Origin: Eisenibacter elegans DSM 3317 | Lineage (GTDB): Bacteria; Bacteroidota; Bacteroidia; Cytophagales; Microscillaceae | NCBI RefSeq assembly: GCF_000430505.1 | Contig: NZ_AUMD01000021.1 | Coordinates: forward strand, 1 to 64,000 | DNA length: 64,000 bases | Direction: 5' to 3' | Shown here: piece after piece, positions 1 through 64,000 of the stretch | Layout of the letters: each line of letters starts with the position of its first letter | How positions within the stretch are numbered: position 1 is the stretch's first letter | Notes under the pieces: model-generated | Database searches by the model: none | What the model saw: only the letters and a program-made list of their open reading frames with translations | Told to the model about the DNA's origin: nothing | Made by a program: the position numbers and the translations under genes

Positions 1-127
1 TTCTTTTGCGGATGGCTTTGAGTATTGACATCGATTGATGTTCGAAGTATCATCCGGCTAAGATGTGTTGTAATCGAATGCGTGCTCGGTGTTGTTTTGT
101 TTGCTTGATGTTGTCAATAAAGGAAGT

Positions 128-243
128 TAAACGGTGTTAATGGCAAGGGTGAACACCTCTTATCCATTCCGAACAGAGTCGTTAAGCCCCTTAGCGCCGA
201 TGGTACTGCGGTCAAACGTGGAAGAGTAGGTCGATGCCGGATA
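128..243 (+). rRNA. rrf: 5S ribosomal RNA. Boundaries are approximate, about +/-5 nt.
   Basis: Conserved 5S blocks read directly: 'CCATTCCGAACAGAG..GTTAAGC', 'GCGCCGATGGTACTG', 'GAAGAGTAGGTCGATGCC'. An intrinsic terminator follows immediately. The window start probably lies in the 23S 3' end or the spacer. Confidence 0.75.
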
Positions 244-256
244 ACTATTATCACAA

Positions 257-292
257 AAGCCTCTTAGAGTCAAATCTGAGAGGCTTTTTTGT
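257..292 (+). terminator. Rho-independent terminator ending the rRNA operon.
   Basis: Hairpin GCCTCTtAGAgtcaaaTCTgAGAGGC, followed by a TTTTTT run at 285-290. Confidence 0.6.
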
Positions 293-404
293 GTTCAACT
301 CCCAAGAGAAACCGGAAGGGGGGGCATCAGTCCGTAGGCAATCAAAAAAGCCACCCCAAAAACCTGAGGTGGCTCGTGATATCAGACCCGAAAGCGAGGG
401 AACG

Positions 405-2150
405 CTATACGCCTAATTCTACAATCATCTGACGGATTTTTTGTTCCAAGTCAGCCTTTTTATGCTCATAATCTGCTTGTGAGGGCAGTTCGGTGCGGAC
501 ACTGACATAAAACTTAATCTTGGGCTCTGTACCCGAGGGGCGGGCAGAGATGGTATCTCCGGCTTCTGTCAGGAACTGCAAGACATTAGAACGCTCAAAC
601 ACAAGGGGCGTTTGGGTGCCATCAGCGAGGAGGTGGCGGGTAAGTGCCTGATAATCGAGTACTTCCTTTACAGGGCTTCCACCGAGGGAAGTAGGTGGGT
701 TTTGGCGCAGGCGCTGCATCAGCGTTTGAATTTCTTCCGCACCGCTTTTCCCTTTTTTGGTGAGAGAGTGTAACCCTTCGAGGTAGAAGCCATACTTTTG
801 GTAGGTATCTAGCAGATACGTATAAAGCGATTGTCCTTGCGCTCGGAGGTAGGCACACATCTCGGCCAAAATCAAGGAGGTCGTGATGGCATCCTTATCC
901 CGCACAAAATCACCGATCATAAACCCGTAGCTTTCTTCGCCACCAGCCACAAAGTGCTGCTTTCCTTCTAGTTCTCGGATAATTTTTGCAATATACTTAA
1001 AGCCAGTAAGCGCCTCATAGCAAGCCACTTCGTGTGCTTTGGCAATATCGCTAATGAGGGCAGTGGTAACAATGGTCTTGACAATAAAGGCGTTTTGGGG
1101 TAATTTGCCTTGAGCTTGTAGTTGTTCTAACACAAAGCGTGTAATCAAGGCTCCGGTTTGGTTACCGTTGAGTAGCTCCCACTGACCATCAGGTTTGGGG
1201 ATGGCGATGCCCACACGGTCTGCATCGGGGTCAGTAGCCAGCACAAGATCAGCATCTTTTTGCTGTGCCAATACCAAGGCCAGCTCTAACGCTTCGGCAT
1301 CTTCGGGGTTGGGGGCTGGGGCGTGTGTGAAGTTCCCATCCACGGTGGCTTGCTCGGCTACAGTGTATACCTTGCTAAAGCCTGCGGCGGCAAGGGTTTG
1401 GGGCAGAATAGTGCCCGCAGTGCCGTGTAGCGGGGTAAAGACAATACGCACATTGGCACTGTAGCTCTTGGTGGTAGCAGGAGCTACAGAGCGTTTGAGC
1501 GATTCGCTGATAAAAGCTTCGTCAACGGCCTGTCCAATGTGGTGAACCAGCGCCGGATTACCCTCAAATTTTACCTGCGAAACATCCATTTTGGATACTT
1601 CAGCCACAATTTCGGCATCGTGTGGGGCTACTATCTGAGCGCCGTCTTCCCAGTATACCTTGAGTCCGTTATACTCCTTGGGGTTGTGTGAGGCCGTCAG
1701 CATCAGTCCGCTTTGGCAACCCAAGTGCCGGATTGCAAACGACAGCCACGGTGTAGGGCGCAAGGCCTCGCTCAGGTATACCTCGATGCCATTGGCCGAA
1801 AGAATATCAGCAGCCACTTGGGCAAAAACATCACTATGGATGCGGTTATCATAGGTGATGGCGACCTTGATTGTTTGCCCTTCAAAAGCCCGTAGCAGAC
1901 AGTTGGCCAAGCCCTGTACAGCCATTCCTACAGTGTAGCGGTTCATACGGTTGGTGCCCACGCCGCGCAGGCCGCGCATTCCGCCAGTACCAAACTCTAG
2001 GCTCTTGTAAAAAGCATCCATCAACTCGGCCTCTTGTCCTTGGTCGAGCAATTGTTGGATAGCAGTCTTGGTAGCGGCATCGTAGTTGCCTTGCAGCCAT
2101 TGTTCAATGGTATTGCGGACATCGGTTGGAATGTTTGTAGAAGAGGCCAT
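405..2150 (-). CDS. Phosphoglucomutase/phosphomannomutase family protein (alpha-D-phosphohexomutase).
   Basis: Active-site phosphoserine motif 'TASHNPKEYNGLKVY', a 'GGEESYG' sugar-binding loop, and the four-domain PGM/PMM architecture. The start was trimmed to the ATG giving 'MASSTNIPTDV' (complement of 2150-2148). The upstream 65 codons of the raw ORF have no homology signal. Confidence 0.9.
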   Translation of the reverse strand: MASSTNIPTDVRNTIEQWLQGNYDAATKTAIQQLLDQGQEAELMDAFYKSLEFGTGGMRGLRGVGTNRMNRYTVGMAVQGLANCLLRAFEGQTIKVAITYDNRIHSDVFAQVAADILSANGIEVYLSEALRPTPWLSFAIRHLGCQSGLMLTASHNPKEYNGLKVYWEDGAQIVAPHDAEIVAEVSKMDVSQVKFEGNPALVHHIGQAVDEAFISESLKRSVAPATTKSYSANVRIVFTPLHGTAGTILPQTLAAAGFSKVYTVAEQATVDGNFTHAPAPNPEDAEALELALVLAQQKDADLVLATDPDADRVGIAIPKPDGQWELLNGNQTGALITRFVLEQLQAQGKLPQNAFIVKTIVTTALISDIAKAHEVACYEALTGFKYIAKIIRELEGKQHFVAGGEESYGFMIGDFVRDKDAITTSLILAEMCAYLRAQGQSLYTYLLDTYQKYGFYLEGLHSLTKKGKSGAEEIQTLMQRLRQNPPTSLGGSPVKEVLDYQALTRHLLADGTQTPLVFERSNVLQFLTEAGDTISARPSGTEPKIKFYVSVRTELPSQADYEHKKADLEQKIRQMIVELGV

Positions 2151-2396
2151 AGGCTTATAGATTGTCTTTATAGTTGTGAAATTCAAACAAAGAAGGCTAC
2201 AAAAGTAAGACAAAAATAGCCTCCTTTCCAAAACTTGAGTCGGTAATGATTGATGGCAACGGCTTCTCAATGCTAATCTAGGTGCGTAGCTCTTTGATGC
2301 TAAATAACCCGCCATTTTATTGACAATCCGCCCGTTATTTTCCAACTTTGATGTTCAAACAAGGTATTTTCTAATATACAAAGACCATTTACCCTT

Positions 2397-3221
2397 ATGA
2401 GTAGCAATTCTCTTCAAAATATTATCGAACAAGCTTGGGAAGACCGCTCCCTCCTACAACAAGCCCAAACTACCGAGGCCATCCGCGAGGTTGTCGCACA
2501 GCTTGACAATGGCCAGCTGCGCGTAGCCACCCCTACCCAAGACGGCAACTGGCAAGTCAACGATTGGGTGAAGAAAGCCGTGATCCTCTTTTTCCCCATC
2601 CAGCAGATGCAAACACACGAGGTGGGCATGTTTGAGTTTCACGACAAAATCCCCCTCAAGCGTGGCTATGCCGAAAAAGGGGTACGTGTAGTGCCTCATG
2701 CCATCGCACGCTATGGTGCCTATGTGGCCTCTGGCGTAGTGATGATGCCCTCTTATGTCAACATCGGCGCTTATGTAGACAGCGGCACCATGGTCGATAC
2801 CTGGGCTACGGTAGGCAGCTGCGCCCAGATAGGCAAAAACGTACACCTCAGCGGTGGCGTAGGCATCGGCGGTGTGTTGGAGCCGGTACAGGCCGCTCCC
2901 GTCATTATCGAAGACGGAGCTTTTGTAGGCTCCCGCTGTATTGTGGTAGAGGGCGTGCGCGTTGGCAAAGAGGCCGTATTGGGCGCCAATGTCGTATTGA
3001 CGGGTAGCTCCAAAATCATTGATGTTACAGGCCCAGAGCCCATCATCCACCAAGGCTACGTACCGCCGCGTGCCGTGGTCATTCCGGGCAGCTACGCCAA
3101 GCAATTCCCCGCAGGCGAATACCACGTGCCTGCCGCCCTCATCATCGGGCAGCGCAAGGCCAGCACCGACCTCAAGACCTCACTCAACGATGCCCTCCGC
3201 GAGAACAACGTGGCCGTGTAG
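2397..3221 (+). CDS. dapD: 2,3,4,5-tetrahydropyridine-2,6-dicarboxylate N-succinyltransferase (lysine/DAP pathway).
   Basis: Left-handed beta-helix hexapeptide repeats ('GAYVDSGTMVDTWATVGSCAQIGKNVHLSGGVGIGG') and a length of ~274 aa, typical of Bacteroidota DapD. Confidence 0.85.
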   Translation: MSSNSLQNIIEQAWEDRSLLQQAQTTEAIREVVAQLDNGQLRVATPTQDGNWQVNDWVKKAVILFFPIQQMQTHEVGMFEFHDKIPLKRGYAEKGVRVVPHAIARYGAYVASGVVMMPSYVNIGAYVDSGTMVDTWATVGSCAQIGKNVHLSGGVGIGGVLEPVQAAPVIIEDGAFVGSRCIVVEGVRVGKEAVLGANVVLTGSSKIIDVTGPEPIIHQGYVPPRAVVIPGSYAKQFPAGEYHVPAALIIGQRKASTDLKTSLNDALRENNVAV

Positions 3222-3465
3222 TGAACGAACCATTCCTAGCCGGACGTTTTTTTCTTGGGGCTTTCCCCTTCGGGGTCGGGCTAGGCGGCTGTACTCCTCG
3301 CACTTCGTGCTGTGGGGTACTGCTCGCCTATCCCTAAGCCGCTTGCGCCTGCATACCTAACGGCGGCTTCATCCGCAGTGCGTTTGCCACGAATGCACAA
3401 ATATTTTTCCGCCTTAGCGCCCTCTGCGGTTAAAAAAACGCCTACTTATTTCACACATTCTCCGT

Positions 3466-4440
3466 ATGCGCCTTACCCACAAGCCCGTCCTTTGCAACTA
3501 TTACCTGACCTACCGCTGCAATGCTAAATGTGGGTTTTGTGATATATGGGAGCGGCCATCGCCCTATGTAACCCTAGAGGCCGCCGCTCAGAACTTAGCC
3601 GATTTGCGTCGCCTTGGTGTGCGCATCATCGATTTTACGGGTGGCGAACCCCTCCTACACCGTGAAGTTGGTGGGCTTTTGCAGATGGCCAAAGACCTAG
3701 GCTTTATCACCACCCTCACCACCAACGGGCTGCTCTACCCCAAACGGGCCGAAGCCCTGCGAGGCTTGGTAGATATGCTGCATTTTTCGCTCGATGCTGC
3801 CGATGCCCACACCCACGACACCATGCGTGGCGTAGCCTGCTTCGACAAGGTGATGGAATCCATTGCAGTAGCCAAAACGCTTGGCGAGCGTCCCGACATC
3901 CTGTTTACGGTCTTAGCCAACAACCTCGACCAGCTAGAGGCCGTCTACAGCCAAATTTGCCAACCCAACGGCCTAGTGCTGATTATCAATCCGGCATTTA
4001 GCTACAACGAAGTAGGCACCCAACTTACCTCTGAGCAGCTCCAGACCCTCCATCGTTGGGGCAAGCGCCCGGGTGTATACCTCAACGATGCCTTTATCCA
4101 ACTTCGCCTCGATGGCGGCAACCAAACCGACCGACCGGTATGCTTAGCCGGCAGTACAACCGTGGTCATCTCCCCCGAAAACGAACTGGTGCTCCCCTGT
4201 TATCATCTCGGACTCAAATCTTTCCCCATCGAAGGGCGCTTGTACAGCCTTTACCAAAGCACGGAAGTACAACAGCTCATCGCCCTCGAAGGCCGCCTGC
4301 CTGCCTGCCAAGGCTGTGTGGTCAACTGCTATATGCAGCCTTCGTTTGGGGTCAAGGTCAACCGCTACTTTTGGAAAGCCCTCCCCAGCACCCTCAAATA
4401 CAACCGCCTCAAAGGAACTTGGAAGCAGCTGCTGGGGTAA
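3466..4440 (+). CDS. Radical SAM protein with a C-terminal Cys-rich (SPASM/twitch-like) region.
   Basis: CxxxCxxC cluster 'CNAKCGFC' near the N-terminus, a 'FTGGEPLL' SAM-binding motif, and C-terminal 'CQGCVVNC'. Confidence 0.8.
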   Translation: MRLTHKPVLCNYYLTYRCNAKCGFCDIWERPSPYVTLEAAAQNLADLRRLGVRIIDFTGGEPLLHREVGGLLQMAKDLGFITTLTTNGLLYPKRAEALRGLVDMLHFSLDAADAHTHDTMRGVACFDKVMESIAVAKTLGERPDILFTVLANNLDQLEAVYSQICQPNGLVLIINPAFSYNEVGTQLTSEQLQTLHRWGKRPGVYLNDAFIQLRLDGGNQTDRPVCLAGSTTVVISPENELVLPCYHLGLKSFPIEGRLYSLYQSTEVQQLIALEGRLPACQGCVVNCYMQPSFGVKVNRYFWKALPSTLKYNRLKGTWKQLLG

Positions 4441-4460
4441 GGGAAACCCCACCCAAGAGC

Positions 4461-4658
4461 TTACTCTTGAGAGGGGGGGTGCTGGGCTGGCGGCTCATCG
4501 GGGCTATTTTTGGGGAGGCGCTTGGCCTCTTTGAGTGCGCGGTGGATGAGCCATTCCAGTTGGCCGTTGGTACTTCTAAACTCATCAGCTGCCCACTTTT
4601 CTACTGCATCCAACAGCTCGGGGTCTATACGAAGGGCAAATGATTTTTTCCTTGCCAT
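4461..4658 (-). CDS. Small ribbon-helix-helix (Arc/CopG-like) DNA-binding protein.
   Basis: 65 aa. The N-terminal 'KKSFALRIDPELLDAVEKWA' is the classic RHH beta-strand plus helix pattern. Ends 6 nt from the next gene on the same strand. Confidence 0.5.
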   Translation of the reverse strand: MARKKSFALRIDPELLDAVEKWAADEFRSTNGQLEWLIHRALKEAKRLPKNSPDEPPAQHPPSQE

Positions 4659-4664
4659 AGGCGC

Positions 4665-5525
4665 TTAGTGATGTAGTGTGCCGGCATTGACTACAGGAGC
4701 CACATCCTTATCAGCACAGAGTACAACCATCAGATTACTAACCATTGCGGCGCGGCGCTCATCGTCTAGGTCTACGACTTGCTTTTTGGAGAGTTGGTCC
4801 AAGGCCATCTCGACCATTCCTACAGCGCCTTCTACGATTTTTTGGCGAGCGGCCACTACAGCGGCAGCTTGTTGGCGGCGCAGCATTGCCCCGGCAATTT
4901 CGGTAGCATAGGCCAAGTACCCGATACGGGCTTCGATGACTTGTATGCCTGCGATGGCAAGGCGCTCTGCCAGTTCTTCTTCGAGGTGGTGGTTTACCTC
5001 ATTGGTGCCAGAGCGGAGGGTCAGCTCGGCTTCGTCGTCGAGGTTGTCATAAGGGTAGGCTCCGGCTAACTTGCGTACGGCAGCATCGCTTTGTACGCGC
5101 ACAAACTGCTCGTAATCATCTACTTCGAAGGCGGCTTTGAAGGTCTCACGTACTTGCCAAACCAAGATGATGCTGATCATAATGGGGTTGCCTAGTTTGT
5201 CGTTGACCTTGAGGCGCTCGCTGTCGAAGTTGCGTGCCCGTAGGGAAACACTCTTCTTGGTGTAAAAAGGGTTGGCCCAGAAGAAGCCATTGGCCTTGAC
5301 AGTGCCCTTGTACTCTCCAAAAAGCGTCAGCACTTTGGAGCTGTTGGGGTCTACGATGAAGAAGCCCGGCATCAAGAATCCTAAGAGGAAGAAGCCAAAC
5401 ACGGCCCAAACTTTAACGACAAATACCAAGGCGATAGAACCCACAAAAACTAAGAAGCTCAGCAACAACATCCCGTAGGCTGAGGCGGGGGTATAATTCT
5501 TTTCTGTCATAATGGTATGTTTCAA
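4665..5525 (-). CDS. SPFH/band-7 (stomatin/prohibitin-like) membrane protein.
   Basis: N-terminal TM segment followed by an SPFH core ('[23 protein letters not shown]...[20 protein letters not shown]') and a C-terminal coiled-coil region. Confidence 0.85.
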
Positions 5526-5639
5526 GATGGTGATGAATTACCTTGCTTTGATTTTGATATGATATCAAATTAATATCATATTGTTAGATACGTAACAGCG
5601 CCACAGAAGGTTCAGTGGGTCGGCGAAAAAAATGAGAAA

Positions 5640-5683
5640 AAATAAAAAAGGCCTCTTGTTTTTACACAAAGAGGTCTTTTGCC
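5640..5683 (-). terminator. Rho-independent terminator downstream of the small OMP gene.
   Basis: On the minus strand: AAGACCTCTTTgtgtaaaaaCAAGAGGCCTT, followed by TTTTTTATTTTTT. Confidence 0.5.
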
Positions 5684-5785
5684 ACGGATGCACGGATGGT
5701 TTTTATTTGTAGTGATTTGGCCTACGAACAGATACCCAATCAAGCTTGGTTGGGGAAGTGTATCTGAAAATCCTATCTTAGGGTG

Positions 5786-6208
5786 TTACCAATCAAAGCG
5801 GAAGCCCAACCCTATGCCTGGGTTCCATTGCCCGTTTTGGGTGCTTGTTTTGGGGTTGTAGTATAGTGGTAGCTGGAACACGAGATGCTTGTAAGCATAA
5901 GTCAGCCCGAAGCCTAGGGTAGGGGTTACGAAGGCATTTCGGGTATCGCCTTGGTCTTCCTTGAAGCGAAGTGAGGGCAACATTCCTAAGACTAATTTGC
6001 TGTATCCAAATTTGTAGAAAAAACACGGTCCAGTAAAATTGAGGTAAGCTCCTTGGTCTACATATCCGGTGGCGATGATGCCATTGAAGGCTTCAAAACC
6101 TGATTTTACCGATTTTTTGGCAGGCTCGGCCATACTTTCGTCTTGGGCCTGAAGCATAGGGATATGGAACAGTAAGACGAGGAGGAGCACAAAGTGTTTT
6201 TTCATCAT
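5786..6208 (-). CDS. Small secreted outer-membrane beta-barrel-like protein, hypothetical.
   Basis: Signal peptide 'MMKKHFVLLLVLLFHIPMLQAQ'. Alternating aromatic beta-strand pattern. C-terminal '...GFRFDW' with a terminal aromatic residue typical of OMP barrels. Start trimmed to the ATGATG at complement 6208-6203. Confidence 0.65.
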   Translation of the reverse strand: MMKKHFVLLLVLLFHIPMLQAQDESMAEPAKKSVKSGFEAFNGIIATGYVDQGAYLNFTGPCFFYKFGYSKLVLGMLPSLRFKEDQGDTRNAFVTPTLGFGLTYAYKHLVFQLPLYYNPKTSTQNGQWNPGIGLGFRFDW

Positions 6209-6309
6209 TGTACGACAGTTTTGGGTTTGAGCAAGTATTTCTTCCAAAACTACAAAAAGACAGGAGTGTTTGCCAAAAAATATCCAGTAGTGTGTCCTAT
6301 ACCCAGTAT

Positions 6310-7062
6310 TTAAGCAACCCAGACCACCGTTGTTTGTAGGCGACCATCGGGCAAAACACATACCTTGCGGTAGCCCGGTTGGGTGCTGCTGACGGCATAT
6401 TGTGCCGTGCTGGGAGTCATTTGGAGTTGATAACTACTGGCAGGGGTAACCCAGTATTGCACACCATTACGTTGCCAAGTTCTGTCGGTATGGATATGCC
6501 CAAACATCACAGCTTTCACCTGTGGGTGTTGGTCAATGACTTCGAACAGTTCAGCGCTATTTTGGAGCATAAACGGATCCATCCAGGTATCTGTCGGAAT
6601 AGGAGGGTGATGGAGCGCTAAGAGGCAGGTTTTGTCGCGGTGTCGGGTGAGGTTTTCTTGGAGTTGGGCTAGGGACTGGCTGCTGAGCAGGCCATGACTT
6701 TTACCGGGTACACTGCTATCAAGCATACACAGGGCTACTTGACCCATCGCCACACAACCCGTTTGGCGCACTTGCAGGCCGGGGCAAAGCGCCCGCATTA
6801 AAAGCGCATCGTCGTGATTGCCGGGCAGCCAATAGTAAGGGATGCCCAAGGGCTGCATCAGGGTATCAAAATGATGGTAGGCTTCTTGTTCGGCCAAGTC
6901 TGTAATATCACCGCTGACCAACACAAAATCAGGCTGTGGGCTGAGGTGCTGCAAATGGGTCAACAGCTTGCGAAATTGTTGGTCAGGGTTGACCTCAGGG
7001 CCGGAAAGTATACGCTCAGTGTCTGCAAATAGGTGGATATCAGTGATTTGTACGAAGTACAT
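6310..7062 (-). CDS. Calcineurin-like metallophosphoesterase (CpdA-like 3',5'-cyclic nucleotide phosphodiesterase family).
   Basis: Motifs 'DIHL', 'GDITD', 'GNHD', 'GHIH' in the canonical order. Confidence 0.85.
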   Translation of the reverse strand: MYFVQITDIHLFADTERILSGPEVNPDQQFRKLLTHLQHLSPQPDFVLVSGDITDLAEQEAYHHFDTLMQPLGIPYYWLPGNHDDALLMRALCPGLQVRQTGCVAMGQVALCMLDSSVPGKSHGLLSSQSLAQLQENLTRHRDKTCLLALHHPPIPTDTWMDPFMLQNSAELFEVIDQHPQVKAVMFGHIHTDRTWQRNGVQYWVTPASSYQLQMTPSTAQYAVSSTQPGYRKVCVLPDGRLQTTVVWVA

Positions 7063-7102
7063 AAGCGTGATTTTGAGAAGTAAGTGATAGACCGAACAGC
7101 TT

Positions 7103-7207
7103 TATACGCAACTAAAAGTAGTTTGTGGAAACAGATCTGCTGAAAAATCTTTGTGCATCAAGAAAATCAAATCCACTGAGCCCTTAAATCAAGTACATCT
7201 TGCCATA
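7103..7207 (+). repeat. Copy E of a MITE-like intergenic repeat family. Diverged, long form.
   Basis: 'TATACgCAAC...GTTTGtGgAAAc...GCTGAAAAATCtTTGtgCATCAAGAAAATCAAATCC...ATCTTGccATA' aligns with the copies at 17061, 21803, 30715(rc) and 36026(rc). Confidence 0.6.
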
Positions 7208-7339
7208 AAATGTGTTTCTGATGAGATGGGCGCAAGAGGCGAGGTATAGGGGTACAAATATTTGCGCTTTCCAACATTTGATTTTTTAGAAGATAATTGT
7301 ACCTTCATTGAGTACATACATATTTATTCCCAAGAGGAT

Positions 7340-7912
7340 ATGCAACAAGATTTAGAGAAAAACTACAAACCAGTGCGGTTTTCACGCACCACACTCAACG
7401 AATTGATGATTCCGGCCTATGCCAACTTTGGCGGCAAGATACACGGGGGTATTTTGCTTTCTTTGATGGACAAAGTGGCCTATGCCTGTGCCTACAAACA
7501 CGCTGGTACTTATTGTGTAACAGTAGCGGTAAACAGGGTCGAATTTTTGGAACCTGTAGAGGTGGGCGAGATGGTCAATATGTTGGCTTCGGTCAATTAT
7601 GTAGGCAAAAGCTCGATGGTGGTGGGAATCAAAGTCATCACCGAAAACTTCAAAACCGGCACCACCAAACACACCAATTCCTCCTACTTTACGATGGTTG
7701 CCAAGGACGACGAGGGGCGGCCTTCTACAGTACCCGGTCTTTTGCTCGAAACCCACGATGATGTCCGCCGATACCTCAAGGCTATCCGCTTGCGTACTTT
7801 ACGCCAACACATACGTACGGAGCTAGACAAGGTAGACCAGCATATTGACTACAGCCAGTTAGATACCCTATTGGCTGAAGAGCGCTGCCAGCTTCAACTC
7901 AAGACTGAGTAA
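7340..7912 (+). CDS. Acyl-CoA thioesterase (hotdog fold, YciA/Acot-like).
   Basis: 'GGKIHGGILLSLMDKVAYACA...VTVAVNRVEFLEPVEVGEMV' hotdog thioesterase core. Start placed at the internal ATG giving 'MQQDLEKNYKPVRF'. The raw ORF extends to 7262. Confidence 0.8.
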   Translation: MQQDLEKNYKPVRFSRTTLNELMIPAYANFGGKIHGGILLSLMDKVAYACAYKHAGTYCVTVAVNRVEFLEPVEVGEMVNMLASVNYVGKSSMVVGIKVITENFKTGTTKHTNSSYFTMVAKDDEGRPSTVPGLLLETHDDVRRYLKAIRLRTLRQHIRTELDKVDQHIDYSQLDTLLAEERCQLQLKTE

Positions 7913-8240
7913 CCTGACCGTTTTGTTTGGTAACGGCGATTTGGTTGCGCAGTTCGTGGGAGAGGCGCTTGACTTGCTCTTGGGGGCTTTTGTGTAGTTC
8001 GTGGGTGTAGCCGTGGAGGCTCAAAATCTCTTTATCCATACTGATAATGATGTTTTCGAGCGCCTCTACACGCTGCTGCAAATCCATTTGTTTGCCCAGA
8101 GACTCCTGCAGGGCTAGTTTTTCGGTTTTGCTAAGCCCACCGTTCTCGGCTTGTATGCGCTTGACACGGATGTAGGTGCGACCAAAAATGGCCGCTAAAG
8201 GCACAGACATTATGCTGAGTATAATAAGTACATCTTGCAT
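7899..8240 (-). CDS. Hypothetical small membrane-anchored coiled-coil protein.
   Basis: An N-terminal TM segment ('VLIILSIMSVPLAAIFG') followed by a heptad-rich helix. No recognisable family. Confidence 0.45.
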   Translation of the reverse strand: MQDVLIILSIMSVPLAAIFGRTYIRVKRIQAENGGLSKTEKLALQESLGKQMDLQQRVEALENIIISMDKEILSLHGYTHELHKSPQEQVKRLSHELRNQIAVTKQNGQVTQS

Positions 8241-8323
8241 AAGGAAGGGTGTTTAAAGGCTGATTAGTAACATTTCGCAATATAAAGACCAAGCCGTTTG
8301 CTGAGGGTTGCACAGCGAGTGAT

Positions 8324-9409
8324 TTATTTTTTCCGTTTTTTACCTTTATTTTGGGCGAAGCCTGTTTGCTCCAGCCACTGATGTAGATACTCCAAATAAC
8401 CGGGGAGATAGCTTTTTTCGAGGAACATATACTCTGCCGGGTTGCCGGTATTGGCTGCCTGAAAGAGGTGGTTTCCTTCGGGGAAGCGCTTGCTTTCGTG
8501 TGTGGGGTTGTACCCTTGGCGCAAGGCAGCCAACATTGGAGCTTCGTTTTGGTCTGGAGGGACTTGCAGATCTTTGTCGCCAAAGAGTAGTAAGGTTGGA
8601 CATCGAACTTTTTGGAGCGTCGGCACGGGGTCATAGCGCAAGAAAAAGCGCATCCAAGGGCTTTGAAGCGTAGCTTTTTGTTGCTCAAATAGATTTTTAA
8701 TCGCTTGTTCGGTGGCATTAGGTACTAGTTCCCCAAACAAGCCTTCCAACTCGTCCCAGCCTTGGTCGTCGATGGCGGCTTGATAAGCCAATCTATTGAA
8801 TGCCAGTGTTTTTGTTATTTGCTCAGGATTTTGCCCACTAACACCAAGGATAAGGCGGCTCTGTTCCATCAGCAGGCTGTCGCCACGCACGCCAACCGGC
8901 GCCGCCAACACCAAGCAGGCAATCTGGAGTTCAGGATATTGAGTAGCCACCATTGGCGCAATTACCCCGCCTTCGCTATGCCCATAGAGTCCGATACGGT
9001 GCGGGTCGATGTGTGGATGTTGACTCAGCCAGCGTACGGCAGCGCCAATATCTTGGGCAAAATCGGCAGAAGTAGCGGTGGCCATAGAGCCGGTAGAGCT
9101 GCCCACACCCCGGTCGTCGAGGCGCAAAACCGCTATTCCTCGGTTGCTTAGGTAGTGTGCCAAATCCCCAAAAAGCTTGAACCCAAAGAGGTTTGAGTCG
9201 CGGTCTTGGGGGCCACTGCCACTGATGAGCACCAAGACTGGAGGTTTCCCCTCCGGCGGGTAGGTCAGGGTACCGGCTAACACAAAATCTTCGACCTCAA
9301 TGCGTACTTCCTCACTACGGTAAAGGGTATCTTGTGCCCAAAGATATGAGAAGGGTAGGGTAGTAACAATCCACAAACAAAAAATACGTAGGCGTAGCAT
9401 CAGTATCAA
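8324..9409 (-). CDS. Secreted alpha/beta-fold hydrolase.
   Basis: Signal peptide, nucleophile elbow 'GHSEGG', and a 'GSGPQDRDSN' oxyanion region. Confidence 0.85.
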   Translation of the reverse strand: MILMLRLRIFCLWIVTTLPFSYLWAQDTLYRSEEVRIEVEDFVLAGTLTYPPEGKPPVLVLISGSGPQDRDSNLFGFKLFGDLAHYLSNRGIAVLRLDDRGVGSSTGSMATATSADFAQDIGAAVRWLSQHPHIDPHRIGLYGHSEGGVIAPMVATQYPELQIACLVLAAPVGVRGDSLLMEQSRLILGVSGQNPEQITKTLAFNRLAYQAAIDDQGWDELEGLFGELVPNATEQAIKNLFEQQKATLQSPWMRFFLRYDPVPTLQKVRCPTLLLFGDKDLQVPPDQNEAPMLAALRQGYNPTHESKRFPEGNHLFQAANTGNPAEYMFLEKSYLPGYLEYLHQWLEQTGFAQNKGKKRKK

Positions 9410-9818
9410 GTTAGTTAGGAGTAATTTTAGGAAATATACAAAAACCTAAGAAATTGTTGGTGTATAAGGGGTATTTTAAAGTTTGTTTAAGTTTTGTTAC
9501 CGGGTATTTTCTGGATCACCTAATGGCGCTTACGCTGTTTTGGTATAAAATATTGCATATTTCCTAATCAGGGCTGGATTCATCTAGTTTTAGCGTCTAG
9601 ATAGGGCGTACAACCACAAAAAGCTACTGACTTTTTGTGGCAAATGTATACCAAAATTCAGTATTAGGGCGCGCTGAATCAGATAAGATATTCCGAAAAA
9701 ACCGCAATAGGGATGCTCCTTGGTGGCCTTTGTGGTTAAATATGTGTCAAGAACAGGGGGTGAAATGAGTATAACAATGACAACAACCAAAAATGTCTAG
9801 TAGTGTGTGTCAATGATA

Positions 9819-9855
9819 AGAAAAAACGCTGACAAGTTGGTCGTCTTGTCAGCGT
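9819..9855 (-). terminator. Rho-independent terminator of metH.
   Basis: Minus-strand hairpin ACGCTGACAAGacgaccaaCTTGTCAGCGT, followed by TTTTTTCTT. Confidence 0.55.
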
Positions 9856-9864
9856 AGAGGTATT

Positions 9865-12800
9865 TTAGTTGTCGTAGTTGAGGTTGGGCGAGAGCCAGCG
9901 TTCGGCTTCGGCTATGCTTACCCCTTTGCGTTCGGCATAGGCTTGGACTTGGTCTTTTTCGATTTTACCCAGGCCAAAGTACTTGGATTGTGGGTGGGCA
10001 AAATACCATCCTGATACGGCGGCTGCCGGATACATCGCCAAGCTTTCGGTGAGGCATAAGCCGATTGACTCCTCTACTTCGAGCAAGCCGAAGAGGGTCA
10101 GCTTTTCGGTATGGTCGGGGCAGGCAGGGTAGCCCGGAGCAGGACGAATACCTTGGTATTTCTCACGGATAAGTGCGTCGTTATCAAGTGCTTCTTCGGG
10201 CACATACCCCCAAAATTCTTTACGGACGCGCTCGTGGAGGCGCTCCGCAAAAGCTTCGGCGAAGCGGTCGGCGAGAGCCTTGACCATAATGGCGTTGTAG
10301 TCGTCGTGGTCAGCTTCAAAAGCTTTGGCTTTTTCCTCTGCGCCATAGATGGCCACGGCAAAACCGCCGATATAGTCTTCTTTGCCGCTACCTACTGGGG
10401 CGATAAAGTCTGAGAGGGAGAGGTTGGGTACACCGTCAGCTTTTTGGGCCTGTTGGCGTAGCGACTGGATGGTGGCGATCGTTTGGCTGCGGTCTTCGTG
10501 ATAGGCCAGCTCCGAAACGTTGCCGTGGGTGTGGCTATTGGCTTGGCGGGCAGCGGTAGCTTCTAGTTCGGCAGTAGCATAACGGTATACTGCGATTTCG
10601 TCGTGGTTTTGCGTATTGGCCGGGAAGAACCCACAGACGGCCTTGGCTGTAAACCATTTTTCTTCAATGATTTGCGCCAGCATCTGCTGTGCATCTGCAT
10701 AGAGCTTGGTGGCTTCCTTGCCCACTACCTCGTCTTCGAGGATGTTGGGGAAGCGCCCGTGTAGCTCCCAAGTCTGGAAGAAAGGAGTCCAGTCGATGTA
10801 TTGTGCCAGCTCGTCGAGAGGGTAATCGGCCAGTACTTTTTTACCCAGAAACTGCGGCTTGACAATCTCGGTAGCGTCCCAGTCGATCTGAAATTTGTTT
10901 TGCTGCGCCTTTTCGATAGGGAGCATACTTTTGTCTTTCTTGCGGTTGGCGTGTCCTTCGCGCATCCGGTCATACTCCGCGCGGATTTGTGCTGCATAGG
11001 TAGCCTTGTTGTCTTCGCTGAGCAAGTTGCTCACTACGGGCACGCTGCGCGAGGCATCGAGCACGTGTACAACGGAGCCACTGTATTTGGGCGCTATTTT
11101 GACGGCAGTGTGGATTTTGGAGGTCGTTGCTCCGCCAATGAGTAGCGGGATGGTAAAACCTAGGCGTTCCATTTCGGCGGCTACGTGCACCATCTCGTCG
11201 AGGCTGGGGGTAATCAGCCCGCTCAGGCCGATGACATCCACTTGGTGTTTTTTGGCTTCCTCCAAAATCTTTTCGGCAGAGACCATTACACCCAAGTCTA
11301 TCACTTCGTAGTTGTTACAGGCCAGTACTACACCGACGATGTTTTTGCCGATATCGTGTACATCTCCTTTTACGGTAGCCATCAGTACCTTGCCTCCGCC
11401 TTGGTTGCTCAGCTCACCACGGGCGGCGGCGGCGGCCTTAGCCTCTTCCATAAAAGGCATCAGGTAGGCCACCGATTTTTTCATCACCCGAGCACTTTTC
11501 ACTACTTGGGGCAAAAACATTTTGCCCTCTCCAAATAGGTCGCCTACGACGTTCATCCCGGCCATCAGTGGGCCTTCGATTACGTGTAGCGGCTCTGGGT
11601 ATAGTTTGCGAGCCTCTTCAGTGTCTTCGTCTATGTATTCGGTAATGCCTTTGAGCAGGGCGTGTTTGAGGCGCTCTTCTACTGGAGCGTTGCGCCAAGC
11701 ATCGTCACGTACTTTTTCCTTGCCTTGGTTTTTGACCGTCTCGGCATAGTCTACCAAGCGTTCGGTGGCATCGGGACGGCGGTTGAGCAATACATCTTCG
11801 ATGAGTTCGAGCATATCTTTGGGGATATCCTCGTATACTTCTATCATCCCGGCATTGACAATACCCATATCCAGCCCTGCCTTGATGGCGTGATAAAGGA
11901 AGGCCGCGTGCATAGCCTCGCGTACCACATTGTTGCCACGGAAAGAGAAAGAGATATTACTCACCCCGCCGCTCACCTTGGCGTGAGGGAGGTTTTGCTT
12001 GATCCAACGTGTGGCCTCGATAAAGTCCACAGCATAATTGTTATGTTCTTCGATACCCGTCGCGACGGTCAGGATGTTGGGGTCGAAGATGATGTCTTGG
12101 GGAGGGAAGTGAACCTCATTGACCAAAATATCATAAGCGCGTTTACAGATTTCGAGGCGGCGCTCATAGCTGTCGGCTTGACCTTGTTCATCGAAGGCCA
12201 TCACTACTACGGCAGCGCCATAGCGGCGCACTAGGCGGGCTTGCTCTTTAAATTTTTCTTCTCCTTCTTTGAGCGAGATAGAGTTGACAATACCCTTGCC
12301 CTGAATACACTTCAGGCCGGCCTCGATGACTGTCCACTTAGAGGAGTCAATCATCACAGGCAGACGAGCGATTTCGGGTTCGGCAGCCATCAGGTTGAGG
12401 AAGGTCGTCATGACCTGCTCGGAGTCGAGCATCCCCTCGTCCATATTGACATCTATCACCTGTGCCCCACCCTCTACTTGGTCGAGGGCTACACTGAGGG
12501 CTTCTTCGTATTTTTCTTCTTGAATGAGGCGCTTAAACTTGATAGATCCGGTTACGTTGGTACGTTCTCCGATGTTGACAAAGTTGGTCATCTCGGTAAC
12601 TTTTACCGGCTCTAGGCCACTAAGCTTGAGGTATTTGTCGGCTTCTTTGGGGGTACGGGGGCTATATTTGGCAGCGGCCTCTGCAATGGCTTGAATGTGA
12701 TCGGGGGTAGTACCACAGCAGCCACCGATGATGTTGAGCCAGCCATTTTGCAAAAATTCTTCAATGACTGCCACCATCTCCTGCGGGGTTTCGTCATATT

Positions 12801-13656
12801 CCCCAAACTCGTTGGGCAAGCCCGCATTGGGGTGAGCCGAAACCATAAAGTGTGATTCTTTGGACAGCGATTGGATATAAGGCCGCATCAAGTCAGCACC
12901 TAGCGCACAGTTAACGCCTACACTGAGCAAGGGCAGGTGCTCGATAGAGTATAGGAAAGCTTCGATGGTTTGCCCTGAGAGGGTACGCCCACTGGCATCG
13001 GTGATGGTGCCAGATACCATAATTGGCAGCCTCACTCCGGCATCTTCGTAGTATTTTTCGATGGCAAAAAGTGCTGCTTTGGCATTGAGGGTGTCAAACA
13101 CGGTTTCGACCAAGAGCAAGTCTGACCCACCTTCTACCAAGGCTTTGGCCTGTTCATAATAGGCTGTTACGAGTTCGTCGAAGGTAACGGCACGGTATCC
13201 GGGGTTGTTTACATCAGGCGAAAGGGAGGCTGTACGGTTGGTAGGGCCCATCGAGCCGGCTACAAAACGCGGCTTGTCGGGGTTTAAGGCCGTTACTTCT
13301 AAAGCCACCTCTTTGGCAATACGTGCCGACTCATAGTTGAGCTCATACACTAAGTCTTCCATATGGTAATCGGCCATAGCAATGGTCGTTCCGCTGAAAG
13401 TATTGGTTTCGATGATGTCTGCACCGGCTTCTAGGTATTGGCGGTGGATGGTCTTGATAATTTCGGGCTGTGTGAGCGAGAGCAGGTCATTGTTGCCTTT
13501 GAGCGAGTGGGCGTAGTCCTTGAAGCGTTCCGAGCGGTAGTCTTCTTCAGTAAGGTTGTAACGTTGGATCATCGTGCCCATAGCACCATCAAGGACTAGG
13601 ATACGATGTTGGAGAATGTCGTAAATGCTCATCGAATAGGGGTTTTGAGTGACCAA
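9865..13656 (-). CDS. metH: Cobalamin-dependent methionine synthase.
   Basis: 1263 aa with all modules present: Hcy S-methyltransferase, pterin-binding, a B12-binding '[10 protein letters not shown]' (DxHxxG), and an AdoMet activation domain. Confidence 0.95.
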
Positions 13657-13787
13657 AAATTAACATCAAACCGCGCCGTCCCGATGCAGAAAGTAACAAA
13701 GGGCAACGCAGCGCTTCAATTAGTAGCCGGAAAAGCCGACTACTTGCGGTAGTGCTGAATACTCAGAAATTGGGTTTGATGAATTCA

Positions 13788-13899
13788 GACTTATATGTCC
13801 CCAAGGAGGCCTCCTTATTGGGCAGGAATTAGCACCTTGCCGAGCGGCAGGTTGCCAGCGCTTCACAGAGCCTGTTCTCTTCGCGCTTCTGTATAAGTC
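13788..13899 (-). promoter_or_regulatory. SAM-I (S-box) riboswitch aptamer in the metH 5' leader.
   Basis: On the minus strand: P1 'GACTTATA'/'TATAAGTC'. Core 'GAAGAGAacaGGCTCTgtGAAGCGCTGGCAACC'. The 'GGCAAGGTGCTAATTCCTGCC' hallmark. A P4 hairpin 'CCCAAtaaggaggcctccTTGGG'. A second hairpin at 13723-13747 lies in the expression platform. Confidence 0.6.
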
Positions 13900-14586
13900 T
13901 TCTCTTGCGAAAAAGAGGAGACGGATAATTAGCCTACAAAAGTAAGGCAATTTTTCCCAAAAACCCATCTCAGCCCCAAAAAGTTCTATAGAAGGCGGTT
14001 TAATTCAAAAAAATAGTATTTTTCTAAGGCTTGATGATGACTTAGGGGGGTATACCTAGGATGAAGCTCTCTTCGTTTGATTCGAAGCCAAAGCGCCACG
14101 GGTTTTTATATTTGGAGCTTATTGCCCTATGCGGAGCAATGCTTCCATGTTTGTTTTAAACCATTGGGTTTTCGCTAAGTCATTTTTCGAAATATGTTGT
14201 CTTTGCGATAATTGAGTGCAATAAGACTTCATTGGTAAGACCTTGTAATAAGTATCAAAGTCATCACTATTCAAATAGACAGCATCAATTCAAACGATTA
14301 TTGCCCACTTTGATAATAATACAACTGTTAGCTGAGATATCTAAAAAATCTCTGCATTCTATGGATTATATGTACAATGAAAATCCTTACATAGCATCTT
14401 CGTTAGAAGAAGGCAGCTAAAAACACGCCCAGCAGCACTTTGCTTGCCGAAGGAATTATCTGACCCAAGGGCTGTGTTTTAGTAATTGACGATTTGGGAT
14501 TTACGGTGGCCTACGGACAATCTTGGAATGACGAAGTAACAGCTAAAATCCCAAATCGTAGTTCGTCAATCGTAATCCCCAAACAG

Positions 14587-17025
14587 ATGAATGTTCTGAC
14601 AGATACGCCCATATACCTCCATCTCACTGGGCTGAGCAGTGAACACTGCGCCCTGATCATCAGCAAAGCTCTCGACAAAGTACCCGGTGTGGCTACCCAT
14701 CGGGTGGAGTTTAACAATCAGCGGGTGGTGCTGGGCTTAGATGAGAAGGAAGCCTTGGCGCAGGCCGTCGCTCAGATAGAAGCGCTGGGCTATGGGGTAG
14801 AAACACGGCAGGCGCACCTCCCTGTGTTGCACCTGAGCTGCGCTTCTTGTGCGGCCAGCGCCGAGAGCATCACCAAGGCACAGGCAGGCGTGTTGAGCGC
14901 ATCGGTCAATTTTGCCTCTGAGATGCTTAGTGTACGCTATCTGCCCACGGCCATACAACCCACCGATTTGCAAAAGGCCATACAGTCGGTTGGTTTTGAC
15001 TTGTTGCTCACGGATGAGGGTCACAGTGAGCAGACGCAAGATACCTTGACACAAATTCACGAAGCCAAATACCGGCAGTTGCGCCAAAAGACCCTCTGGG
15101 CTTCGGTGTTGTCCTTGCCTGTGGTGGTGCTGGGGATGTGGCTGATGGATATGCCCTATGCCAATGTGCTGATGTGGTTGCTGAGTACGCCGGTGGTGCT
15201 ATGGTTGGGGCGCGGCTTTTTTGTCAATGCTTGGAAGCAAGCCCGCCACGGCACGGCCAATATGGATACCTTGGTGGCGCTGAGCACAGGGGTGGCCTAT
15301 TTGTTTAGTGTATTCAACACGCTTTTTCCGCAGGTGTGGCACGCTCGTGGGCTACACGCACACGTTTATTTTGAGGCCGCAGCCGTCATCATTACCTTTA
15401 TCTTGCTGGGCAAATTGCTAGAAGAAAAAGCCAAAGGCAATACCTCTACAGCCCTCAAAAAGCTAATGGGCTTGCAGGCCAAAACCCTGACTGTGATAAG
15501 GGAGGGACAGACACAGACCATCCCCATCGATGCCGTACAGCAGGGCGACACCGTTTGGGTCAAGCCGGGCGAAAAAATCGCCGTAGACGGTACTGTACTC
15601 AGTGGCCAATCGTATGTAGATGAGAGTATGCTTAGTGGTGAGCCGCTACCCGTACTCAAGCAGGCCAAGGACGCAGTATTTGCAGGCACCATCAACCAAA
15701 AAGGCAGCTTTCAGTTTCGCGCTGATAAGCTCGGCAAGGAGACCCTCTTGGCGCAGATTATCCGGATGGTGCAAGAAGCCCAAGGCAGCAAAGCACCTGT
15801 ACAAAAACTGGTGGACCAAATCGCGGCGGTATTCGTACCCACGGTGATGGGTATAGCCTTGTTTTCGGCAGGGCTTTGGTTGATTTTTGGTGGGGAGAAT
15901 GCTCTTACGCAGGCCATCTTGGCACTCATTACGGTCTTGGTCATTGCCTGCCCCTGTGCCTTGGGGCTGGCTACCCCTACGGCCATCATGGTAGGAGTGG
16001 GCAAAGGCGCTTCGCAAGGGATTTTGATAAAAGATGCCGAAAGTCTCGAATTGGCCAAAAAAATCACCCATCTGGTCTTAGACAAAACGGGAACCATCAC
16101 CCAAGGCCGCCCTCGCCTCATCGCGGAGTATTGGCAAGTCCCCGAAGCGGAGCAAGCCCTGCTCAAGCAAATCTTGGTGGGTATAGAGCAACAATCAGAG
16201 CACCCCTTGGCAGAGGCTGTCTTGGCGCATTATGAAGGCATAAGCAGTGCCAGCCTCCAAGCCTTCGAAAGCATCACGGGCAAGGGCGCAAAGGCACACT
16301 ACGGCGACAAAACCTATTTTGTGGGCAACCAACGCCTGCTGGCCGAGCAGCAAATACACCTCCACCCTGAGCTAGTGCAACAAGCCCAAGCTTGGGGTGC
16401 TACCGCTCAGACGGTCATTTGGCTGGCAGACAACACCCAAGCCCTTGCCGTATTTGCCCTTGCCGACCCCATCAAGCCGGGCTCTAAGGCCGCTATCGAA
16501 GCCCTCCAAGCAGGTGGCATCAAGGTCTATATGCTCACCGGCGACAATGCCGCCACCGCTCAAGCCATTGCCCAAACCGTGGGCATCACCCATTATCAGG
16601 CCGAAACCCTGCCCGAGCAAAAAGCTGCGTTTGTCAAAGCCCTCCAAACCCAAGGGGCAGTGGTGGCAATGGTCGGCGATGGCATCAACGACAGCGCCGC
16701 CCTGGCCCAAGCCGACGTAAGCATCGCGATGGGTAAAGGCAGCGATATTGCGATGGAAGTCGCCAAAATGACCCTCATCTCCTCTGACCTAGGCAAAATC
16801 CCCCAAGCCATCAAGCTCTCACAGCAGACTGTAGCCACCATCCGCCAAAACCTCTTCTGGGCATTCATCTACAATCTGATCGGCATCCCTATTGCGGCGG
16901 GTATTTTGTATCCCTTCAATGGCTTCTTGCTCAACCCTATGTTGGCCGGAGCAGCGATGGCACTCAGCAGTGTGAGTGTCGTGGCCAATAGCCTGCGCTT
17001 GCGGTGGATTGGCCAAAGAGCATAA
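14587..17025 (+). CDS. copA: Heavy-metal (Cu+/Ag+) translocating P1B-type ATPase.
   Basis: Two N-terminal HMA domains (the second carries a 'CASC' CxxC motif). TM 'CPC' motif ('[12 protein letters not shown]'), 'DKTGT' phosphorylation site, 'GDGINDS' hinge. Start placed at the ATG giving '[13 protein letters not shown]'. The raw ORF starts at 14494. Confidence 0.9.
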
Positions 17026-17060
17026 GCCACATACAATACCCAACCCACGGATGTCTTTTA

Positions 17061-17146
17061 TACCCAATCAAAATTGGTTTGGAGAATTTCTGGCACCAAA
17101 AATCCTTGATTATCAAGAAAATCAAATCAAGTGAATCTTGGTATAA
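17061..17146 (+). repeat. Copy A of a MITE-like intergenic repeat family. Short form.
   Basis: 'TACCCAATCAAAATTGGTTTGGAGAATTTCTGGCACCAAAAATCCTTGATTATCAAGAAAATCAAATCAAGTGAATCTTGGTATA'. Terminal inverted repeats 'TAcCCAA..TTGGTA'. Internal palindromes CCAAAattGGTTTGG and CCTTGATtATCAAGG. Confidence 0.7.
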
Positions 17147-17417
17147 TTTGACCTTAACGCAACAGGTTTCTCATCATCAAACCACTATCCTTTACTCTCC
17201 CCTTTACGTTCTTTGTGAATACTTTACACCTTTTTTGGTTAAATGTATTATACTGAGAACCCGGGGTGTCAAAATATGCAACATAGCACCAAAAATTGCA
17301 AATATCCAGAGGTTTTAAAATTACCTAAATCCCGACTGATGCTACTGGCGCTTTTGCCAAGATTTATTAACTTGTTGGACAATTGATACTCTTTTTCATT
17401 TTTCCCACGATAAACCT

Positions 17418-18950
17418 ATGTCAGATACTAATCGAGAACGCGACCTAGTGTTAGCTCCCAATGAGTTTGCCTTTATCTCCGACCAAACCAAGGGCAATAT
17501 CAATGTGTATGTAGGGCCTTACAAAACCAGCTTAGCCAATACGGATAAGCCGGTTATTTTTGATGAGCTGCTCAAGCGGTTTGAAAAATGCAACCTTGAA
17601 GAGTCTATCCAGACTTTCAGCACTGCGCCCGAAGGCTGGTATTTGGTACTCAAAAACCCTCCATTAGACAACAAACAGCCCAAAACAGGCACTTCTAACA
17701 GCCTACCCGATTTACAGATAGGGCGTAAGGTCAATATCCCCGGGCCCGTATTTTTTGCCCTTTGGCCCGGGCAGATGGTTCGTGTGATTCCTGGGCATCA
17801 CCTGCGCTCCAACCAATACCTGCTCGTACGGGTATACGACGAAGAGGAGGCGCGGCGCAACTGGGGGAAGGCTGTTATTAAGACCAAGAGCGGCGCTGAC
17901 CTCGAGTCTGAAACCCCCGACGAAGTTACGGGCAAAGAAGAAATCCCTGACCTGACCATCGGCAAGACCTTGGTCATCAAAGGCGATATGGTCTCGTTTT
18001 ATATCCCCCCTACAGGGGTAGAGGTCGTGCGTGATGGCTACAGCAACTATGTCCGTGAGGCTGTCACCTTAGAGCGTTTGGAGTACTGTATTCTGCTGGA
18101 CGAAAGCGGCAACAAGCGCTACATCCAAGGCCCTGCCGTGGTATTTCCAGAACCTACTGAGGAATTTGTTAAGCTCAATGGCTACCGTAAGTTCAAGGCC
18201 ATCGAACTCAACGAAAACAGCGGTCTCTATATCAAGGTCATCGCTCCATACAAAGAAGGTAAAACAGAGTATGATGCCGGTAGTGAATTATTCATCACAG
18301 GCAAAGACACGATGATATACTACCCCCGCCCCGAACACGCTATTATCAAGTACGGAGGGCGCGAAAAACACTACGCCGTTGCTATTCCGGCGGGTGAAGG
18401 ACGTTATTATATGAATCGCAACACCGGGCAGATTTACCTCAAAAAGGGGCCTTCGATTTTTCTTCCCGACCCCCGCGAGGAGGTCTTCGTACGCCGGGTA
18501 CTACACCCAAAACAAGTCGCCCTTTGGTTTCCGGGCAATGCCGAGGCTTTGGCTTATAACCGACAACTACAGGCAGAACTGGAGCGGAAACAGCGTAGCG
18601 ATCAGTTTTATATCGAAGACTCTGAGTTACAGGCGTTACAGAGTGAAGCTGCTCCGGCTCCGGCACAAGCTTCTGAAGCTCCCAAGCTCCGCAAGAAAGA
18701 GGCGACTTCTGAGGAGATGGCCTCCGATGAGTTTAGCCGCTCACAGTCATTCACACAGCCACGCAGCATCGTGCTCGATACCAAGTACGAAGGAGCTGTT
18801 ACCATCAACCTCTGGACGGGCTATGCTGTACAGGTGGTCAGCAAAACTGGCACGCGCAAGGTCATTGTAGGCCCACAGACTTATCTGTTGGAATATGACG
18901 AAAGCCTCGAAGCAATGGAGCTTTCAACTGGTGTTCCCAAAACCGAATAA
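17418..18950 (+). CDS. Major vault protein (MVP) homologue, N-terminal MVP-repeat region. Ends at an in-frame TAA inside conserved sequence; possibly a pseudogene or a sequencing error.
   Basis: Repeated ~55-aa MVP-repeat modules. 'NEFAFISDQTKGNINVYVGPYKTSLANTDKPVIF' resembles eukaryotic MVP '[33 protein letters not shown]'. 'ILLDESGNKRYIQGPAVVFPEPTEEF' resembles '[27 protein letters not shown]'. The ORF is in the same frame as 18981-19940. Confidence 0.7.
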   Translation: MSDTNRERDLVLAPNEFAFISDQTKGNINVYVGPYKTSLANTDKPVIFDELLKRFEKCNLEESIQTFSTAPEGWYLVLKNPPLDNKQPKTGTSNSLPDLQIGRKVNIPGPVFFALWPGQMVRVIPGHHLRSNQYLLVRVYDEEEARRNWGKAVIKTKSGADLESETPDEVTGKEEIPDLTIGKTLVIKGDMVSFYIPPTGVEVVRDGYSNYVREAVTLERLEYCILLDESGNKRYIQGPAVVFPEPTEEFVKLNGYRKFKAIELNENSGLYIKVIAPYKEGKTEYDAGSELFITGKDTMIYYPRPEHAIIKYGGREKHYAVAIPAGEGRYYMNRNTGQIYLKKGPSIFLPDPREEVFVRRVLHPKQVALWFPGNAEALAYNRQLQAELERKQRSDQFYIEDSELQALQSEAAPAPAQASEAPKLRKKEATSEEMASDEFSRSQSFTQPRSIVLDTKYEGAVTINLWTGYAVQVVSKTGTRKVIVGPQTYLLEYDESLEAMELSTGVPKTE

Positions 18951-18980
18951 GATGCTCTCCGGACGGTCTACCTGCGCGTA

Positions 18981-19940
18981 TTGCACAACAAAATCTCAGA
19001 CCTTATCCGTGCCGAATCCAAAGACTATACCCAAGTCAGTATCTACCTCTCATACCGGGTCAATTTTGAGGGCGACCCTGAGCTTTGGTTCAATGTCGAA
19101 AACTACGTTAAGTTCCTGACTGACCATATGCGCTCTTTTGTCCGCAATGCGGTCAAGAAACACGATATTATGGCCTTCTATGCCAATGGTATTGACATCC
19201 TGCGCGACACAGTCTTGGGCAAAGAACTAAGCAAGGATGGCAAGCGCCAAGGGCGCATTTTTGAAGAAAACGGAATGCGCATTTACGATGTAGAGGTACT
19301 TGATATTCGTCTAAGTGATGCCACACTCGAAAGCCTGCTCGTACAATCGCAGCAAGATGTAGTCAAGCAGACACTCCGTATAGAGGCCGAAAAGCGGAAA
19401 TTGACCTTTACCCAAGAGAGCGAGCAAATCAGCCAATCAATCGCCGAGGCCGAATCAGCTACCAAGCAGAAAAAAGCGACGCTCGAAGCGCAAGAAATCA
19501 CCCAAGAGCTACAAACTACGCTCACCCGCTTGCAGGCCGAAATAGAGGCTAGGCACGTGCAACTCAAAGCCGAAGTGGCCGAACAGGAGCACCTCGACCA
19601 AGTCAAAACTGCCGAACTGGCACGCGAGCGCCAAGAGGTCGAGCTCTCTCTCGAAGTCGCCCAACGTGAACTAGAGCAGTACATCCAAGAGGTACGGGCA
19701 GAGGTCAAGGCAGTGGTCGAAAAAGCACAGGCGGTATCCCCCGACTTGGTAGCAGCGCTACAGGCCTTCTCCGACAAAGCCCTGGCACAAAAAATGGCCG
19801 ACTCGATGGCTCCCCTCGCCATCTTGGGTGGCAAGAGCATCGCCGAAGTCTTTGCCAACCTTCTCAAAGGTACACAAGTAGCCCACGTGCTCAAACGCAG
19901 TGCCGAGCTACTTGACCAAGCCGACGAAGAACAGGACTAG
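18981..19940 (+). CDS. MVP homologue C-terminal part: SPFH-like shoulder domain plus cap-helix coiled coil. In frame with the upstream ORF across a single TAA.
   Basis: 'DALRTVYLRVLHNKISDLIRAESKDYTQVSIYLSYRVNF' aligns with eukaryotic MVP '..[38 protein letters not shown]'. This is followed by a long E/Q/A-rich coiled coil like the vault cap helix. The apparent start at 18981 is TTG. Confidence 0.7.
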   Translation: MHNKISDLIRAESKDYTQVSIYLSYRVNFEGDPELWFNVENYVKFLTDHMRSFVRNAVKKHDIMAFYANGIDILRDTVLGKELSKDGKRQGRIFEENGMRIYDVEVLDIRLSDATLESLLVQSQQDVVKQTLRIEAEKRKLTFTQESEQISQSIAEAESATKQKKATLEAQEITQELQTTLTRLQAEIEARHVQLKAEVAEQEHLDQVKTAELARERQEVELSLEVAQRELEQYIQEVRAEVKAVVEKAQAVSPDLVAALQAFSDKALAQKMADSMAPLAILGGKSIAEVFANLLKGTQVAHVLKRSAELLDQADEEQD

Positions 19941-20071
19941 CCGAAAGGCAAGGGCGAAGCTCCGGCTTCGCCCAATTACCCACCAACTGTGCCCAATGCT
20001 TGGAGGCTTGTAGACATACCCCCTTGAGGCGTGGGTACACCATCATATTTTACTAAACCACTAACAGTACT

Positions 20072-20455
20072 TTGATGCCAACCCAACAACAGCAAATTAT
20101 CGAAGCCTATATCCAAGCCTATAATCAGTTTGATATAGCCGGAATGATGGCCAACCTTAGCGAAGGAGTCGTCTTTGAGAATGTAACTAACGGAATCGTA
20201 GACCTCCGTCTCGAAGGCATAGAGGCATTCCGACAACAAGCTGAAGCCGCCACTGCGTATTTCAGTCAACGCCAACAAATACCCACAAATTGGATGTTTG
20301 AGGGCAATGTGGTTACAGTCAGTATTGAATACAAGGCGGCATTGGCCATAGACCTGCCCAATGGGATGAAAAACGGGGATACGCTTACTTTGCAGGGGAC
20401 TTCAAGGTTTGAGTTTGAAGGGGAGGCAATCGTGCTGATTCGGGATGAGAGTTAG
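20072..20455 (+). CDS. NTF2-like/SnoaL-like small protein.
   Basis: 127 aa. 'QQIIEAYIQAYNQFDIAGMMANLSEGVVFEN' is typical of the N-terminal helix of SnoaL/ketosteroid-isomerase-like folds. Confidence 0.55.
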   Translation: MMPTQQQQIIEAYIQAYNQFDIAGMMANLSEGVVFENVTNGIVDLRLEGIEAFRQQAEAATAYFSQRQQIPTNWMFEGNVVTVSIEYKAALAIDLPNGMKNGDTLTLQGTSRFEFEGEAIVLIRDES

Positions 20456-20531
20456 GCATAGGAGTACTTGACAACATTGCTTACCGCATCCTACCTAGTG
20501 CATACCTATTATCACAGAAAAACCTAAAAAA

Positions 20532-21788
20532 ATGAAGATATTGCTGATGTCCATCGGAACACGCGGTGATATAGAGCCTTTTTTGGCCATTGGGGAAATA
20601 CTCGCCAATAAAGGGCATCAAGTGGTGTATGCTTTTCCTGAGCAATACGGACACCTTGTCCCGAATAATAGCCTGTATTACCCTTTCACAGCCAAGTTTT
20701 TAGGATTGATTGAGGGGGAAGATGGTAGGGCGTTGATGGGGGGCGCTACGGGTATTTTCAAAAAAATGAGGGCTGCTCTAAGGCTTTACAAACAAGGTAT
20801 TATTGTCAATAAAATACTTGTTGAAGAGCAATATGATGTCGTAAAAAAAGAGAGCCCTGATTTGATTGTACACAACGGTAAGTGTAATTATCCGGTATTG
20901 TGGCAAATATTGATAGCCAAAAAAATAGTACTGATTAGTCCTGTACCGTATTTTATGCATTATGTGGAGGGGCAGGCGCATATTGGCTTTTCTGGTGATT
21001 ATGGCCAATTGCTAAACAAACTTACTTACCAACTGGCCAACTTCGGTCTTGTCAAAACCATTTATGATGCGCAAAAGGCATTGCCAAACAACAATCAAAA
21101 AGCATCTAGAAAACAAATTAGGGGAGGCCTGTTTTCCCAAAAACTGATTTATACCATTTCCCCCGCGTTATTTTCCAGACCCAAGGGTTGGCCTTCAAAT
21201 ATTCAGGTATTGGGACATCACGAAAAAGCACAACAAACAGGCTGGCAGCCCGACGAAAACCTTTCCAATTTTTTCAAAAAACATCCAAAAATACTGTTTT
21301 TGACTTTTGGCAGTATGATTAACCCCAATCCCGAAAAGACCACCCGCATCATACTCAATGTACTGAGGGAGCTTCAAATCCCCACCCTCATCAACACAGC
21401 TGCGGGAGGACTCGTACTTCTTGAAGCCTTTGAGCAAAATCCCTTGTTCTATTTCACGAAACAAGTCCCATACGACCAGGCCCTGACAAAATGTTATGCC
21501 ATTATCCATCACGGCGGCTCAGGAACTACTCACTGTGGCCTCAAACATGCGTGTGTGTCGATGATTATCCCGCATATTTTTGACCAATATGGTTGGAATA
21601 ATTTGATTGCCAAAAATGAATTAGGCCCCAAGGGAATACCAGTCAATAAAATTACTGAACAAAACCTCAAACCCCTTATACTAGAGTTGTTTGAGAATCA
21701 AATATACAAAATGAATGCAGTTAATATGGCAGCGCAAATGCAGCAAGAGCATTTGGAAGAGATGCTTTACACCACAATAATCAGTTGA
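20532..21788 (+). CDS. GT1-family UDP-glycosyltransferase (MGT/UGT-like).
   Basis: N-terminal 'MKILLMSIGTRGDIEPFLAIGEIL' and a C-terminal UDP-sugar binding region '..HHGGSGTTHCGLKHACVSMIIPHIFDQYGWN' (PSPG-like). Confidence 0.85.
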   Translation: MKILLMSIGTRGDIEPFLAIGEILANKGHQVVYAFPEQYGHLVPNNSLYYPFTAKFLGLIEGEDGRALMGGATGIFKKMRAALRLYKQGIIVNKILVEEQYDVVKKESPDLIVHNGKCNYPVLWQILIAKKIVLISPVPYFMHYVEGQAHIGFSGDYGQLLNKLTYQLANFGLVKTIYDAQKALPNNNQKASRKQIRGGLFSQKLIYTISPALFSRPKGWPSNIQVLGHHEKAQQTGWQPDENLSNFFKKHPKILFLTFGSMINPNPEKTTRIILNVLRELQIPTLINTAAGGLVLLEAFEQNPLFYFTKQVPYDQALTKCYAIIHHGGSGTTHCGLKHACVSMIIPHIFDQYGWNNLIAKNELGPKGIPVNKITEQNLKPLILELFENQIYKMNAVNMAAQMQQEHLEEMLYTTIIS

Positions 21789-21802
21789 AAAAATTATAAA
21801 TA

Positions 21803-21888
21803 TATACCCAACCAAAATCGGTTTGGGAAATGTGTGTGCTGAGAATCCTTGAGCATCAAGAAAATCAAATCTTGTGAATCTTGGTATA
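21803..21888 (+). repeat. Copy B of the MITE-like repeat. Short form, direct relative to copy A.
   Basis: 'TATACCCAACCAAAATCGGTTTGGGAAATGTGTGTGCTGAGAATCCTTGAGCATCAAGAAAATCAAATCTTGTGAATCTTGGTATA'. Confidence 0.7.
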
Positions 21889-22044
21889 AGTCGTAAAATT
21901 GTATGTGATTGCAATTTTGCACAGATTGTTGCTTTTGTGATGATTCGGGCTTATTTTAACCCATGTTAGCGCGCTAAGCTCCCTCGAAGCGACGCTAACT
22001 TCCAAACATCTCTGATACTTTATCCGACCCAAACTCATAGTGGT

Positions 22045-23958
22045 ATGAACCGAAACAAACTTGTCTCTGCCCTTGATGCAGCCCAACTCATACAATCCGG
22101 CGATACCCTCGTAACCGGAGGTTTTGTAGGTATTGGTTTTCCTGAAGCCTTGGCGATTGCCTTGGAGGAGCGATTTGTACAAACCGGTACTCCCGCCGAT
22201 TTGACTTTACTCTATGCTGCCGGGCAGGGCGATGGGCAAGGGCGCGGCCTCAACCACTTGGCACACCAAGGGATGCTGCGACGGGTGATTGGCGGGCATT
22301 GGGGGCTGGTGCCCAAACTGGGGCAGATGGCGCTCGATAACCTTATCGAAGCCTACAACCTGCCTCAAGGGGTGATATCGCATCTCTTTCGCGACATTGC
22401 CGCAGGCAAACCTGGCACGCTCTCCAAAGTAGGGCTGCATACCTTTGTAGACCCCCGCCTCGAAGGAGGCAAGATGAACAGCCGCACCACTGAAGATCTG
22501 ATAGAGGTGCTCACCGTAGCCGGAGAAGAAATGCTCTTTTACAAAGCCCCCAAACTCGATATTGCGCTACTAAGAGGCACTACTGCCGACAAAGGCGGCA
22601 ATATTACCATGGAGCGGGAGGCTCTCTCGCTTGAGGCTTTGGCCATCGCGCAAGCCGTCAAAAATAGCGGTGGTATTGTGATTGTACAGGTAGAGCGGCT
22701 CACTACCCGCCACCGCCACCATCCGCAGATGGTCGTCGTACCGGGTATCTTGGTCGATGCAGTAGTGGTAGCCGAACCCGAACACCATCCCCAAACCTTT
22801 GCTGAACCCTACAACCCGGCCTACACGGGCGAAATCAGCGTACCCAGCTCGCAGCTCAAGCCCTTGCCCCTCGACGAGCGCAAGGTCATCGCCCGTCGGG
22901 CAGCCATGCAGCTCAAAATCAACGCTGTCGTCAATCTAGGTATCGGAATGCCCGAAGGTGTCGCCGCCGTAGCCAACGAAGAGAACATCCTCGACTATAT
23001 CACCCTAACTGTAGAGCCGGGCGGCATTGGGGGTATTCCTGCCGGAGGGCTGAGTTTTGGAGCCGTGGCCAATGCGGAGGCCATTATCTCCCAACCCTCG
23101 CAGTTTGATTTTTATGATGGTGGTGGGCTCGATCAGGCCTTCCTCGGAATGGCCGAAGTAGATGCTGAGGGCAATGTCAATGTAAGCCGCTTTCACCACA
23201 AACTCGCCGGCGCAGGTGGATTTATCAATATCAGCCAAAATGCCAAAGCCGTGTATTTTATGGGTACTTTTATGGCTAAGGCCAAAACCCAAATCGCTGA
23301 CGGCCACTTGCAGATTGTCCAAGAGGGCAGCCACAGCAAGTTTGTGCCCAAGGTCTCGCAGGTAACCTTCAGCGGAGCCTATGCGCAGGCCAAGGGGCAA
23401 GTCGTGTATTACATCACCGAAAGGGCTGTTTTTCAGTTAGTAGAAGGGGGCTTGCTCCTGCTCGAAATTGCTGAAGGGCTCGATGTAGAACGAGATATTT
23501 TGCAGCAGATGGGCTTCCGACCGATGGTCTCTCCACAAATCCGGTTGATGGATCGCCGCCTCTTCAATCCGGCCTTGATGGGGCTGCGGCGGGAGGAAAA
23601 GCTCGACTTCAGCGCCCGTGTCCACTACGACGAAACCGAAAACACCCTCTTCCTCAACCTCGAAGGCATCAGTCTCTTCACGGCTGCCGATGTAGCGCCC
23701 CTTCAGGCGGCCTTTGTGGCGGAATATGAAAAGGTGGGGCGCAAGTTCAACATTGTGGTCAATTACGACAACTTTTTCATTGGTAAGGATGCCGAGCCAG
23801 CCTATTTCGAGATTGTTCGGCACAACACCGAGCACTACTTCTTATCGGCCACACGCTACTCTACCAATGCTTTTTTTAGGCGGAGCGCTGCGGCTGCCTT
23901 TGCCGCCATCAATGCCAAACTGTACGACAGTCGCTTGGCTGCCATCAAGCATTTATAA
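22045..23958 (+). CDS. Family I CoA-transferase with fused alpha/beta subunits (YdiF/propionate-CoA transferase-like), with a C-terminal extension.
   Basis: '[26 protein letters not shown]' N-terminal CoA-transferase signature. '[15 protein letters not shown]' and downstream 'GIGMPEG' motifs. Confidence 0.85.
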
Positions 23959-24994
23959 ACCGCTCCGGATAGAGCAAGTGCTGTAGTTGGGTGGCCGTAT
24001 AGCGCGGTGACCCCTCCTTGGCTTGTTCGGCAGCCTTGATGAGTTGGCAGATGGTTTCGTTCAGCGGGGTAGGCACGCCCACTTCTTGCCCCAGCGCCAC
24101 AATTTCGCCGTTCAAAAAGTCAATCTCTGTCAGGCGGCCTTTGGCCAAATCCTCGCTCATAGAGCTGCGTGCTTGCGGGTCGATGCGTACCATCTTGGCC
24201 GCCACCTTGAAAAACAAAAAATCGGGCAAGGCCAACACACAGGGTGCTATGCTTGGAATCATCGTACCCAAACGGCGGGGCTTGATGCCGGCCTTCTGCA
24301 TCACCAGCAGGGCCTCGCGCATCATCGCCGCAACCAACAGCCGAAACGCACGTTCCGACAATTCCTCTCGTAGCGGAATGCCTGCCAAGGCATTGAGGGC
24401 GTTGTTGAGGTTAAACACAAGCTTGCCCCACTGTACCTCGGGCAACAGTGGGTGTGTGGCCGCCTCAATACCCGATGCGTGCAAGAGCGCTGTCAAAGCC
24501 GAGGCCTCGCTCCCCTCTTCCAACAAAATCGCCCCACTAGTACCTCTGTGCCAGTGGTTGGTGTGGAGTTGGGCTACATTAAAGGGCACCATCCCGGCCA
24601 AGACCTTGGCCTGTGGGAGTTGGGCTTGGAGTATCGCCTTGTTGCGGATGCCGTTTTGCAGGCTCACCACCAAAGTACCCTCTGCCAGCACTGTTGCCAA
24701 GGCCTTGCCCACGGTTTCCGTGTCTGTACTCTTGACACAAACCAACACCGCCCCACAGGCGGCCAAGGCCTTCGGGTCAGTATGAAACGGCACTGATGAG
24801 CCATTGAGGTGCCAATCAGCCCCTTTATAATCCGTAATGCGCAGCCCCTCTGTCAGGATAGCTTCTTGCAACCCTGCACGCCCCACCCAGACACTGTCCA
24901 AACCAATGCGCACCAAGTGTGCCCCAATATAACAACCAATGCTGCCGGCACCCATCAGACCAATGGGCTTGCGTAAAAAATCGGGCGTAATCAT
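23945..24994 (-). CDS. panE: 2-dehydropantoate 2-reductase (ketopantoate reductase).
   Basis: Rossmann '[16 protein letters not shown]' and the ApbA/PanE C-terminal helical domain. Confidence 0.8.
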
Positions 24995-25037
24995 TTTAGT
25001 TGGTGTTTAGTATGTCGTTGTGATGGAAATAGTTTAG

Positions 25038-25856
25038 TTAGTGTCGATGTTTTGGGGCTTCCCCCGCCTCTTTCAAGCTTTTGGGGTATCCAATGGCATA
25101 AATCACAACACCAAAACCGTGCCTTGCCTTGCCAATATCCCAGTGGTAAAGTCCTTTTGGGTCGGCTTGGGTGGTCATTTGGCGGAGCTGCTGAGGGCTA
25201 TACAAACGCAGGATAGACACCCAGCCATCCCAAAGCGTACAGAGTGGAATCAGCGGGATGAGATAGGTAAACAGCATCTTGTCCCACCGAAACGGACGTA
25301 TAAACGGCGTAGCCACCCACATCAGTACCGTCAGCGCCAAGGTATTGACTACAAACTGCCACACCGACTTATCAAGCGGCTCGAAGATACCGATGGGCAT
25401 CTGTTGGGCTACTGCTTGTTGGAGCAATTGTTGTGCCTCAGGCGGACGGAAATGATGAAATCCATTAAAAATCGTACGAAAGCTCTGCGGCTCTGCGGCT
25501 GCATCGAGGGCGTTGAGCGGAGTGTCTACATACCGGATATGCCCCCCACTTTGGGTTGCCAACGCCTCATAAGCCGGAAGGTTGGGGTAGAGGTCGCTCA
25601 ACACAAAGTCTGGCGCACCGTGTGGCAGGTGTTGCGACAGATGTCGCCGCAAAGGCAAGACTGAGCCGCCACCGCCCGAACACAAATCCTGAATGTGTGT
25701 GGCCTGTGTATGTACCAAGGCTTCAGCAAAACGTGGAATCACGGCGCGGAACACATCAAAAGTTTCCATTAGCCAGCGTAGGTAGTCGGTCTGCCCCTGA
25801 CGCAAACGGTCGGGGTAGTATGGCCAGTCTTCAATTTCAAAAAGGTGTATACGCAT
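25038..25856 (-). CDS. Hypothetical protein: class I methyltransferase-like N-terminal region fused to hydrophobic C-terminal segments.
   Basis: A 'DLCSGGGGS' glycine-rich SAM-binding-like loop. The C-terminal half has TM-like stretches. Confidence 0.55.
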   Translation of the reverse strand: MRIHLFEIEDWPYYPDRLRQGQTDYLRWLMETFDVFRAVIPRFAEALVHTQATHIQDLCSGGGGSVLPLRRHLSQHLPHGAPDFVLSDLYPNLPAYEALATQSGGHIRYVDTPLNALDAAAEPQSFRTIFNGFHHFRPPEAQQLLQQAVAQQMPIGIFEPLDKSVWQFVVNTLALTVLMWVATPFIRPFRWDKMLFTYLIPLIPLCTLWDGWVSILRLYSPQQLRQMTTQADPKGLYHWDIGKARHGFGVVIYAIGYPKSLKEAGEAPKHRH

Positions 25857-26058
25857 TTTATGGGAAGTGAAAAGGGACTAAGTTGTTTTTAAACGTACTA
25901 TAGATTCCGACCTGTGTCTTAGGCTCATCGAAACCACATTGGTACATCAACGTTTCACGCCACTGGACATCTTCCAGCCCCCACAGTTAAAAATGAGGCC
26001 TCAATTTGTCTCGGAGCTAGAGCTCCGAGCTACTTTTCCAAAAATGTCCAGTAGCGTG

Positions 26059-26586
26059 TCAACGTTTTAAGCTGATGGTCTCATTCACAATACCCCTTGC
26101 GGCAAGCCAATCACGCACTGCGTGCCCCGTACCGCTATCCCAAGGCTGAAGGTCTTGAGGGGTGATGTATTTGTAGTCTGCTAGCTCTTCGTTAAGCGTA
26201 ATGGGTGCGCCAGCTTCTGCCCGTACGTGATAGGCGATGATGAGTTGGTTCATCCAATCGAAAGTATACAGACCTACCAACGATACCAGCTCCGCTGTCA
26301 AGCCCAGCTCCTCCTGTACCTCGCGCAACACGGCCTCTTCAGGCGTTTCTTTTTTCTCCAAAAAGCCCGTAATCAACCCATACCAGTGGGTAGGCCAGCG
26401 TTGGTTACGTGCCAAGACGACCATCCCGTCTTGCTCTACAATGGCCGCCACTACAGGCGTGGGGTTGTCATAATGAACATATCCACAACTGGCATTTGAG
26501 CAAACCAAGCGTTGGCGGTCTTCGGTGGGGAGTTGGCGCAGCCCAAAAGGGCTGGCACAAACAGGACAAAACTTGAAAGTAGGCAT
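26059..26586 (-). CDS. NUDIX hydrolase with N-terminal zinc ribbon (NudC-like).
   Basis: 'CPVCASP...CSNASCGYVHYDNP' zinc ribbon, then a NUDIX box 'GFLEKKETPEEAVLREVQEELGL'. Confidence 0.8.
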   Translation of the reverse strand: MPTFKFCPVCASPFGLRQLPTEDRQRLVCSNASCGYVHYDNPTPVVAAIVEQDGMVVLARNQRWPTHWYGLITGFLEKKETPEEAVLREVQEELGLTAELVSLVGLYTFDWMNQLIIAYHVRAEAGAPITLNEELADYKYITPQDLQPWDSGTGHAVRDWLAARGIVNETISLKR

Positions 26587-26993
26587 CGTTTAGTTGTTGG
26601 GCTAAGTGAAACTAGAATGGAGTAAAGCTATAAAAAAAACCCTGAACCGACCTATACTTTGGCCAAGACCCAAGGCAGTTATACACGAAAGTAAGTTTTT
26701 TTGCGTTTTGTTTTCGACTAAGTTACAATTGGATAGGTTTTTGGTATCTATTTTGTTGAATCATAGTACATTGACCGTAGCAATGCTATCAAGAGTACAA
26801 GGTGGTACTTTTGCTTAAGCAAGGCTACCCCCATTTCCTTGGAAATATTGGAAATAAATGTATGGCTCTCAGGTGTGGATAAGTGAGAATATTTTGTATT
26901 TTGCAGGCAGAATACCATACCCAGCACCTTTGAAACATATCAAGGCACCGTTAACTAAACTAGCATCTATCCAAAACATTTACTAATCGTTGT

Positions 26994-29237
26994 ATGAGGG
27001 CACTAAAACAAATAATGGCGGTGGCGCTTATCGGGATGATAGGCTACCAAGTCCAAGCACAAAGCGCGCAGGAGCACCTTTCTAAAGGCCAGCAGAAAAG
27101 CCAAACAGCGCAATATGCTGAGGCCGTCCGACACTTTGATGCAGCCTTGGGGCAAAACCCGCATTATGAGGAAGCTTACTACTACCGTGGTGAGGCTCAT
27201 TACCGCTTGGGAATGTATCAAAAAGCCCTCAATGATTTTGGCCAAGCTATCCAGATAGACCCCTCACAAGCCATCACCTATCACTCAAGAGGCTTGGTAT
27301 ATCTCGAAATGTTGAAATATGCTGAGGCAATAGCAGACTTCTCCAAGGCGTTGCAAATCTCGCCCAACAACGAACGCATGCTGGCTGACCGCGCCTTGGC
27401 GTATTATCACCAAGGAGAATATACCCAAGCCCAACGTGATTGTGATAGAGCGCTCAAAGCGATGCCCGGTTACGCTTTTGCCTACAGCATCAAAGGGCGT
27501 ATTGCAGAAGCCCAACAACAATACCCGCAAGCCCTGACTCACTACCAAGCAGCCATACACCATAACCGCTATTCGCCTAAGTATCAGACCTTATTGGCAG
27601 ATTTGTATGTACAGATGGAACGCTACAACGAGGCCATGAATCACTACAATGAGGCACTCCAGTATGAACCTAGCTCACAACACCACGAGGCATATACCGG
27701 TAGGGCTGCACTTTATCTGAGAGGCAAGGATTACCAAACGGCTATGAGCGATGCTGCCAAGGCTATTCAGCTCAACCGCCGACACTTCGCCGCCTATGTG
27801 GTGCGAGGTTTGGTACATACACATCTGGGTGACGTGGCCAAAGCAGAAGAAGATTTCCGATTCTATATCGAAAACGCTCGTACAGCCTCTGATTTTCATT
27901 ACATTGCAGGGATGGTTTATCGCCACGCCCACGACCAGCAACTCTATACTAAGGCGGTAGCTTGGGCAAAAAAGGCCGTCGAATTGAATAACAATGCCCG
28001 TAACAATACCCTGTGTGCGCAATTGCATTATGCTGTTTTACAGCTCCCCGAAGCACAAAAATACGCTCAAAAAGCCATAGAGCTTGCCCGCCATAGTGGT
28101 GAAGACAATGCGGTAGCAACGAAATTATTGCAAGAACTTCAGTCTTCGGCATCGCTGGACCGTACCCCGCCCGAAATACAAATCATTACGCCCTCAATGG
28201 CCAATCGCGGCTTTGTAGTGGTAGAAGAACGTGAGAAAATAGAAATCGTAGGCCAAGTGTCTGATGAAAGCGGTGTATCTAAGGTGTTGGTCAATGGCAA
28301 TATCGCCCGACTAGAGGCCAATGGCCGCTTCCGTGGCGATGTGGTCTTGGAAGATTATGAAACCTATATCACCCTCCGGGCAACGGACAAGCGTGGCAAT
28401 ACTTCTGAGCAGACCTTTGTGGTGCGCAAAAATAATGGCCAACAAACAGCCAGCTATGCAAGCCAAACACGACAAACCAACGGCCAACAAGCCGCTACCC
28501 GAGAAACGATGCCCCAATTGGGCAGACATCGTGCCCTGCTTTTTGCTGTCAATCAATATGATAGTTGGACACAGCTAATCAACCCTGTGTATGATGCACA
28601 CGCCATCGCCCGTAATTTGGAAGAAATCTATGGCTTTGAGGTCGAAATTGTCGAAAACCCTACCCGCGAACAAATAGCGCTGACCCTTCGTCGCTATGCC
28701 TCCCAACAATACAGCAATAAGGACCAACTGCTGGTATTTTTTGCTGGCCACGGTATCTATGATGAGATTTATCGCGAAGGGTTTCTAGTAGCTAAAGACT
28801 CTAAAATCAGGGATGAGTCGCGCAGCTCTTACTACTCTTATAGCGAGCTGCGGAGTGTTTTGAGCCGTATCCACTGCGACCACGTGCTCTTGGTATTGGA
28901 CGCTTGTTTCAGTGGTACGTTTGACCAACTGGTGGCTATGCGCGGCCTCGACCCCGAAGACCGCAGCAAGTGGGACTTTATCAACCAAAAAATGCAGTAC
29001 CGTACTCGTCGGTATATCACTTCTGCCGGTAAAGAATATGTGCCGGATGGCCGCCCAGGCCAACATTCGCCCTTTGCGCGCGCTTTCTTGGAAGCCTTGC
29101 GTAGCGAGGGAGGCCAAGATGGTGTGTTGACCATCAACGAGGTGATGAGCTATATGTCTACTGCCAAACCGCAGCCTCTTACCGGAGAGTTTGATGGCAA
29201 TGAGCCAGGCAGCGACTTTCTCTTCATCGCACGCTAA
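26994..29237 (+). CDS. Secreted TPR-repeat protein with a C-terminal caspase-like (peptidase C14) domain.
   Basis: Signal peptide. About 8 TPR units. C-terminal 'FFAGHGIY' (catalytic His) and 'LVLDACFSGTF' (catalytic Cys), the caspase/metacaspase dyad. Confidence 0.8.
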   Translation: MRALKQIMAVALIGMIGYQVQAQSAQEHLSKGQQKSQTAQYAEAVRHFDAALGQNPHYEEAYYYRGEAHYRLGMYQKALNDFGQAIQIDPSQAITYHSRGLVYLEMLKYAEAIADFSKALQISPNNERMLADRALAYYHQGEYTQAQRDCDRALKAMPGYAFAYSIKGRIAEAQQQYPQALTHYQAAIHHNRYSPKYQTLLADLYVQMERYNEAMNHYNEALQYEPSSQHHEAYTGRAALYLRGKDYQTAMSDAAKAIQLNRRHFAAYVVRGLVHTHLGDVAKAEEDFRFYIENARTASDFHYIAGMVYRHAHDQQLYTKAVAWAKKAVELNNNARNNTLCAQLHYAVLQLPEAQKYAQKAIELARHSGEDNAVATKLLQELQSSASLDRTPPEIQIITPSMANRGFVVVEEREKIEIVGQVSDESGVSKVLVNGNIARLEANGRFRGDVVLEDYETYITLRATDKRGNTSEQTFVVRKNNGQQTASYASQTRQTNGQQAATRETMPQLGRHRALLFAVNQYDSWTQLINPVYDAHAIARNLEEIYGFEVEIVENPTREQIALTLRRYASQQYSNKDQLLVFFAGHGIYDEIYREGFLVAKDSKIRDESRSSYYSYSELRSVLSRIHCDHVLLVLDACFSGTFDQLVAMRGLDPEDRSKWDFINQKMQYRTRRYITSAGKEYVPDGRPGQHSPFARAFLEALRSEGGQDGVLTINEVMSYMSTAKPQPLTGEFDGNEPGSDFLFIAR

Positions 29238-29280
29238 AACCCATATCGGAAAATTCTGTTAGACTCTGAACCTACCTAAA

Positions 29281-30666
29281 ATGATACTTTACTTGCGCTT
29301 TATAGTCCTGTTTTCCTGTATCTTGTATGTCGGGCTGTGGCAAACCCCTGCTGCTTTTTCACAAGGATGTATTTTGGATGAACAAGCGTATGCGCAAGTA
29401 CCGCTCAAACCCCTGATGCGTAGTGGCAACTTGCCTAGCTATGCATCGTTGCGCGCATATGCCCCTATCCCCAAAGACCAAGGAGCCTATGGTAATTGTG
29501 TGGGTTGGACAACCGCCTATGCAGGGCGTACCATTATGTTGGCTTATCAACAAAACTGGCGTGACCCTGTGCTGACAACCCAGAATGCACTTTCGCCTTT
29601 TTTTGTATATGAGCAAGCTAAATCAAGAGTAGACATTGATTGTAAGGAGGGCACACTGCTAGTACACGCACTCGAAGAGCTGAAAAACGTAGGCGTGGTT
29701 AAGTTCTCAGATTTTGCTGAAAGCTGTGGCAAACCGATTACCGCACAAGATCGCGCCAACGCCGGTAAGTTTCGTATCCAAAATTATCATCGGTTGTTTG
29801 ACAGCAGGGCAGCCAATGCCAGCAAAATAGCCGCCATCAAGGAAGTGTTGGCCAACCACAAACCTGTATTGGTTGGCCTTACGGCCATTTTCCCCTCTTT
29901 CCGAAATGCCAAAGGCGTTGCTGTCTGGAATCCTATACAAGGGGAAAACCCTAATAAAGGTAGCGGACACGCAGTGGCTATCGTGGGTTATGATGACCAT
30001 AAGTATGGAGGTGCTTTCCAACTGATGAACAGCTGGGGCACTACTTGGGGGGAGCAAGGCTTCATATGGGTGCGTTACCAAGATATGGCCACACTTTGCT
30101 TCGAAGCCTATGAAATGACTATCGAAAAGCCTAACCTCTATACCATGTCAGGCAATATCCGGTTTATTTTGTCTGCCGGATATGATATGAAGGCCGTATA
30201 CAAAGAGGGATATTATGAGATGCGAGAGCCTTACCACTCCGGCACACTCTTTCGCCTACAGGTGTCTAATCATCGCCCAGCCTATGTCTATGTTATCGGG
30301 GCAGATGCGGTCAACAAGGCCTACAAAATATTCCCACAAGATGCCCATACTACCCCTTTTTTGGGACAAGACAATAGCACCGTAGCCCTGCCCAGTGCAG
30401 AGCATTATGTCAAAATGGACAAAACCATTGGCACAGATTATTTTTGTATTTTATATTCTTCGGAGCCTATTCCCATAGAAGAAGTCATATCACAAATGAA
30501 ACGCTTCTCGGGTACATTCAAAGAGCGCCTTGAGCTGGCTCTCAAAGGGCGATTAGCCCCTATGCAATCTATTGACTACCTGCGCAATGGAGAAATTGGC
30601 TTTTATTCAGAAAGTGATAAAAATACGATTGTGCCCATTATCGTGGCCATCAAACACGTAGACTAA
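29281..30666 (+). CDS. Secreted papain-like cysteine peptidase (family C1) with a ~180-aa C-terminal domain of unknown function.
   Basis: 'QGAYGNCVGWTTAY' (Gln/Cys), 'GHAVAIVGYDD' (His), 'NSWGTTWGEQGFIWV' (Asn-Ser-Trp), all in canonical order. N-terminal signal peptide. Confidence 0.8.
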   Translation: MILYLRFIVLFSCILYVGLWQTPAAFSQGCILDEQAYAQVPLKPLMRSGNLPSYASLRAYAPIPKDQGAYGNCVGWTTAYAGRTIMLAYQQNWRDPVLTTQNALSPFFVYEQAKSRVDIDCKEGTLLVHALEELKNVGVVKFSDFAESCGKPITAQDRANAGKFRIQNYHRLFDSRAANASKIAAIKEVLANHKPVLVGLTAIFPSFRNAKGVAVWNPIQGENPNKGSGHAVAIVGYDDHKYGGAFQLMNSWGTTWGEQGFIWVRYQDMATLCFEAYEMTIEKPNLYTMSGNIRFILSAGYDMKAVYKEGYYEMREPYHSGTLFRLQVSNHRPAYVYVIGADAVNKAYKIFPQDAHTTPFLGQDNSTVALPSAEHYVKMDKTIGTDYFCILYSSEPIPIEEVISQMKRFSGTFKERLELALKGRLAPMQSIDYLRNGEIGFYSESDKNTIVPIIVAIKHVD

Positions 30667-30714
30667 TACTATTGAACATTTGCTAAGTTGGCCTTGACTA
30701 ACAAGCCCTTATTG

Positions 30715-30816
30715 TACCAAGATTCACAAGATTTGGGGATTTGCAGGGTTTGATTTTCTTGGTTATCAAGGATTTTCAGCACCAAGATTTCCCAAACCAA
30801 TTGTGGTTGAGTATAT
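30715..30816 (-). repeat. Copy C of the MITE-like repeat. Long form, inverted. A degenerate partial second copy lies at 30817-30880.
   Basis: Its reverse complement, 'TATACTCAACCACAATTGGTTTGGGAAATCTTGGTGCTGAAAATCCTTGATAACCAAGAAAATCAAACCCTGCAAATCCCCAAATCTTGTGAATCTTGGTA', aligns with copies A/B plus a 17-nt insert. Confidence 0.7.
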
Positions 30817-30957
30817 ACCAAAATCCACTTGATTTGAGAGTTGACAGTACTTGGTTATCAAGGATGTTGAGGTTAGAGGTTTGTACTCTCTGCCCTTTGT
30901 GTTTAAATATATGCTGAACGCCAGACTAGAAGGATATAAATCTACCAAACAGATAAA

Positions 30958-30992
30958 AAAACGCAACCCCAAGGGGCTGCGTTTTGGTATGT
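30958..30992. terminator. Bidirectional intrinsic terminator (downstream of gap on the minus strand and of the C1 peptidase on the plus strand).
   Basis: 'AAAAAACGCAACCCCaaggGGGCTGCGTTTTGG': a 9-bp stem with one mismatch, and a T-run on both strands. Confidence 0.55.
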
Positions 30993-31014
30993 ATGAGGGG
31001 TATCGTTTTTTGGA

Positions 31015-32031
<1,017 letters not shown>

Positions 32032-32153
32032 TCAAATAAGAACGTGCCTTCAAAAGGCATGACAAAATTAGGGAGTTTTGCGCAATTAACCAATGCTGAA
32101 AAAAGCGCATATCAGTAGAAGCAGTTTTTGGGCAGATACTTTGGCAGTCTACA

Positions 32154-33068
32154 TCAAGGTATCAGGTATTGGTATGTCCAGCGCTCGATGTGGCCGTTGT
32201 GGTAGGTGCGGGTAGTTTCGGAAGGGTATCCGTAGGCGTTGTAGAGGTGGGTTTGTCGAAAGGAGAAGGGGGTATATACCGATCCCTGATTCACGACTTG
32301 GTATTGCGCCTCTAAGACTACATTGTCCGACAGGTCCCAGACTTCTATGGGGTAGATACCCGAGCGGCGGCGTTCGTTGGGAGCTTGAGTATCATAGCGC
32401 AGATTCCCTACCAAGACCGGCCCTAGCTCACGGCTACCCAGCGGGTGGGCATAGGTACGGTGTAGGGTGATATTGTTGTAGGCATCATATTCAAACTCTT
32501 GGTAATTATCGATTTCTAGCCCTGCACCGGGCTTCATACTGTTGTGCCCGCCGTGTCCTTGGGGTGGGGTGGTAGGGGGGCTATCCAGCTCTTCGTGGGC
32601 GTGGTAATATTCTCGCCTTACAAGCCGGCTTTGGGTGTCATAATAGAACAGCTCTTCGTGGTGGCGCTCAAACCGAGTCCAGTCAGAAGGCACTACCTTG
32701 TAGTGTATGGTTTTCAAGAGCGCACCACGGTTGTTGTATTCATAGGTTTCATACTCACGTTCTACACCTTGGGCATCAAAAAGCGATTTTCGGCTTGGGC
32801 GGCCTTGTTCGTTGTATTGCCAGCGCTCTGTGAGCGAGTCTAAGTTGGCGCTATAGGTGATGCGGGTGCTGAGCTTACGCTGTTGGTATTCGAAACGTTG
32901 GTAAGGTTGGCCATCGCGCAAGACAACCGTAACCATTAGCCGGGGATCTTGGCGGCGGTTGTCGGGTTCAAACATAAGCTCGTGTTGCATTTGGCAAGCC
33001 GAAAGCCCAACGATGATACTCAACAGCAAGTATAACATTGGAGTGTATGGAGTCAGGAAGTGTTTCAT
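32154..33068 (-). CDS. Hypothetical lipoprotein with YD-repeat-like segments.
   Basis: Lipobox 'LSAC' after the signal peptide. Repeated 'Y.Y..G.L' style motifs. Confidence 0.6.
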   Translation of the reverse strand: MKHFLTPYTPMLYLLLSIIVGLSACQMQHELMFEPDNRRQDPRLMVTVVLRDGQPYQRFEYQQRKLSTRITYSANLDSLTERWQYNEQGRPSRKSLFDAQGVEREYETYEYNNRGALLKTIHYKVVPSDWTRFERHHEELFYYDTQSRLVRREYYHAHEELDSPPTTPPQGHGGHNSMKPGAGLEIDNYQEFEYDAYNNITLHRTYAHPLGSRELGPVLVGNLRYDTQAPNERRRSGIYPIEVWDLSDNVVLEAQYQVVNQGSVYTPFSFRQTHLYNAYGYPSETTRTYHNGHIERWTYQYLIP

Positions 33069-33109
33069 AGCAGTATCATACCAAAAAGGTTCAAGAGTTG
33101 AGATAAGGT

Positions 33110-35290
33110 TTATGGATGAGGAGTGCAGCCCAGCTTGAAGCCAATGAGCAACACATCGTCAATCTGCGCGTGCTCGCCCTTCCATTTCATAAAATAATCA
33201 AAAAGTGAGGCAGATTGTTCCTCCAAAGGCAGATGATGTACCTCACTGAGCAATTCTTTGAACTGCGTAACGCTAATTTTACGCCCAGTTTGGCCATTAA
33301 ACTGGTCTTTGTATCCATCCGAAAAAAGGTAACATTGCGTTGGCTGATTGAGCAGGAGGGTATACTCTTCGAAAGGCTGCCGCTGTTCGTGCATCAGCCC
33401 GCCTGCGGGTTGCGGAGTACCCTTGAATAGCTGCATCTTCCCGTTTTGAAAATAGACCATAGGCAGGTTGGCGCCGGCAAAAGTCAAGGTTTGGTTTTGC
33501 TCATCAATCACACAAAGCCCTATTTCCATCCCCTCGATATTGTCCAGCTCTTTTTTCTTGAGTACGTGGTTGATGCGGTTGTTTAGCTCGGTCAATATTT
33601 TTGTCGGCTGGGTGTGGTGTTCGAAGCGTACAATCTGGTCGAGTAGGTCATTGCCTACCAATGACATAAACGCACCGGGGACGCCGTGGCCTGTACAATC
33701 GACGCAGGCCAGTACGGTTTTGGGCGCTTGATTGGGGAGCTGAAGGTGTGTAAACCAATAAAAATCGCCGGATACGATATTTTTGGGTAGGTTCAACACA
33801 AATAGCTCCGGGATATGCCGACGGATTTCGTGCATACTCGGCAAGATAGCGTGTTGTATGCGTTTGGCGTTGTTGAGCGAGCTGAGGTAATCGTGTTGTT
33901 GTTGCCGCAGAAGCTTTTCTTGGGTGCTGATTTGCTCGTTTTTGTCGCGCAGGTGTAGGCGTTGTAGTTGTAATAGGTGGTTATATCGCCGGATGCGCTT
34001 GTTGGCTTTTCTCCAGAAATAGCCCGCCACCGACACCAACAACACCAGCAAAACCAAGCTAAGAATGATATAATATTGCCGTATAATTTCGTCTTTTTGG
34101 CGTGCCAATTGTAGGGTTTGGATGGTATGTTGGGCGTTAAGCTCTTGTATTTGTCGGTCTTTCTCGGCACTTTGGTAGCGAATGCGCGCATCATTGATGC
34201 GTTGGGTAGTTATTTCGTCTCGGAGTGAATCACGATAAACGCTATAATTTTTGTGATAGGCCAAGGCCAGCGCGTAATCTTGTCGGGCTTCAGCACAGGT
34301 TACCAAGTCGGCATACAGGTCGCGGGTATATTTTTTAAATCCTGTTCGGAGGGCTATATTGAGCGCAATGAGCAAATAATCGGCGGCCTGCTCCCATTGT
34401 TTTTGTTGCATAGACATCTGCCCCAAGCCCTGATAGTCTCTCAAGATGCCCTCTTCGTGGTTTAGGTCTTGGTTGATGGCCAATGCCCTATGGAGATAGG
34501 TAGCTGCTATAGCCGGTTTGTTTTGGAGGCTGTTTACCCTGCCCAAAAAATTTAGGCTAATGGCTACACCGGCTTGGTGTCCGTGAGCTTGATGTATTGA
34601 TAAGGCTTTTTTGAAACAGACAGTAGCCTGTGCCAAACTATCAATGATGAGAAACACTTCTCCTAAATAATTGTAGCTATCTGCCAGCCCGCGTGCGTCC
34701 TGAATACGTTCTCGTAGTGCCAGCGCCTGTTGGTGGTATTTGAGGGCTTGTAAGTACTCTTGATTTTGGAAATAAAACTTGCCAATATTTTTGAGTGTAT
34801 GCCCAAGCCCTACATCATCACGAAGTCGCTTGCGAATTTCTAAAGACTCAAATAGTAAGTTTAGAACTATGCTGTTGTCGCCGGCTTCCATGTGGTATTC
34901 GCCCAAGAGATTGAGCACAAAGCCCTGTCCATAAAGCAACCCTTGTTTTTTAAAAATCTTAAGCGCCATTTCATACTCTTGCATCGCTTTCAGGGGGCTA
35001 CCAGCATAATTATGGGCTACACCGGCATACATATAAGCATAGGCCAGCCCTTCATAATATTGGATGGCGATGGCTTTTTCTTTGGCTTGCTCAGCATACA
35101 CAATCGCTTGTTTGCTGTGATTGGAGCGCCACTCCCAAGCTTTACGATTGAGCGCATTGATTTGAGCCGTATCTTGAATAAACATCACAGACCGCCCTGA
35201 GGTTTGAGCCGGCAAGCGCTCGGCTAAGCCTAGTCCCCCAACAAAACTTAGCCATAAGCCCAATAAGAAAAGCCGAAGCCTCATACGCAA
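33110..35290 (-). CDS. TPR-repeat sensor protein with a TM segment and a C-terminal PP2C/SpoIIE-type Ser/Thr phosphatase domain.
   Basis: Signal peptide, multiple TPRs, a coiled coil with a TM helix ('LVLLVLLVSVAGYFW'), and SpoIIE motifs 'SGDFYWF' and 'DCTGHGVPGAFMS'. Confidence 0.8.
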   Translation of the reverse strand: MRMRLRLFLLGLWLSFVGGLGLAERLPAQTSGRSVMFIQDTAQINALNRKAWEWRSNHSKQAIVYAEQAKEKAIAIQYYEGLAYAYMYAGVAHNYAGSPLKAMQEYEMALKIFKKQGLLYGQGFVLNLLGEYHMEAGDNSIVLNLLFESLEIRKRLRDDVGLGHTLKNIGKFYFQNQEYLQALKYHQQALALRERIQDARGLADSYNYLGEVFLIIDSLAQATVCFKKALSIHQAHGHQAGVAISLNFLGRVNSLQNKPAIAATYLHRALAINQDLNHEEGILRDYQGLGQMSMQQKQWEQAADYLLIALNIALRTGFKKYTRDLYADLVTCAEARQDYALALAYHKNYSVYRDSLRDEITTQRINDARIRYQSAEKDRQIQELNAQHTIQTLQLARQKDEIIRQYYIILSLVLLVLLVSVAGYFWRKANKRIRRYNHLLQLQRLHLRDKNEQISTQEKLLRQQQHDYLSSLNNAKRIQHAILPSMHEIRRHIPELFVLNLPKNIVSGDFYWFTHLQLPNQAPKTVLACVDCTGHGVPGAFMSLVGNDLLDQIVRFEHHTQPTKILTELNNRINHVLKKKELDNIEGMEIGLCVIDEQNQTLTFAGANLPMVYFQNGKMQLFKGTPQPAGGLMHEQRQPFEEYTLLLNQPTQCYLFSDGYKDQFNGQTGRKISVTQFKELLSEVHHLPLEEQSASLFDYFMKWKGEHAQIDDVLLIGFKLGCTPHP

Positions 35291-35445
35291 GTAAGTAATG
35301 TTTAGTTACAAATCTAACTATTTTTTTTCTCCATCAAAGCCTCAGCATACTCAAGTACAAATAATTTTTCACAAAGTCTCAAACCAATTCTAAAACCCTT
35401 ACCTTTGTTGTATCAATATTTCGTTTACCTAATCGCCGTTGTCTA

Positions 35446-35841
35446 ATGAACGCACAAGAACGCGAAGAACTCAAAGATGCCTCTATCGGTTTGGCAGAAG
35501 TAATTGTCAGCCTTGCCCACCACGTCGCTATGCTGGATGGCAAAATCGATGAGGATGACGAAGACCTTGCCGATGCCATCGTAGAAAACCTTTTCGACCC
35601 TGAAGAAGGGCTTTTTACAGAAGGATTCTTGTCTGAAGAAGAAGAAGAAGAAGTCTTGGATATTTTGGAAGAAACTTATCGCGAAAACCCATATGCTATG
35701 GAAGAGCTGTTGGATTTTTGTACAAAAGATGAAGAGCTAGCCGAAATCTTACTGGACATTGCTGAGCAAATGTTGGGCGAACCCGAAACGCATACCGCCG
35801 ACGAGCAAGCTTTCTTGCAGCGCCTGCGCGAAGCCAAATAG
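35446..35841 (+). CDS. Acidic TerB-like small protein, hypothetical.
   Basis: 'LAHHVAMLDGKIDEDDED' resembles the TerB/DjlA-N signature. Extremely acidic (EEEEEE run). Confidence 0.45.
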   Translation: MNAQEREELKDASIGLAEVIVSLAHHVAMLDGKIDEDDEDLADAIVENLFDPEEGLFTEGFLSEEEEEEVLDILEETYRENPYAMEELLDFCTKDEELAEILLDIAEQMLGEPETHTADEQAFLQRLREAK

Positions 35842-36025
35842 GTTTGCCTCCGCTATCGTTCAAAAGCCCTTAACTGAGTTCTCAGCTAAGGGCTTTGTTG
35901 TATTATATACCAAGGATTGTTAAAGTGAATTGCTCTGATGCTCAGGGAGTTTCAGCACATACCTCTCCAATCTCACTGAGTCATTATCTCCCTCCTGTGC
36001 GGTGAGACCTAAGGAGCAAAATATA

Positions 36026-36125
36026 CTAAGATTCACAAGATTTGGGGATTTACAGGATTTTATTTCCTTGATTATCAAGGATTTTCAGTGTGTAGATTTC
36101 CCCAAACCAATTGTGATTGAGTATA
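36026..36125 (-). repeat. Copy D of the MITE-like repeat. Long form, inverted.
   Basis: Its reverse complement, 'TATACTCAATCACAATTGGTTTGGGGAAATCTACACACTGAAAATCCTTGATAATCAAGGAAATAAAATCCTGTAAATCCCCAAATCTTGTGAATCTTAGT', matches copy C. Confidence 0.7.
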
Positions 36126-36186
36126 AGTGCTACAACGACAAAAAACACAATGCCTAGCAGGGTATATCAGCGGCCACCGACGACAA

Positions 36187-36612
36187 CTACTTGCTGGCCC
36201 AATGGTAGAGCTTCTCCCACACATCACAGGCCTCTTCGGCAGATTGGCCTTCAGCCATTTCTAAACCTTGGTATTGGACCACTTCAAAGAGCAGCTCTCG
36301 CCCTCGGTATACCGACAGTTTTTTGGGTTCATCGTTGGGCTCAGCAGGCATCGCCAACATCACATCGGGCTGATTGGTGCGTGCTTCATACACTATTGCA
36401 TTGTCTGCCGGTACTTTTTTCTCCATTCTTCGGTCTTGGTTATCAGGAGCTAATTCAAAATAAAATTTCCCCATCCCTGATACCCTCAACCGGTGGCTGA
36501 TGTAGTCCCAGACTTTTTCGAAGTCATCTACAGGATTGCAATGTTGACGATTTTGTGCCAGCAGTCCAAACGACAAAGGCACACTCAAAGCCCAGCATAA
36601 GACCATTTTCAT
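36187..36612 (-). CDS. Hypothetical secreted protein.
   Basis: Signal peptide 'MKMVLCWALSVPLSFGLLAQ'. Start trimmed to complement 36612-36610. Confidence 0.5.
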   Translation of the reverse strand: MKMVLCWALSVPLSFGLLAQNRQHCNPVDDFEKVWDYISHRLRVSGMGKFYFELAPDNQDRRMEKKVPADNAIVYEARTNQPDVMLAMPAEPNDEPKKLSVYRGRELLFEVVQYQGLEMAEGQSAEEACDVWEKLYHWASK

Positions 36613-36799
36613 TTCAGATTTGTTATTTTTGTATCCCAACCTTTTGGCGCATTACCGGGTTGTTTGTGGAAAATATGCCCTCAACACGATGGGCTTTGCT
36701 TCCAAACAGCCGGGTGTACAGCCATTATTCAAACATAGCCCCCAAGTGATTTTGTTCCCCTCTATCTTAGTGGGGGAGTAGCCAATAAATTTTTGCAAG

Positions 36800-37471
36800 A
36801 TGATAGCACAATACCTCGAACATACCCTCCTCAGTCCTACAGCAGCTTTTGCCGAGATGGACAAGCTCGTAGCCGAAGCCATCGAACACCACTTTGTGGG
36901 GGTTTGTGTCCCTCCTTTTTGGGTCAAAAAAGTTAAAAGAGACCTACGCCAACACGATATAGCCGTCGTAACCGTTGTTGGCTTCCCACTAGGGTATAAC
37001 CGATCCGAAGTCAAACGTTATGAGCTACAGAGTTGTATTCGTGATGGTGCAGACGAGCTGGACGTGGTGATGAATGTAGGCGCTGTCAAAGCCGGCGCAT
37101 ACCCTTGGGTCAAACAAGAGATGGCAGCCTTGGCTCAAGAGGCGCATCAACACGAACGCTTGCTCAAAGTAATCCTCGAAACGGCCTATCTCAGCCCCGA
37201 AGAGATAGTTCAATCGTGTAAGGTATGTGTAGAAGCAGGGGTAGACTTTATCAAAACCTCTACTGGTTATGCTCCCGAAGGCGCCACCCTCGAAGGAATC
37301 CGCCTTATCAAAGAAAGTATTCCGGCAGGAGTAGGCATCAAAGCCTCTGGTGGTATCCGAACATTGGCGCAAGCCCAAGCGTTTATAGCCGCAGGAGCCG
37401 AACGTATCGGTACTTCGGCAGGAGTAAGCATCGTTGCCGAAGCTCAGCAAGCAGGAGGAGGAGCTGTATAA
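36800..37471 (+). CDS. deoC: Deoxyribose-phosphate aldolase.
   Basis: 'VCVPPFWV', catalytic Lys context 'FIKTSTGY', and 'KASGGIRT'. Confidence 0.9.
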   Translation: MIAQYLEHTLLSPTAAFAEMDKLVAEAIEHHFVGVCVPPFWVKKVKRDLRQHDIAVVTVVGFPLGYNRSEVKRYELQSCIRDGADELDVVMNVGAVKAGAYPWVKQEMAALAQEAHQHERLLKVILETAYLSPEEIVQSCKVCVEAGVDFIKTSTGYAPEGATLEGIRLIKESIPAGVGIKASGGIRTLAQAQAFIAAGAERIGTSAGVSIVAEAQQAGGGAV

Positions 37472-37602
37472 ACTGGCCTTATCTCGGTTGAGCCCCTTTA
37501 GTCTAATCCTAAATAGTTGCTATATTGCTATGATAAGCTGAAGAATACCGATATTTGTTCCTGATATATAATGTATTTACCAAACTCTCAACTCAATTGC
37601 TT

Positions 37603-38076
37603 ATGCGATATCTTTGGTCTCTTTTAGTGCTATGTGGCCTATGTTATGGCCAGCTACAAGCCCAAACAACAGGATTTTATGGTGAGAAAATCAGCGATGC
37701 AGGGGCAAAAAACCTGTCAGACCTGCCTAAGATGATTGGTCAAGAAACAGAGCTGGGCAATATCACCCTCAGAGGTACTATTGTCGAGGTTTGTAAGAAA
37801 AAAGGCTGCTGGATGACGCTCGATATGGGCAACAACCAAACTATGTTGGTCAAATTTAAGGACTATGGTTTTTTTGTTCCCAAAACAGATGATGGCAAAG
37901 AAGTCGTTATCCAAGGAGTAGCCAAGCGCGAGCTTGTCCCTGTTGAGCGCTTACAACACTATGCCGAAGATGCGGGCAAAAGCCTCGAAGAAATAGCTGC
38001 TATCACTGAGCCAGAAGAAAAATTCACTTTTGAGGCCGTAGGGGTTATCATTTACAATTCCAACGGAATGGAATAA
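37603..38076 (+). CDS. Secreted DUF4920-like protein.
   Basis: Signal peptide 'MRYLWSLLVLCGLCYGQLQAQ'. 'CKKKGCWMTL' motif. Confidence 0.6.
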   Translation: MRYLWSLLVLCGLCYGQLQAQTTGFYGEKISDAGAKNLSDLPKMIGQETELGNITLRGTIVEVCKKKGCWMTLDMGNNQTMLVKFKDYGFFVPKTDDGKEVVIQGVAKRELVPVERLQHYAEDAGKSLEEIAAITEPEEKFTFEAVGVIIYNSNGME

Positions 38077-38271
38077 CCGCCCGAAGGGCTGTGCCAACCT
38101 ATGCCCACTGCCAAAGCAGTGGGTTTTGTTTTGGTATAAAATTCGGATTAATTTTGATTTTTTATATTTTTTCACTAAATTAACCCCAATTAGCCAAATA
38201 AATATACGGCAATAGGCTTGAGGAGAATAACAGGCGCGTTGCCGTTCACCCCCTAAACCTATTCTTGCCTT

Positions 38272-38652
38272 ATGCGATGGATACTCATTATTGTAGCTTG
38301 CCTCCTGAGCGGATTGGCACTACACGCCCAACAAAACGCCCCACCTACAGCTCAAGAAACAGACTTGAACTTACGCTACGAGGACCCTGTGCCTTCTAAT
38401 TTTTGGGCTTCGCCCAATGCCCTGACTTGGATTAAGGTCGTAGATGCTGAAGGTAAGATTCAGCGCATCTATCAAACACTCACCAACCAACTTCCTGTTA
38501 CCAACTTACAATATATGCTTCCGGAAGGTTGTATTTTCTGGACAGCCTACGAGCAGACACTGTACTTCATCTGCCAGTCGGAGCTGAGCAGTGTCGAGAG
38601 CGAGTTGTCGTCTATTAGTAGGTCAATAGCAGCCTTATTGTTCAAAGACTAA
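38272..38652 (+). CDS. Hypothetical secreted protein.
   Basis: Signal peptide 'MRWILIIVACLLSGLALHAQ'. No family recognised. Confidence 0.45.
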   Translation: MRWILIIVACLLSGLALHAQQNAPPTAQETDLNLRYEDPVPSNFWASPNALTWIKVVDAEGKIQRIYQTLTNQLPVTNLQYMLPEGCIFWTAYEQTLYFICQSELSSVESELSSISRSIAALLFKD

Positions 38653-38721
38653 TTGCCCATTGGCCAAACAAAAACCCCTTGAAGTTTGCTCCAAGGGGTT
38701 TTGAAGGGCTATGTGGGGAGG

Positions 38722-39633
38722 TTATTTTACGGTAAAATAGCCTTCTCCAAGGTAGGCACCGTCAGCATATAGCTCTACTTTATGCTGTCCTTTTTTGTAT
38801 TCGGAGCCTTTGTCATAGAGCAGTACCTCTGTGCGCCCCGAGTTGTCGAATAAGATTTGTTGGCGCGAAGTATAGTTGAGGTTCTGGCCGTCGTTGGTTT
38901 TGAAAGTTCCTACACTGAGGATTGTTCCATTAGGCTCTACCACACGCATATAGACATCGCGCATACCGAGTGCGGCAAGGGCGTTTTTGTCAAACTGGTA
39001 GTAGACCTTGATTTTATCGACTTGGTTGGCACGGTAAGAGCCAGAGTTGAGCTCGCGCCCGCCAGAGCTAACAGCGCTGACCGAGATGGTCGATACGCGC
39101 AGCGCACCTTCTTTGCTGATTTTGGTTTGGAGGCGGTCTACGCTTTGGCGGGTATCGCGCAGGTCTGCGCTCATCTGGTTGGCCTTGGTCTGTAGGTCTT
39201 GGTTTTGGGCATATAGCTCCTTGTTAGCCTCACGCAGTTTTTCCATTTCTTGGTCTTTGCGTACCAACAGCTCCTCATAGGCAGCTAGTTTGCGCTGATA
39301 GTAGCCAATTTCTTTTTCTACGCGCTCTTCTAGGTCTTTTTTATCCTGTTCGAGTTTGAGCTTTACCTCTTCTAGCTCGGCATAGTCAAGGCCAAGCTCA
39401 CGCGCTTCTTCGATTTGGCGCTCTAACTCGAAGGAGAGCGAGTCGAGCTTGAGCGACGCTGATTTGGATTCAGCTTCGGCAAATTCTTTTTGTTTTTGGA
39501 GCTTGCCTTGTAGGTCTTTGATGACCGATTGGTTGCGGATATTAAAGAAAAGTAATACAAAATTGAGCATTACCAGCGCGACAATAATGCCCAAGAGTAA
39601 ACGGCGATTATTTTTTGGTGCTTCGTTAGCCAT
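38722..39633 (-). CDS. Membrane-anchored coiled-coil protein with a C-terminal beta-rich domain, hypothetical.
   Basis: N-terminal TM helix, ~150 aa of heptad coiled coil (E/K/L/Q-rich), then a Gly/Tyr-rich C-terminal domain. Confidence 0.55.
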   Translation of the reverse strand: MANEAPKNNRRLLLGIIVALVMLNFVLLFFNIRNQSVIKDLQGKLQKQKEFAEAESKSASLKLDSLSFELERQIEEARELGLDYAELEEVKLKLEQDKKDLEERVEKEIGYYQRKLAAYEELLVRKDQEMEKLREANKELYAQNQDLQTKANQMSADLRDTRQSVDRLQTKISKEGALRVSTISVSAVSSGGRELNSGSYRANQVDKIKVYYQFDKNALAALGMRDVYMRVVEPNGTILSVGTFKTNDGQNLNYTSRQQILFDNSGRTEVLLYDKGSEYKKGQHKVELYADGAYLGEGYFTVK

Positions 39634-39692
39634 ATTTTAAGGGTATAAAAGGGTTCTGAAGGGGGAATAAATAAGAGGAAAAACAGTAGACA

Positions 39693-40340
39693 TTAGGTAT
39701 TGATAACACGCGCAGGATGCCCAAAAACAGTATCACCGGCACTAATGTCTGAAAGTACCACAGAGCCGATAGCGACTTTGGCTCCTTTGCCAATTTTTAC
39801 GCCTGAGATAATGACTACCCCTGCGCCTATGAAGGCATCATCTTCAATTACTACGCCAGAACCCACTACGCTGCCCGCGCCTATGTGTACAAAGTCTCCG
39901 AGCTTGGCCTCATAGTCTATGGTAGCCCGGGTATGCAGCTGACAGTGATTGCCTAGTGTTACCCCAGCACCCAGTTGTACGCCGGCGCTGAGTAGGTTGC
40001 CGTAGCCCAGCGTGGCCGAAGGGGAGACGATTGAATGGCCGTGTACGGCATTGGTGGGCATAGTTTGGTATTGCTCGATGAGTTTTTTGGTCAGTTGTTT
40101 GCGTTGTTTGGGGTCGTCGATGGCCACAAATGCGCCGCAGCTTTCACCACTGAGCAGACCGAGGTAGCGCTCATCGTCTGTATTGCCCAAAACAGTGATA
40201 TAGTTGATTTCTGTTTGGTGCAACGACGCTTTATCATCCAAAAAGCCATATACTTCCACCCCGTGGCTTTGAAAAATTTCGGCAGTGGTAGCGCCTAATC
40301 CTCCGGCACCAAAAATCAAGACAGGTTTTTTATCAATCAT
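39693..40340 (-). CDS. Sugar O-acetyltransferase of the NeuD/PglD family (hexapeptide repeat).
   Basis: Rossmann-like N-terminus 'KPVLIFGAGGLGATTAE', followed by left-handed beta-helix repeats. Confidence 0.8.
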   Translation of the reverse strand: MIDKKPVLIFGAGGLGATTAEIFQSHGVEVYGFLDDKASLHQTEINYITVLGNTDDERYLGLLSGESCGAFVAIDDPKQRKQLTKKLIEQYQTMPTNAVHGHSIVSPSATLGYGNLLSAGVQLGAGVTLGNHCQLHTRATIDYEAKLGDFVHIGAGSVVGSGVVIEDDAFIGAGVVIISGVKIGKGAKVAIGSVVLSDISAGDTVFGHPARVINT

Positions 40341-40395
40341 AGGGATTAAGTAGCTTTAAAAAGAGTGTACAAAGGCCAAAAAACGCACGAGTTAC

Positions 40396-42081
40396 TCACT
40401 GTCGTTGCCAAAGCTGCCAAGGCTCCGCCTGAGATAACAGGAAGTAACTTGCGGGTGTAAAATTAAAAGTTTTTGTTCGTTCTTGGTTCAAAATTAACAA
40501 ATCATACGGTTTTTTTTCGGGCATACGGTCAATTATGGCGCTAGGTTGGGTTGCTTGTAAGATTTGATGGTATTTTAAAAACACAAACATCTCGTCTTCA
40601 GGGCAATAGATTTGTTTTGCCGGAGTTTGGGCAGCTTTTTGGCAGAGTCGGTGCCAGTGTGACAAACTACGGGTTTCGTGTTGAAGCTGTATTGCACCCC
40701 AAGCCAACAATAGCAAAGGAGCTATCAGTAGGATAACGGATACTTTTGAGCGCCAATGTGCGGACGTATCTACTATGGTCAGCAATACAGGGATACACAT
40801 CCAGCCCCAAACACGCTCCGGCGGGAGCACCTGTTGTACAGCCAGAAAACAAGTACTCAAAATCAGAAATCCTAATGCTAGGCGGTATTGGGCTGGGCGG
40901 CGCAGCCATTGGAACAAACAAAACAGGCATAGTAACCAACCTAGACCGTCGGCACTTAGATAATCCCATAGGCGTAAGTAATATGCAGGAAAAGCCACCA
41001 GCCATTGTTCGAGGCTATAGGGGCTGCTTACCCAGTGGTTTTGCCATAATACAGCGCCATTGAAAGCCACCACCGGAGCATAGACCAAGGCTGTGCCCAC
41101 ACCAACCCGAAGTCCCATCACCATCCATACTGAGAGCTGCTTACGTCGGTAGGCATCTGTTAAAGCCAATAGCCACAGTGCTAAACAAGGATATAACATC
41201 ACCGGGATGACCCATAGGGCCAATAGATTGTAGAGTATCCAGCGGCGGCGGCGCTGGGGTTTGTGCCAATGGGCTTGTTGTAGATATGCCATCCAAAAAA
41301 ATAACCAGGCCAACATATAGCCCCGCCCCAAAATCGCATACAACAACGGCGCTTGCAGGGCTTGCCAAAGCAACATAGCCAATAAAGCAGGCATCAGCTG
41401 CTGTCCAAAACGCCTGTAGGCATACCAAGCCAGCCCTAAGCTCAGCAGCTGGTTGGCTACCCAAGTAGGCAGACGCAATGACCATAGAAGGGGCAGGTAC
41501 TGGCCACTGACTTGGTACAGTATGGCTGACAAGGTGCTATAAAGTAGATGGTTGTTGGGGCCGGGGTAATATACCGCGCTAACCAATACCCCGGGATGTA
41601 CAAAATAGACGGCTGTAAAGGCTTCGTCGAGGAGGACAGGAAACTGTGCAATAGCTGCCAAGCGCCCTAGTCCCACCAGACCCCAAACCAACAAAAGACT
41701 GTTTTGATGAGATTGGGGGCTGTTGTACCAATGTGTGTGCAAAAGTCGTAATTCGGCTACCACTAAACGCCTATGGCCTGCCCACAGATGATAGAGATAT
41801 GCGGCCAAACCCCTATAGTAGCTGATGAGGCCGAGGCCGACAAATCCCATAAACACGACAAATGCCAAGAAAGCTTGGGCTGACAGGTAGTCGCTTCGAA
41901 GGCGATCCAACACTTCGGGGCGCTTAAAGAAGCTAGCGATGGTCGCCGTAAACCCTTCATATCCAATATACCCTGTATATACCGATAGCCCCAAGCTGCT
42001 ACAGCCGACCAAGAGCACCCCTAGCCGTAGGGTGGAGCGAATCAAGCTCTGCGGCTGCTTAAGCGCCATTGGGTAGCCCAA
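40396..42081 (-). CDS. Polytopic integral membrane protein, hypothetical (possibly glycosyltransferase-like).
   Basis: At least 12 predicted TM segments rich in W/Y/L. Overlaps the upstream permease gene by 40 nt. Confidence 0.6.
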   Translation of the reverse strand: MGYPMALKQPQSLIRSTLRLGVLLVGCSSLGLSVYTGYIGYEGFTATIASFFKRPEVLDRLRSDYLSAQAFLAFVVFMGFVGLGLISYYRGLAAYLYHLWAGHRRLVVAELRLLHTHWYNSPQSHQNSLLLVWGLVGLGRLAAIAQFPVLLDEAFTAVYFVHPGVLVSAVYYPGPNNHLLYSTLSAILYQVSGQYLPLLWSLRLPTWVANQLLSLGLAWYAYRRFGQQLMPALLAMLLWQALQAPLLYAILGRGYMLAWLFFWMAYLQQAHWHKPQRRRRWILYNLLALWVIPVMLYPCLALWLLALTDAYRRKQLSVWMVMGLRVGVGTALVYAPVVAFNGAVLWQNHWVSSPYSLEQWLVAFPAYYLRLWDYLSADGLGWLLCLFCLFQWLRRPAQYRLALGFLILSTCFLAVQQVLPPERVWGWMCIPVLLTIVDTSAHWRSKVSVILLIAPLLLLAWGAIQLQHETRSLSHWHRLCQKAAQTPAKQIYCPEDEMFVFLKYHQILQATQPSAIIDRMPEKKPYDLLILNQERTKTFNFTPASYFLLSQAEPWQLWQRQ

Positions 42082-42770
42082 AGCATCAGCACCAAGATAC
42101 TCAAAAAGTAGAGTATGTCGCGAGAGTCAATCAACCCGCGTCGCAATGACTGGTAATGGTAGTTCATTCCCCATTGACTGACATAATAAGAAAATGCACT
42201 GGTATCGTTGATATTGGCTAGCGAACCAAGACCATCAAACAAGAAAAAGCAAAAGAAAACAGCCAATACAAAGGCCACAATTTGGCTCTCTGTCAGAGAG
42301 GAAGCAAATAAGCCGATGGCCGTAAAAACCGCCCCTAGTAAGAGCAAACCCACATAAGAGCCGATTGTAGCCGCTGTGTCAATATTCCCAACAGGGTTGC
42401 CCAACTGCACCACACTGTAGTAGTAGAGCAAAGTAGGAGCCAAGGCCACACATACCAACAGCCAGCAGGCGAGGTACTTGCCCAAGATAATGTCCCAGTC
42501 ACGCAATGGACGTGTCAATAGCAATTCTAAGGTACCGGTCTTGGCTTCTTCGGCAATGGAGCGCATCGTAATGGCCGGTACCAAGAACATAAATACATAA
42601 GGGCTAAGGCTGAAGAGCGTTTCCATATCGGCATAGCCGGCGTTGAAAATATTGGTTTCGGGGAATACCCACATAAAAAGACCGATACTTGTCAAGAACA
42701 CCGCCATTACCAAATAGGCAATGAGCGAACTAAGGAAACTGACAAATTCTTTGCGTAAGATGGCTAACAT
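42042..42770 (-). CDS. ABC-2 family transporter permease (GldF-like).
   Basis: Six TM segments. The 'MRSIAEEAKTGTLELLLTRP' loop and 'LIDSRDILYF' are as remembered for gliding-motility GldF. The GldF assignment is from memory, not from a search. Confidence 0.7.
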   Translation of the reverse strand: MLAILRKEFVSFLSSLIAYLVMAVFLTSIGLFMWVFPETNIFNAGYADMETLFSLSPYVFMFLVPAITMRSIAEEAKTGTLELLLTRPLRDWDIILGKYLACWLLVCVALAPTLLYYYSVVQLGNPVGNIDTAATIGSYVGLLLLGAVFTAIGLFASSLTESQIVAFVLAVFFCFFLFDGLGSLANINDTSAFSYYVSQWGMNYHYQSLRRGLIDSRDILYFLSILVLMLWATQWRLSSRRA

Positions 42771-42833
42771 AAGCGATTTGGATGGAGGGGGGCGGTGATT
42801 TTTGTAAAATAAATTATGATAATAAAAATAAGA

Positions 42834-43283
42834 TTAGTTGTAATATAATTTAAGCTCATCATCGAGTTTGTCTGCCCACCATTCGAGGTCAGCAATACAG
42901 GTAGCCAGCTCGACATAGTCCATCCCACGGATGTCCCTTTCGTAGGTAGCATATACTTTTTGTGTTCCCTGCATGACAGTCAGCTTTACACCTAGGTTTA
43001 CGTCGTTCATTTCCAGCAGGCGTATCAAAAATTGATTCAGTTGTAAGTCACTAACCTTTGGCAATGGAGCTAAAAAGGAGAATATACGGAGATATTCGCG
43101 GGTTTTGTCATTGCCTATGTCTACGGAGTGTACAAATACTTCGATGGTGGCAGAGCCGTGTTGCCAATGCCAAATTTTGCGTTCGGCATCGTAGGTTTCT
43201 TCTTTGGTCATACCGACAGATTCGACATAGTTCTGAATCATCGCATCTACCAGTTCAATACGAATTTCTTTGATACTTTTCAT
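42834..43283 (-). CDS. YbjN-domain protein (putative sensory-transduction regulator/chaperone-like).
   Basis: 149 aa, acidic C-terminus, 'ATIEVFV...LRIFSFLAP' pattern of the YbjN fold. Confidence 0.6.
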   Translation of the reverse strand: MKSIKEIRIELVDAMIQNYVESVGMTKEETYDAERKIWHWQHGSATIEVFVHSVDIGNDKTREYLRIFSFLAPLPKVSDLQLNQFLIRLLEMNDVNLGVKLTVMQGTQKVYATYERDIRGMDYVELATCIADLEWWADKLDDELKLYYN

Positions 43284-43337
43284 ATGGTGGTTAGTTTAGG
43301 TGCTAAAATCATATAGTTGATGATTGGGGGCTGTATT

Positions 43338-44417
43338 TCAATGCCCTGTTGTTTGGCTTTGATGGCTATACTGCTCCCACTTATCCAGCACGGCTTTGAA
43401 GTCGTCGGGCAAATCGGTTTCAAAATACAGTTTTTTGCCATTGGTTGGGTGCTCAAAGCCCAAAGATTTGGCGTGGAGGGCTTGTCGGGGCATCAGGGCG
43501 AAGCAATTGTCTACAAACTGTTTGTATTTGCTAAAAGGAGTGCCTTTCAGGATTTTATCCCCCCCATAAGTAGCGTCAGCAAAGAGTGGATGCCCTATAT
43601 GTTTGAAATGAGCGCGAATTTGGTGGGTACGTCCGGTTTCGAGGCGGCAGGCAACCAAGGTTACATAACCAAACCGCCGGAGCACTTCGTAGTGTGTGAC
43701 GGCGTGTTTGCCTTCTCCTTCGGGGTAGACCTCAATCACGCGGCGGTCTCTGGGGCTGCGGCCTAGTGGGGCATTGATTGTCCCTTTGTCTTGGGCTACA
43801 TCTCCCCACACCAAGGCATAATACGTACGCTCGATGCTATGGTCATAAAACTGCTTTCCAAGGTGTGTAAGTGCCCATTCGGTCTTACCCACTACCAGCA
43901 GGCCGGAGGTATCCTTATCAATGCGGTGCACAATCCCCGGGCGTCCATCGCCATTGGGTGGCAGATTACGGTAGCGGTGTGCCAAGGCATTGACCAACGT
44001 GCCCGTCCAGTTGGCATAAGCCGGGTGCACTACCATTCCCGCAGGCTTGTTGATAAGCAGCACCTCCTCATCCTCGTGTACTACTTCTAGTACGATGTCT
44101 TCAGGGATAATCTCATTATCGCGTGGGGGCTGTGGCAGCGCCACCACAATCTCATCCAACGGTTTGATACGGTAATTGGCCTTTATACCTTGTCCATTGA
44201 CCTGTACAAAACCCAGTTTGATAGCAGCTTGCACCTTGTTGCGGGAGGCATTGGCTAGTTTTTCGGTTAAAAACTTGTCAATGCGTATCAATCCTTGACC
44301 CTTATCGGCGCGGATACGGTGATGCTCAAACAAGCCCTCGTGCTCCTCGTCGAGTGTGGCCACGCCGTCTACATCCAGCCATTCATCGGCAGCAGGTATA
44401 TCCCTCGTATTGTTCAT
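43338..44417 (-). CDS. rluD: 23S rRNA pseudouridine synthase (RluA family, RluD-like).
   Basis: S4 domain 'KFLTEKLANASRNKVQAAIKLGFVQVNG' and the catalytic 'HRIDKDTSGLLVV'. Start trimmed to the ATG giving 'MNNTRDIP'. Confidence 0.9.
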   Translation of the reverse strand: MNNTRDIPAADEWLDVDGVATLDEEHEGLFEHHRIRADKGQGLIRIDKFLTEKLANASRNKVQAAIKLGFVQVNGQGIKANYRIKPLDEIVVALPQPPRDNEIIPEDIVLEVVHEDEEVLLINKPAGMVVHPAYANWTGTLVNALAHRYRNLPPNGDGRPGIVHRIDKDTSGLLVVGKTEWALTHLGKQFYDHSIERTYYALVWGDVAQDKGTINAPLGRSPRDRRVIEVYPEGEGKHAVTHYEVLRRFGYVTLVACRLETGRTHQIRAHFKHIGHPLFADATYGGDKILKGTPFSKYKQFVDNCFALMPRQALHAKSLGFEHPTNGKKLYFETDLPDDFKAVLDKWEQYSHQSQTTGH

Positions 44418-44756
44418 AATACAAAAATACAAAAAGCCGAATGATTAACGTATCTGGATTGGGTTTTTGTATAGAGCGGATACCTTGGGTGGGTTTTTAG
44501 AAGGATTTTATGCCAAGGCTTATTTGATTTTCTTGAGGGTGTTCAACATATACGGTTTAAGAGCTTGTCTAAATTTTCAGCGCGGCACTCAAAACAGTTG
44601 ATTTTCGTATTATTACTAAACTAGGCAAAAAGCGCAGGCTTTATGCATAGTCCACGATTTTAATCGTGGGAGGGCTATGACGAATATTTTTAACGAACTA
44701 GCAGTCAAAAAGCAGTGTTTTGGTGTCGATGAAGATAATTTTAGACAAGTGCTAGG

Positions 44757-45968
44757 CTAATTTTGATTGGATATGGATGATACGTTAGCACAAGCCAAAG
44801 GCTCAGGTGGTCTGCCACGACGGAGTAGAGGGGTAGCGGTTTGTAAACAAGCCATTAATGCATTCGCCAAAATTTGTGCAAGCTTTACAGGAACGGCGTT
44901 TCCAAGCTGTCGCATAGCCTCAGACCAAACACCACTGATATGATAGTCATCAGAAAAAGTTTGCAACCTCTTGGCCTCCAATATGGTGAGATACCTGACA
45001 TCGCCGGTTTCCCAGCGAATCATATTTTCCCCACCAGGAACACCATGGTTGCCAGCCTTGATGGTTTTGGACGGAAGGTCGATATAGCTGCCGGTATGTC
45101 CCGGATAAATTTTTGCCCCTGCTCTGAAGTAATGATCAGGGTGATAGTGAGGCGAGCTTTCAGGGCAAGGAAGATCAGAAATAGCCTCTCGGAGTGTTAC
45201 CCACGGCTTTAGAGGGGGGGCAAATAGCCCATACTTGCGCTTGAGCCGTGTACCAACCATATGTATTTGGGCTTTAATACTTTCAGGGACGGGAGTCGAT
45301 AGCCGATCCCAGTAATCTGTTTCAACATATTGTATCCACTTGAGCGCATCAACATCGTGTGTAGGAGTCGGGAACTGCCATTGGCAGGCCAAATCAGTCC
45401 TGATACCTACGATAAACACCCGTTCACGGATTTGTGGCACACCATAATCCGCCGCATTCATTAGTTGATAAGAGACGCTATATCCTAGCCCTTGATATGT
45501 ATGAGGAGTCAATGCCAGTAATCTGGTATAATGTGATTGCCAAGGCTCATTTTTGATTATCTCAACTTCGGGGTAGGTAAGTTGTAACAGAATATAGTCA
45601 AGATAGGGCTTAAAGTTACTACGCAAAAGTCCTTTCACGTTCTCCAATACAAAGGCTTTGGGTGCTAGGGTACGGATTGCTTGGACTGCTGCCGGAAACA
45701 TATCACGTGTATCTTGATAGCCCTGATGCTTCCCTCCTAACGAAAAAGGCTGGCAAGGAGGGCCGCCGGTGATTACGTCGACATCAGACAAGGTATTAAA
45801 ATCAAAGTTGCGAACATCTCCCTCAAATATGGATGTTTGGGGGTAGTTGTATCGTAAAGTCTCACAAGCATCTTTTTGGTGCTCTACCATGGCACAGTGC
45901 TCAAAACCTGCTAAGGAAAACCCTGCGGCCAAACCACCAGCGCCAGAAAATAGCTCAAGATTTCGCAT
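44757..45968 (-). CDS. DNA (cytosine-5)-methyltransferase of a type II R-M system.
   Basis: Motif I 'FSGAGGLAAGF', motif IV 'PPCQPFS', motif VI 'ENVKGL'. Start trimmed to 'MRNLELFSG'. Confidence 0.9.
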   Translation of the reverse strand: MRNLELFSGAGGLAAGFSLAGFEHCAMVEHQKDACETLRYNYPQTSIFEGDVRNFDFNTLSDVDVITGGPPCQPFSLGGKHQGYQDTRDMFPAAVQAIRTLAPKAFVLENVKGLLRSNFKPYLDYILLQLTYPEVEIIKNEPWQSHYTRLLALTPHTYQGLGYSVSYQLMNAADYGVPQIRERVFIVGIRTDLACQWQFPTPTHDVDALKWIQYVETDYWDRLSTPVPESIKAQIHMVGTRLKRKYGLFAPPLKPWVTLREAISDLPCPESSPHYHPDHYFRAGAKIYPGHTGSYIDLPSKTIKAGNHGVPGGENMIRWETGDVRYLTILEAKRLQTFSDDYHISGVWSEAMRQLGNAVPVKLAQILANALMACLQTATPLLRRGRPPEPLACANVSSISNQN

Positions 45969-46542
45969 TGGTTTGGTTGAGAAATGTTCGAAAATAAGAG
46001 TTGATTTTATATAAAATTTCAGAATAATTCGATGATACACCTAAGCATTTTTCAGCCCAAGGCCTACTAGAGTGTAATACATCCCAATCAGATTTGGCTT
46101 GATTGTAGCGTCCTGAGTCAGGGTCGTGATTACCAAAACCATCAATAACAGCGTTCCAAAGCGGTTTTTGACTTTGAATGATGGCAGCCTCTACGGTGCT
46201 GATGAGATAACTTGTGCTGCCCTCCAAAATCATCAAACGACAATAGAAGTCCTCTGAGGACAAGCTCTGTACTTGGTTAATGCTTTTGAGATGCTCTTTG
46301 AGCCGTTGGTATAGTTCAAAAGAAGAAGTGGCTGAGATATTTGAAATTGGAATGCCTTGTCTCCAGCCTCTAGGAACGGCTTTACCAACATAAATAGCCC
46401 GACGAAAGGCGTGTTGATTTTCTTTACTGAGTGTTTGGTAAGGAGTAAATTCACCGGTATAGTACAACGCATATACCCTTGCTCCACTAAAACGCTCTAA
46501 TGATGGCAAAGGGTAAGCCGGAGTACTGACAAAAAAAGCCAA
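45955..46542 (-). CDS. GIY-YIG restriction endonuclease (Eco29kI/NgoMIII-like). The start codon is uncertain (TTG).
   Basis: 'RVYALYY..(19 aa)..AIYVGKA' is a GIY...YIG motif. It is followed by conserved Arg and 'E..(12)..N' ('VEAAIIQSQKPLWN'). Overlaps the methyltransferase gene by 14 nt, as in the Eco29kI system. Confidence 0.65.
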   Translation of the reverse strand: MAFFVSTPAYPLPSLERFSGARVYALYYTGEFTPYQTLSKENQHAFRRAIYVGKAVPRGWRQGIPISNISATSSFELYQRLKEHLKSINQVQSLSSEDFYCRLMILEGSTSYLISTVEAAIIQSQKPLWNAVIDGFGNHDPDSGRYNQAKSDWDVLHSSRPWAEKCLGVSSNYSEILYKINSYFRTFLNQTNAKS

Positions 46543-46765
46543 TGCTTCCTGAATAACAGTTTACAGTAGCTTGTTATGGTAGATATGTGCCTGTCGATTC
46601 AAAAGAGCGAGTATTTGATTTGCTTGTAAACAACACGTAAAAATATCGATTTTTGAACAAATACTGCCTGTTAAAGCAGCGTAGTTTTTGTGTATTAATA
46701 GCAACACACCCCGTACTTATAGCGCACGGGGTGTGGAGATGGAAAAGTCCAGATGTAAATACGCT

Positions 46766-49700
46766 TTAATTTTTCAACACCTTTACGAGGTAGCGCTCTT
46801 GGCCACACACAAACTCCAAAAACTGTATTCCGGCAGGCCAGCGGCTGATGTCGATGCGCTGCTCCCACTGATAGTCTAGCTTTTCGCCGGTTTGGAGCAA
46901 GGTTTTGGCTCCTGTCGGGCTGATGTGGTAGAGCCGGTATGCACCCTGGTCAGGCGTTTGCAGGCGCAGGGTCGTTTGGGTTTGCGCCGGATTGGGGTAG
47001 GCATCGGCGCTAGGCTCCACCCCTTCGGCAAGGCCGGTAACGGTGATGACCACTGCCGCAGAGGTAACCGAGCAGTTGCCCGTCGTAACAACGACAAAGT
47101 ACGTTCCGGCGTTGGTAGGGCGGAAGCTGTCGAGGTTGGCTCCTTCAATCGCCTGCCCATTGCGGAACCATTGGTAGCGGGTAGCGCCCAAGATTGATGC
47201 TACCAGTAAATCGCCATCGCGGATGACACGTAATGGGGGAGCTTGGTTGAAAATGGCTATCAGCGGAATGCTGGCCGAGCGGATACAGTCTCCTGATGCC
47301 ACGGTACAGGTATACTCTCCGTCTTGAGTGGCGTAATAATCCCGTTGGGTAGCCCCCGGAATCAGGACACCATTGCGTGCCCACTGGATGCTACCACGGG
47401 TAACATTGGTCGTCAGGCTGAGCAATACGCTTTTGTCCGTACAGATGCTGCGGTCGTTGTTGTCCTTGGTCAGCAACACGAGGATGTTACATACCGAACG
47501 CCCAAACGAAGGCTCACTATAGGGTGATTCTCCTCCTTCGTTAGCAGCCCGAATACGGTAGAAGTATAGCGTACGGGGCTGTAGACTCAGGTCTTGATAA
47601 GAGGTTTGATCACCATTGATTTGGGCGATTTCTACAAAATTATTAGTATCCAAAGCAGAGCGTTCTAGGCGGTAGTAGAGGTCCTCATTACCAAAATTAC
47701 GCACCTCCTGAAAACTCCACGTAATGTTGAGCTCTTGTTCTGATACTTCATTAACACTCAGATTGGTAGGACGTGTGTTTGGGGGAGCCACCTCCGGATT
47801 GCGCAAGGTAAAGGCACGCACTACTTCGCTGGCCGGAGAACTGCCATTGGCATTGCGGGCACGAATACGGAAACGGTACAAACGGTTGGGACGCAAACCG
47901 GTAGCGCTGTAACTCGTGGTATTGGCGGGCAGTATGGCCACTTCCACAAAGCGCCCGTCGTTAGTCTCTATAGAGGCCATTTCTACACTAAATTGGGTCA
48001 CATTGTTGGCTGTGTTGGTCCAGCTAAGGACCATTTGTGTCGAACTTGAAACTGTCAACACAGGGTTGACCGGTATTAAGGGAACATCTGCGGTAGTGGC
48101 TGCGGCAATGTTACTATAGTCAGAATCTCCACCACTGGTGTTAAAAGACACAATGCGATAATAATAAGTCACATTGGCAGAGAGGTTGGTATCGGTTGTG
48201 CGCGTAGCCCCACGGTTGAGGGTCTGTACTGCGGCAAAACCTTCATTAGGATTGGTAGAGCGCTCTAGGCGGAAGCCCTCTTCATCGAAGGAATTGTCTT
48301 GCCAAGTCAACAAAATAGAAGACAAAGACAGAGGCGCTGCCGTCAAGCCCGTGGGGCGGAAGGGCGGGGTAGACAAGGTCTGGACGGAACTTTCAGCACT
48401 CGGAGGAGACTCTCCTCCTTCATTAAAAGCACGAACCTGATACCGGTATATCACGCCGGGCTGTAAATTATTATCCTCAAAGATCAATTGATTGCTCAGT
48501 GTCGAACCAATTAGCTTAAAGTTATTCTCGGTTCCGTCAGGAGCTCTCAGGATACTGAAGCCTAAATGGGTTGCTCCGGCGTATGTCCAAGTTAGCCGCA
48601 CGCGGGTAGCACTTAGTGCTGTGGCTACGAGACCCGTAGGAGAAGTGTTTGGTGCTGCACGAAAGGTGCGCGCTGTCGCAATGTTGCTAGGGCTAGAGTT
48701 GAGTGGGCCGTTCTGTGCCACGATGCGGTAGAAGTAGCTCGTGCCCGGAACGCCTGTATCGTCTAAGTAAAAAGTAGTATTGGCCGCCAGAGTAGCCACT
48801 GTGGTGTTGATATTTACACTATCCGTACCCCGTAAGACAGCAAAGTTGAGCTCATCCAATGAATTATCTTGCCAGAAAAGCTCTATCCCACTGCTCGTAG
48901 CTTGTGCTGTCAGGTTAGTAGGGGGCGCTAAAGTATTCGGGGGAAGGGCTGTAGGGGTATATGTTATCATATACTGCATCCCGGTAATATCACTGTAAGG
49001 AATAGTACCTGCAAAAATAAGGCATTCAGGTTGACCTCCCTCACAATCTAAAAACAACACCGGTGGGTCTGGAAAAGGAGTCCAAGTACCGTTGATATCG
49101 TTTGGAGGACGGTAGAATAGCCGGTAGTCCGATAGGTTGCCGCTAGGGAGAGGGTTTGCTCCATTTACCTTCAGGTTGAGGGCATTGATACTACTCAACG
49201 GTGGTATAGGCGACTCTCTATTGATTACCACCCAAGAGCGCGTGCCCAGCGCATTGGCAGGCGGGTTGGCGGTGTTGTCAAAGGCATAAACCGCGAAGGC
49301 ATCCGTGCCGTCCGTAAATGGGAAGTCAGCTTTCAACCCCGCAAGAATTGTGAGTGCATCTGCTCCAAAGAAGACAGTACTATCACTCACAAACCCGGGC
49401 TGCGCTCCTACCGGAGCGGTAGACGGAATCAACGCTGCGCTGCCTTCTACATCTATGAAGGAGTCAGGAGTAAAGTCAGGAAAGTTCGCCTCAGGGGTAG
49501 AAAAATCTGTATAAAAAATCAAGTTACCATCACTTAAATCCGGCCTACCATAGATGAGTCGACCAAAGTCAGCCTCGTAGCTTTTGGCGCTGTTGTAAAT
49601 CTTGAGTTCATCCATTTCTCCTTGAAAAAGACTTTCAGGTGGAATGTTCAAAACACCACCAAGTGTCAAAGATCCCGGATTCGGTAAGGATATTCCAAAG

Positions 49701-50167
49701 GCGGATTGGGATTGTCCTCCTGCCAATTTACCGTTGATAAAAATAAAGGCCTGTGAAGTCGTCAGATCGTTTTTTACTACCACCGCAATATGACTCCAAA
49801 CATCCAAAGGAATGGGAAAATTGGAGGTCATATCGATGTCATTCGTCCCATCATTATAAATAAAAACAGTAATCTCATCGTTACTGGCCAACCCAATGCG
49901 GATATTTGCAGGATTGAACCCTGCCTGAAAAAGTAGCTGTCCAACCCCCCCTTGCGTCGGTTTTACCCAAAACATAATGGTGAAGTTACCTTCACTCAAT
50001 CCTGAAGTGTAGTCTCCAGCAAATTGGACGATAGTGCTACCATCAAAAGAAATAGTATTACCACGACCTGCTTGGCCTGCACAAAGAAGTGGCTGAAGCC
50101 ATAGTCCCAGGCAGAGGCCGTAGTACCAAAAGTGGGAGTTGAAAGGCAATTTATAGGTCAATTTCAT
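46766..50167 (-). CDS. Large secreted cell-surface protein with a LamG/ConA-like N-terminal domain, multiple FN3 and Ig-like domains, and a T9SS C-terminal sorting domain.
   Basis: Signal peptide. Repeated FN3 signatures ('YYYRI', 'YRFRIRA', 'YFYRIRAANEGGESP'). A C-terminal 'YPNPAQTQTTLRLQ...' Por-secretion tail. Confidence 0.85.
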   Translation of the reverse strand: MKLTYKLPFNSHFWYYGLCLGLWLQPLLCAGQAGRGNTISFDGSTIVQFAGDYTSGLSEGNFTIMFWVKPTQGGVGQLLFQAGFNPANIRIGLASNDEITVFIYNDGTNDIDMTSNFPIPLDVWSHIAVVVKNDLTTSQAFIFINGKLAGGQSQSAFGISLPNPGSLTLGGVLNIPPESLFQGEMDELKIYNSAKSYEADFGRLIYGRPDLSDGNLIFYTDFSTPEANFPDFTPDSFIDVEGSAALIPSTAPVGAQPGFVSDSTVFFGADALTILAGLKADFPFTDGTDAFAVYAFDNTANPPANALGTRSWVVINRESPIPPLSSINALNLKVNGANPLPSGNLSDYRLFYRPPNDINGTWTPFPDPPVLFLDCEGGQPECLIFAGTIPYSDITGMQYMITYTPTALPPNTLAPPTNLTAQATSSGIELFWQDNSLDELNFAVLRGTDSVNINTTVATLAANTTFYLDDTGVPGTSYFYRIVAQNGPLNSSPSNIATARTFRAAPNTSPTGLVATALSATRVRLTWTYAGATHLGFSILRAPDGTENNFKLIGSTLSNQLIFEDNNLQPGVIYRYQVRAFNEGGESPPSAESSVQTLSTPPFRPTGLTAAPLSLSSILLTWQDNSFDEEGFRLERSTNPNEGFAAVQTLNRGATRTTDTNLSANVTYYYRIVSFNTSGGDSDYSNIAAATTADVPLIPVNPVLTVSSSTQMVLSWTNTANNVTQFSVEMASIETNDGRFVEVAILPANTTSYSATGLRPNRLYRFRIRARNANGSSPASEVVRAFTLRNPEVAPPNTRPTNLSVNEVSEQELNITWSFQEVRNFGNEDLYYRLERSALDTNNFVEIAQINGDQTSYQDLSLQPRTLYFYRIRAANEGGESPYSEPSFGRSVCNILVLLTKDNNDRSICTDKSVLLSLTTNVTRGSIQWARNGVLIPGATQRDYYATQDGEYTCTVASGDCIRSASIPLIAIFNQAPPLRVIRDGDLLVASILGATRYQWFRNGQAIEGANLDSFRPTNAGTYFVVVTTGNCSVTSAAVVITVTGLAEGVEPSADAYPNPAQTQTTLRLQTPDQGAYRLYHISPTGAKTLLQTGEKLDYQWEQRIDISRWPAGIQFLEFVCGQERYLVKVLKN

Positions 50168-50420
50168 AAGGCAAGAGGTTTTTCAAACATACTAAGGGCA
50201 TTTTAATCAAATGATACGACAAAATTAAGCAAAATGTGTTCTGAGTAAGGTAGAGACTTTATCAATACGACAAATGAATTTACCGAGGAGGGCAAAATGC
50301 AAAAAATCGTCAGTAATGCGGGTAGCGGGGTACATTTTACCCAAATCCAAAAAAGTGTTCGAAATTTGTATATTGCAGCAATGCTTTCTGTCAAGAAGAG
50401 GCTAACGGAAGCATAGGGCT

Positions 50421-53400
50421 ATGAGTAATTGCGGCGATGCGTTGAGAAGCATCCTTTCTGTGTATGATGACGGTATTGGTCGCGGGCTTTATCCTTGGCT
50501 ATGTCGGCTGTGCCTTGGGTTTGGGATGTATTGCTTTTTGTTGGGGGCAGAGGCGCAGGCGCAGTCCAACCTGCGAGAGCGTGAAGTACCTTTTCAGACC
50601 GAGCCTTTTGTGCTGGACTCCCTGACGGCCATCCCGGCCACGTTGGAGGCCGAAGTATCTGGCTGGCGCTTAGACTACAATCCCCAAACGCGCCAAGCGC
50701 AGTGGCTTCCTCTTGACCCCAACAACCTTGTGCCGCCTCCCGCCACAGTACGGCTACGCTATCGGGTGCTGCCGGCGGCGCTGGATCAGCCCTTCAGTCT
50801 GCGCCAACTGCCCGACCCTAAGGACTCGATTGAGATTTTGGAAGCCCAACTCTTGCTCGAACAAAGCCAATTACAAGCCTTGGGCGGGGTAGAGCCTACA
50901 GCCCTTTTTGATGTACCCAACCTCCAAAAAAGCGGGGCAATCAGTAGGGGGATTCGCTTTGCCAACAATCAGAATGTCTTTGTCAATTCGACCCTCAACC
51001 TACAACTCGATGGCCAACTCACGCCCGACATCCGTGTGCGGGCTTCCATCACCGATCAAAATGTTCCCTTTGAGCCGGAGGGCAATACACAGTTTATCCA
51101 AGATTTTGACCGTATTTTTATCCAATTTGCCCACCGCAATGGCACGCTCAGCATTGGGGATATTGTGTTGCAAAATCCACGATACACCTACTTCTCACGC
51201 TATTACAAAAATGTGCAGGGAGCCCTGCTCGAAACCCAATACCAAGCCCTCAAGGGGCAGCAAACCCGCAGCGCGATTGGGGTGGCCATCCCCAAGGGCA
51301 AGTTTGCCTCTGTCGAAATCCCTCCGCTCGAAGGAGTGCAGGGGCCATACCGCATCCCGGGGGTAGCCGGAGAGTTATTTTTGCTTATTCTGGCCAACTC
51401 CGAAAAAGTGTTTCTTGATGGGCGACAGCTGCAACGGGGCTTCGACCTCGACTATGTCATCAACTACAACACTGCCGAGATTACCTTCAATCCGCATATC
51501 CTCATCACCCGGTTTTCGCGCTTGCGTATCGACTATGAGTACTCCGATCGCAACTATGGCCGCACTGCTACCACTGCCCGACACTCACAGACCTTTGGCG
51601 AGCAGCAACAGCATCAGGTGTGGGTCAATTTTTATCAAGAGGCCGACAATCCGCGCAACCCGCTTGGCTTTGAGTTGGGCGAGGCCGCAAGGCGTACCTT
51701 GGCCGAGGTGGAGCAAGGGCAGCGCCAAGCCCTCCTGCCGCTGGCCGACTCGGTTGGGTTTTCGCCCAACCGAGTATTGTACCGCCGGACAGACACGCTG
51801 GTCAATGGCATTGTATACGCCAATGTGTTTGTGTTTAGCACTGACCCTACGCAAGCTGTGTTTGAAGTGCCTTTTACCCAAGTAGGGCAGGGGCAGGGCA
51901 ATTACGTACGCGCCCAAGGCACGGTCAATGGGCAGGTTTTTCGGTGGGTAGCCCCCCTCAACGGTATCCCACAGGGCGACTTTGAGGCGGTTCGTCCGGT
52001 AGCCCTGCCTGAGCGGCGGCAACTGACAGAGTTTGGGGCACATTGGCAGCTCAGCCCTTATGAGCGCCTGACGGGACAGGCCGCCTGGGCCAATTTTGAC
52101 AACAACCTCTTCTCCCAAGCTGCCGAACAGCGCTGGGCTTTCAAGACAGGCTTGCTGAGTCAGGGCAGGGCGGTTGGGCGTTGGCTTCCGGGCTTTAGCT
52201 GGTATTTGGCCACCGACTATGAGTACAATGAAGAAAGCTTCACCCCCATCGACCGCTTCCGTAGTATCGAGTTTGAGCGCGATTGGTCGCCGAATCTGGC
52301 GGACTCGCTGCCCACCGCCGACCGTATTTTCAACCTCACCCTCGGCATCGAGCGTCGCCCGCAGGTACAGCCCACCCCTCGCGATGCGCTCGACTCCTTG
52401 GCAACCCCCACCCTGACCGACAGCCTCGGCCTCTGGGACGATGGGCTGGCCGAAGTGCAGCGCATCGCCGCCCGACAGGAGCAAATCGCCCAACCCTTGC
52501 TCTCCCAACAAAGCCCTCAGGGCGAGCGCTGGCTCTACCGCCTCAGCACCCGCGAGCGGGGGGGGCAAATCAGTGGCTGGCAACAAGAGGCCGACATCTA
52601 CCAAACCGCCGGAGCCTGGGCTCTGCGAGCCAACTTCTGGCAGCTCGAAAACGAGCTGCCCACCCTGCGAGCCGATTGGCAGCGCCTGCTGGCCGACCTA
52701 AGCCGTAATACTGCCCTTGGGCGCATAGGTTATCGGTTTGAGTCTGACAAACACCGCTTTAGTGAGCGCAGCACGCAGGCCGTACTCAGCAGCCTGATGT
52801 ATTTTGACTCCCACACAGCCTACTGGCAAAGCAGCCCCGAAGCCAAGCTTGTACAACTTCAACTCTCCTACACCTTTAGAGAAGACTACCTGCCCCTCGA
52901 TGGGGAAATAGCCCCCTTTATCGGCTCCCACAATTTCAGCCTACAAAGTCGTTGGCTTTTTGCCCAAGAGCAGCAGCGCCTCCAAACAGTATTGACTTAC
53001 CGCAGCCTGTTAGACCGCCAAAACACCGAGATGGAAGAGCCGCCCGCACTCAGTGCCCGCCTAGACTGGACGGCCAACTGGCTTCAACGCCTGCTCCGTA
53101 CCGAGCTCAATTGGCAGACTGCCACTGGCAGGGAGCTAAGGCGTGAGTTTGTCTTTATCCCCGTTAACAATGGTGAGGGTACACATACTTGGCGCGACGA
53201 CAACGGCGATGGCATCCAAGACCTCAATGAGTTTTACTTGGCCGTAAACCCCGACGAGCGCAACTTCATCAAAATCTTTTTGCCCACCAACGACTATGTG
53301 CAGTCTTTCAACACCCTGCTGTCTTTCAGGTTGAGCTGGGATGCCCCCCGGACCTGGCGCAAAGCACAGGGCTGGAAAGGACTGCTGGGCAGGTTTTCGC

Positions 53401-54155
53401 AGACCTTCTCCTGGACAGCCAACCAACGCATCAGCGAGGCCAATACCGCCGAGCGCCTCCTGCCCTTCTTGACCGAAAACGACAATCCCAACGTGCTGGC
53501 CAATCAAGCGGCCTTGCGCAGTTCTTTGTTTTTCAATCGCAGCAATCCTAGCTTTCGGATGGAGCTGGCCTGGCTCAACAGCCGTCAAAAGCAGCTACTC
53601 ACCAATGGTTTCGAGGCTGCCGACACGCAAGAGTGGCGTTGGATTGTAAGCAAAAACCTCTTGGCAGCCAGCAACCTCAGTCTGACGGCCTTGCTGCGGG
53701 AGCGGGGCAATGCCTCCGATTTTTTGACGGCGCGCAACTTCCGCATCCAAACCCAAGAGCTCAGCCCCACTTGGGCTTGGCAGCCCTCTACTACTTTCCG
53801 CCTGACAGTAGGGTACGGCTTCACCCTTCGCCAAAGCCTCGCCACTGCCGAAACAAGCACCGAAAACGCCCGACAACAACAAGTGCTGGGAGAGCTGCGT
53901 TGGAACCGTCTCAACAAAATCAACCTCTTGGCCTCGCTCCGTTGGCTCGATATCCGCTACCAAGGCGAACTCAATACCCCCGCCAGCTATGAACTGCTCG
54001 AAGCCTTGCAGCCCGGTCAAAACTGGATTTGGAACCTCAACTGGAAACAAACCCTGCTCAACGGTCTCCAGCTCACCCTCAACTACGAAGGTCGACAGTC
54101 CCCCGACTTGCCCATCGTCCATATCGGCAGAGTACAGGTTACGGCGTTGTTTTGA
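50421..54155 (+). CDS. Large (1244 aa) outer-membrane protein of unknown function. The start is uncertain.
   Basis: Predicted beta-rich sequence with a C-terminal '...GRVQVTALF' and a terminal Phe, typical of OMP barrels. N-terminal 'MYCFLLGAEAQAQ' signal-like segment. Divergent from the T9SS cargo gene. Confidence 0.7.
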   Translation: MSNCGDALRSILSVYDDGIGRGLYPWLCRLCLGFGMYCFLLGAEAQAQSNLREREVPFQTEPFVLDSLTAIPATLEAEVSGWRLDYNPQTRQAQWLPLDPNNLVPPPATVRLRYRVLPAALDQPFSLRQLPDPKDSIEILEAQLLLEQSQLQALGGVEPTALFDVPNLQKSGAISRGIRFANNQNVFVNSTLNLQLDGQLTPDIRVRASITDQNVPFEPEGNTQFIQDFDRIFIQFAHRNGTLSIGDIVLQNPRYTYFSRYYKNVQGALLETQYQALKGQQTRSAIGVAIPKGKFASVEIPPLEGVQGPYRIPGVAGELFLLILANSEKVFLDGRQLQRGFDLDYVINYNTAEITFNPHILITRFSRLRIDYEYSDRNYGRTATTARHSQTFGEQQQHQVWVNFYQEADNPRNPLGFELGEAARRTLAEVEQGQRQALLPLADSVGFSPNRVLYRRTDTLVNGIVYANVFVFSTDPTQAVFEVPFTQVGQGQGNYVRAQGTVNGQVFRWVAPLNGIPQGDFEAVRPVALPERRQLTEFGAHWQLSPYERLTGQAAWANFDNNLFSQAAEQRWAFKTGLLSQGRAVGRWLPGFSWYLATDYEYNEESFTPIDRFRSIEFERDWSPNLADSLPTADRIFNLTLGIERRPQVQPTPRDALDSLATPTLTDSLGLWDDGLAEVQRIAARQEQIAQPLLSQQSPQGERWLYRLSTRERGGQISGWQQEADIYQTAGAWALRANFWQLENELPTLRADWQRLLADLSRNTALGRIGYRFESDKHRFSERSTQAVLSSLMYFDSHTAYWQSSPEAKLVQLQLSYTFREDYLPLDGEIAPFIGSHNFSLQSRWLFAQEQQRLQTVLTYRSLLDRQNTEMEEPPALSARLDWTANWLQRLLRTELNWQTATGRELRREFVFIPVNNGEGTHTWRDDNGDGIQDLNEFYLAVNPDERNFIKIFLPTNDYVQSFNTLLSFRLSWDAPRTWRKAQGWKGLLGRFSQTFSWTANQRISEANTAERLLPFLTENDNPNVLANQAALRSSLFFNRSNPSFRMELAWLNSRQKQLLTNGFEAADTQEWRWIVSKNLLAASNLSLTALLRERGNASDFLTARNFRIQTQELSPTWAWQPSTTFRLTVGYGFTLRQSLATAETSTENARQQQVLGELRWNRLNKINLLASLRWLDIRYQGELNTPASYELLEALQPGQNWIWNLNWKQTLLNGLQLTLNYEGRQSPDLPIVHIGRVQVTALF

Positions 54156-54225
54156 GGGTAGGCAAAATATGGTGGAGCGTGTGGTGAAGCGCTAAAATCA
54201 CGACGTAGAAATACCTAATTTCCAA

Positions 54226-54270
54226 AACTACCTCCCAAACGGGGGGTGTTTGGAGGGCCAAGCGTTTTTT
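54226..54270 (+). terminator. Putative intrinsic terminator after the large OMP gene.
   Basis: 'CTCCCAAACggggggTGTTTGGAGGG' hairpin, followed by 'GCGTTTTTT'. Confidence 0.45.
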
Positions 54271-54457
54271 AAGGCTTAAAGAATGATAATTTTTAACTTC
54301 AAATATACTATCTATTAAAATTTTTATACTTACTTTACAATTTTTTTAATTAAAATAACTATTTATTTAATTACTTAAGTGTTTTTATTGGCTACAAATA
54401 TGTAATGGGTAAACTGCGGGCATCCTTTTTCAAAAACCTCAAACCGATACCTTCCCG

Positions 54458-54669
54458 ATGAGCAATACTGCTACCATTCTTGTGTTAGAGGCGCAAAATG
54501 TCGGCTATTCGGCCAATAAAAAGACCATCTTGCGTAGTGTCAGTTTTACCCTAAAAAAAGGCAGGATTTATGCCTTGCTGGGACCTAATGGGGGGGGCGG
54601 GCAACACTACGCTCATCAAAGCGATTTTGGGGCTGCTGTCTTTGCAAGAGGGGCGGATGCGTTTCAAGT
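54458..54669 (+). pseudogene. Truncated ABC transporter ATP-binding gene: only the N-terminal ~70 codons remain, and the Walker A is corrupted.
   Basis: 'ILVLEAQNVGYSANKKTILRSVSFTLKKGRIYALLGPNGGG' is the ABC N-terminus. A run of 8 G shifts the frame; the -1 frame reads 'GAGNTTLIKAILGLLSLQEGRMRFK*' with Asn replacing the Walker A Lys. The gene stops at 54667-54669, directly abutting the 3' end of the lipase gene. Confidence 0.7.
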
Positions 54670-54703
54670 AAAATAGCAATCAGGAACATCTTTCTCATCC
54701 GTA

Positions 54704-55573
54704 TTACCTATTTTTCCCAATCCAATCTTCGATATACTTTACAACATCTTCCCAACCAGGTTCGCTTGCAATATAATGTGACTTATTCGGAAACTCAAAA
54801 TAATCAATTATAGATTCTTTGTGTGAATAGGCTAAATAGTTTTTATATATCAATGGTGGAGGCAGATCATTGTCCTTCTCACCTGATATAAACAGCATAG
54901 GAACGTGTGGTTTAGAAAAATCTATTGGAGAACATTCCTTTGCTGTACTTTTAGCAAGTTTTCTACTTTCAGGAACAAAATATTTTTCAATTTCTTTTTT
55001 AGCGGTTGAATCATCAATGGTATTAAAAAAGGTAAATTTCAACCATTTGTATTCATTCTTCGGTATGCATACAATGTCTCGTCTTCTAAATGGACTTACC
55101 ATTCTAAAATTGGAACGAAAATATCGCCAATTGAAAACAGATACTTTAGGAGGATTGGCAGGTGCCAAAGCTATACCCAATGCGGCTTTATCTGCCTCGA
55201 CCAATTTTTGCATTATCAGCCCACCGATGGAGTGACCTACAATAATTGGCTTTTCTGGTAGCGAATCTACGAATGCTGTCATATACTCTAAGACAGGCTT
55301 GAATGTTAAATACACTAATTTTGGGTCAATATTTTCGTGTAAGTATTGAGGAGTGCCAGCGTGATATGGGTAGGACGGAGCATAAACAGTATACCCCTTT
55401 TGTTCAAAATATGCTTTCCACTTTTCCCAGCTATGATTGTTTTGATACATTCCATGAATGAGGACAATTGTTTTGGTTTTTCCATTATTCACTTCACCTT
55501 GTGAATAAGCAATGCTTGTAATTGCAAATTGAAAAAAACAGATAATCAGAGCTTTAAACATTAACTTTTGCAT
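54704..55573 (-). CDS. Secreted alpha/beta hydrolase (lipase/esterase-like), low GC.
   Basis: Signal peptide 'MQKLMFKALIICFFQFAITSIAYSQ'. 'GHSIGG' nucleophile elbow. AT-rich codon usage unlike the neighbours. Confidence 0.8.
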   Translation of the reverse strand: MQKLMFKALIICFFQFAITSIAYSQGEVNNGKTKTIVLIHGMYQNNHSWEKWKAYFEQKGYTVYAPSYPYHAGTPQYLHENIDPKLVYLTFKPVLEYMTAFVDSLPEKPIIVGHSIGGLIMQKLVEADKAALGIALAPANPPKVSVFNWRYFRSNFRMVSPFRRRDIVCIPKNEYKWLKFTFFNTIDDSTAKKEIEKYFVPESRKLAKSTAKECSPIDFSKPHVPMLFISGEKDNDLPPPLIYKNYLAYSHKESIIDYFEFPNKSHYIASEPGWEDVVKYIEDWIGKNR

Positions 55574-55669
55574 CTTTTTTATTTTTAAGTGAATTAATTT
55601 ATATGATGCAAAATTAAACTGCTACCAAAAGAGTACTCTTAACATTTGATAAGAATGATATTGATATAT

Positions 55670-56188
55670 GTTAAGAAACAAAACTTCTGAGGCGGCTCAA
55701 CGACTCAGGAGTAATTCCAAGAAAAGAAGCTAATAAATTTTGAGGTATTCGTTGAATAAAATGAGGCTTTTGATCAAGCAAATATTGATAACGTTGTTTG
55801 GCATCAAAACTTTGAAAAAACTTTACTCGCTTTTCCAATTCAATAAAATAATGTTGAATTATTTGTATTTTAAATGTATAAATTTTTCATCATTTATGTT
55901 AATATATCTAATGTCAAACTCAATAAGTTCAGCATCTTCAATTAATTGAATTGTTTCATTTGCCACACCCAAATTTGCAAGGCTATATATTGAACCTACA
56001 ATTTCATTTTCAAAGTCGAACCAGCCAGAGTACTCTTTATCATTTTGATTATAAATATATCGAGCAATGCCTTTTTTTAATAACCAAAACTTAGTTGCCA
56101 TTTTACCCTCCTTTTGTAAAATGAAATTTTTAGGATAATCTACTTCTTTGCCTTTATTTAAAAAGTCAGAGGGAAATTCTATATTCAT
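55670..56188 (-). pseudogene. Crp/Fnr-family transcriptional regulator split by a frameshift near 55860.
   Basis: The N-terminal cNMP-binding domain is ORF 55859-56188 ('FILQKEGKMATKFWLLKKGIARYIY'). The C-terminal HTH is encoded in another frame, at 55670-55858: '...RIPQNLLASFLGITPESLSRLRSFVS*'. Confidence 0.65.
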
Positions 56189-56307
56189 TTTAATTTAAGT
56201 AATTTTATGAAATGACTGTTTGTTAATATTACGTTTAACGGCAATCTGTCCAAAAACCAACTCTTGCGAAGATAGCAAAAAGCCGAGAAAAATTCATGGC
56301 TTAGGGA

Positions 56308-56544
56308 ATGAAATCTATACTCGGCAAAAACAGGGCTACTTACAGCCTCACAGACCTGCTGGAAGCACTCATTTCGCCCGACAATGTGGTGCGGTGCATA
56401 GACCTTTTTGTAGAAAGTTTAGACTTAGCTCCTTTGGCTAATTTTAAGCCACTTATAGGAAAGATATTTTGTACTTTTCAAAGTATTCGTACCCAATATG
56501 CGTCTCACTACGAGCTTGTATCGCCTTGGTACAGCGTATTTTAA
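56308..56544 (+). mobile_element. IS transposase N-terminal remnant (InsH-N/DUF772-like, as in IS5/IS1182 families). Truncated; no DDE domain follows.
   Basis: 'YSLTDLLEALISPDNVVRCIDLFVESLDLAPLANFKPLIGK' matches the transposase InsH N-terminal domain pattern. The reading frame decays right after. Confidence 0.55.
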
Positions 56545-56585
56545 TGGGTTTTTAGACAGATTGACGGCTTTCGCTACTGGCTTAT

Positions 56586-56903
56586 TTGGTATTTTTTATC
56601 CCACACCTGATCAAGTTTGTGCATTTTCTCAGCCTAGGCGGGCAGTTCACCCTTAGCGAGTATAACTTGTTTTCTTTAGGGCCCTTGGTAGAGCCGTACG
56701 ACGATTACCGAAAAGTAGGGTATTGGGTACGCACTTTGTTATCCACTTTTACTTTTTTTGAGTTGCTATATTGGCTGTTGTTGACGCAGGGTTTACAGGT
56801 ATACACCCAATGGCGTTTTGGCCATGCCCTCATGTGGGTGATGTTGGGCTATGGGCTTGGGCTTTGTGGTTGGGTAGGTTTTTGGATTTTTTTGAACCCC
56901 TGA
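56586..56903 (+). CDS. Hypothetical small membrane protein.
   Basis: Three hydrophobic segments. No family recognised. Could also be a gene fragment. Confidence 0.35.
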   Translation: MVFFIPHLIKFVHFLSLGGQFTLSEYNLFSLGPLVEPYDDYRKVGYWVRTLLSTFTFFELLYWLLLTQGLQVYTQWRFGHALMWVMLGYGLGLCGWVGFWIFLNP

Positions 56904-56909
56904 TGACCG

Positions 56910-57545
56910 TCAAATACCCAGTACGTTGTTGGGTCGATAATAAATATGAGTACTGCTATTGACAGGCACACCTACTGGCATTCCCCAAAACTCTAAGTAT
57001 TTGAACCCCTTTTCTTGCAGTAAACGCCGGGCTTTGGCATAATGCGCTCGCTCGGCATTGTCCAAAATCAACACCCCATCATCGCTCAGCCACTGTAGTG
57101 CGGCGGCTACACAACGATTACGTAGCCGCCCGTCGATAATAATCAACTCAAAAGGCTGTGAGGGGTTTTCGGCGGCTTGTGTGTAGGCTTCCTTAGGCTC
57201 TAAGGGCTTGTGCAAGATCTTTGCGTTGTCTGGAAGCAGCGGAGTAAGGGCTTTTACCCAAGCACTATCGTGCTCAATGGCCAATACTGACCGAACCCGC
57301 TGTGCATACCAAAGGGTAGAGTTCCCAGCGCCATACTCCAACACACGAAAATCAGGACTGAGGCGGGGTTCTAAAAAGCGAATCGCGGCATAGCTATACC
57401 ACGGCAAAGGATTGCCTTGGGCATCGATGGGTTGTTTGCGACAATAGCTCCTAAACCACCCATCTTCTTGAAGGCCGCTTTTGTAATACAAATGAAAAGC
57501 CGCTCCCAAAGGGCTGAGGCGCAAAAACCTGTTAAAAAAACCCAT
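56910..57545 (-). CDS. Class I SAM-dependent methyltransferase.
   Basis: 'VLEYGAGNSTLWYA' motif I and 'IIIDG' motif-like segments. Confidence 0.75.
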   Translation of the reverse strand: MGFFNRFLRLSPLGAAFHLYYKSGLQEDGWFRSYCRKQPIDAQGNPLPWYSYAAIRFLEPRLSPDFRVLEYGAGNSTLWYAQRVRSVLAIEHDSAWVKALTPLLPDNAKILHKPLEPKEAYTQAAENPSQPFELIIIDGRLRNRCVAAALQWLSDDGVLILDNAERAHYAKARRLLQEKGFKYLEFWGMPVGVPVNSSTHIYYRPNNVLGI

Positions 57546-57765
57546 ACCTCCCTAAATTAATACTGTTCTGAATAGGTTACCTTTGTTGTATCTACCAAAT
57601 CAACAAGCCTGCTATCTATTACGATGTAGTAGATGTTTGGCGAATATACCTACGGATATACGCTATATTTTGTTTTTATATCAAATAGATTTATCTTTCT
57701 CTGCTATTCAGTGTATACACAGAGGTTTTCCTCTATTTTTTCAAACCCCAAACAACCTTTAAACA

Positions 57766-58539
57766 ATGTCTACTATAGCAGAAATGTTTAGTCTTCAGGG
57801 CAAAGTAGCCCTCGTTACCGGAGCCAGCAAAGGCATAGGCGAGGCGATGGCCTACACCTTTGGCAAAGCCGGAGCGCAAGTAGTGGTTAGTAGCCGCAAG
57901 CAAGAGGCAGTAGAGGCTGTGGCCCGTAAATTCAAAAGTGTCGGCCTCAAACAAACAATTGGTATTGCCTGCAATGTGGGCAAGGCTGCCGAAATCGAAG
58001 CCTTGGTAAGCAAGACCATCGAGCACTTTGGCCGCATCGACATCATTGTTAACAACGCCGGCACCAACCCTGTCTACAGTCCAATGATGGAGATGGAAGA
58101 GAGTGCCTATGATAAAATTATGGATGTGAACCTAAAGGGTGCGTGGCTGCTGACCAAGGCTGCCCATCCACATCTCAAAGCCTCAGGGCAGGGCTGTGTC
58201 ATCAACATTGCCAGCATCGAAGGGCTGTCACCCAGCCCCAACTTAGGGGCTTATAGCATCAGCAAGGCCGGAATGGTGATGCTGACTAAGGTGCTGGCAC
58301 GAGAGCTGGGTGAAGACCACATCCGTGTCAATGCCATCTGCCCGGGCTATATCCGCACCAAACTGAGCGAGATGGTCTGGCAAGACAAAGCCCTGCTCCG
58401 GGAAGTGATGCACAAACAATGTATGAACTACGAAGCCAACCCCGAAGACCTCTCCGGCCTAGCTCTGATGTTGGCCGCCGGTACGGGCAAATTCCTCACT
58501 GGTGCTATTATCACCGCCGACGGAGGATACACGGTCTGA
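57766..58539 (+). CDS. SDR-family oxidoreductase (FabG-like).
   Basis: 'GKVALVTGASKGIGEA', 'NNAG', 'YSISKAG' catalytic YxxxK. Confidence 0.9.
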   Translation: MSTIAEMFSLQGKVALVTGASKGIGEAMAYTFGKAGAQVVVSSRKQEAVEAVARKFKSVGLKQTIGIACNVGKAAEIEALVSKTIEHFGRIDIIVNNAGTNPVYSPMMEMEESAYDKIMDVNLKGAWLLTKAAHPHLKASGQGCVINIASIEGLSPSPNLGAYSISKAGMVMLTKVLARELGEDHIRVNAICPGYIRTKLSEMVWQDKALLREVMHKQCMNYEANPEDLSGLALMLAAGTGKFLTGAIITADGGYTV

Positions 58540-58642
58540 AAACATCCGTGGCGAAAATCAGCCACTACTACACGGATAAAACCCAGCCATTCGTGCGTCC
58601 GTGGTGGAAAACAAAAGCGTCGACCAAAAAAGTACAGTTCAA

Positions 58643-59617
58643 CTACTTTTCTAACACCACCTCTGTGTGTGAGGCGATGTTTTGTGATTCCGATGGGGCT
58701 GGTTTTTCCGCAACGGAGCTGGGTTTACGCCCGGCGCGACTCATCCAGAGTACTCCTGTGATGATGACGACAGCTCCCAGCCCTTGTACGGCGTTGATAG
58801 TTTCGCCTAAGATGCTATAGGCCATCAACAGAGTGGCGATAGGGCCTAAGGTAGCGGCGATGGAGGCATTATCAGCGCCGAGACGCTTGATACCCGACGA
58901 AAAGAGCAAGGCCGGAACTACCGTAGCCCCCACCGCAATACCTACGCTCAGGGCATAGACCTGCCAAGGGTAGGCCCAGAGCTGCGCTAAGGGTAGGGCG
59001 CAGAGGTAGTGTAAGAAGGTAGTCAGCCCTGCGCCCATCAGGGCGATGGCCGTAAAAAGCGCCGAACCAAAGCGCGGCACCAGTTGCTCGCTGCCTACAA
59101 GGTAAGCGGCATAAGTCAACGCCGAGCAGAGCACATAAGCCACTCCCCACCAGAAATAAGGTTGCGGTGCGGCGTTGCCCTGTCCTGCAAAGACCAAACC
59201 CATGCCGAGGTAGGTGAGCGCCACTGCTCCAATCTGCACTATGGAGATTTTCTTGCGCAGCCACAAGGCTGACAACAGCAGTACAAAGGTGGGGTAGGTA
59301 AACAAAATCAGCCGCTCCATCGAAGCCGAGATATATTGTAGGCCGATAAAGTCCAGCATACTGGCCAAATAGTAGCCCACTACGCCCAAAACTACGGCGG
59401 CCAGCCATTCCTTGCGGTTGGGGGCAAGTACCGCCGCAGGAGGCTTGCTCTGCCAAGCAATAAAAGCAAAAAATGGAAAAGCCATCAACATCCGCAAGGT
59501 AACCAAGCTTAGGCCATCGATGCCATAAGGATAGGCCAATTTTACAAAAATACCCTTGGTCGAAAAGCCCACTGCCGCCACCAAGATCATCAATACGCCA
59601 CTCAGTTTGTTGCTCAT
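58643..59617 (-). CDS. DMT-superfamily (EamA-like) transporter.
   Basis: Ten TM segments in two EamA repeats. Start trimmed to the ATG giving 'MSNKLSGVLMIL'. The raw ORF extends to 59815 and would overlap trpD. Confidence 0.8.
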   Translation of the reverse strand: MSNKLSGVLMILVAAVGFSTKGIFVKLAYPYGIDGLSLVTLRMLMAFPFFAFIAWQSKPPAAVLAPNRKEWLAAVVLGVVGYYLASMLDFIGLQYISASMERLILFTYPTFVLLLSALWLRKKISIVQIGAVALTYLGMGLVFAGQGNAAPQPYFWWGVAYVLCSALTYAAYLVGSEQLVPRFGSALFTAIALMGAGLTTFLHYLCALPLAQLWAYPWQVYALSVGIAVGATVVPALLFSSGIKRLGADNASIAATLGPIATLLMAYSILGETINAVQGLGAVVIITGVLWMSRAGRKPSSVAEKPAPSESQNIASHTEVVLEK

Positions 59618-59768
59618 AAGTCTTGTATGTGCGCCCAAAAACGTATATTTGCCACACTTGGCGCAACCGACTGCAAAGGTAGTCAAAGTAATGTGAAGAC
59701 CGCTTATAGCGTCTTTCAATTCCTTACGCCCACCCCTCACTGCATACTTCATAACCAAGACCCTACCC

Positions 59769-60764
59769 GTGAAAGCACTCTTAAATCGACTTTTTAACCA
59801 CGAAACCCTCACCAAAGCCGAAGCTGCCGAGGTACTTACCCATATTGCTCAAGGGGCTTACAATCCGGCGCAGATAGCCTCTTTCATCACTGTATACTTG
59901 ATGCGCAGCATCACCGTCGAAGAGCTAGACGGCTTTCGTGAGGCCATGCTGGCGCTTTGTGTCCCTGCTCCTTTGAGCGATTACCGCCCCATAGACCTCT
60001 GTGGCACCGGAGGCGATGGTAAGGACACCTTCAATATCTCTACCCTCGCTTCGTTTGTAGTAGCAGCCAGCGGGGTCGCCGTGGCCAAGCACGGCAACTA
60101 CGGCGTGTCGTCTATCTCCGGCTCTTCAACTGTGTTGGAGTATTTTGGGGTAAAGTTTAGCAACGATGCCGACCAGCTCCGCCGCCAGATGGATGCTACC
60201 GGGCTTTGCTTCTTACACGCACCACTGTTTCATCCGGCGCTCAAAAACGTAGGGCCTATCCGTAAGGAACTGGGTATCAAGACTTTTTTCAATATGCTGG
60301 GGCCTATGGTCAATCCAGCAGCGCCACCCTACCAACTCGTGGGTGTGTTTAGCGCAGAGTTGGCACGGCTCTATGCCTACCTCTACCAACAGACCAACAA
60401 ACGCTTCAGTATCTTGCACTCCCTTGATGGTTACGACGAAATATCACTCACAGGCGCTTTCAAATGGTTAAGTAATGAAGGGGAGCGCATCCTCGAACCC
60501 GATGCCTTGGGGATGCCCCAATACCGACCTGAAGACCTCTTTGGCGGGGCTACCGTAGCCGATGCGGCAGCCATCTTCGCCCAAGTATTGCAAGGCCAAG
60601 GTACAGCTGCCCAAACAGATGCCGTGGTAGCCAATGCAGGGATGGCCATCCACTGTGCCCGCCCTGACACCTCCTTGTTGGATTGCCTCACGCAGGCGCG
60701 TGAAAGCCTCCTCAGTGGGCAAGCTCTGCAAACCTTTGAGCGATTTGTGGCCTTGGCTTCCTGA
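59769..60764 (+). CDS. trpD: Anthranilate phosphoribosyltransferase.
   Basis: 'DLCGTGGDGKDTFNISTLASFVVAASG' PRPP/anthranilate-binding signature and 'HGNYGVSS'. Confidence 0.9.
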   Translation: MKALLNRLFNHETLTKAEAAEVLTHIAQGAYNPAQIASFITVYLMRSITVEELDGFREAMLALCVPAPLSDYRPIDLCGTGGDGKDTFNISTLASFVVAASGVAVAKHGNYGVSSISGSSTVLEYFGVKFSNDADQLRRQMDATGLCFLHAPLFHPALKNVGPIRKELGIKTFFNMLGPMVNPAAPPYQLVGVFSAELARLYAYLYQQTNKRFSILHSLDGYDEISLTGAFKWLSNEGERILEPDALGMPQYRPEDLFGGATVADAAAIFAQVLQGQGTAAQTDAVVANAGMAIHCARPDTSLLDCLTQARESLLSGQALQTFERFVALAS

Positions 60765-61012
60765 TGTAGGGGGCTGGTAGGGCATATTTGTAAATCAGCT
60801 GTTCGTCAGATGAGACCTTACTTGATACAACCCATATCAGTTTGTAAACTATGGTTTTCACACCGCAATACCCCCTGACCCAAGGCTGTAGTTGTTATGC
60901 TCCCTGTACTTTTTTTGAAAACCTTTTTGGACTTTGTGCGAAGCAGAGTGGCGAGCTAAGGGCAAGCCATAAAATTATGCTATCTTTGCAACATTATTAG
61001 GAACAACATTTT

Positions 61013-61780
61013 ATGCAGCCTCCCATTCTCCCCAAAGATTTTATTTATGGCATTCACGCAATCGAAGAGTGCCTTTTAGCCGACCAACAAATCGACAAGC
61101 TCTGGATACAGCAGGAGCTGAGTCAATCAGAGGCTGTGCGTGCCTTGGTACAGCAAGCACGCCAACGGCATATTCCTATTCATAAGTTGCCCCTAGCCAA
61201 GCTCAACCAGATTACCCGCAAAAACCATCAGGGAGTCATTGCTTTTCTGTCGCCTATTCGATTTGTTAATCTCCATCAGGTAATTCAGGCTACTTATGAG
61301 CGCGGCGATGTACCTTTTGTCCTTATCTTAGATCGCCTGACGGATGTGCGCAACTTTGGGGCGATTGCCCGTACTGCGGAGACCTCTGGGGTACATGCCA
61401 TCGTCATCCCCAACAGAACAACCGCTCGCATTGGCAATGATGCTATGAAAACTTCTTCTGGGGCGCTTGGTTATATGCCGGTATGCCGCGAAGGAAACCT
61501 CGCACATACGGTTGCCTTTCTACAAAACTCAGGTTTGAAGGTAGTTGCCTGTACTGAAAAAACCGATACCCTGATGTACCAACACCAATACCAAGGCCCT
61601 ACGGCGCTGGTGATTGGTTCAGAAGAAGATGGGATTTCAGAAGAAATTTTGGCATTGGTAGATGCCAAAGCCAAGATACCGATGTTTGGGCAGATAGGCT
61701 CCCTCAATGCCGCAGTTTCTGCCGGAATTTTGATGTATGAAGTGGTGCGCCAAAGGCTGCAACCACCCGCCAACTTCTAA
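61013..61780 (+). CDS. rlmB: SpoU-family 23S rRNA (guanosine-2'-O)-methyltransferase.
   Basis: 'LILDRLTDVRNFGAIARTAETSGVHAIVIP' and the C-terminal 'IPMFGQIGSLNAAVSAGI' SPOUT knot motifs. Confidence 0.85.
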   Translation: MQPPILPKDFIYGIHAIEECLLADQQIDKLWIQQELSQSEAVRALVQQARQRHIPIHKLPLAKLNQITRKNHQGVIAFLSPIRFVNLHQVIQATYERGDVPFVLILDRLTDVRNFGAIARTAETSGVHAIVIPNRTTARIGNDAMKTSSGALGYMPVCREGNLAHTVAFLQNSGLKVVACTEKTDTLMYQHQYQGPTALVIGSEEDGISEEILALVDAKAKIPMFGQIGSLNAAVSAGILMYEVVRQRLQPPANF

Positions 61781-61799
61781 ACCCTAGAACCCCACAACC

Positions 61800-62423
61800 A
61801 TGCGCCTCGTTTGCTTGTCAGATACTCATGGAAAACACGCACAAGTTACTGTGCCCGAAGGGGATATACTCATCCACGCAGGGGATTTCACGCGCAAAGG
61901 TAAATTGGAAGAAGTACAGGATTTCAATCAGTGGTTGATGGGTTTGCCTCATAGGCACAAAATAGTGGTCGCTGGCAATCACGATCATTGCTTTGAGCGC
62001 CAACCAGAACAAGCGCGGGCACTTCTGACAGCGGCACACTATCTCGAAGACGAGGCGCTTGTTTTGGAAGGGTTTCATTTTTGGGGTTCGCCGGTTACCC
62101 CTACATTTTTTAATCTGGCATTCAACCAAAAAAGAGGGGATGAGATTGGCCAAACTTGGGCGCAAATACCCACAAACACAGAGGTGCTCATTACCCATGG
62201 CCCTCCAATGGGCATCTTAGACCGTACTTTCTTGGGCAAGCACGTAGGCTGCGAAATGCTTCAAGCGCGCTTGGAGGTTCTTGGGCAATTACGTCTACAC
62301 GTTTTTGGGCACATACACGAAGCCCAAGGGAAACGCCAAAAAGGCAGTTGTACCTTTGCCAATGTAGCTGTATTGGGTGCGCTATATAGGGTGGTACATC
62401 AGGCGCAAGTCTTTGATTTGTAG
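61800..62423 (+). CDS. Metallophosphoesterase (YfcE/MJ0936-like).
   Basis: 'LSDTHG', 'HAGDF', 'AGNHD', 'GHIH'. Confidence 0.8.
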   Translation: MRLVCLSDTHGKHAQVTVPEGDILIHAGDFTRKGKLEEVQDFNQWLMGLPHRHKIVVAGNHDHCFERQPEQARALLTAAHYLEDEALVLEGFHFWGSPVTPTFFNLAFNQKRGDEIGQTWAQIPTNTEVLITHGPPMGILDRTFLGKHVGCEMLQARLEVLGQLRLHVFGHIHEAQGKRQKGSCTFANVAVLGALYRVVHQAQVFDL

Positions 62424-62548
62424 CCATACTGGAAATGTGTGGCTTTCTGGCAATCTACTAGCAGATTTCAAGGGTTTTCTTATCTTTGCGTGTCTTCATT
62501 CAGTAGAGGTGTACATCTTGTACCCAAGTTTCAATTAAAATTTTACCA

Positions 62549-62986
62549 ATGAGATTACGCTTTCTCACCAGTATCGTCCCTTGTATTTTGTTAACCTTTC
62601 TCTTGCAGTCTTGTATGGTAGACCTGCCGATATTCAATACCGGCAATACCAACACAGGGAGCGGCCGTACTACTACCAGCGGCCAACGCTCGGGGGCTGT
62701 GCTCAAAGGGGAAGCATCATACTATGCCGACCGGTTCCAGGGCAAGCAAACTGCTAGCGGGGCGCGTTATGATAAAAATAAATTGACAGCAGCTCATAAA
62801 ACTTTGGCCTTTGGTACGAAAGTGCGCGTCCGAAATTTGAAAAATAACCAACAAGTAACAGTGGTTATCAATGACCGTTTGCCGAGTACTTCCAAGCGAG
62901 AAATTGACCTTTCTTACAAGGCCGCCAGTACTATCGGAATGATTCGCGATGGGGTAGTGCCTGTCGAGATTACTATACTTCCCTAA
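62549..62986 (+). CDS. rlpA: RlpA-like septal ring lytic transglycosylase (DPBB domain) lipoprotein.
   Basis: Signal peptide with a lipobox-like 'LQSC'. 'GEASYYADRFQGKQTASGARYD...TLAFGTKVRVRN' double-psi beta-barrel. Confidence 0.8.
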   Translation: MRLRFLTSIVPCILLTFLLQSCMVDLPIFNTGNTNTGSGRTTTSGQRSGAVLKGEASYYADRFQGKQTASGARYDKNKLTAAHKTLAFGTKVRVRNLKNNQQVTVVINDRLPSTSKREIDLSYKAASTIGMIRDGVVPVEITILP

Positions 62987-63006
62987 CCCCAACCCTATTT
63001 TTTGTA

Positions 63007-63828
63007 ATGAATCTAGCAACAGCCCTCGTAACCGGCGCTGCCGGAGGTATTGGCTTTGAGTTGGCCAAGCTACTCTGTCTCGACGGCCATACAGTCATCT
63101 TGGTAGACATTGACGCTGGGCGCTTGGCTGCCGCTCAAGAGGCGCTCACACCTTTGGCCAAAGCGCCTCTCCATACTATTGCTCAAGACCTTACTGAGGC
63201 TCAGGCTGCCCAGCGTATTTATGAAACCCTAGAAGCTCAGGGCTTACAAGTTGATATACTAATCAACAATGCAGGGTTGGGAGATTTTGGTTTTTTTGCC
63301 GAAGCCCATTGGCCCAAACAAGAAACCATTATCAAGCTTAATATCTTGGCGCTGACTCACCTGACCCACCTGCTCATCCCGGGAATGATAGCCCGAAAAC
63401 AAGGCCGAATAATGAATGTGGCCTCTATGGCAGCGTTTCAGCCTAGCCCTTTGATGTCTATCTACTTTGCCAGCAAGGCATTTGTGTTATCGTTTTCGGA
63501 GGCTTTGTCGAGCGAGCTTCGCCCCCACGGCATCAGTGTAACCGTGCTCTGTCCGGGAACTACCCGTACGGGCTTTCAGGCTGCTGTAGGAGCCGGAACC
63601 CCCGAGATGTCGGACAAGAAGTGGGCCTATGCCTCTGCCGAAGAGGTAGCGCTATACGGCTACCGCGCCATGATGCGAGGAACTACCATCGCCATACACG
63701 GCACAGTCAACAAGCTTTTGGTGTTTTTACAGCGTTTATTGCCGCGTAAAGTGGTGGTCAAAATGGTACGAAGAGGCCAAGAACGTAATCGCCGTGCTTT
63801 GGTACGAGCCCAACAGGCAAAAGCCTAG
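63007..63828 (+). CDS. SDR-family oxidoreductase.
   Basis: 'ALVTGAAGGIGFELA', 'NNAG', 'YFASKAF'. Confidence 0.85.
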   Translation: MNLATALVTGAAGGIGFELAKLLCLDGHTVILVDIDAGRLAAAQEALTPLAKAPLHTIAQDLTEAQAAQRIYETLEAQGLQVDILINNAGLGDFGFFAEAHWPKQETIIKLNILALTHLTHLLIPGMIARKQGRIMNVASMAAFQPSPLMSIYFASKAFVLSFSEALSSELRPHGISVTVLCPGTTRTGFQAAVGAGTPEMSDKKWAYASAEEVALYGYRAMMRGTTIAIHGTVNKLLVFLQRLLPRKVVVKMVRRGQERNRRALVRAQQAKA

Positions 63829-63834
63829 TAGGAG

Positions 63835-64000
63835 CTAGGCATTGTCTTGCTCCAAGTTGAGTGTTTGTTCAAAATCGACTATACGCGCACTCTCCTCCAG
63901 CGATATTTTCTTACCGGCTTTAAAACCAATGATGAGCACATCATCCGTCTGCTTGATATCACCCTGCCATTCCCGTAGGGTTTTTTCTAGTATCTTGGCC
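63835..64000 (-). CDS. C-terminal end of a CDS whose 5' part lies beyond the window edge. Probably a PP2C/SpoIIE-type phosphatase domain.
   Basis: Minus-strand frame reads '...EWQGDIKQTDDVLIIGFKAGKKISLEESARIVDFEQTLNLEQDNA*'. 'DDVLIIGFK' mirrors the C-terminus of the SpoIIE protein at 33110. Confidence 0.45.
   Translation of the reverse strand, partial: AKILEKTLREWQGDIKQTDDVLIIGFKAGKKISLEESARIVDFEQTLNLEQDNA

Follow-up and report, generated by a model that had tools for sequence, protein, structure and literature searches.

Non-autonomous DNA transposons of the MITE type are characterised by small size (usually under 200-400 bp), the lack of a transposase gene and multiple dispersed copies, together with terminal inverted repeats, a flanking target-site duplication and a stable predicted structure (Delihas 2011, PMC3184786). 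The Correia elements (CREE/NEMIS) of Neisseria are intergenic MITEs of about 104-157 bp, and RUP (about 107 bp) and Nezha (130-170 bp) are intergenic repeats with terminal inverted repeats, flanking direct repeats and a stable predicted structure; for the latter two the parent IS, whose inverted repeats match theirs, has been identified, and filled and empty sites have been documented for Nezha (PMC3184786). The ERIC sequences (enterobacterial RU-1 type) are imperfect palindromes of about 127 bp that lie between genes, are often transcribed and are flanked by 5'-TA-3'; they are conserved across genera and vary in their internal insertions and deletions (PMC3184786). In this study, we analysed a repeat family in a window of the Eisenibacter elegans genome (the whole 64-kb stretch of DNA under analysis) and compared it with these systems. 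Eisenibacter elegans is a gliding bacterium of the Cytophagales, in which, to our knowledge, almost no small palindromic repeats have been described, and this particular family appears to be undescribed.

The repeat family in the window is genuine. A preliminary description of the DNA had reported intergenic palindromic repeats of about 90-105 bp, and nhmmer located five full copies with E values of 1e-17 to 1e-29, all five at the reported coordinates to within 1-3 nt. A 28-nt core pattern gave 5 matches in the window versus 0 across 100 shuffles. The degenerate partial copy reported beside copy D was also recovered (30816-30874, E 3e-6), but the original list proved incomplete: it lacked members at 5732-5774, 35903-35970 and about 17035-17050, a doubtful one at 44507-44544, and three more just past the right end of the window (locus L049). 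The census of the window therefore comprised five full copies (86-104 bp, without an ORF) and at least three fragments per 64 kb, as follows.

Copy A, 7103..7206, forward strand: long form; nhmmer E 1e-21 to 1e-23.
Copy B, 17059..17145, forward strand: short form, without the 17-nt block; located by nhmmer.
Copy C, 21803..21888, forward strand: short form; located by nhmmer.
Copy D, 30714..30815, reverse strand: long form; located by nhmmer.
Copy F, 30816..30874, reverse strand: truncated copy with an internal deletion, directly adjacent to D; E 3e-6.
Copy E, 36022..36125, reverse strand: long form with the best hairpin (RNA z -5.5); located by nhmmer.
Degenerate copy, 35903..35970, reverse strand: 52 nt from E, with the end ...CCTTGGTATATAA.
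Left half-copy (ATACCCAATCAAGCTTGGTTGGGGAAGTGTATCTGAAAATCCT), 5732..5774, forward strand: E 4e-4.
Left-end-like scrap (AATACCCAACCCA), 17035..17050, forward strand: 9 nt upstream of B; weak evidence.
Doubtful remnant (TCAAGAAAATCAAAT...CCTTGGCATAAA), 44507..44544, reverse strand: intergenic; E 0.36, not significant.

To describe the architecture, we used a hand-curated alignment of nine copies, in which both the two internal palindromes and the 17-nt block that separates long from short forms, as first described, were present. The element ends TATACCCAA...TTGGTATA were identical in E. elegans and a low-GC Cytophagales metagenome-assembled genome (MAG), and in 9/9 full copies TATACC(C)AA paired with TTGGTATA as a terminal inverted repeat, whose perfect part was short (6-9 bp). 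The unit was AT-rich, with A/T-rich stems. The long form was an imperfect palindrome from end to end, with a full unit of about 103 bp centred on the hairpin TCCTTGAnnnTCAAGGA; aligned to the reverse-complemented right half, the left half scored 9 and 17, while none of 500 shuffles exceeded 6 and 3, respectively. The central palindrome, TCCTTGA-N3-TCAAGGA, was perfect and nearly invariant, and AAATC motifs were spaced every 8-9 nt. The short form (86 bp) corresponded to the long form minus two 8-9-nt AAATC units, and different internal deletions that kept the termini were found in B, C, fragment F and two diverged copies in L049 (10845-10985). Divergence along the element was uneven, a 10-nt segment being hypervariable and the central hairpin and AAATC tract nearly invariant (Fisher p 0.001), which is not predicted by pure neutral decay.

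The preliminary description had placed TA on both sides of every copy. This held at 17/18 ends, whereas the outer flank of D was CA (TG on the forward strand). The base outside the TA was T on the left in 8/9 copies and A on the right in 7/9, which suggests a TTAA-like site. Since TA/TATA is itself palindromic, a target duplication is inseparable from part of the inverted repeat. At the junction of F and D (...TTTTGGTA-TA-TACTCAACC...), the two copies shared exactly one TA, which is compatible with a TA target.

All members were intergenic, and the family made up about 7% of the intergenic DNA of the window. The chance that a random 90-mer would be fully intergenic was P = 0.095, giving 8e-6 for five copies. 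Copy A lay in a divergent region flanked by genes for a metallophosphoesterase and a 4HBT thioesterase (Pfam matches). Copy B started 34 nt past the stop codon of a P-type ATPase gene, upstream of the MVP gene, and copy C 15 nt past the stop codon of a glycosyltransferase gene, upstream of a CoA-transferase gene. Copies D and E occupied convergent regions, between a peptidase C1 gene and gap and between the genes for a 131-aa and a 203-aa protein, respectively. The copies tended to cluster or abut, as seen in the F-D join, the additional copy located 52 nt away from E and the scrap beside B; in the half-copy at 5732..5774 the right half was absent, and the adjacent gene reached up to that point with its 3' end.

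For D/F and E we rejected a role as transcription terminators: gap and the 131-aa gene each possess a GC-rich terminator nearer the stop codon, and D/F and E lay beyond these (for gap, 30958-30985), as passengers rather than terminators. The degenerate copy at 35903..35970 adjoined the 131-aa gene's intrinsic terminator. A terminator scan was passed only by the central hairpin of E, on the opposite strand, and a promoter search gave only a weak 9/12 match, no promoter-like site standing out. Only four to five copies lay between co-directional genes, one of them antisense; as most copies were in convergent or divergent regions, orientation bias was uninformative.

The family was also present in MAG CAYZQI01 (uncultured Cytophagaceae), which carried four copies with identical boundaries. 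The GC content of this second genome was very different (36-41% versus 49% for the window), and its loci lacked homology to the window; apart from the repeat, no DNA was shared. The E. elegans copies were 80-87% identical to one another and 79-86% identical to the MAG copies, which were 88-95% identical among themselves; copy A was the most degenerate full copy (67-77% identity to the others). This star-like similarity is what would be expected if one master sequence had given rise to copies of differing age in two hosts. Divergence among the E. elegans copies reached 13-33%, which argues against a recent burst.

We then looked for filled and empty sites. In three strain assemblies (99.4-99.8% identity), every copy was at the same place and no such polymorphism was found. 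The repeats were not poorer in SNPs between E. elegans strains (3/506) than the rest of the intergenic DNA (11/2822). The family was absent from about 115 kb of the closest sampled relatives, including the region (L054/L055) that matches the site of MAG copy M3. At this site, the sole orthologous comparison across species, no clean insertion or excision was seen: the relatives carry a SnoaL_2 gene, in place of which the MAG contains M3 together with 430 nt of unrelated DNA. Apart from this gene-sized replacement, the MoxR neighbourhood of the MAG is syntenic with that of its relatives. GAPDH and MVP homologues in relatives yielded no empty sites, those loci not being syntenic with the window. 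Short-read assemblies of the same strain and a sister strain broke inside C, D and E, indicating that near-identical k-mers occur elsewhere in the genome; within copy C, two independent assemblies stopped at window positions 21849 (L005) and 21830 (L006).

Database searches gave no further members. The consensus had no blastn match in plasmid and phage collections. A 22-nt core pattern hit 29 metagenome loci at which only the pattern itself matched, and three patterns hit viral contigs; both sets were discarded as chance matches. No transposase was found in the 64-kb window, a Pfam scan of about 30 window proteins included no Y1 transposase, and no longer element with the same ends occurred among the loci compared. 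Rfam 15 placed no family on the copies, either over the whole window at the gathering threshold or over the D/E region with E up to 5. Elsewhere in the window, the Rfam search matched a 5S rRNA and a SAM riboswitch.

Compared with the described systems, the family has the size, the dispersed copies without a transposase gene and the terminal inverted repeats of a MITE. Correia elements have TA flanks and form long and short versions through internal deletion, and we know of no cognate transposase for them. They resemble the E. elegans family in their TA flanks, in hairpin folding (seen in E. elegans for some of the copies), in intergenic location frequently beside genes, and in long and short forms. 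However, the sequences are unrelated, and Correia elements end in inverted repeats of 26 bp and contain an IHF site and functional promoters, whereas the perfect repeat in E. elegans is 6-9 bp; moreover, their mobility was demonstrated by strain comparison, while the E. elegans strain assemblies were uniform. IS630-family elements duplicate TA on insertion. RUP and Nezha, mobilised by IS630-family transposases, share the size class, inverted repeats and intergenic location with our family, but for them the parent IS is known. ERIC is likewise palindromic, intergenic and TA-flanked, but it belongs to another phylum and has no sequence similarity to the family; most ERIC copies are orthologous in position and seemingly immobile, whereas the E. 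elegans and MAG copies sit at unrelated loci. REP/BIME sequences are likewise short extragenic palindromes clustered between genes, often in convergent regions, but REPs are GC-rich single hairpins of 20-40 nt with a RAYT gene, and membership was rejected for an AT-rich unit of about 100 bp with defined inverted ends.

We consider it probable that the repeats are copies and decaying fragments of a lineage-restricted, AT-rich, dyad-symmetric, intergenic non-autonomous DNA transposon (MITE), and the family is most likely an ordinary kind of bacterial 'junk' repeat. The alternative that best survives, though unlikely, is that the host maintains a structured element acting at the RNA level, for example by stabilising 3' UTRs, by serving as an RNase target or terminator-like element, or as a family of small RNAs. 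Such an element would be dispersed like ERIC, BOX or SPRITE, with selection keeping the hairpin and AAATC tract. The 7-bp central hairpin and the A-rich/AAATC tract are indeed almost invariant across two genomes 10 GC points apart, right beside the hypervariable 10-nt segment, and stop codons lie just before most copies. In the long forms, 91% of the proposed pairs formed, versus 21-50% when the partner columns were slid, and two pairs had changed on both sides. In the terminal stem of D and E, C-G had become U-A via U-G, and in D an A-U pair had become G-C. However, covariation of the whole-element hairpin was not significant, as 127/500 shuffles matched its count of double changes, and the consensus folding energy was equal on the forward and reverse strands, pointing to palindromy of the DNA itself and not to an RNA specific to one strand.

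Folding of single copies gave a mixed result. The preliminary description had predicted a stable hairpin RNA in each copy, which held for only some of them, A, B and D folding no better than shuffled sequences. On the element strand, the z values were +0.7 for A, -0.9 for B, -2.1 for C, -1.1 for D and -5.5 for E, and the MAG copies ranged from -1.6 to -3.7, and the better-than-shuffled folding of E and the MAG copies, with z of -2.3 to -5.5, speaks for an RNA-level function. Against it, the short forms lose one arm of the long-range stem, truncated fragments are numerous, the neighbouring genes' own terminators lie upstream of the copies, and neither the orientation relative to genes, the level of polymorphism in the repeats nor Rfam lends it support.

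Somewhat less probable still is a dispersed DNA-level protein-binding module, in which the 7-3-7 palindrome TCCTTGAnnnTCAAGGA would serve as the operator of a dimeric regulator, or the phased AAATC motifs as sites for a nucleoid or architectural protein. The perfection and near-invariance of TCCTTGA-N3-TCAAGGA and the recurrence of AAATC every 8-9 nt would fit such a role, but 3/9 full copies lie in convergent 3'-3' regions with no promoter to regulate, the flanking genes are housekeeping and functionally unrelated, and a conserved unit of about 100 bp with defined ends is much larger than an operator. A further reading is slightly more doubtful again: more than a dead transposon, the family could be a modular RNA or DNA device exapted by the host. 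Its conserved scaffold would consist of the terminal stem, the apical hairpin TCCTTGAnnnTCAAGGA and phased AAATC repeats as putative protein-binding sites, and a hypervariable 10-nt segment, different in every copy, might give each copy its own specificity. The copies could then act, for example, in cis or as antisense regulators, or as addressable binding sites for proteins, and the device would be conserved in two genera of Cytophagales although their GC content differs by 10 points.

The preliminary description had also held that paired copies bracket segments (the MVP block, and gap to a TerB-like gene), for which no support was found: at a density of roughly one copy or fragment per 6-8 kb, chance alone would yield pairs 5 kb apart, and housekeeping genes such as GAPDH lie between the bracketing copies. 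That the pairs B/C and D/E, which share one orientation within each pair and are spaced by about 4.7-5.3 kb, would be the ends of composite mobile units carrying the MVP block and the gap-to-131-aa-gene segment is very improbable, even with MVP and SnoaL_2 gene contexts that vary among relatives: besides the chance expectation and the housekeeping gene, the closest homologues of the GAPDH gene in the D/E segment come from related Cytophagales (89% and lower), identity within pairs is only 80-87%, no duplication flanks either composite, and synteny is poor throughout the lineage rather than at these blocks alone.

The MITE reading, which the preliminary description had already favoured, agrees with the ends, the deletion derivatives, the clustering at 'safe' intergenic places past the terminators of the genes, the abutting copies, the contig breaks and the star-like divergence, but neither an empty site nor a transposase in the window was found to go with it. 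The short perfect inverted repeat (6-9 bp), the CA at one flank, the uneven divergence and the lack of a recent burst also weigh against it. Under the MITE reading, a transposase encoded outside the window would have mobilised the copies by recognising the ends TA/TACCCAA...TTGGTA/TA, and only copies inserted between genes would have survived. The 86-bp short form would have been derived through loss of two 8-9-nt AAATC units, and the shorter derivatives through larger internal deletions. From this pattern we infer that the family spread by transposition, with TA in a TTAA-like context as the probable target, and that the element is presumably inactive in E. elegans today. An IS630 origin of the repeats is a guess from the TA flanks.

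Repeats of this small palindromic kind help to shape the DNA between bacterial genes, cause short-read assemblies to break and can contain regulatory signals. As it stands, the family described here leaves the general picture unchanged; it would be useful as a marker of Eisenibacter and related bacteria, and it calls for caution in the annotation and assembly of their genomes. If a parent transposase or empty sites turn up, it would become a new example of a MITE in the Bacteroidota.

The preliminary description had placed five full copies of a palindromic repeat of ~90-105 bp in the window. On reading, the unit was identical in kind at all five places, and a profile built from these copies re-found every one of them, at 7102-7204(+), 17058-17150(+), 21802-21891(+), 30716-30816(-) and 36025-36126(-), with E-values from 4.5e-22 to 3.5e-29. 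The 28-nt core AATCCTTGAnnATCAAGAAAATCAAATC gave five matches in the window (<=3 mismatches) versus none in 100 dinucleotide shuffles. The partial copy adjoining D proved real as well (30816-30874, E 3e-6 with the improved profile), and several further members, absent from the earlier list, were found.

Members of the repeat family in the window (copies A to E with the limits set by the improved profile)
7103-7206 (+), copy A, long form
17059-17145 (+), copy B, short form
21803-21888 (+), copy C, short form
30714-30815 (-), copy D, long form
36022-36125 (-), copy E, long form
5732-5774 (+), left half of a copy
35903-35970 (-), degenerate copy, 52 nt from E
directly upstream of B, left-end scrap
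44507-44544, doubtful remnant

Three more members lie in the 10 kb past the right end of the window, on a locus (L049) that is 100% identical to the window across their overlap: one degenerate copy and two diverged, internally deleted copies arranged head to head. All family members lie between genes, as had been claimed. The window is ~85% coding, and the probability that a random 90-mer is fully intergenic is 0.095, giving ~8e-6 for five copies; the family takes up ~7% of the intergenic DNA. The repeat feature is thus real, and the earlier description is accurate with minor corrections. We also observed a 45-nt stretch at 56489-56533, GTACCCAATATGCG...CGCCTTGGTACA, whose ends resemble the repeat termini TACCCAA...TTGGTA, which may be chance; nearby, a Logan contig from the same strain begins at 56538.

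A hand-curated alignment of nine full copies, including four from a metagenome-assembled genome (MAG), set the limits of the unit at TATACCCAA to TTGGTATA. The long form (~103 nt) comprises A, D, E and all four MAG copies, and B and C were confirmed as a short form without 17 nt. The right half carries units ending in AAATC in tandem (...GGAAATC AAATC CTGTAAATC CTCAAATC AAGTGAATC TTGG), and the missing 17 nt are two such units of 8-9 nt, so the short form looks like a product of slippage or deletion between direct repeats. When the left half was aligned with the reverse-complemented right half, scores were 9 and 17, well above the shuffled maxima of 6 and 3, indicating that the whole long form is an imperfect palindrome; its centre is a 7-bp hairpin, TCCTTGAnnnTCAAGGA. 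The long-form consensus folded into one extended imperfect hairpin at -14.8 and -15.9 kcal/mol on the two strands, and this near-equality fits a DNA palindrome, not a strand-specific RNA. RNA fold z-scores of single copies were uneven (A, +0.7; B, -0.9; C, -2.1; D, -1.1; E, -5.5; MAG copies, -1.6 to -3.7), so stable hairpin folding, claimed for every copy, holds only in part.

The window sits on a 244.6-kb NCBI contig, and a 179-kb JGI contig from a sister strain is co-linear with it. Its GAPDH (encoded at 31015-32010) has the same sequence as a protein assigned by NCBI to Eisenibacter elegans. A core-pattern scan of one genome per species did not return E. elegans itself; its matches were four copies, all from one MAG named "uncultured Cytophagaceae bacterium SRP141376_co5_355". 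These copies have exactly the ends of the window copies; the repeat is the only DNA common to the MAG loci (GC 36-41%) and the window (49%). No copy was found in ~115 kb of relatives' DNA reached through GAPDH (85-89% identity), MVP, the major vault protein (70-72%), and the MAG's MoxR ATPase (81-94%), whose gene adjoins MAG copy M3. In the MAG lineage copies are sparse: the pattern matched four times across the entire MAG, and the 19.9 kb of its locus L057 contain one copy. With one MAG matched and the relatives empty, the family is narrow, dense in E. elegans and sparse in one low-GC lineage. The metagenome scan with the core pattern returned 29 loci, each matching nothing beyond the pattern; viral scans gave chance matches only, and plasmid and phage searches no repeat match. 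A literature search for Eisenibacter gave three papers that are apparently taxonomic and one on bacterial nomenclature, with apparently nothing about repeats.

Several observations speak for mobility. Copies in E. elegans and the MAG occupy unrelated loci beside unrelated housekeeping genes. Identities are 80-87% among E. elegans copies, 79-86% between E. elegans and MAG copies and 88-95% among MAG copies, a star-like pattern that looks like old copies in one host and younger ones in another, derived from one master sequence. Derivatives with differing internal deletions retain both termini, and several copies are stacked in single intergenic regions. At the junction of D with its partial neighbour (...TTGGTA-TA-TACTCAA...), a single TA is common to both copies, as would result from insertion of one element into a TA at the flank of the other. 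The base beyond the TA suggests a TTAA-like target: on the left it is T in 8 of 9 copies, and on the right A in 7 of 9. In addition, short-read assemblies of the same strain and of a sister strain break off within C, D and E, so near-identical copies must exist elsewhere in the genome.

Also in favour, D with its partial neighbour lies beyond the GC-rich intrinsic terminator of gap (the GAPDH gene), and E beyond that of a 131-aa gene, in DNA that is transcriptionally quiet and tolerates insertions. GC-rich, partly bidirectional stem-loops with T-runs were seen at 30958-30985(-) after gap and at ~35850-35895 after the 131-aa gene, and another strong one near 5.65 kb (5650-5685). E. elegans thus seems to use canonical terminator-like hairpins, with the repeats outside them.

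On the other side, no filled/empty polymorphism was found in assemblies 99.4-99.8% identical to the window: every copy was in the same position, and indels were of 1-3 nt only. The TA flanks reported for all copies are present at most ends, but one flank is CA; TA/TATA being palindromic, a target duplication and an inverted repeat read alike. One orthologous cross-species comparison was available, at the M3 site. In relatives, Ppx and MoxR are separated by a SnoaL_2 gene (L054, 4503-4883; L055, 3591-3971), which the MAG lacks; M3 lies there in an unrelated, AT-rich stretch of 430 nt (L057, 9521-10000). M3 is therefore lineage-specific, yet the relatives' site is no clean empty site. The window SnoaL_2 gene (20075-20455, 126 aa) adjoins MVP and is 53% identical to the Ppx-MoxR SnoaL_2 of two MAG relatives. 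No transposase was detected among ~30 window proteins scanned against Pfam, nor listed for the remaining window genes in the gene tables of overlapping assemblies, leaving TA as the single feature behind an IS630/Tc1 attribution.

Other results bear on whether the repeat has a function of its own. Of the 10 columns separating the left from the central hairpin, 8 varied among B, C, D, E and one MAG copy, versus 19 of 78 elsewhere (Fisher p ~0.001), and the central hairpin and AAATC tract were nearly invariant; such uneven divergence could come from constraint or from subfamilies of different masters. In the whole-element hairpin of the long forms, 91% of cells were paired versus 21-50% with slid partners. 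Covariation among seven sequences was not significant (two pairs changed on both sides, equalled in 127 of 500 shuffles). SNP densities between E. elegans strains were 0.59% in the repeats (3/506), 0.39% in other intergenic DNA (11/2822) and 0.21% in coding DNA (51/24143); this comparison, a weak test, does not point to purifying selection on the repeats. Of four copies between co-directional genes, three were sense and one antisense; orientation is uninformative because the copies mostly occupy convergent or divergent regions and are there "sense" to one neighbour either way. No Bacteroidota-type promoter motif was seen by eye in the consensus, and a sigma-70 scan gave no more than a weak match (9/12), which overlaps C at its right end. 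A host-exapted modular element, with a conserved scaffold and a hypervariable 10-nt segment, appears improbable.

The idea that pairs of copies bracket a segment, B/C and D/E being in direct orientation 4.7-5.3 kb apart, found no support as composite mobilisation: such spacing is expected with one copy or fragment per 6-8 kb, the D/E segment holds the housekeeping GAPDH gene (31015-32010), and the two members of a pair share no more than 80-87% identity.

Other features of the window were also noted. A nonsense change at 18948 (CAA to TAA; stop 18948-18950) splits the MVP homologue (17418-19940) into 510- and 319-aa ORFs. The window shares this change with the identical assembly L005, and two further E. 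elegans-like assemblies, L006 and P0121, carry an uninterrupted gene of 830-840 aa. Bacterial homologues of MVP occur widely among relatives in the Microscillaceae and Bernardetiaceae (60-72% identity). A SAM-I riboswitch (13788-13899(-), 74 bits) lies upstream of metH (methionine synthase, 9865-13656, -). A 5S rRNA gene, 130-242(+), stands at the very start of the window and the sister strain's JGI contig begins at it, which makes an rRNA operon probable immediately to its left. Two large ORFs had no Pfam match (50421-54155(+), 1244 aa; 40396-42081(-), 561 aa). A C-5 cytosine DNA methyltransferase gene, 44757-46040(-), and an overlapping upstream 195-aa ORF (45955-46542) may form a restriction-modification pair. 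The AT-rich stretch 54200-55900 is the most divergent from the JGI sister strain (L048, 1200-2900), with several 1-3-nt indels and clustered SNPs, and gene calls there differ (a 289-aa abhydrolase in the window versus 216 aa plus a 69-aa ABC fragment).

The MITE reading is plausible but unproven: the family has the size, the copy number and the inverted ends that define a MITE, the TA flanks as a target duplication and the uneven folding tell neither for nor against it, and filled/empty polymorphism was sought and not found. We therefore neither call the family a proven MITE nor assign it to IS630. It has no sequence kinship to Correia, RUP, Nezha or ERIC elements and is absent from Rfam, where no copy had a match, but it behaves like these bacterial MITEs in its size and palindromy, its TA flanks, its long and short forms, its intergenic location and its lack of a known transposase (PMC3184786). 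The family is MITE-like, in that it works like a MITE and is probably a decayed one.

What the first reader, a model, noticed from the sequence alone, without database searches (positions are those of the whole stretch)
17418..19940. Bacterial major vault protein homologue interrupted by one in-frame TAA at a conserved position
Read together, the two same-frame ORFs give an ~840-aa protein with the complete eukaryotic MVP architecture. ORF 17418-18950 carries tandem MVP repeats with recognisable similarity to the MVP N-terminus. ORF 18981-19940 carries an SPFH-like shoulder and then a long cap-helix coiled coil. Vaults are a eukaryotic ribonucleoprotein organelle, and bacterial MVP homologues are rare and uncharacterised. 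The single TAA at 18948-18950 sits inside sequence that aligns to conserved MVP residues ('...STGVPKTE*DALRTVYLRVLH' against '[20 protein letters not shown]'). It is therefore a nonsense mutation, a base-call error or a recoding site, not a natural domain boundary. The downstream ORF would otherwise need a TTG start.
Basis: partly seen in the sequence, partly recalled or inferred. Interest (0 to 1): 0.85.

Follow-up and report, generated by a model that had tools for sequence, protein, structure and literature searches.

The report
Vault-protein gene broken by one stop codon
This is the Eisenibacter elegans copy of an already described but functionally unstudied bacterial relative of the eukaryotic major vault protein, cut in two by a single C-to-T change (CAA to TAA) that a 99.8 % identical environmental strain does not have, so it is an ordinary recent nonsense mutation or base error and not recoding.

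Summary
ORF 17418-18950 and the same-frame stretch 18951-19940 together give an 840-codon protein with one TAA at codon 511.

It is a true major vault protein (MVP) homologue:
- Pfam Vault_3 spans the stop, and MVP_shoulder has E 1e-29.
- A family profile aligns to human MVP from repeat R6 to the cap ring (99.1 % probability).
- The best fold matches are solved vaults.

Exact look-up identifies the two ORFs as RefSeq proteins of Eisenibacter elegans (Microscillaceae). They are annotated separately as "hypothetical protein" and "SPFH domain-containing protein".

A metagenome contig matches the window at 99.79 % over 22.5 kb with no gaps. It carries CAA (Gln) where the window has TAA, and its gene is intact. 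So are all 120 best protein hits and all 80 related genome loci.

Recoding is not supported:
- TAA ends 20 of the 38 other long ORFs in the window.
- No RNA structure follows the stop.
- The stop is not conserved in any relative.

The stop is therefore a very recent strain-specific nonsense substitution, or less likely a base error.

The family was described in 2013 and 2019. It occurs in at least 273 species genomes across about ten bacterial lineages. Nobody has studied its function. Interest is low to moderate.

The parts
17418..18947 (+). Codons 1-510 of the MVP-homologue gene: the beta-rich repeat 'body' region plus a variable acidic linker at about aa 375-440. Identical to RefSeq WP_245576709.1, 'hypothetical protein [Eisenibacter elegans]'.
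   Evidence: ORF list and translation. Exact look-up. Homologues start with the same MSDxNRERDLVLAPNE, which supports the ATG at 17418. hhalign aligns the part from aa ~216 onward to human MVP repeats R6-R9.
18948..18950 (+). Premature TAA at codon 511. The sister strain has CAA (Gln), so this is a single C/T transition at 18948.
   Evidence: Base-by-base comparison of the window with L001. P0001 and P0123 read ...PKTEQDALRT....
18816..18974 (+). Vault_3 (PF17795) repeat match, equivalent to the last body repeat R9. It spans the stop codon.
   Evidence: aa 467-519, E 1.2e-9, 38.5 bits against a 28.8-bit cut-off. Without the part after the stop, the match is cut at profile position 51 of 62.
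18951..19940 (+). Codons 512-840 plus the TAG stop: end of the R9-like repeat, shoulder, cap helix and cap-ring-like tail.
18981..19940 (+). The downstream half as annotated in RefSeq from TTG 18981: WP_245576716.1, 'SPFH domain-containing protein', 319 aa.
   Evidence: The 20 bases before the TTG are G+C-rich. Nothing here shows that this start is used.
18984..19319 (+). MVP_shoulder domain (PF11978), an SPFH-like fold.
   Evidence: E 8.5e-29 to 1.5e-29. Band_7 scores 22 bits, just under its 23.6-bit cut-off. AlphaFold pLDDT is 70-91. Foldseek finds flotillin, HflK/C, prohibitin and stomatin after the MVPs.
19320..19730 (+). Long single helix corresponding to the cap helix.
   Evidence: The AlphaFold model has helix 625-761 (P0001 numbering) at pLDDT about 86-91. 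It aligns to the human MVP cap helix.
19952..19973 (.). Perfect 9-bp G+C-rich hairpin 12 nt after the TAG. It is probably the terminator of the single transcription unit.
   Evidence: the scan reported it on the - strand; the sequence is palindromic. Its function is inferred.
17026..17417 (+). Upstream intergenic region with promoter-like sites. It carries 6 of the 47 SNPs against the sister strain.

Best explanation
The region is one gene for a bacterial homologue of the major vault protein. The intact allele encodes 840 aa: a beta-repeat body, an SPFH-like shoulder, a helix of about 135 residues corresponding to the cap helix, and a short C-terminal cap-ring-like tail. By analogy with eukaryotic MVP, whose shell forms from MVP alone, it most likely self-assembles into a cage-like particle in the cytoplasm, with the C-terminal helices bundling and the repeats forming the wall. 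That function is inferred, not shown.

In this genome (Eisenibacter elegans; DSM 3317 is the only strain listed under the species), codon 511 is TAA instead of CAA. The stop falls 8 residues before the end of the last body repeat and 12 residues before the shoulder. Translation should therefore end after 510 aa. The product would lack the shoulder, cap helix and cap ring, the parts needed for oligomerisation, so the gene is most likely inactivated. The lesion is very recent, because there is no further decay. It is strain-specific, and it is not a programmed recoding site.
For: MVP homology:
- Pfam Vault_3 and MVP_shoulder both score above their gathering cut-offs.
- phmmer against rat MVP gives E 1e-16, and the family profile gives E 1e-25.
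- hhalign gives 99.1 % probability, E 1.3e-18, over 514 columns from human residue 274 to 842. The human sequence was verified as identical to PDB 11dr_A.
- The 12 best Foldseek matches are human, rat and rabbit vault structures, E 1e-13 to 4e-11.

Nonsense substitution:
- L001, a JGI metagenome contig, matches window 7448-29940 at 99.79 % with 47 mismatches and no gaps. It has C at 18948, giving CAA Gln.
- The same intact allele appears in a Logan assembly of SRR35364711.
- 42 of the 47 differences are transitions. The coding differences split into 24 synonymous, 9 non-synonymous and 1 nonsense, so the change looks like ordinary strain variation.
- All 120 best homologues are intact at 813-894 aa. 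All 80 related genome loci give a single uninterrupted match.

No recoding:
- TAA terminates 20 of the 38 other long ORFs, and all three stop codons are in use.
- The RNA downstream of the stop folds no better than shuffled sequence, z -0.45.
- No tRNA gene lies in the window.

Read support: the exact products of both ORFs are in RefSeq and are also tagged as seen in Logan read assemblies. This is weak support that the T is in the reads.

MVP architecture, and the sufficiency of MVP alone for shell formation, are taken from review PMC7916137.
Against: - No reads could be inspected, so a consensus or base-call error at 18948 is not excluded.
- The two halves carry no other lesion, so nothing proves loss of function.
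- Nobody has shown that any bacterial MVP homologue forms a cage.
- The AlphaFold model is unreliable for residues 1-500 (pLDDT below 50).
- The first ~205 residues do not match human R1-R5 significantly.
- Reinitiation at TTG 18981, 30 nt after the stop, could still yield the C-terminal half.
Confidence: 0.78

Rival explanations
1. The T at 18948 is a sequencing or assembly error. The real genome has CAA and an intact 840-aa gene.
For: It is a single-base difference from a 99.79 % identical strain, and the gene shows no other sign of decay. The encoding-contig index returned no record for either ORF, so the assemblies carrying them could not be fetched or compared.
Against: Substitution errors are uncommon in finished consensus sequence; indels are the usual artefact. 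That is general knowledge, not tested here. The 22.5 kb compared has no gaps and 46 other differences with a natural transition and synonymous bias. Both split products are also tagged as present in Logan read assemblies. RefSeq keeps both as separate proteins.
Confidence: 0.15
2. The TAA is decoded by programmed readthrough, a suppressor tRNA or codon reassignment, so full-length protein is made.
For: The reading frame stays open and conserved on both sides of the stop. Near-cognate decoding of UAA by tRNA-Gln would restore the sister-strain residue; this is inference from general knowledge.
Against: The stop is absent from the sister strain and from every relative examined, whereas recoding sites are normally conserved. 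TAA ends 20 of the 38 other long ORFs. There is no notable downstream RNA structure, z -0.45. No suppressor tRNA was seen, but only 64 kb could be searched. UAA is generally the least leaky stop codon (general knowledge).
Confidence: 0.02
3. The split is tolerated. The 510-aa repeat body is made, and the 319-aa shoulder plus cap helix is made by reinitiation at TTG 18981. They work together, or the SPFH-like C-terminal half works alone as a ring-forming protein.
For: TTG lies 30 nt after the stop in the same transcript. The C-terminal half resembles SPFH proteins that form cages on their own, such as flotillin, HflK/C and stomatin. RefSeq annotates it as a separate protein.
Against: None of the 81 related loci, and none of the 120 best homologues, is split. 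The break cuts the last strand region of a repeat domain, not a linker. The sequence before the TTG is G+C-rich. With only 7 differences in the gene, the break is too recent for selection to have acted on it.
Confidence: 0.04

Closest known systems
Eukaryotic major vault protein (human Q14764 / PDB 11dr; rat PDB 4V60, 4HL8)
   Same: The match is collinear from repeat R6 through R9, shoulder, cap helix and cap-ring region: 27 % identity over 514 columns at 99.1 % probability. Length is similar (840 against 861-893 aa). Pfam Vault_3 and MVP_shoulder are present. The best fold matches are vault structures.
   Different: The N-terminal ~205 residues show no significant similarity to R1-R5. That region is ~68 residues shorter than the 273 residues ahead of the aligned block in human MVP, roughly one repeat. 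An extra acidic, low-complexity linker sits at about aa 375-440. No conserved partner gene lies within 8 kb, so no TEP1, PARP4 or vault RNA equivalent is evident there. Particle formation has never been shown. Here the gene also carries a premature stop.
Bacterial MVP homologues already described: Microscilla marina A1ZGE7, Flexibacter (Bernardetia) litoralis I4AHY9, Saprospira grandis H6L4P8, Plesiocystis, Corallococcus, Enhygromyxa (Daly et al. 2013, PMC3762200; Sokolskyi 2019, bioRxiv 10.1101/872010)
   Same: It belongs to the same family. The Microscilla marina protein (P0021) is 68 % identical and the Bernardetia litoralis protein (P0062) 66 % identical over 98-99 % of the length. The host is a gliding member of the Cytophagales, as noted for this family in those papers.
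   Different: The E. elegans copy is the only interrupted one among those examined. NCBI names its halves 'hypothetical protein' and 'SPFH domain-containing protein'. No NCBIfam, PADLOC or PHROGs model covers the family.
SPFH / Band 7 proteins (stomatin, prohibitin, flotillin, HflK/C)
   Same: The shoulder domain has the SPFH fold and is followed by a long helix, the same layout that drives ring or cage assembly in SPFH proteins (Foldseek E 4e-6 to 1e-3). Band_7 scores 22 bits.
   Different: The Band_7 score is below its 23.6-bit Pfam cut-off. There is no membrane anchor. About 510 residues of beta repeats precede the domain, which SPFH proteins lack.

Membership tests
Major vault protein family | MVP_shoulder domain (PF11978) above the Pfam gathering score | tested here: met
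   100.4-102.8 bits against a 25-bit cut-off, covering profile 2-118 of 118.
Major vault protein family | Vault body repeats recognised by Pfam (PF01505, PF17794, PF17795, PF17796) | tested here: inconclusive
   Only Vault_3 (PF17795) is found, once, at 36.6-38.5 bits against a 28.8-bit cut-off. hhalign aligns the region to human R6-R9. The first ~205 aa are not significantly similar to R1-R5. AlphaFold gives pLDDT below 50 there.
Major vault protein family | Long cap-helix after the shoulder, followed by a cap-ring segment | tested here: met
   Predicted continuous helix 625-761 at pLDDT about 86-91. The alignment to human MVP runs through the cap helix to residue 842.
Major vault protein family | Significant sequence and fold similarity to solved vault structures | tested here: met
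   Single sequence E 1.1e-16, family profile E 1.1e-25, Foldseek E 1.5e-13 with the top 12 hits all MVP.
Major vault protein family | Assembly into a closed multimeric shell (two halves of 39 copies in eukaryotes) | not testable with these tools
   This needs expression and electron microscopy. No experimental study of a bacterial homologue turned up in the library searches.
Major vault protein family | Association with vault partners (TEP1/TROVE, PARP4, vault RNA) | tested here: not met
   No neighbour family recurs within 8 kb; the best cluster is in 7 of 81 loci. Rfam finds only a SAM riboswitch and 5S rRNA in the window. A genome-wide search was not possible.
Programmed stop-codon readthrough or reassignment | The in-frame stop is conserved in relatives | tested here: not met
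   The sister strain has CAA. 0 of 120 proteins and 0 of 81 loci are interrupted.
Programmed stop-codon readthrough or reassignment | The codon is not used as a normal terminator, or a stimulatory RNA element follows it | tested here: not met
   TAA ends 20 of the 38 other long ORFs. The downstream fold has z -0.45.
Recent nonsense pseudogene | In-frame stop inside a conserved domain, with an intact orthologue in a near-identical genome | tested here: met
   The stop lies inside the Vault_3 match. The intact allele sits on a contig 99.79 % identical in DNA.
Recent nonsense pseudogene | The stop is present in the underlying reads | not testable with these tools
   The only indirect hint is that both split products are tagged as also seen in Logan read assemblies.

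The most novel reading that the evidence does not exclude
The break is not simply inactivating. After termination at TAA, ribosomes reinitiate at TTG 18981. The free SPFH-like shoulder plus cap-helix fragment then forms a ring or cap on its own, or recruits the separately made repeat body. That would make E. elegans DSM 3317 a natural 'split vault' showing which half of MVP carries the assembly function. Alternatively, low-level UAA readthrough by tRNA-Gln restores a trace of wild-type protein.
Probability: 0.05. Interest if true: 0.5.

Novelty: new member of a known kind. Interest (0 to 1): 0.22.

Why it matters
The practical gain is an annotation correction. Two RefSeq proteins of Eisenibacter elegans, WP_245576709.1 and WP_245576716.1, are the halves of one MVP-homologue gene broken by a nonsense codon, and an intact allele exists in nature.

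The wider point concerns the family, not the stop codon. Bacterial MVP homologues are uninterrupted in every relative examined, 57-70 % identical across about ten bacterial lineages, and have no conserved neighbour genes. Their function has not been studied. If the TAA is real, DSM 3317 is a natural null mutant. It could be compared with an intact relative such as Microscilla marina or Bernardetia litoralis to look for a phenotype.

Tried and rejected
- Codon reassignment: rejected, because TAA is the commonest terminator in the window.
- A structured readthrough signal: rejected, z -0.45.
- A suppressor tRNA: none in the window, but only 64 kb is available.
- A conserved operon partner: none within 8 kb across 81 loci.
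- Links to defence systems or phages: no PADLOC hit and only marginal PHROGs hits.
- NCBIfam: no model.
- AlphaFold on the full-length intact allele with 120 homologues: mean pLDDT 53.7, and the N-terminal 500 residues are unusable, so the number of body repeats could not be counted.
- N-terminal profile against human MVP 1-520: not significant.
- Exact look-up of the two window ORFs in the encoding-contig index failed, so I could not identify the Logan run that carries the TAA.
- Metagenome scans found neither the exact DNA nor any further close strain; the best hit is 67 % identical.
- The window's own species was not among the genome-contig hits; the best is 70 %.
- Polarity of the two missense differences could not be set, because both lie in gappy, variable linker columns.
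Full report
**1. The observation**

The window has an ATG-initiated ORF at 17418-18950 (510 aa) that ends in TAA at 18948-18950. The same frame continues without another stop to TAG at 19938-19940. Read through, this gives 840 sense codons. After the TAA, the first possible start codon in frame is TTG at 18981, and the next ATG is at 19128.

**2. Is it a major vault protein homologue?**

Yes.
- The N-terminal ORF alone hits Pfam Vault_3 (E 5e-9), and the match is cut off at profile position 51 of 62 by the stop. The C-terminal part hits MVP_shoulder (E 1.5e-29) and, just under threshold, Band_7/SPFH.
- With the two parts joined, Vault_3 extends across the stop (aa 467-519, profile 8-60) and the shoulder follows at aa 523-634.
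- phmmer against all PDB sequences finds only major vault proteins (rat, E 1e-16). A profile of 120 homologues raises this to E 1e-25.
hhalign of the family profile against it gives 99.1 % probability and E 1.3e-18 over 514 columns. Residues 206-802 of the intact allele align with human 274-842, that is repeats R6-R9, shoulder, cap helix and cap-ring region.
- An AlphaFold model of the intact allele is confident only for the shoulder and a 137-residue helix, with pLDDT around 70-91. Its best Foldseek matches are twelve vault structures (E 1e-13 to 4e-11), followed by flotillin, HflK/C, prohibitin and stomatin.

The first ~205 residues are not significantly similar to human R1-R5, although the extreme N-terminal motif lines up collinearly. 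No other Vault Pfam model hits. The 'complete architecture' is therefore demonstrated from R6 onward and only plausible before that.

**3. Whose genome is this, and how is it annotated?**

Exact-sequence look-up shows that the 510-aa ORF is WP_245576709.1, 'hypothetical protein [Eisenibacter elegans]'. The 319-aa TTG-initiated ORF is WP_245576716.1, 'SPFH domain-containing protein [Eisenibacter elegans]'. Both are recorded on a single contig whose length is given as 244,561 bp. E. elegans belongs to the Microscillaceae, order Cytophagales, and DSM 3317 is the only strain listed under the species. No NCBIfam model covers the family, which explains the uninformative names.

**4. What is the stop codon?**

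The closest database protein, P0001, comes from a JGI metagenome and is named 'major vault protein'. It is intact and reads ...PKTEQDALRT....

Its contig was fetched as L001. It aligns to window 7448-29940 at 99.79 % identity, with 47 mismatches and no gaps. At 18948 the window has T and L001 has C, so TAA corresponds to CAA (Gln). The same intact allele, with identical DNA, occurs in a Logan assembly of SRR35364711.

The 47 differences look like ordinary strain variation:
- 42 are transitions.
- 24 are synonymous, 9 non-synonymous, 13 intergenic and 1 nonsense.
- Within the gene there are 4 synonymous and 2 missense differences. Both missense changes lie in gappy, variable linker columns.

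There is therefore no sign of decay beyond the stop itself.

All 120 best homologues are 813-894 aa and uninterrupted. All 80 related loci from species-representative genomes give a single uninterrupted match. At the stop column the homologues have E, D, A, L, Q or S. The column is flanked by invariant P-K and the conserved TVYLRVL block. The site is a variable residue within a conserved block near the end of the last body repeat.

**5. Recoding is not supported**

TAA terminates 20 of the 38 other long ORFs in the window, and TGA and TAG are also used. The 120 nt beginning just before the stop fold no better than shuffled sequence, z -0.45. No tRNA gene is in the window. The stop is not conserved even in a 99.8 % identical strain. 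TAA is not the codon used for selenocysteine or pyrrolysine (established knowledge).

The remaining alternatives are a real, very recent nonsense mutation or a consensus error. I favour the real mutation at about 0.8, for three reasons:
- The 22.5 kb compared contain no indels, and the other differences have a natural substitution spectrum.
- Both split products are also tagged as present in Logan read assemblies.
- Single-base substitution errors are uncommon in assembled consensus (general knowledge).

Only reads or resequencing can settle this.

**6. Likely consequence and mechanism**

In eukaryotic MVP the body is made of nine beta repeats, followed by a shoulder, a 155-residue cap helix and a cap ring. 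MVP alone is enough to build the shell (review PMC7916137). That review also cites work assigning a role in vault assembly to the coiled-coil region.

Here the stop removes the last 8 residues of the R9-like repeat and everything after it. The 510-aa product would lack the parts expected to drive oligomerisation. I therefore infer loss of function in this strain.

For the intact protein, I infer a cytoplasmic self-assembling cage or ring. This rests on three points: homology; the very strong conservation over the full length (57-70 % identity between lineages); and the lack of any conserved neighbour gene, which fits a protein that assembles on its own. None of this has been shown experimentally for any bacterium.

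A G+C-rich hairpin 12 nt after the TAG stop (19952-19973) probably ends the single transcript. Reinitiation at TTG 18981 is conceivable but unsupported.

**7. Comparison with what is known, and novelty**

Bacterial MVP homologues were reported by Daly et al. 2013 (PMC3762200). They list Microscilla marina A1ZGE7 and Flexibacter litoralis I4AHY9, which are 68 % and 66 % identical to this gene. Sokolskyi 2019 (bioRxiv 10.1101/872010) treated them further, and phage copies were described in 2023.

The family is broader than those papers list:
- At least 273 species genomes encode a relative. The lineages represented include Cytophagales, Chitinophagales, Myxococcota, Riflebacteria, Sericytochromatia, Chloroflexota, Desulfobacterota, Gemmatimonadota and Vulcanimicrobiota.
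- In a library of 1.84 billion representative proteins, 766 clusters at 50 % identity match at E <= 1e-30.

The kind is known, and the E. elegans locus is a new, broken member that is mis-annotated as two proteins. The stop codon itself is ordinary.

**8. Verdict**

The interest is modest at 0.22: a strain-specific nonsense SNP, or a base error, in a known but functionally unstudied family. If the TAA is real, its main use is as a natural null mutant for studying bacterial vault-like proteins.

Noticed in passing
window 13788-13899 (-): A SAM riboswitch (Rfam RF00162, 74 bits) lies upstream of the 1264-codon ORF 9865-13659 (-). The sister contig annotates that ORF with methionine synthase (MetH) domains.
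   Followed up: no
window 130-242 (+): A 5S rRNA gene lies at the very start of the window, so the window probably begins at the end of an rRNA operon.
   Followed up: no
window 17026-17417: The 392-bp intergenic region upstream of the MVP gene holds 6 of the 47 SNPs against the sister strain (1.5 % against 0.21 % overall). More broadly, 14.5-21.8 kb has 28 SNPs in 7.3 kb, about three times the density of the flanks.
   Followed up: partly
window 17023-17025: The stop codon of the copper/heavy-metal P-type ATPase gene is TAA here and TGA in the sister strain. Stop codons are interchanged freely between the two strains.
   Followed up: no
L001 10001 (window 17448): The JGI gene call for the intact allele starts at an internal GTG, 10 codons downstream of the ATG at 17418. 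Homologues conserve the preceding MSDxNRERDL, and a Logan gene call (P0123) uses the ATG. The JGI start is probably wrong.
   Followed up: yes
L002-L081 (80 genome loci): The bacterial MVP homologues are 57-70 % identical over their full length across very distant lineages, from Cytophagales to Nannocystis, Riflebacteria, Sericytochromatia and Anaerolineae. They have no conserved neighbour genes. This suggests horizontal spread, very strong structural constraint, or both.
   Followed up: partly
window 26964-30666 (+): Two adjacent large genes encode a TPR-repeat protein with a caspase-like Peptidase_C14 domain, then a Peptidase_C1 protein with DUF4384 (Pfam labels taken from the sister contig). 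This pairing does not recur next to MVP genes at other loci.
   Followed up: no
window 19283-19894 (-): A 203-aa antisense ORF lies inside the cap-helix coding region. It is probably a chance ORF opposite a low-complexity coiled-coil sequence. In high-G+C relatives, similar antisense ORFs are even longer than the gene itself (6 loci).
   Followed up: no
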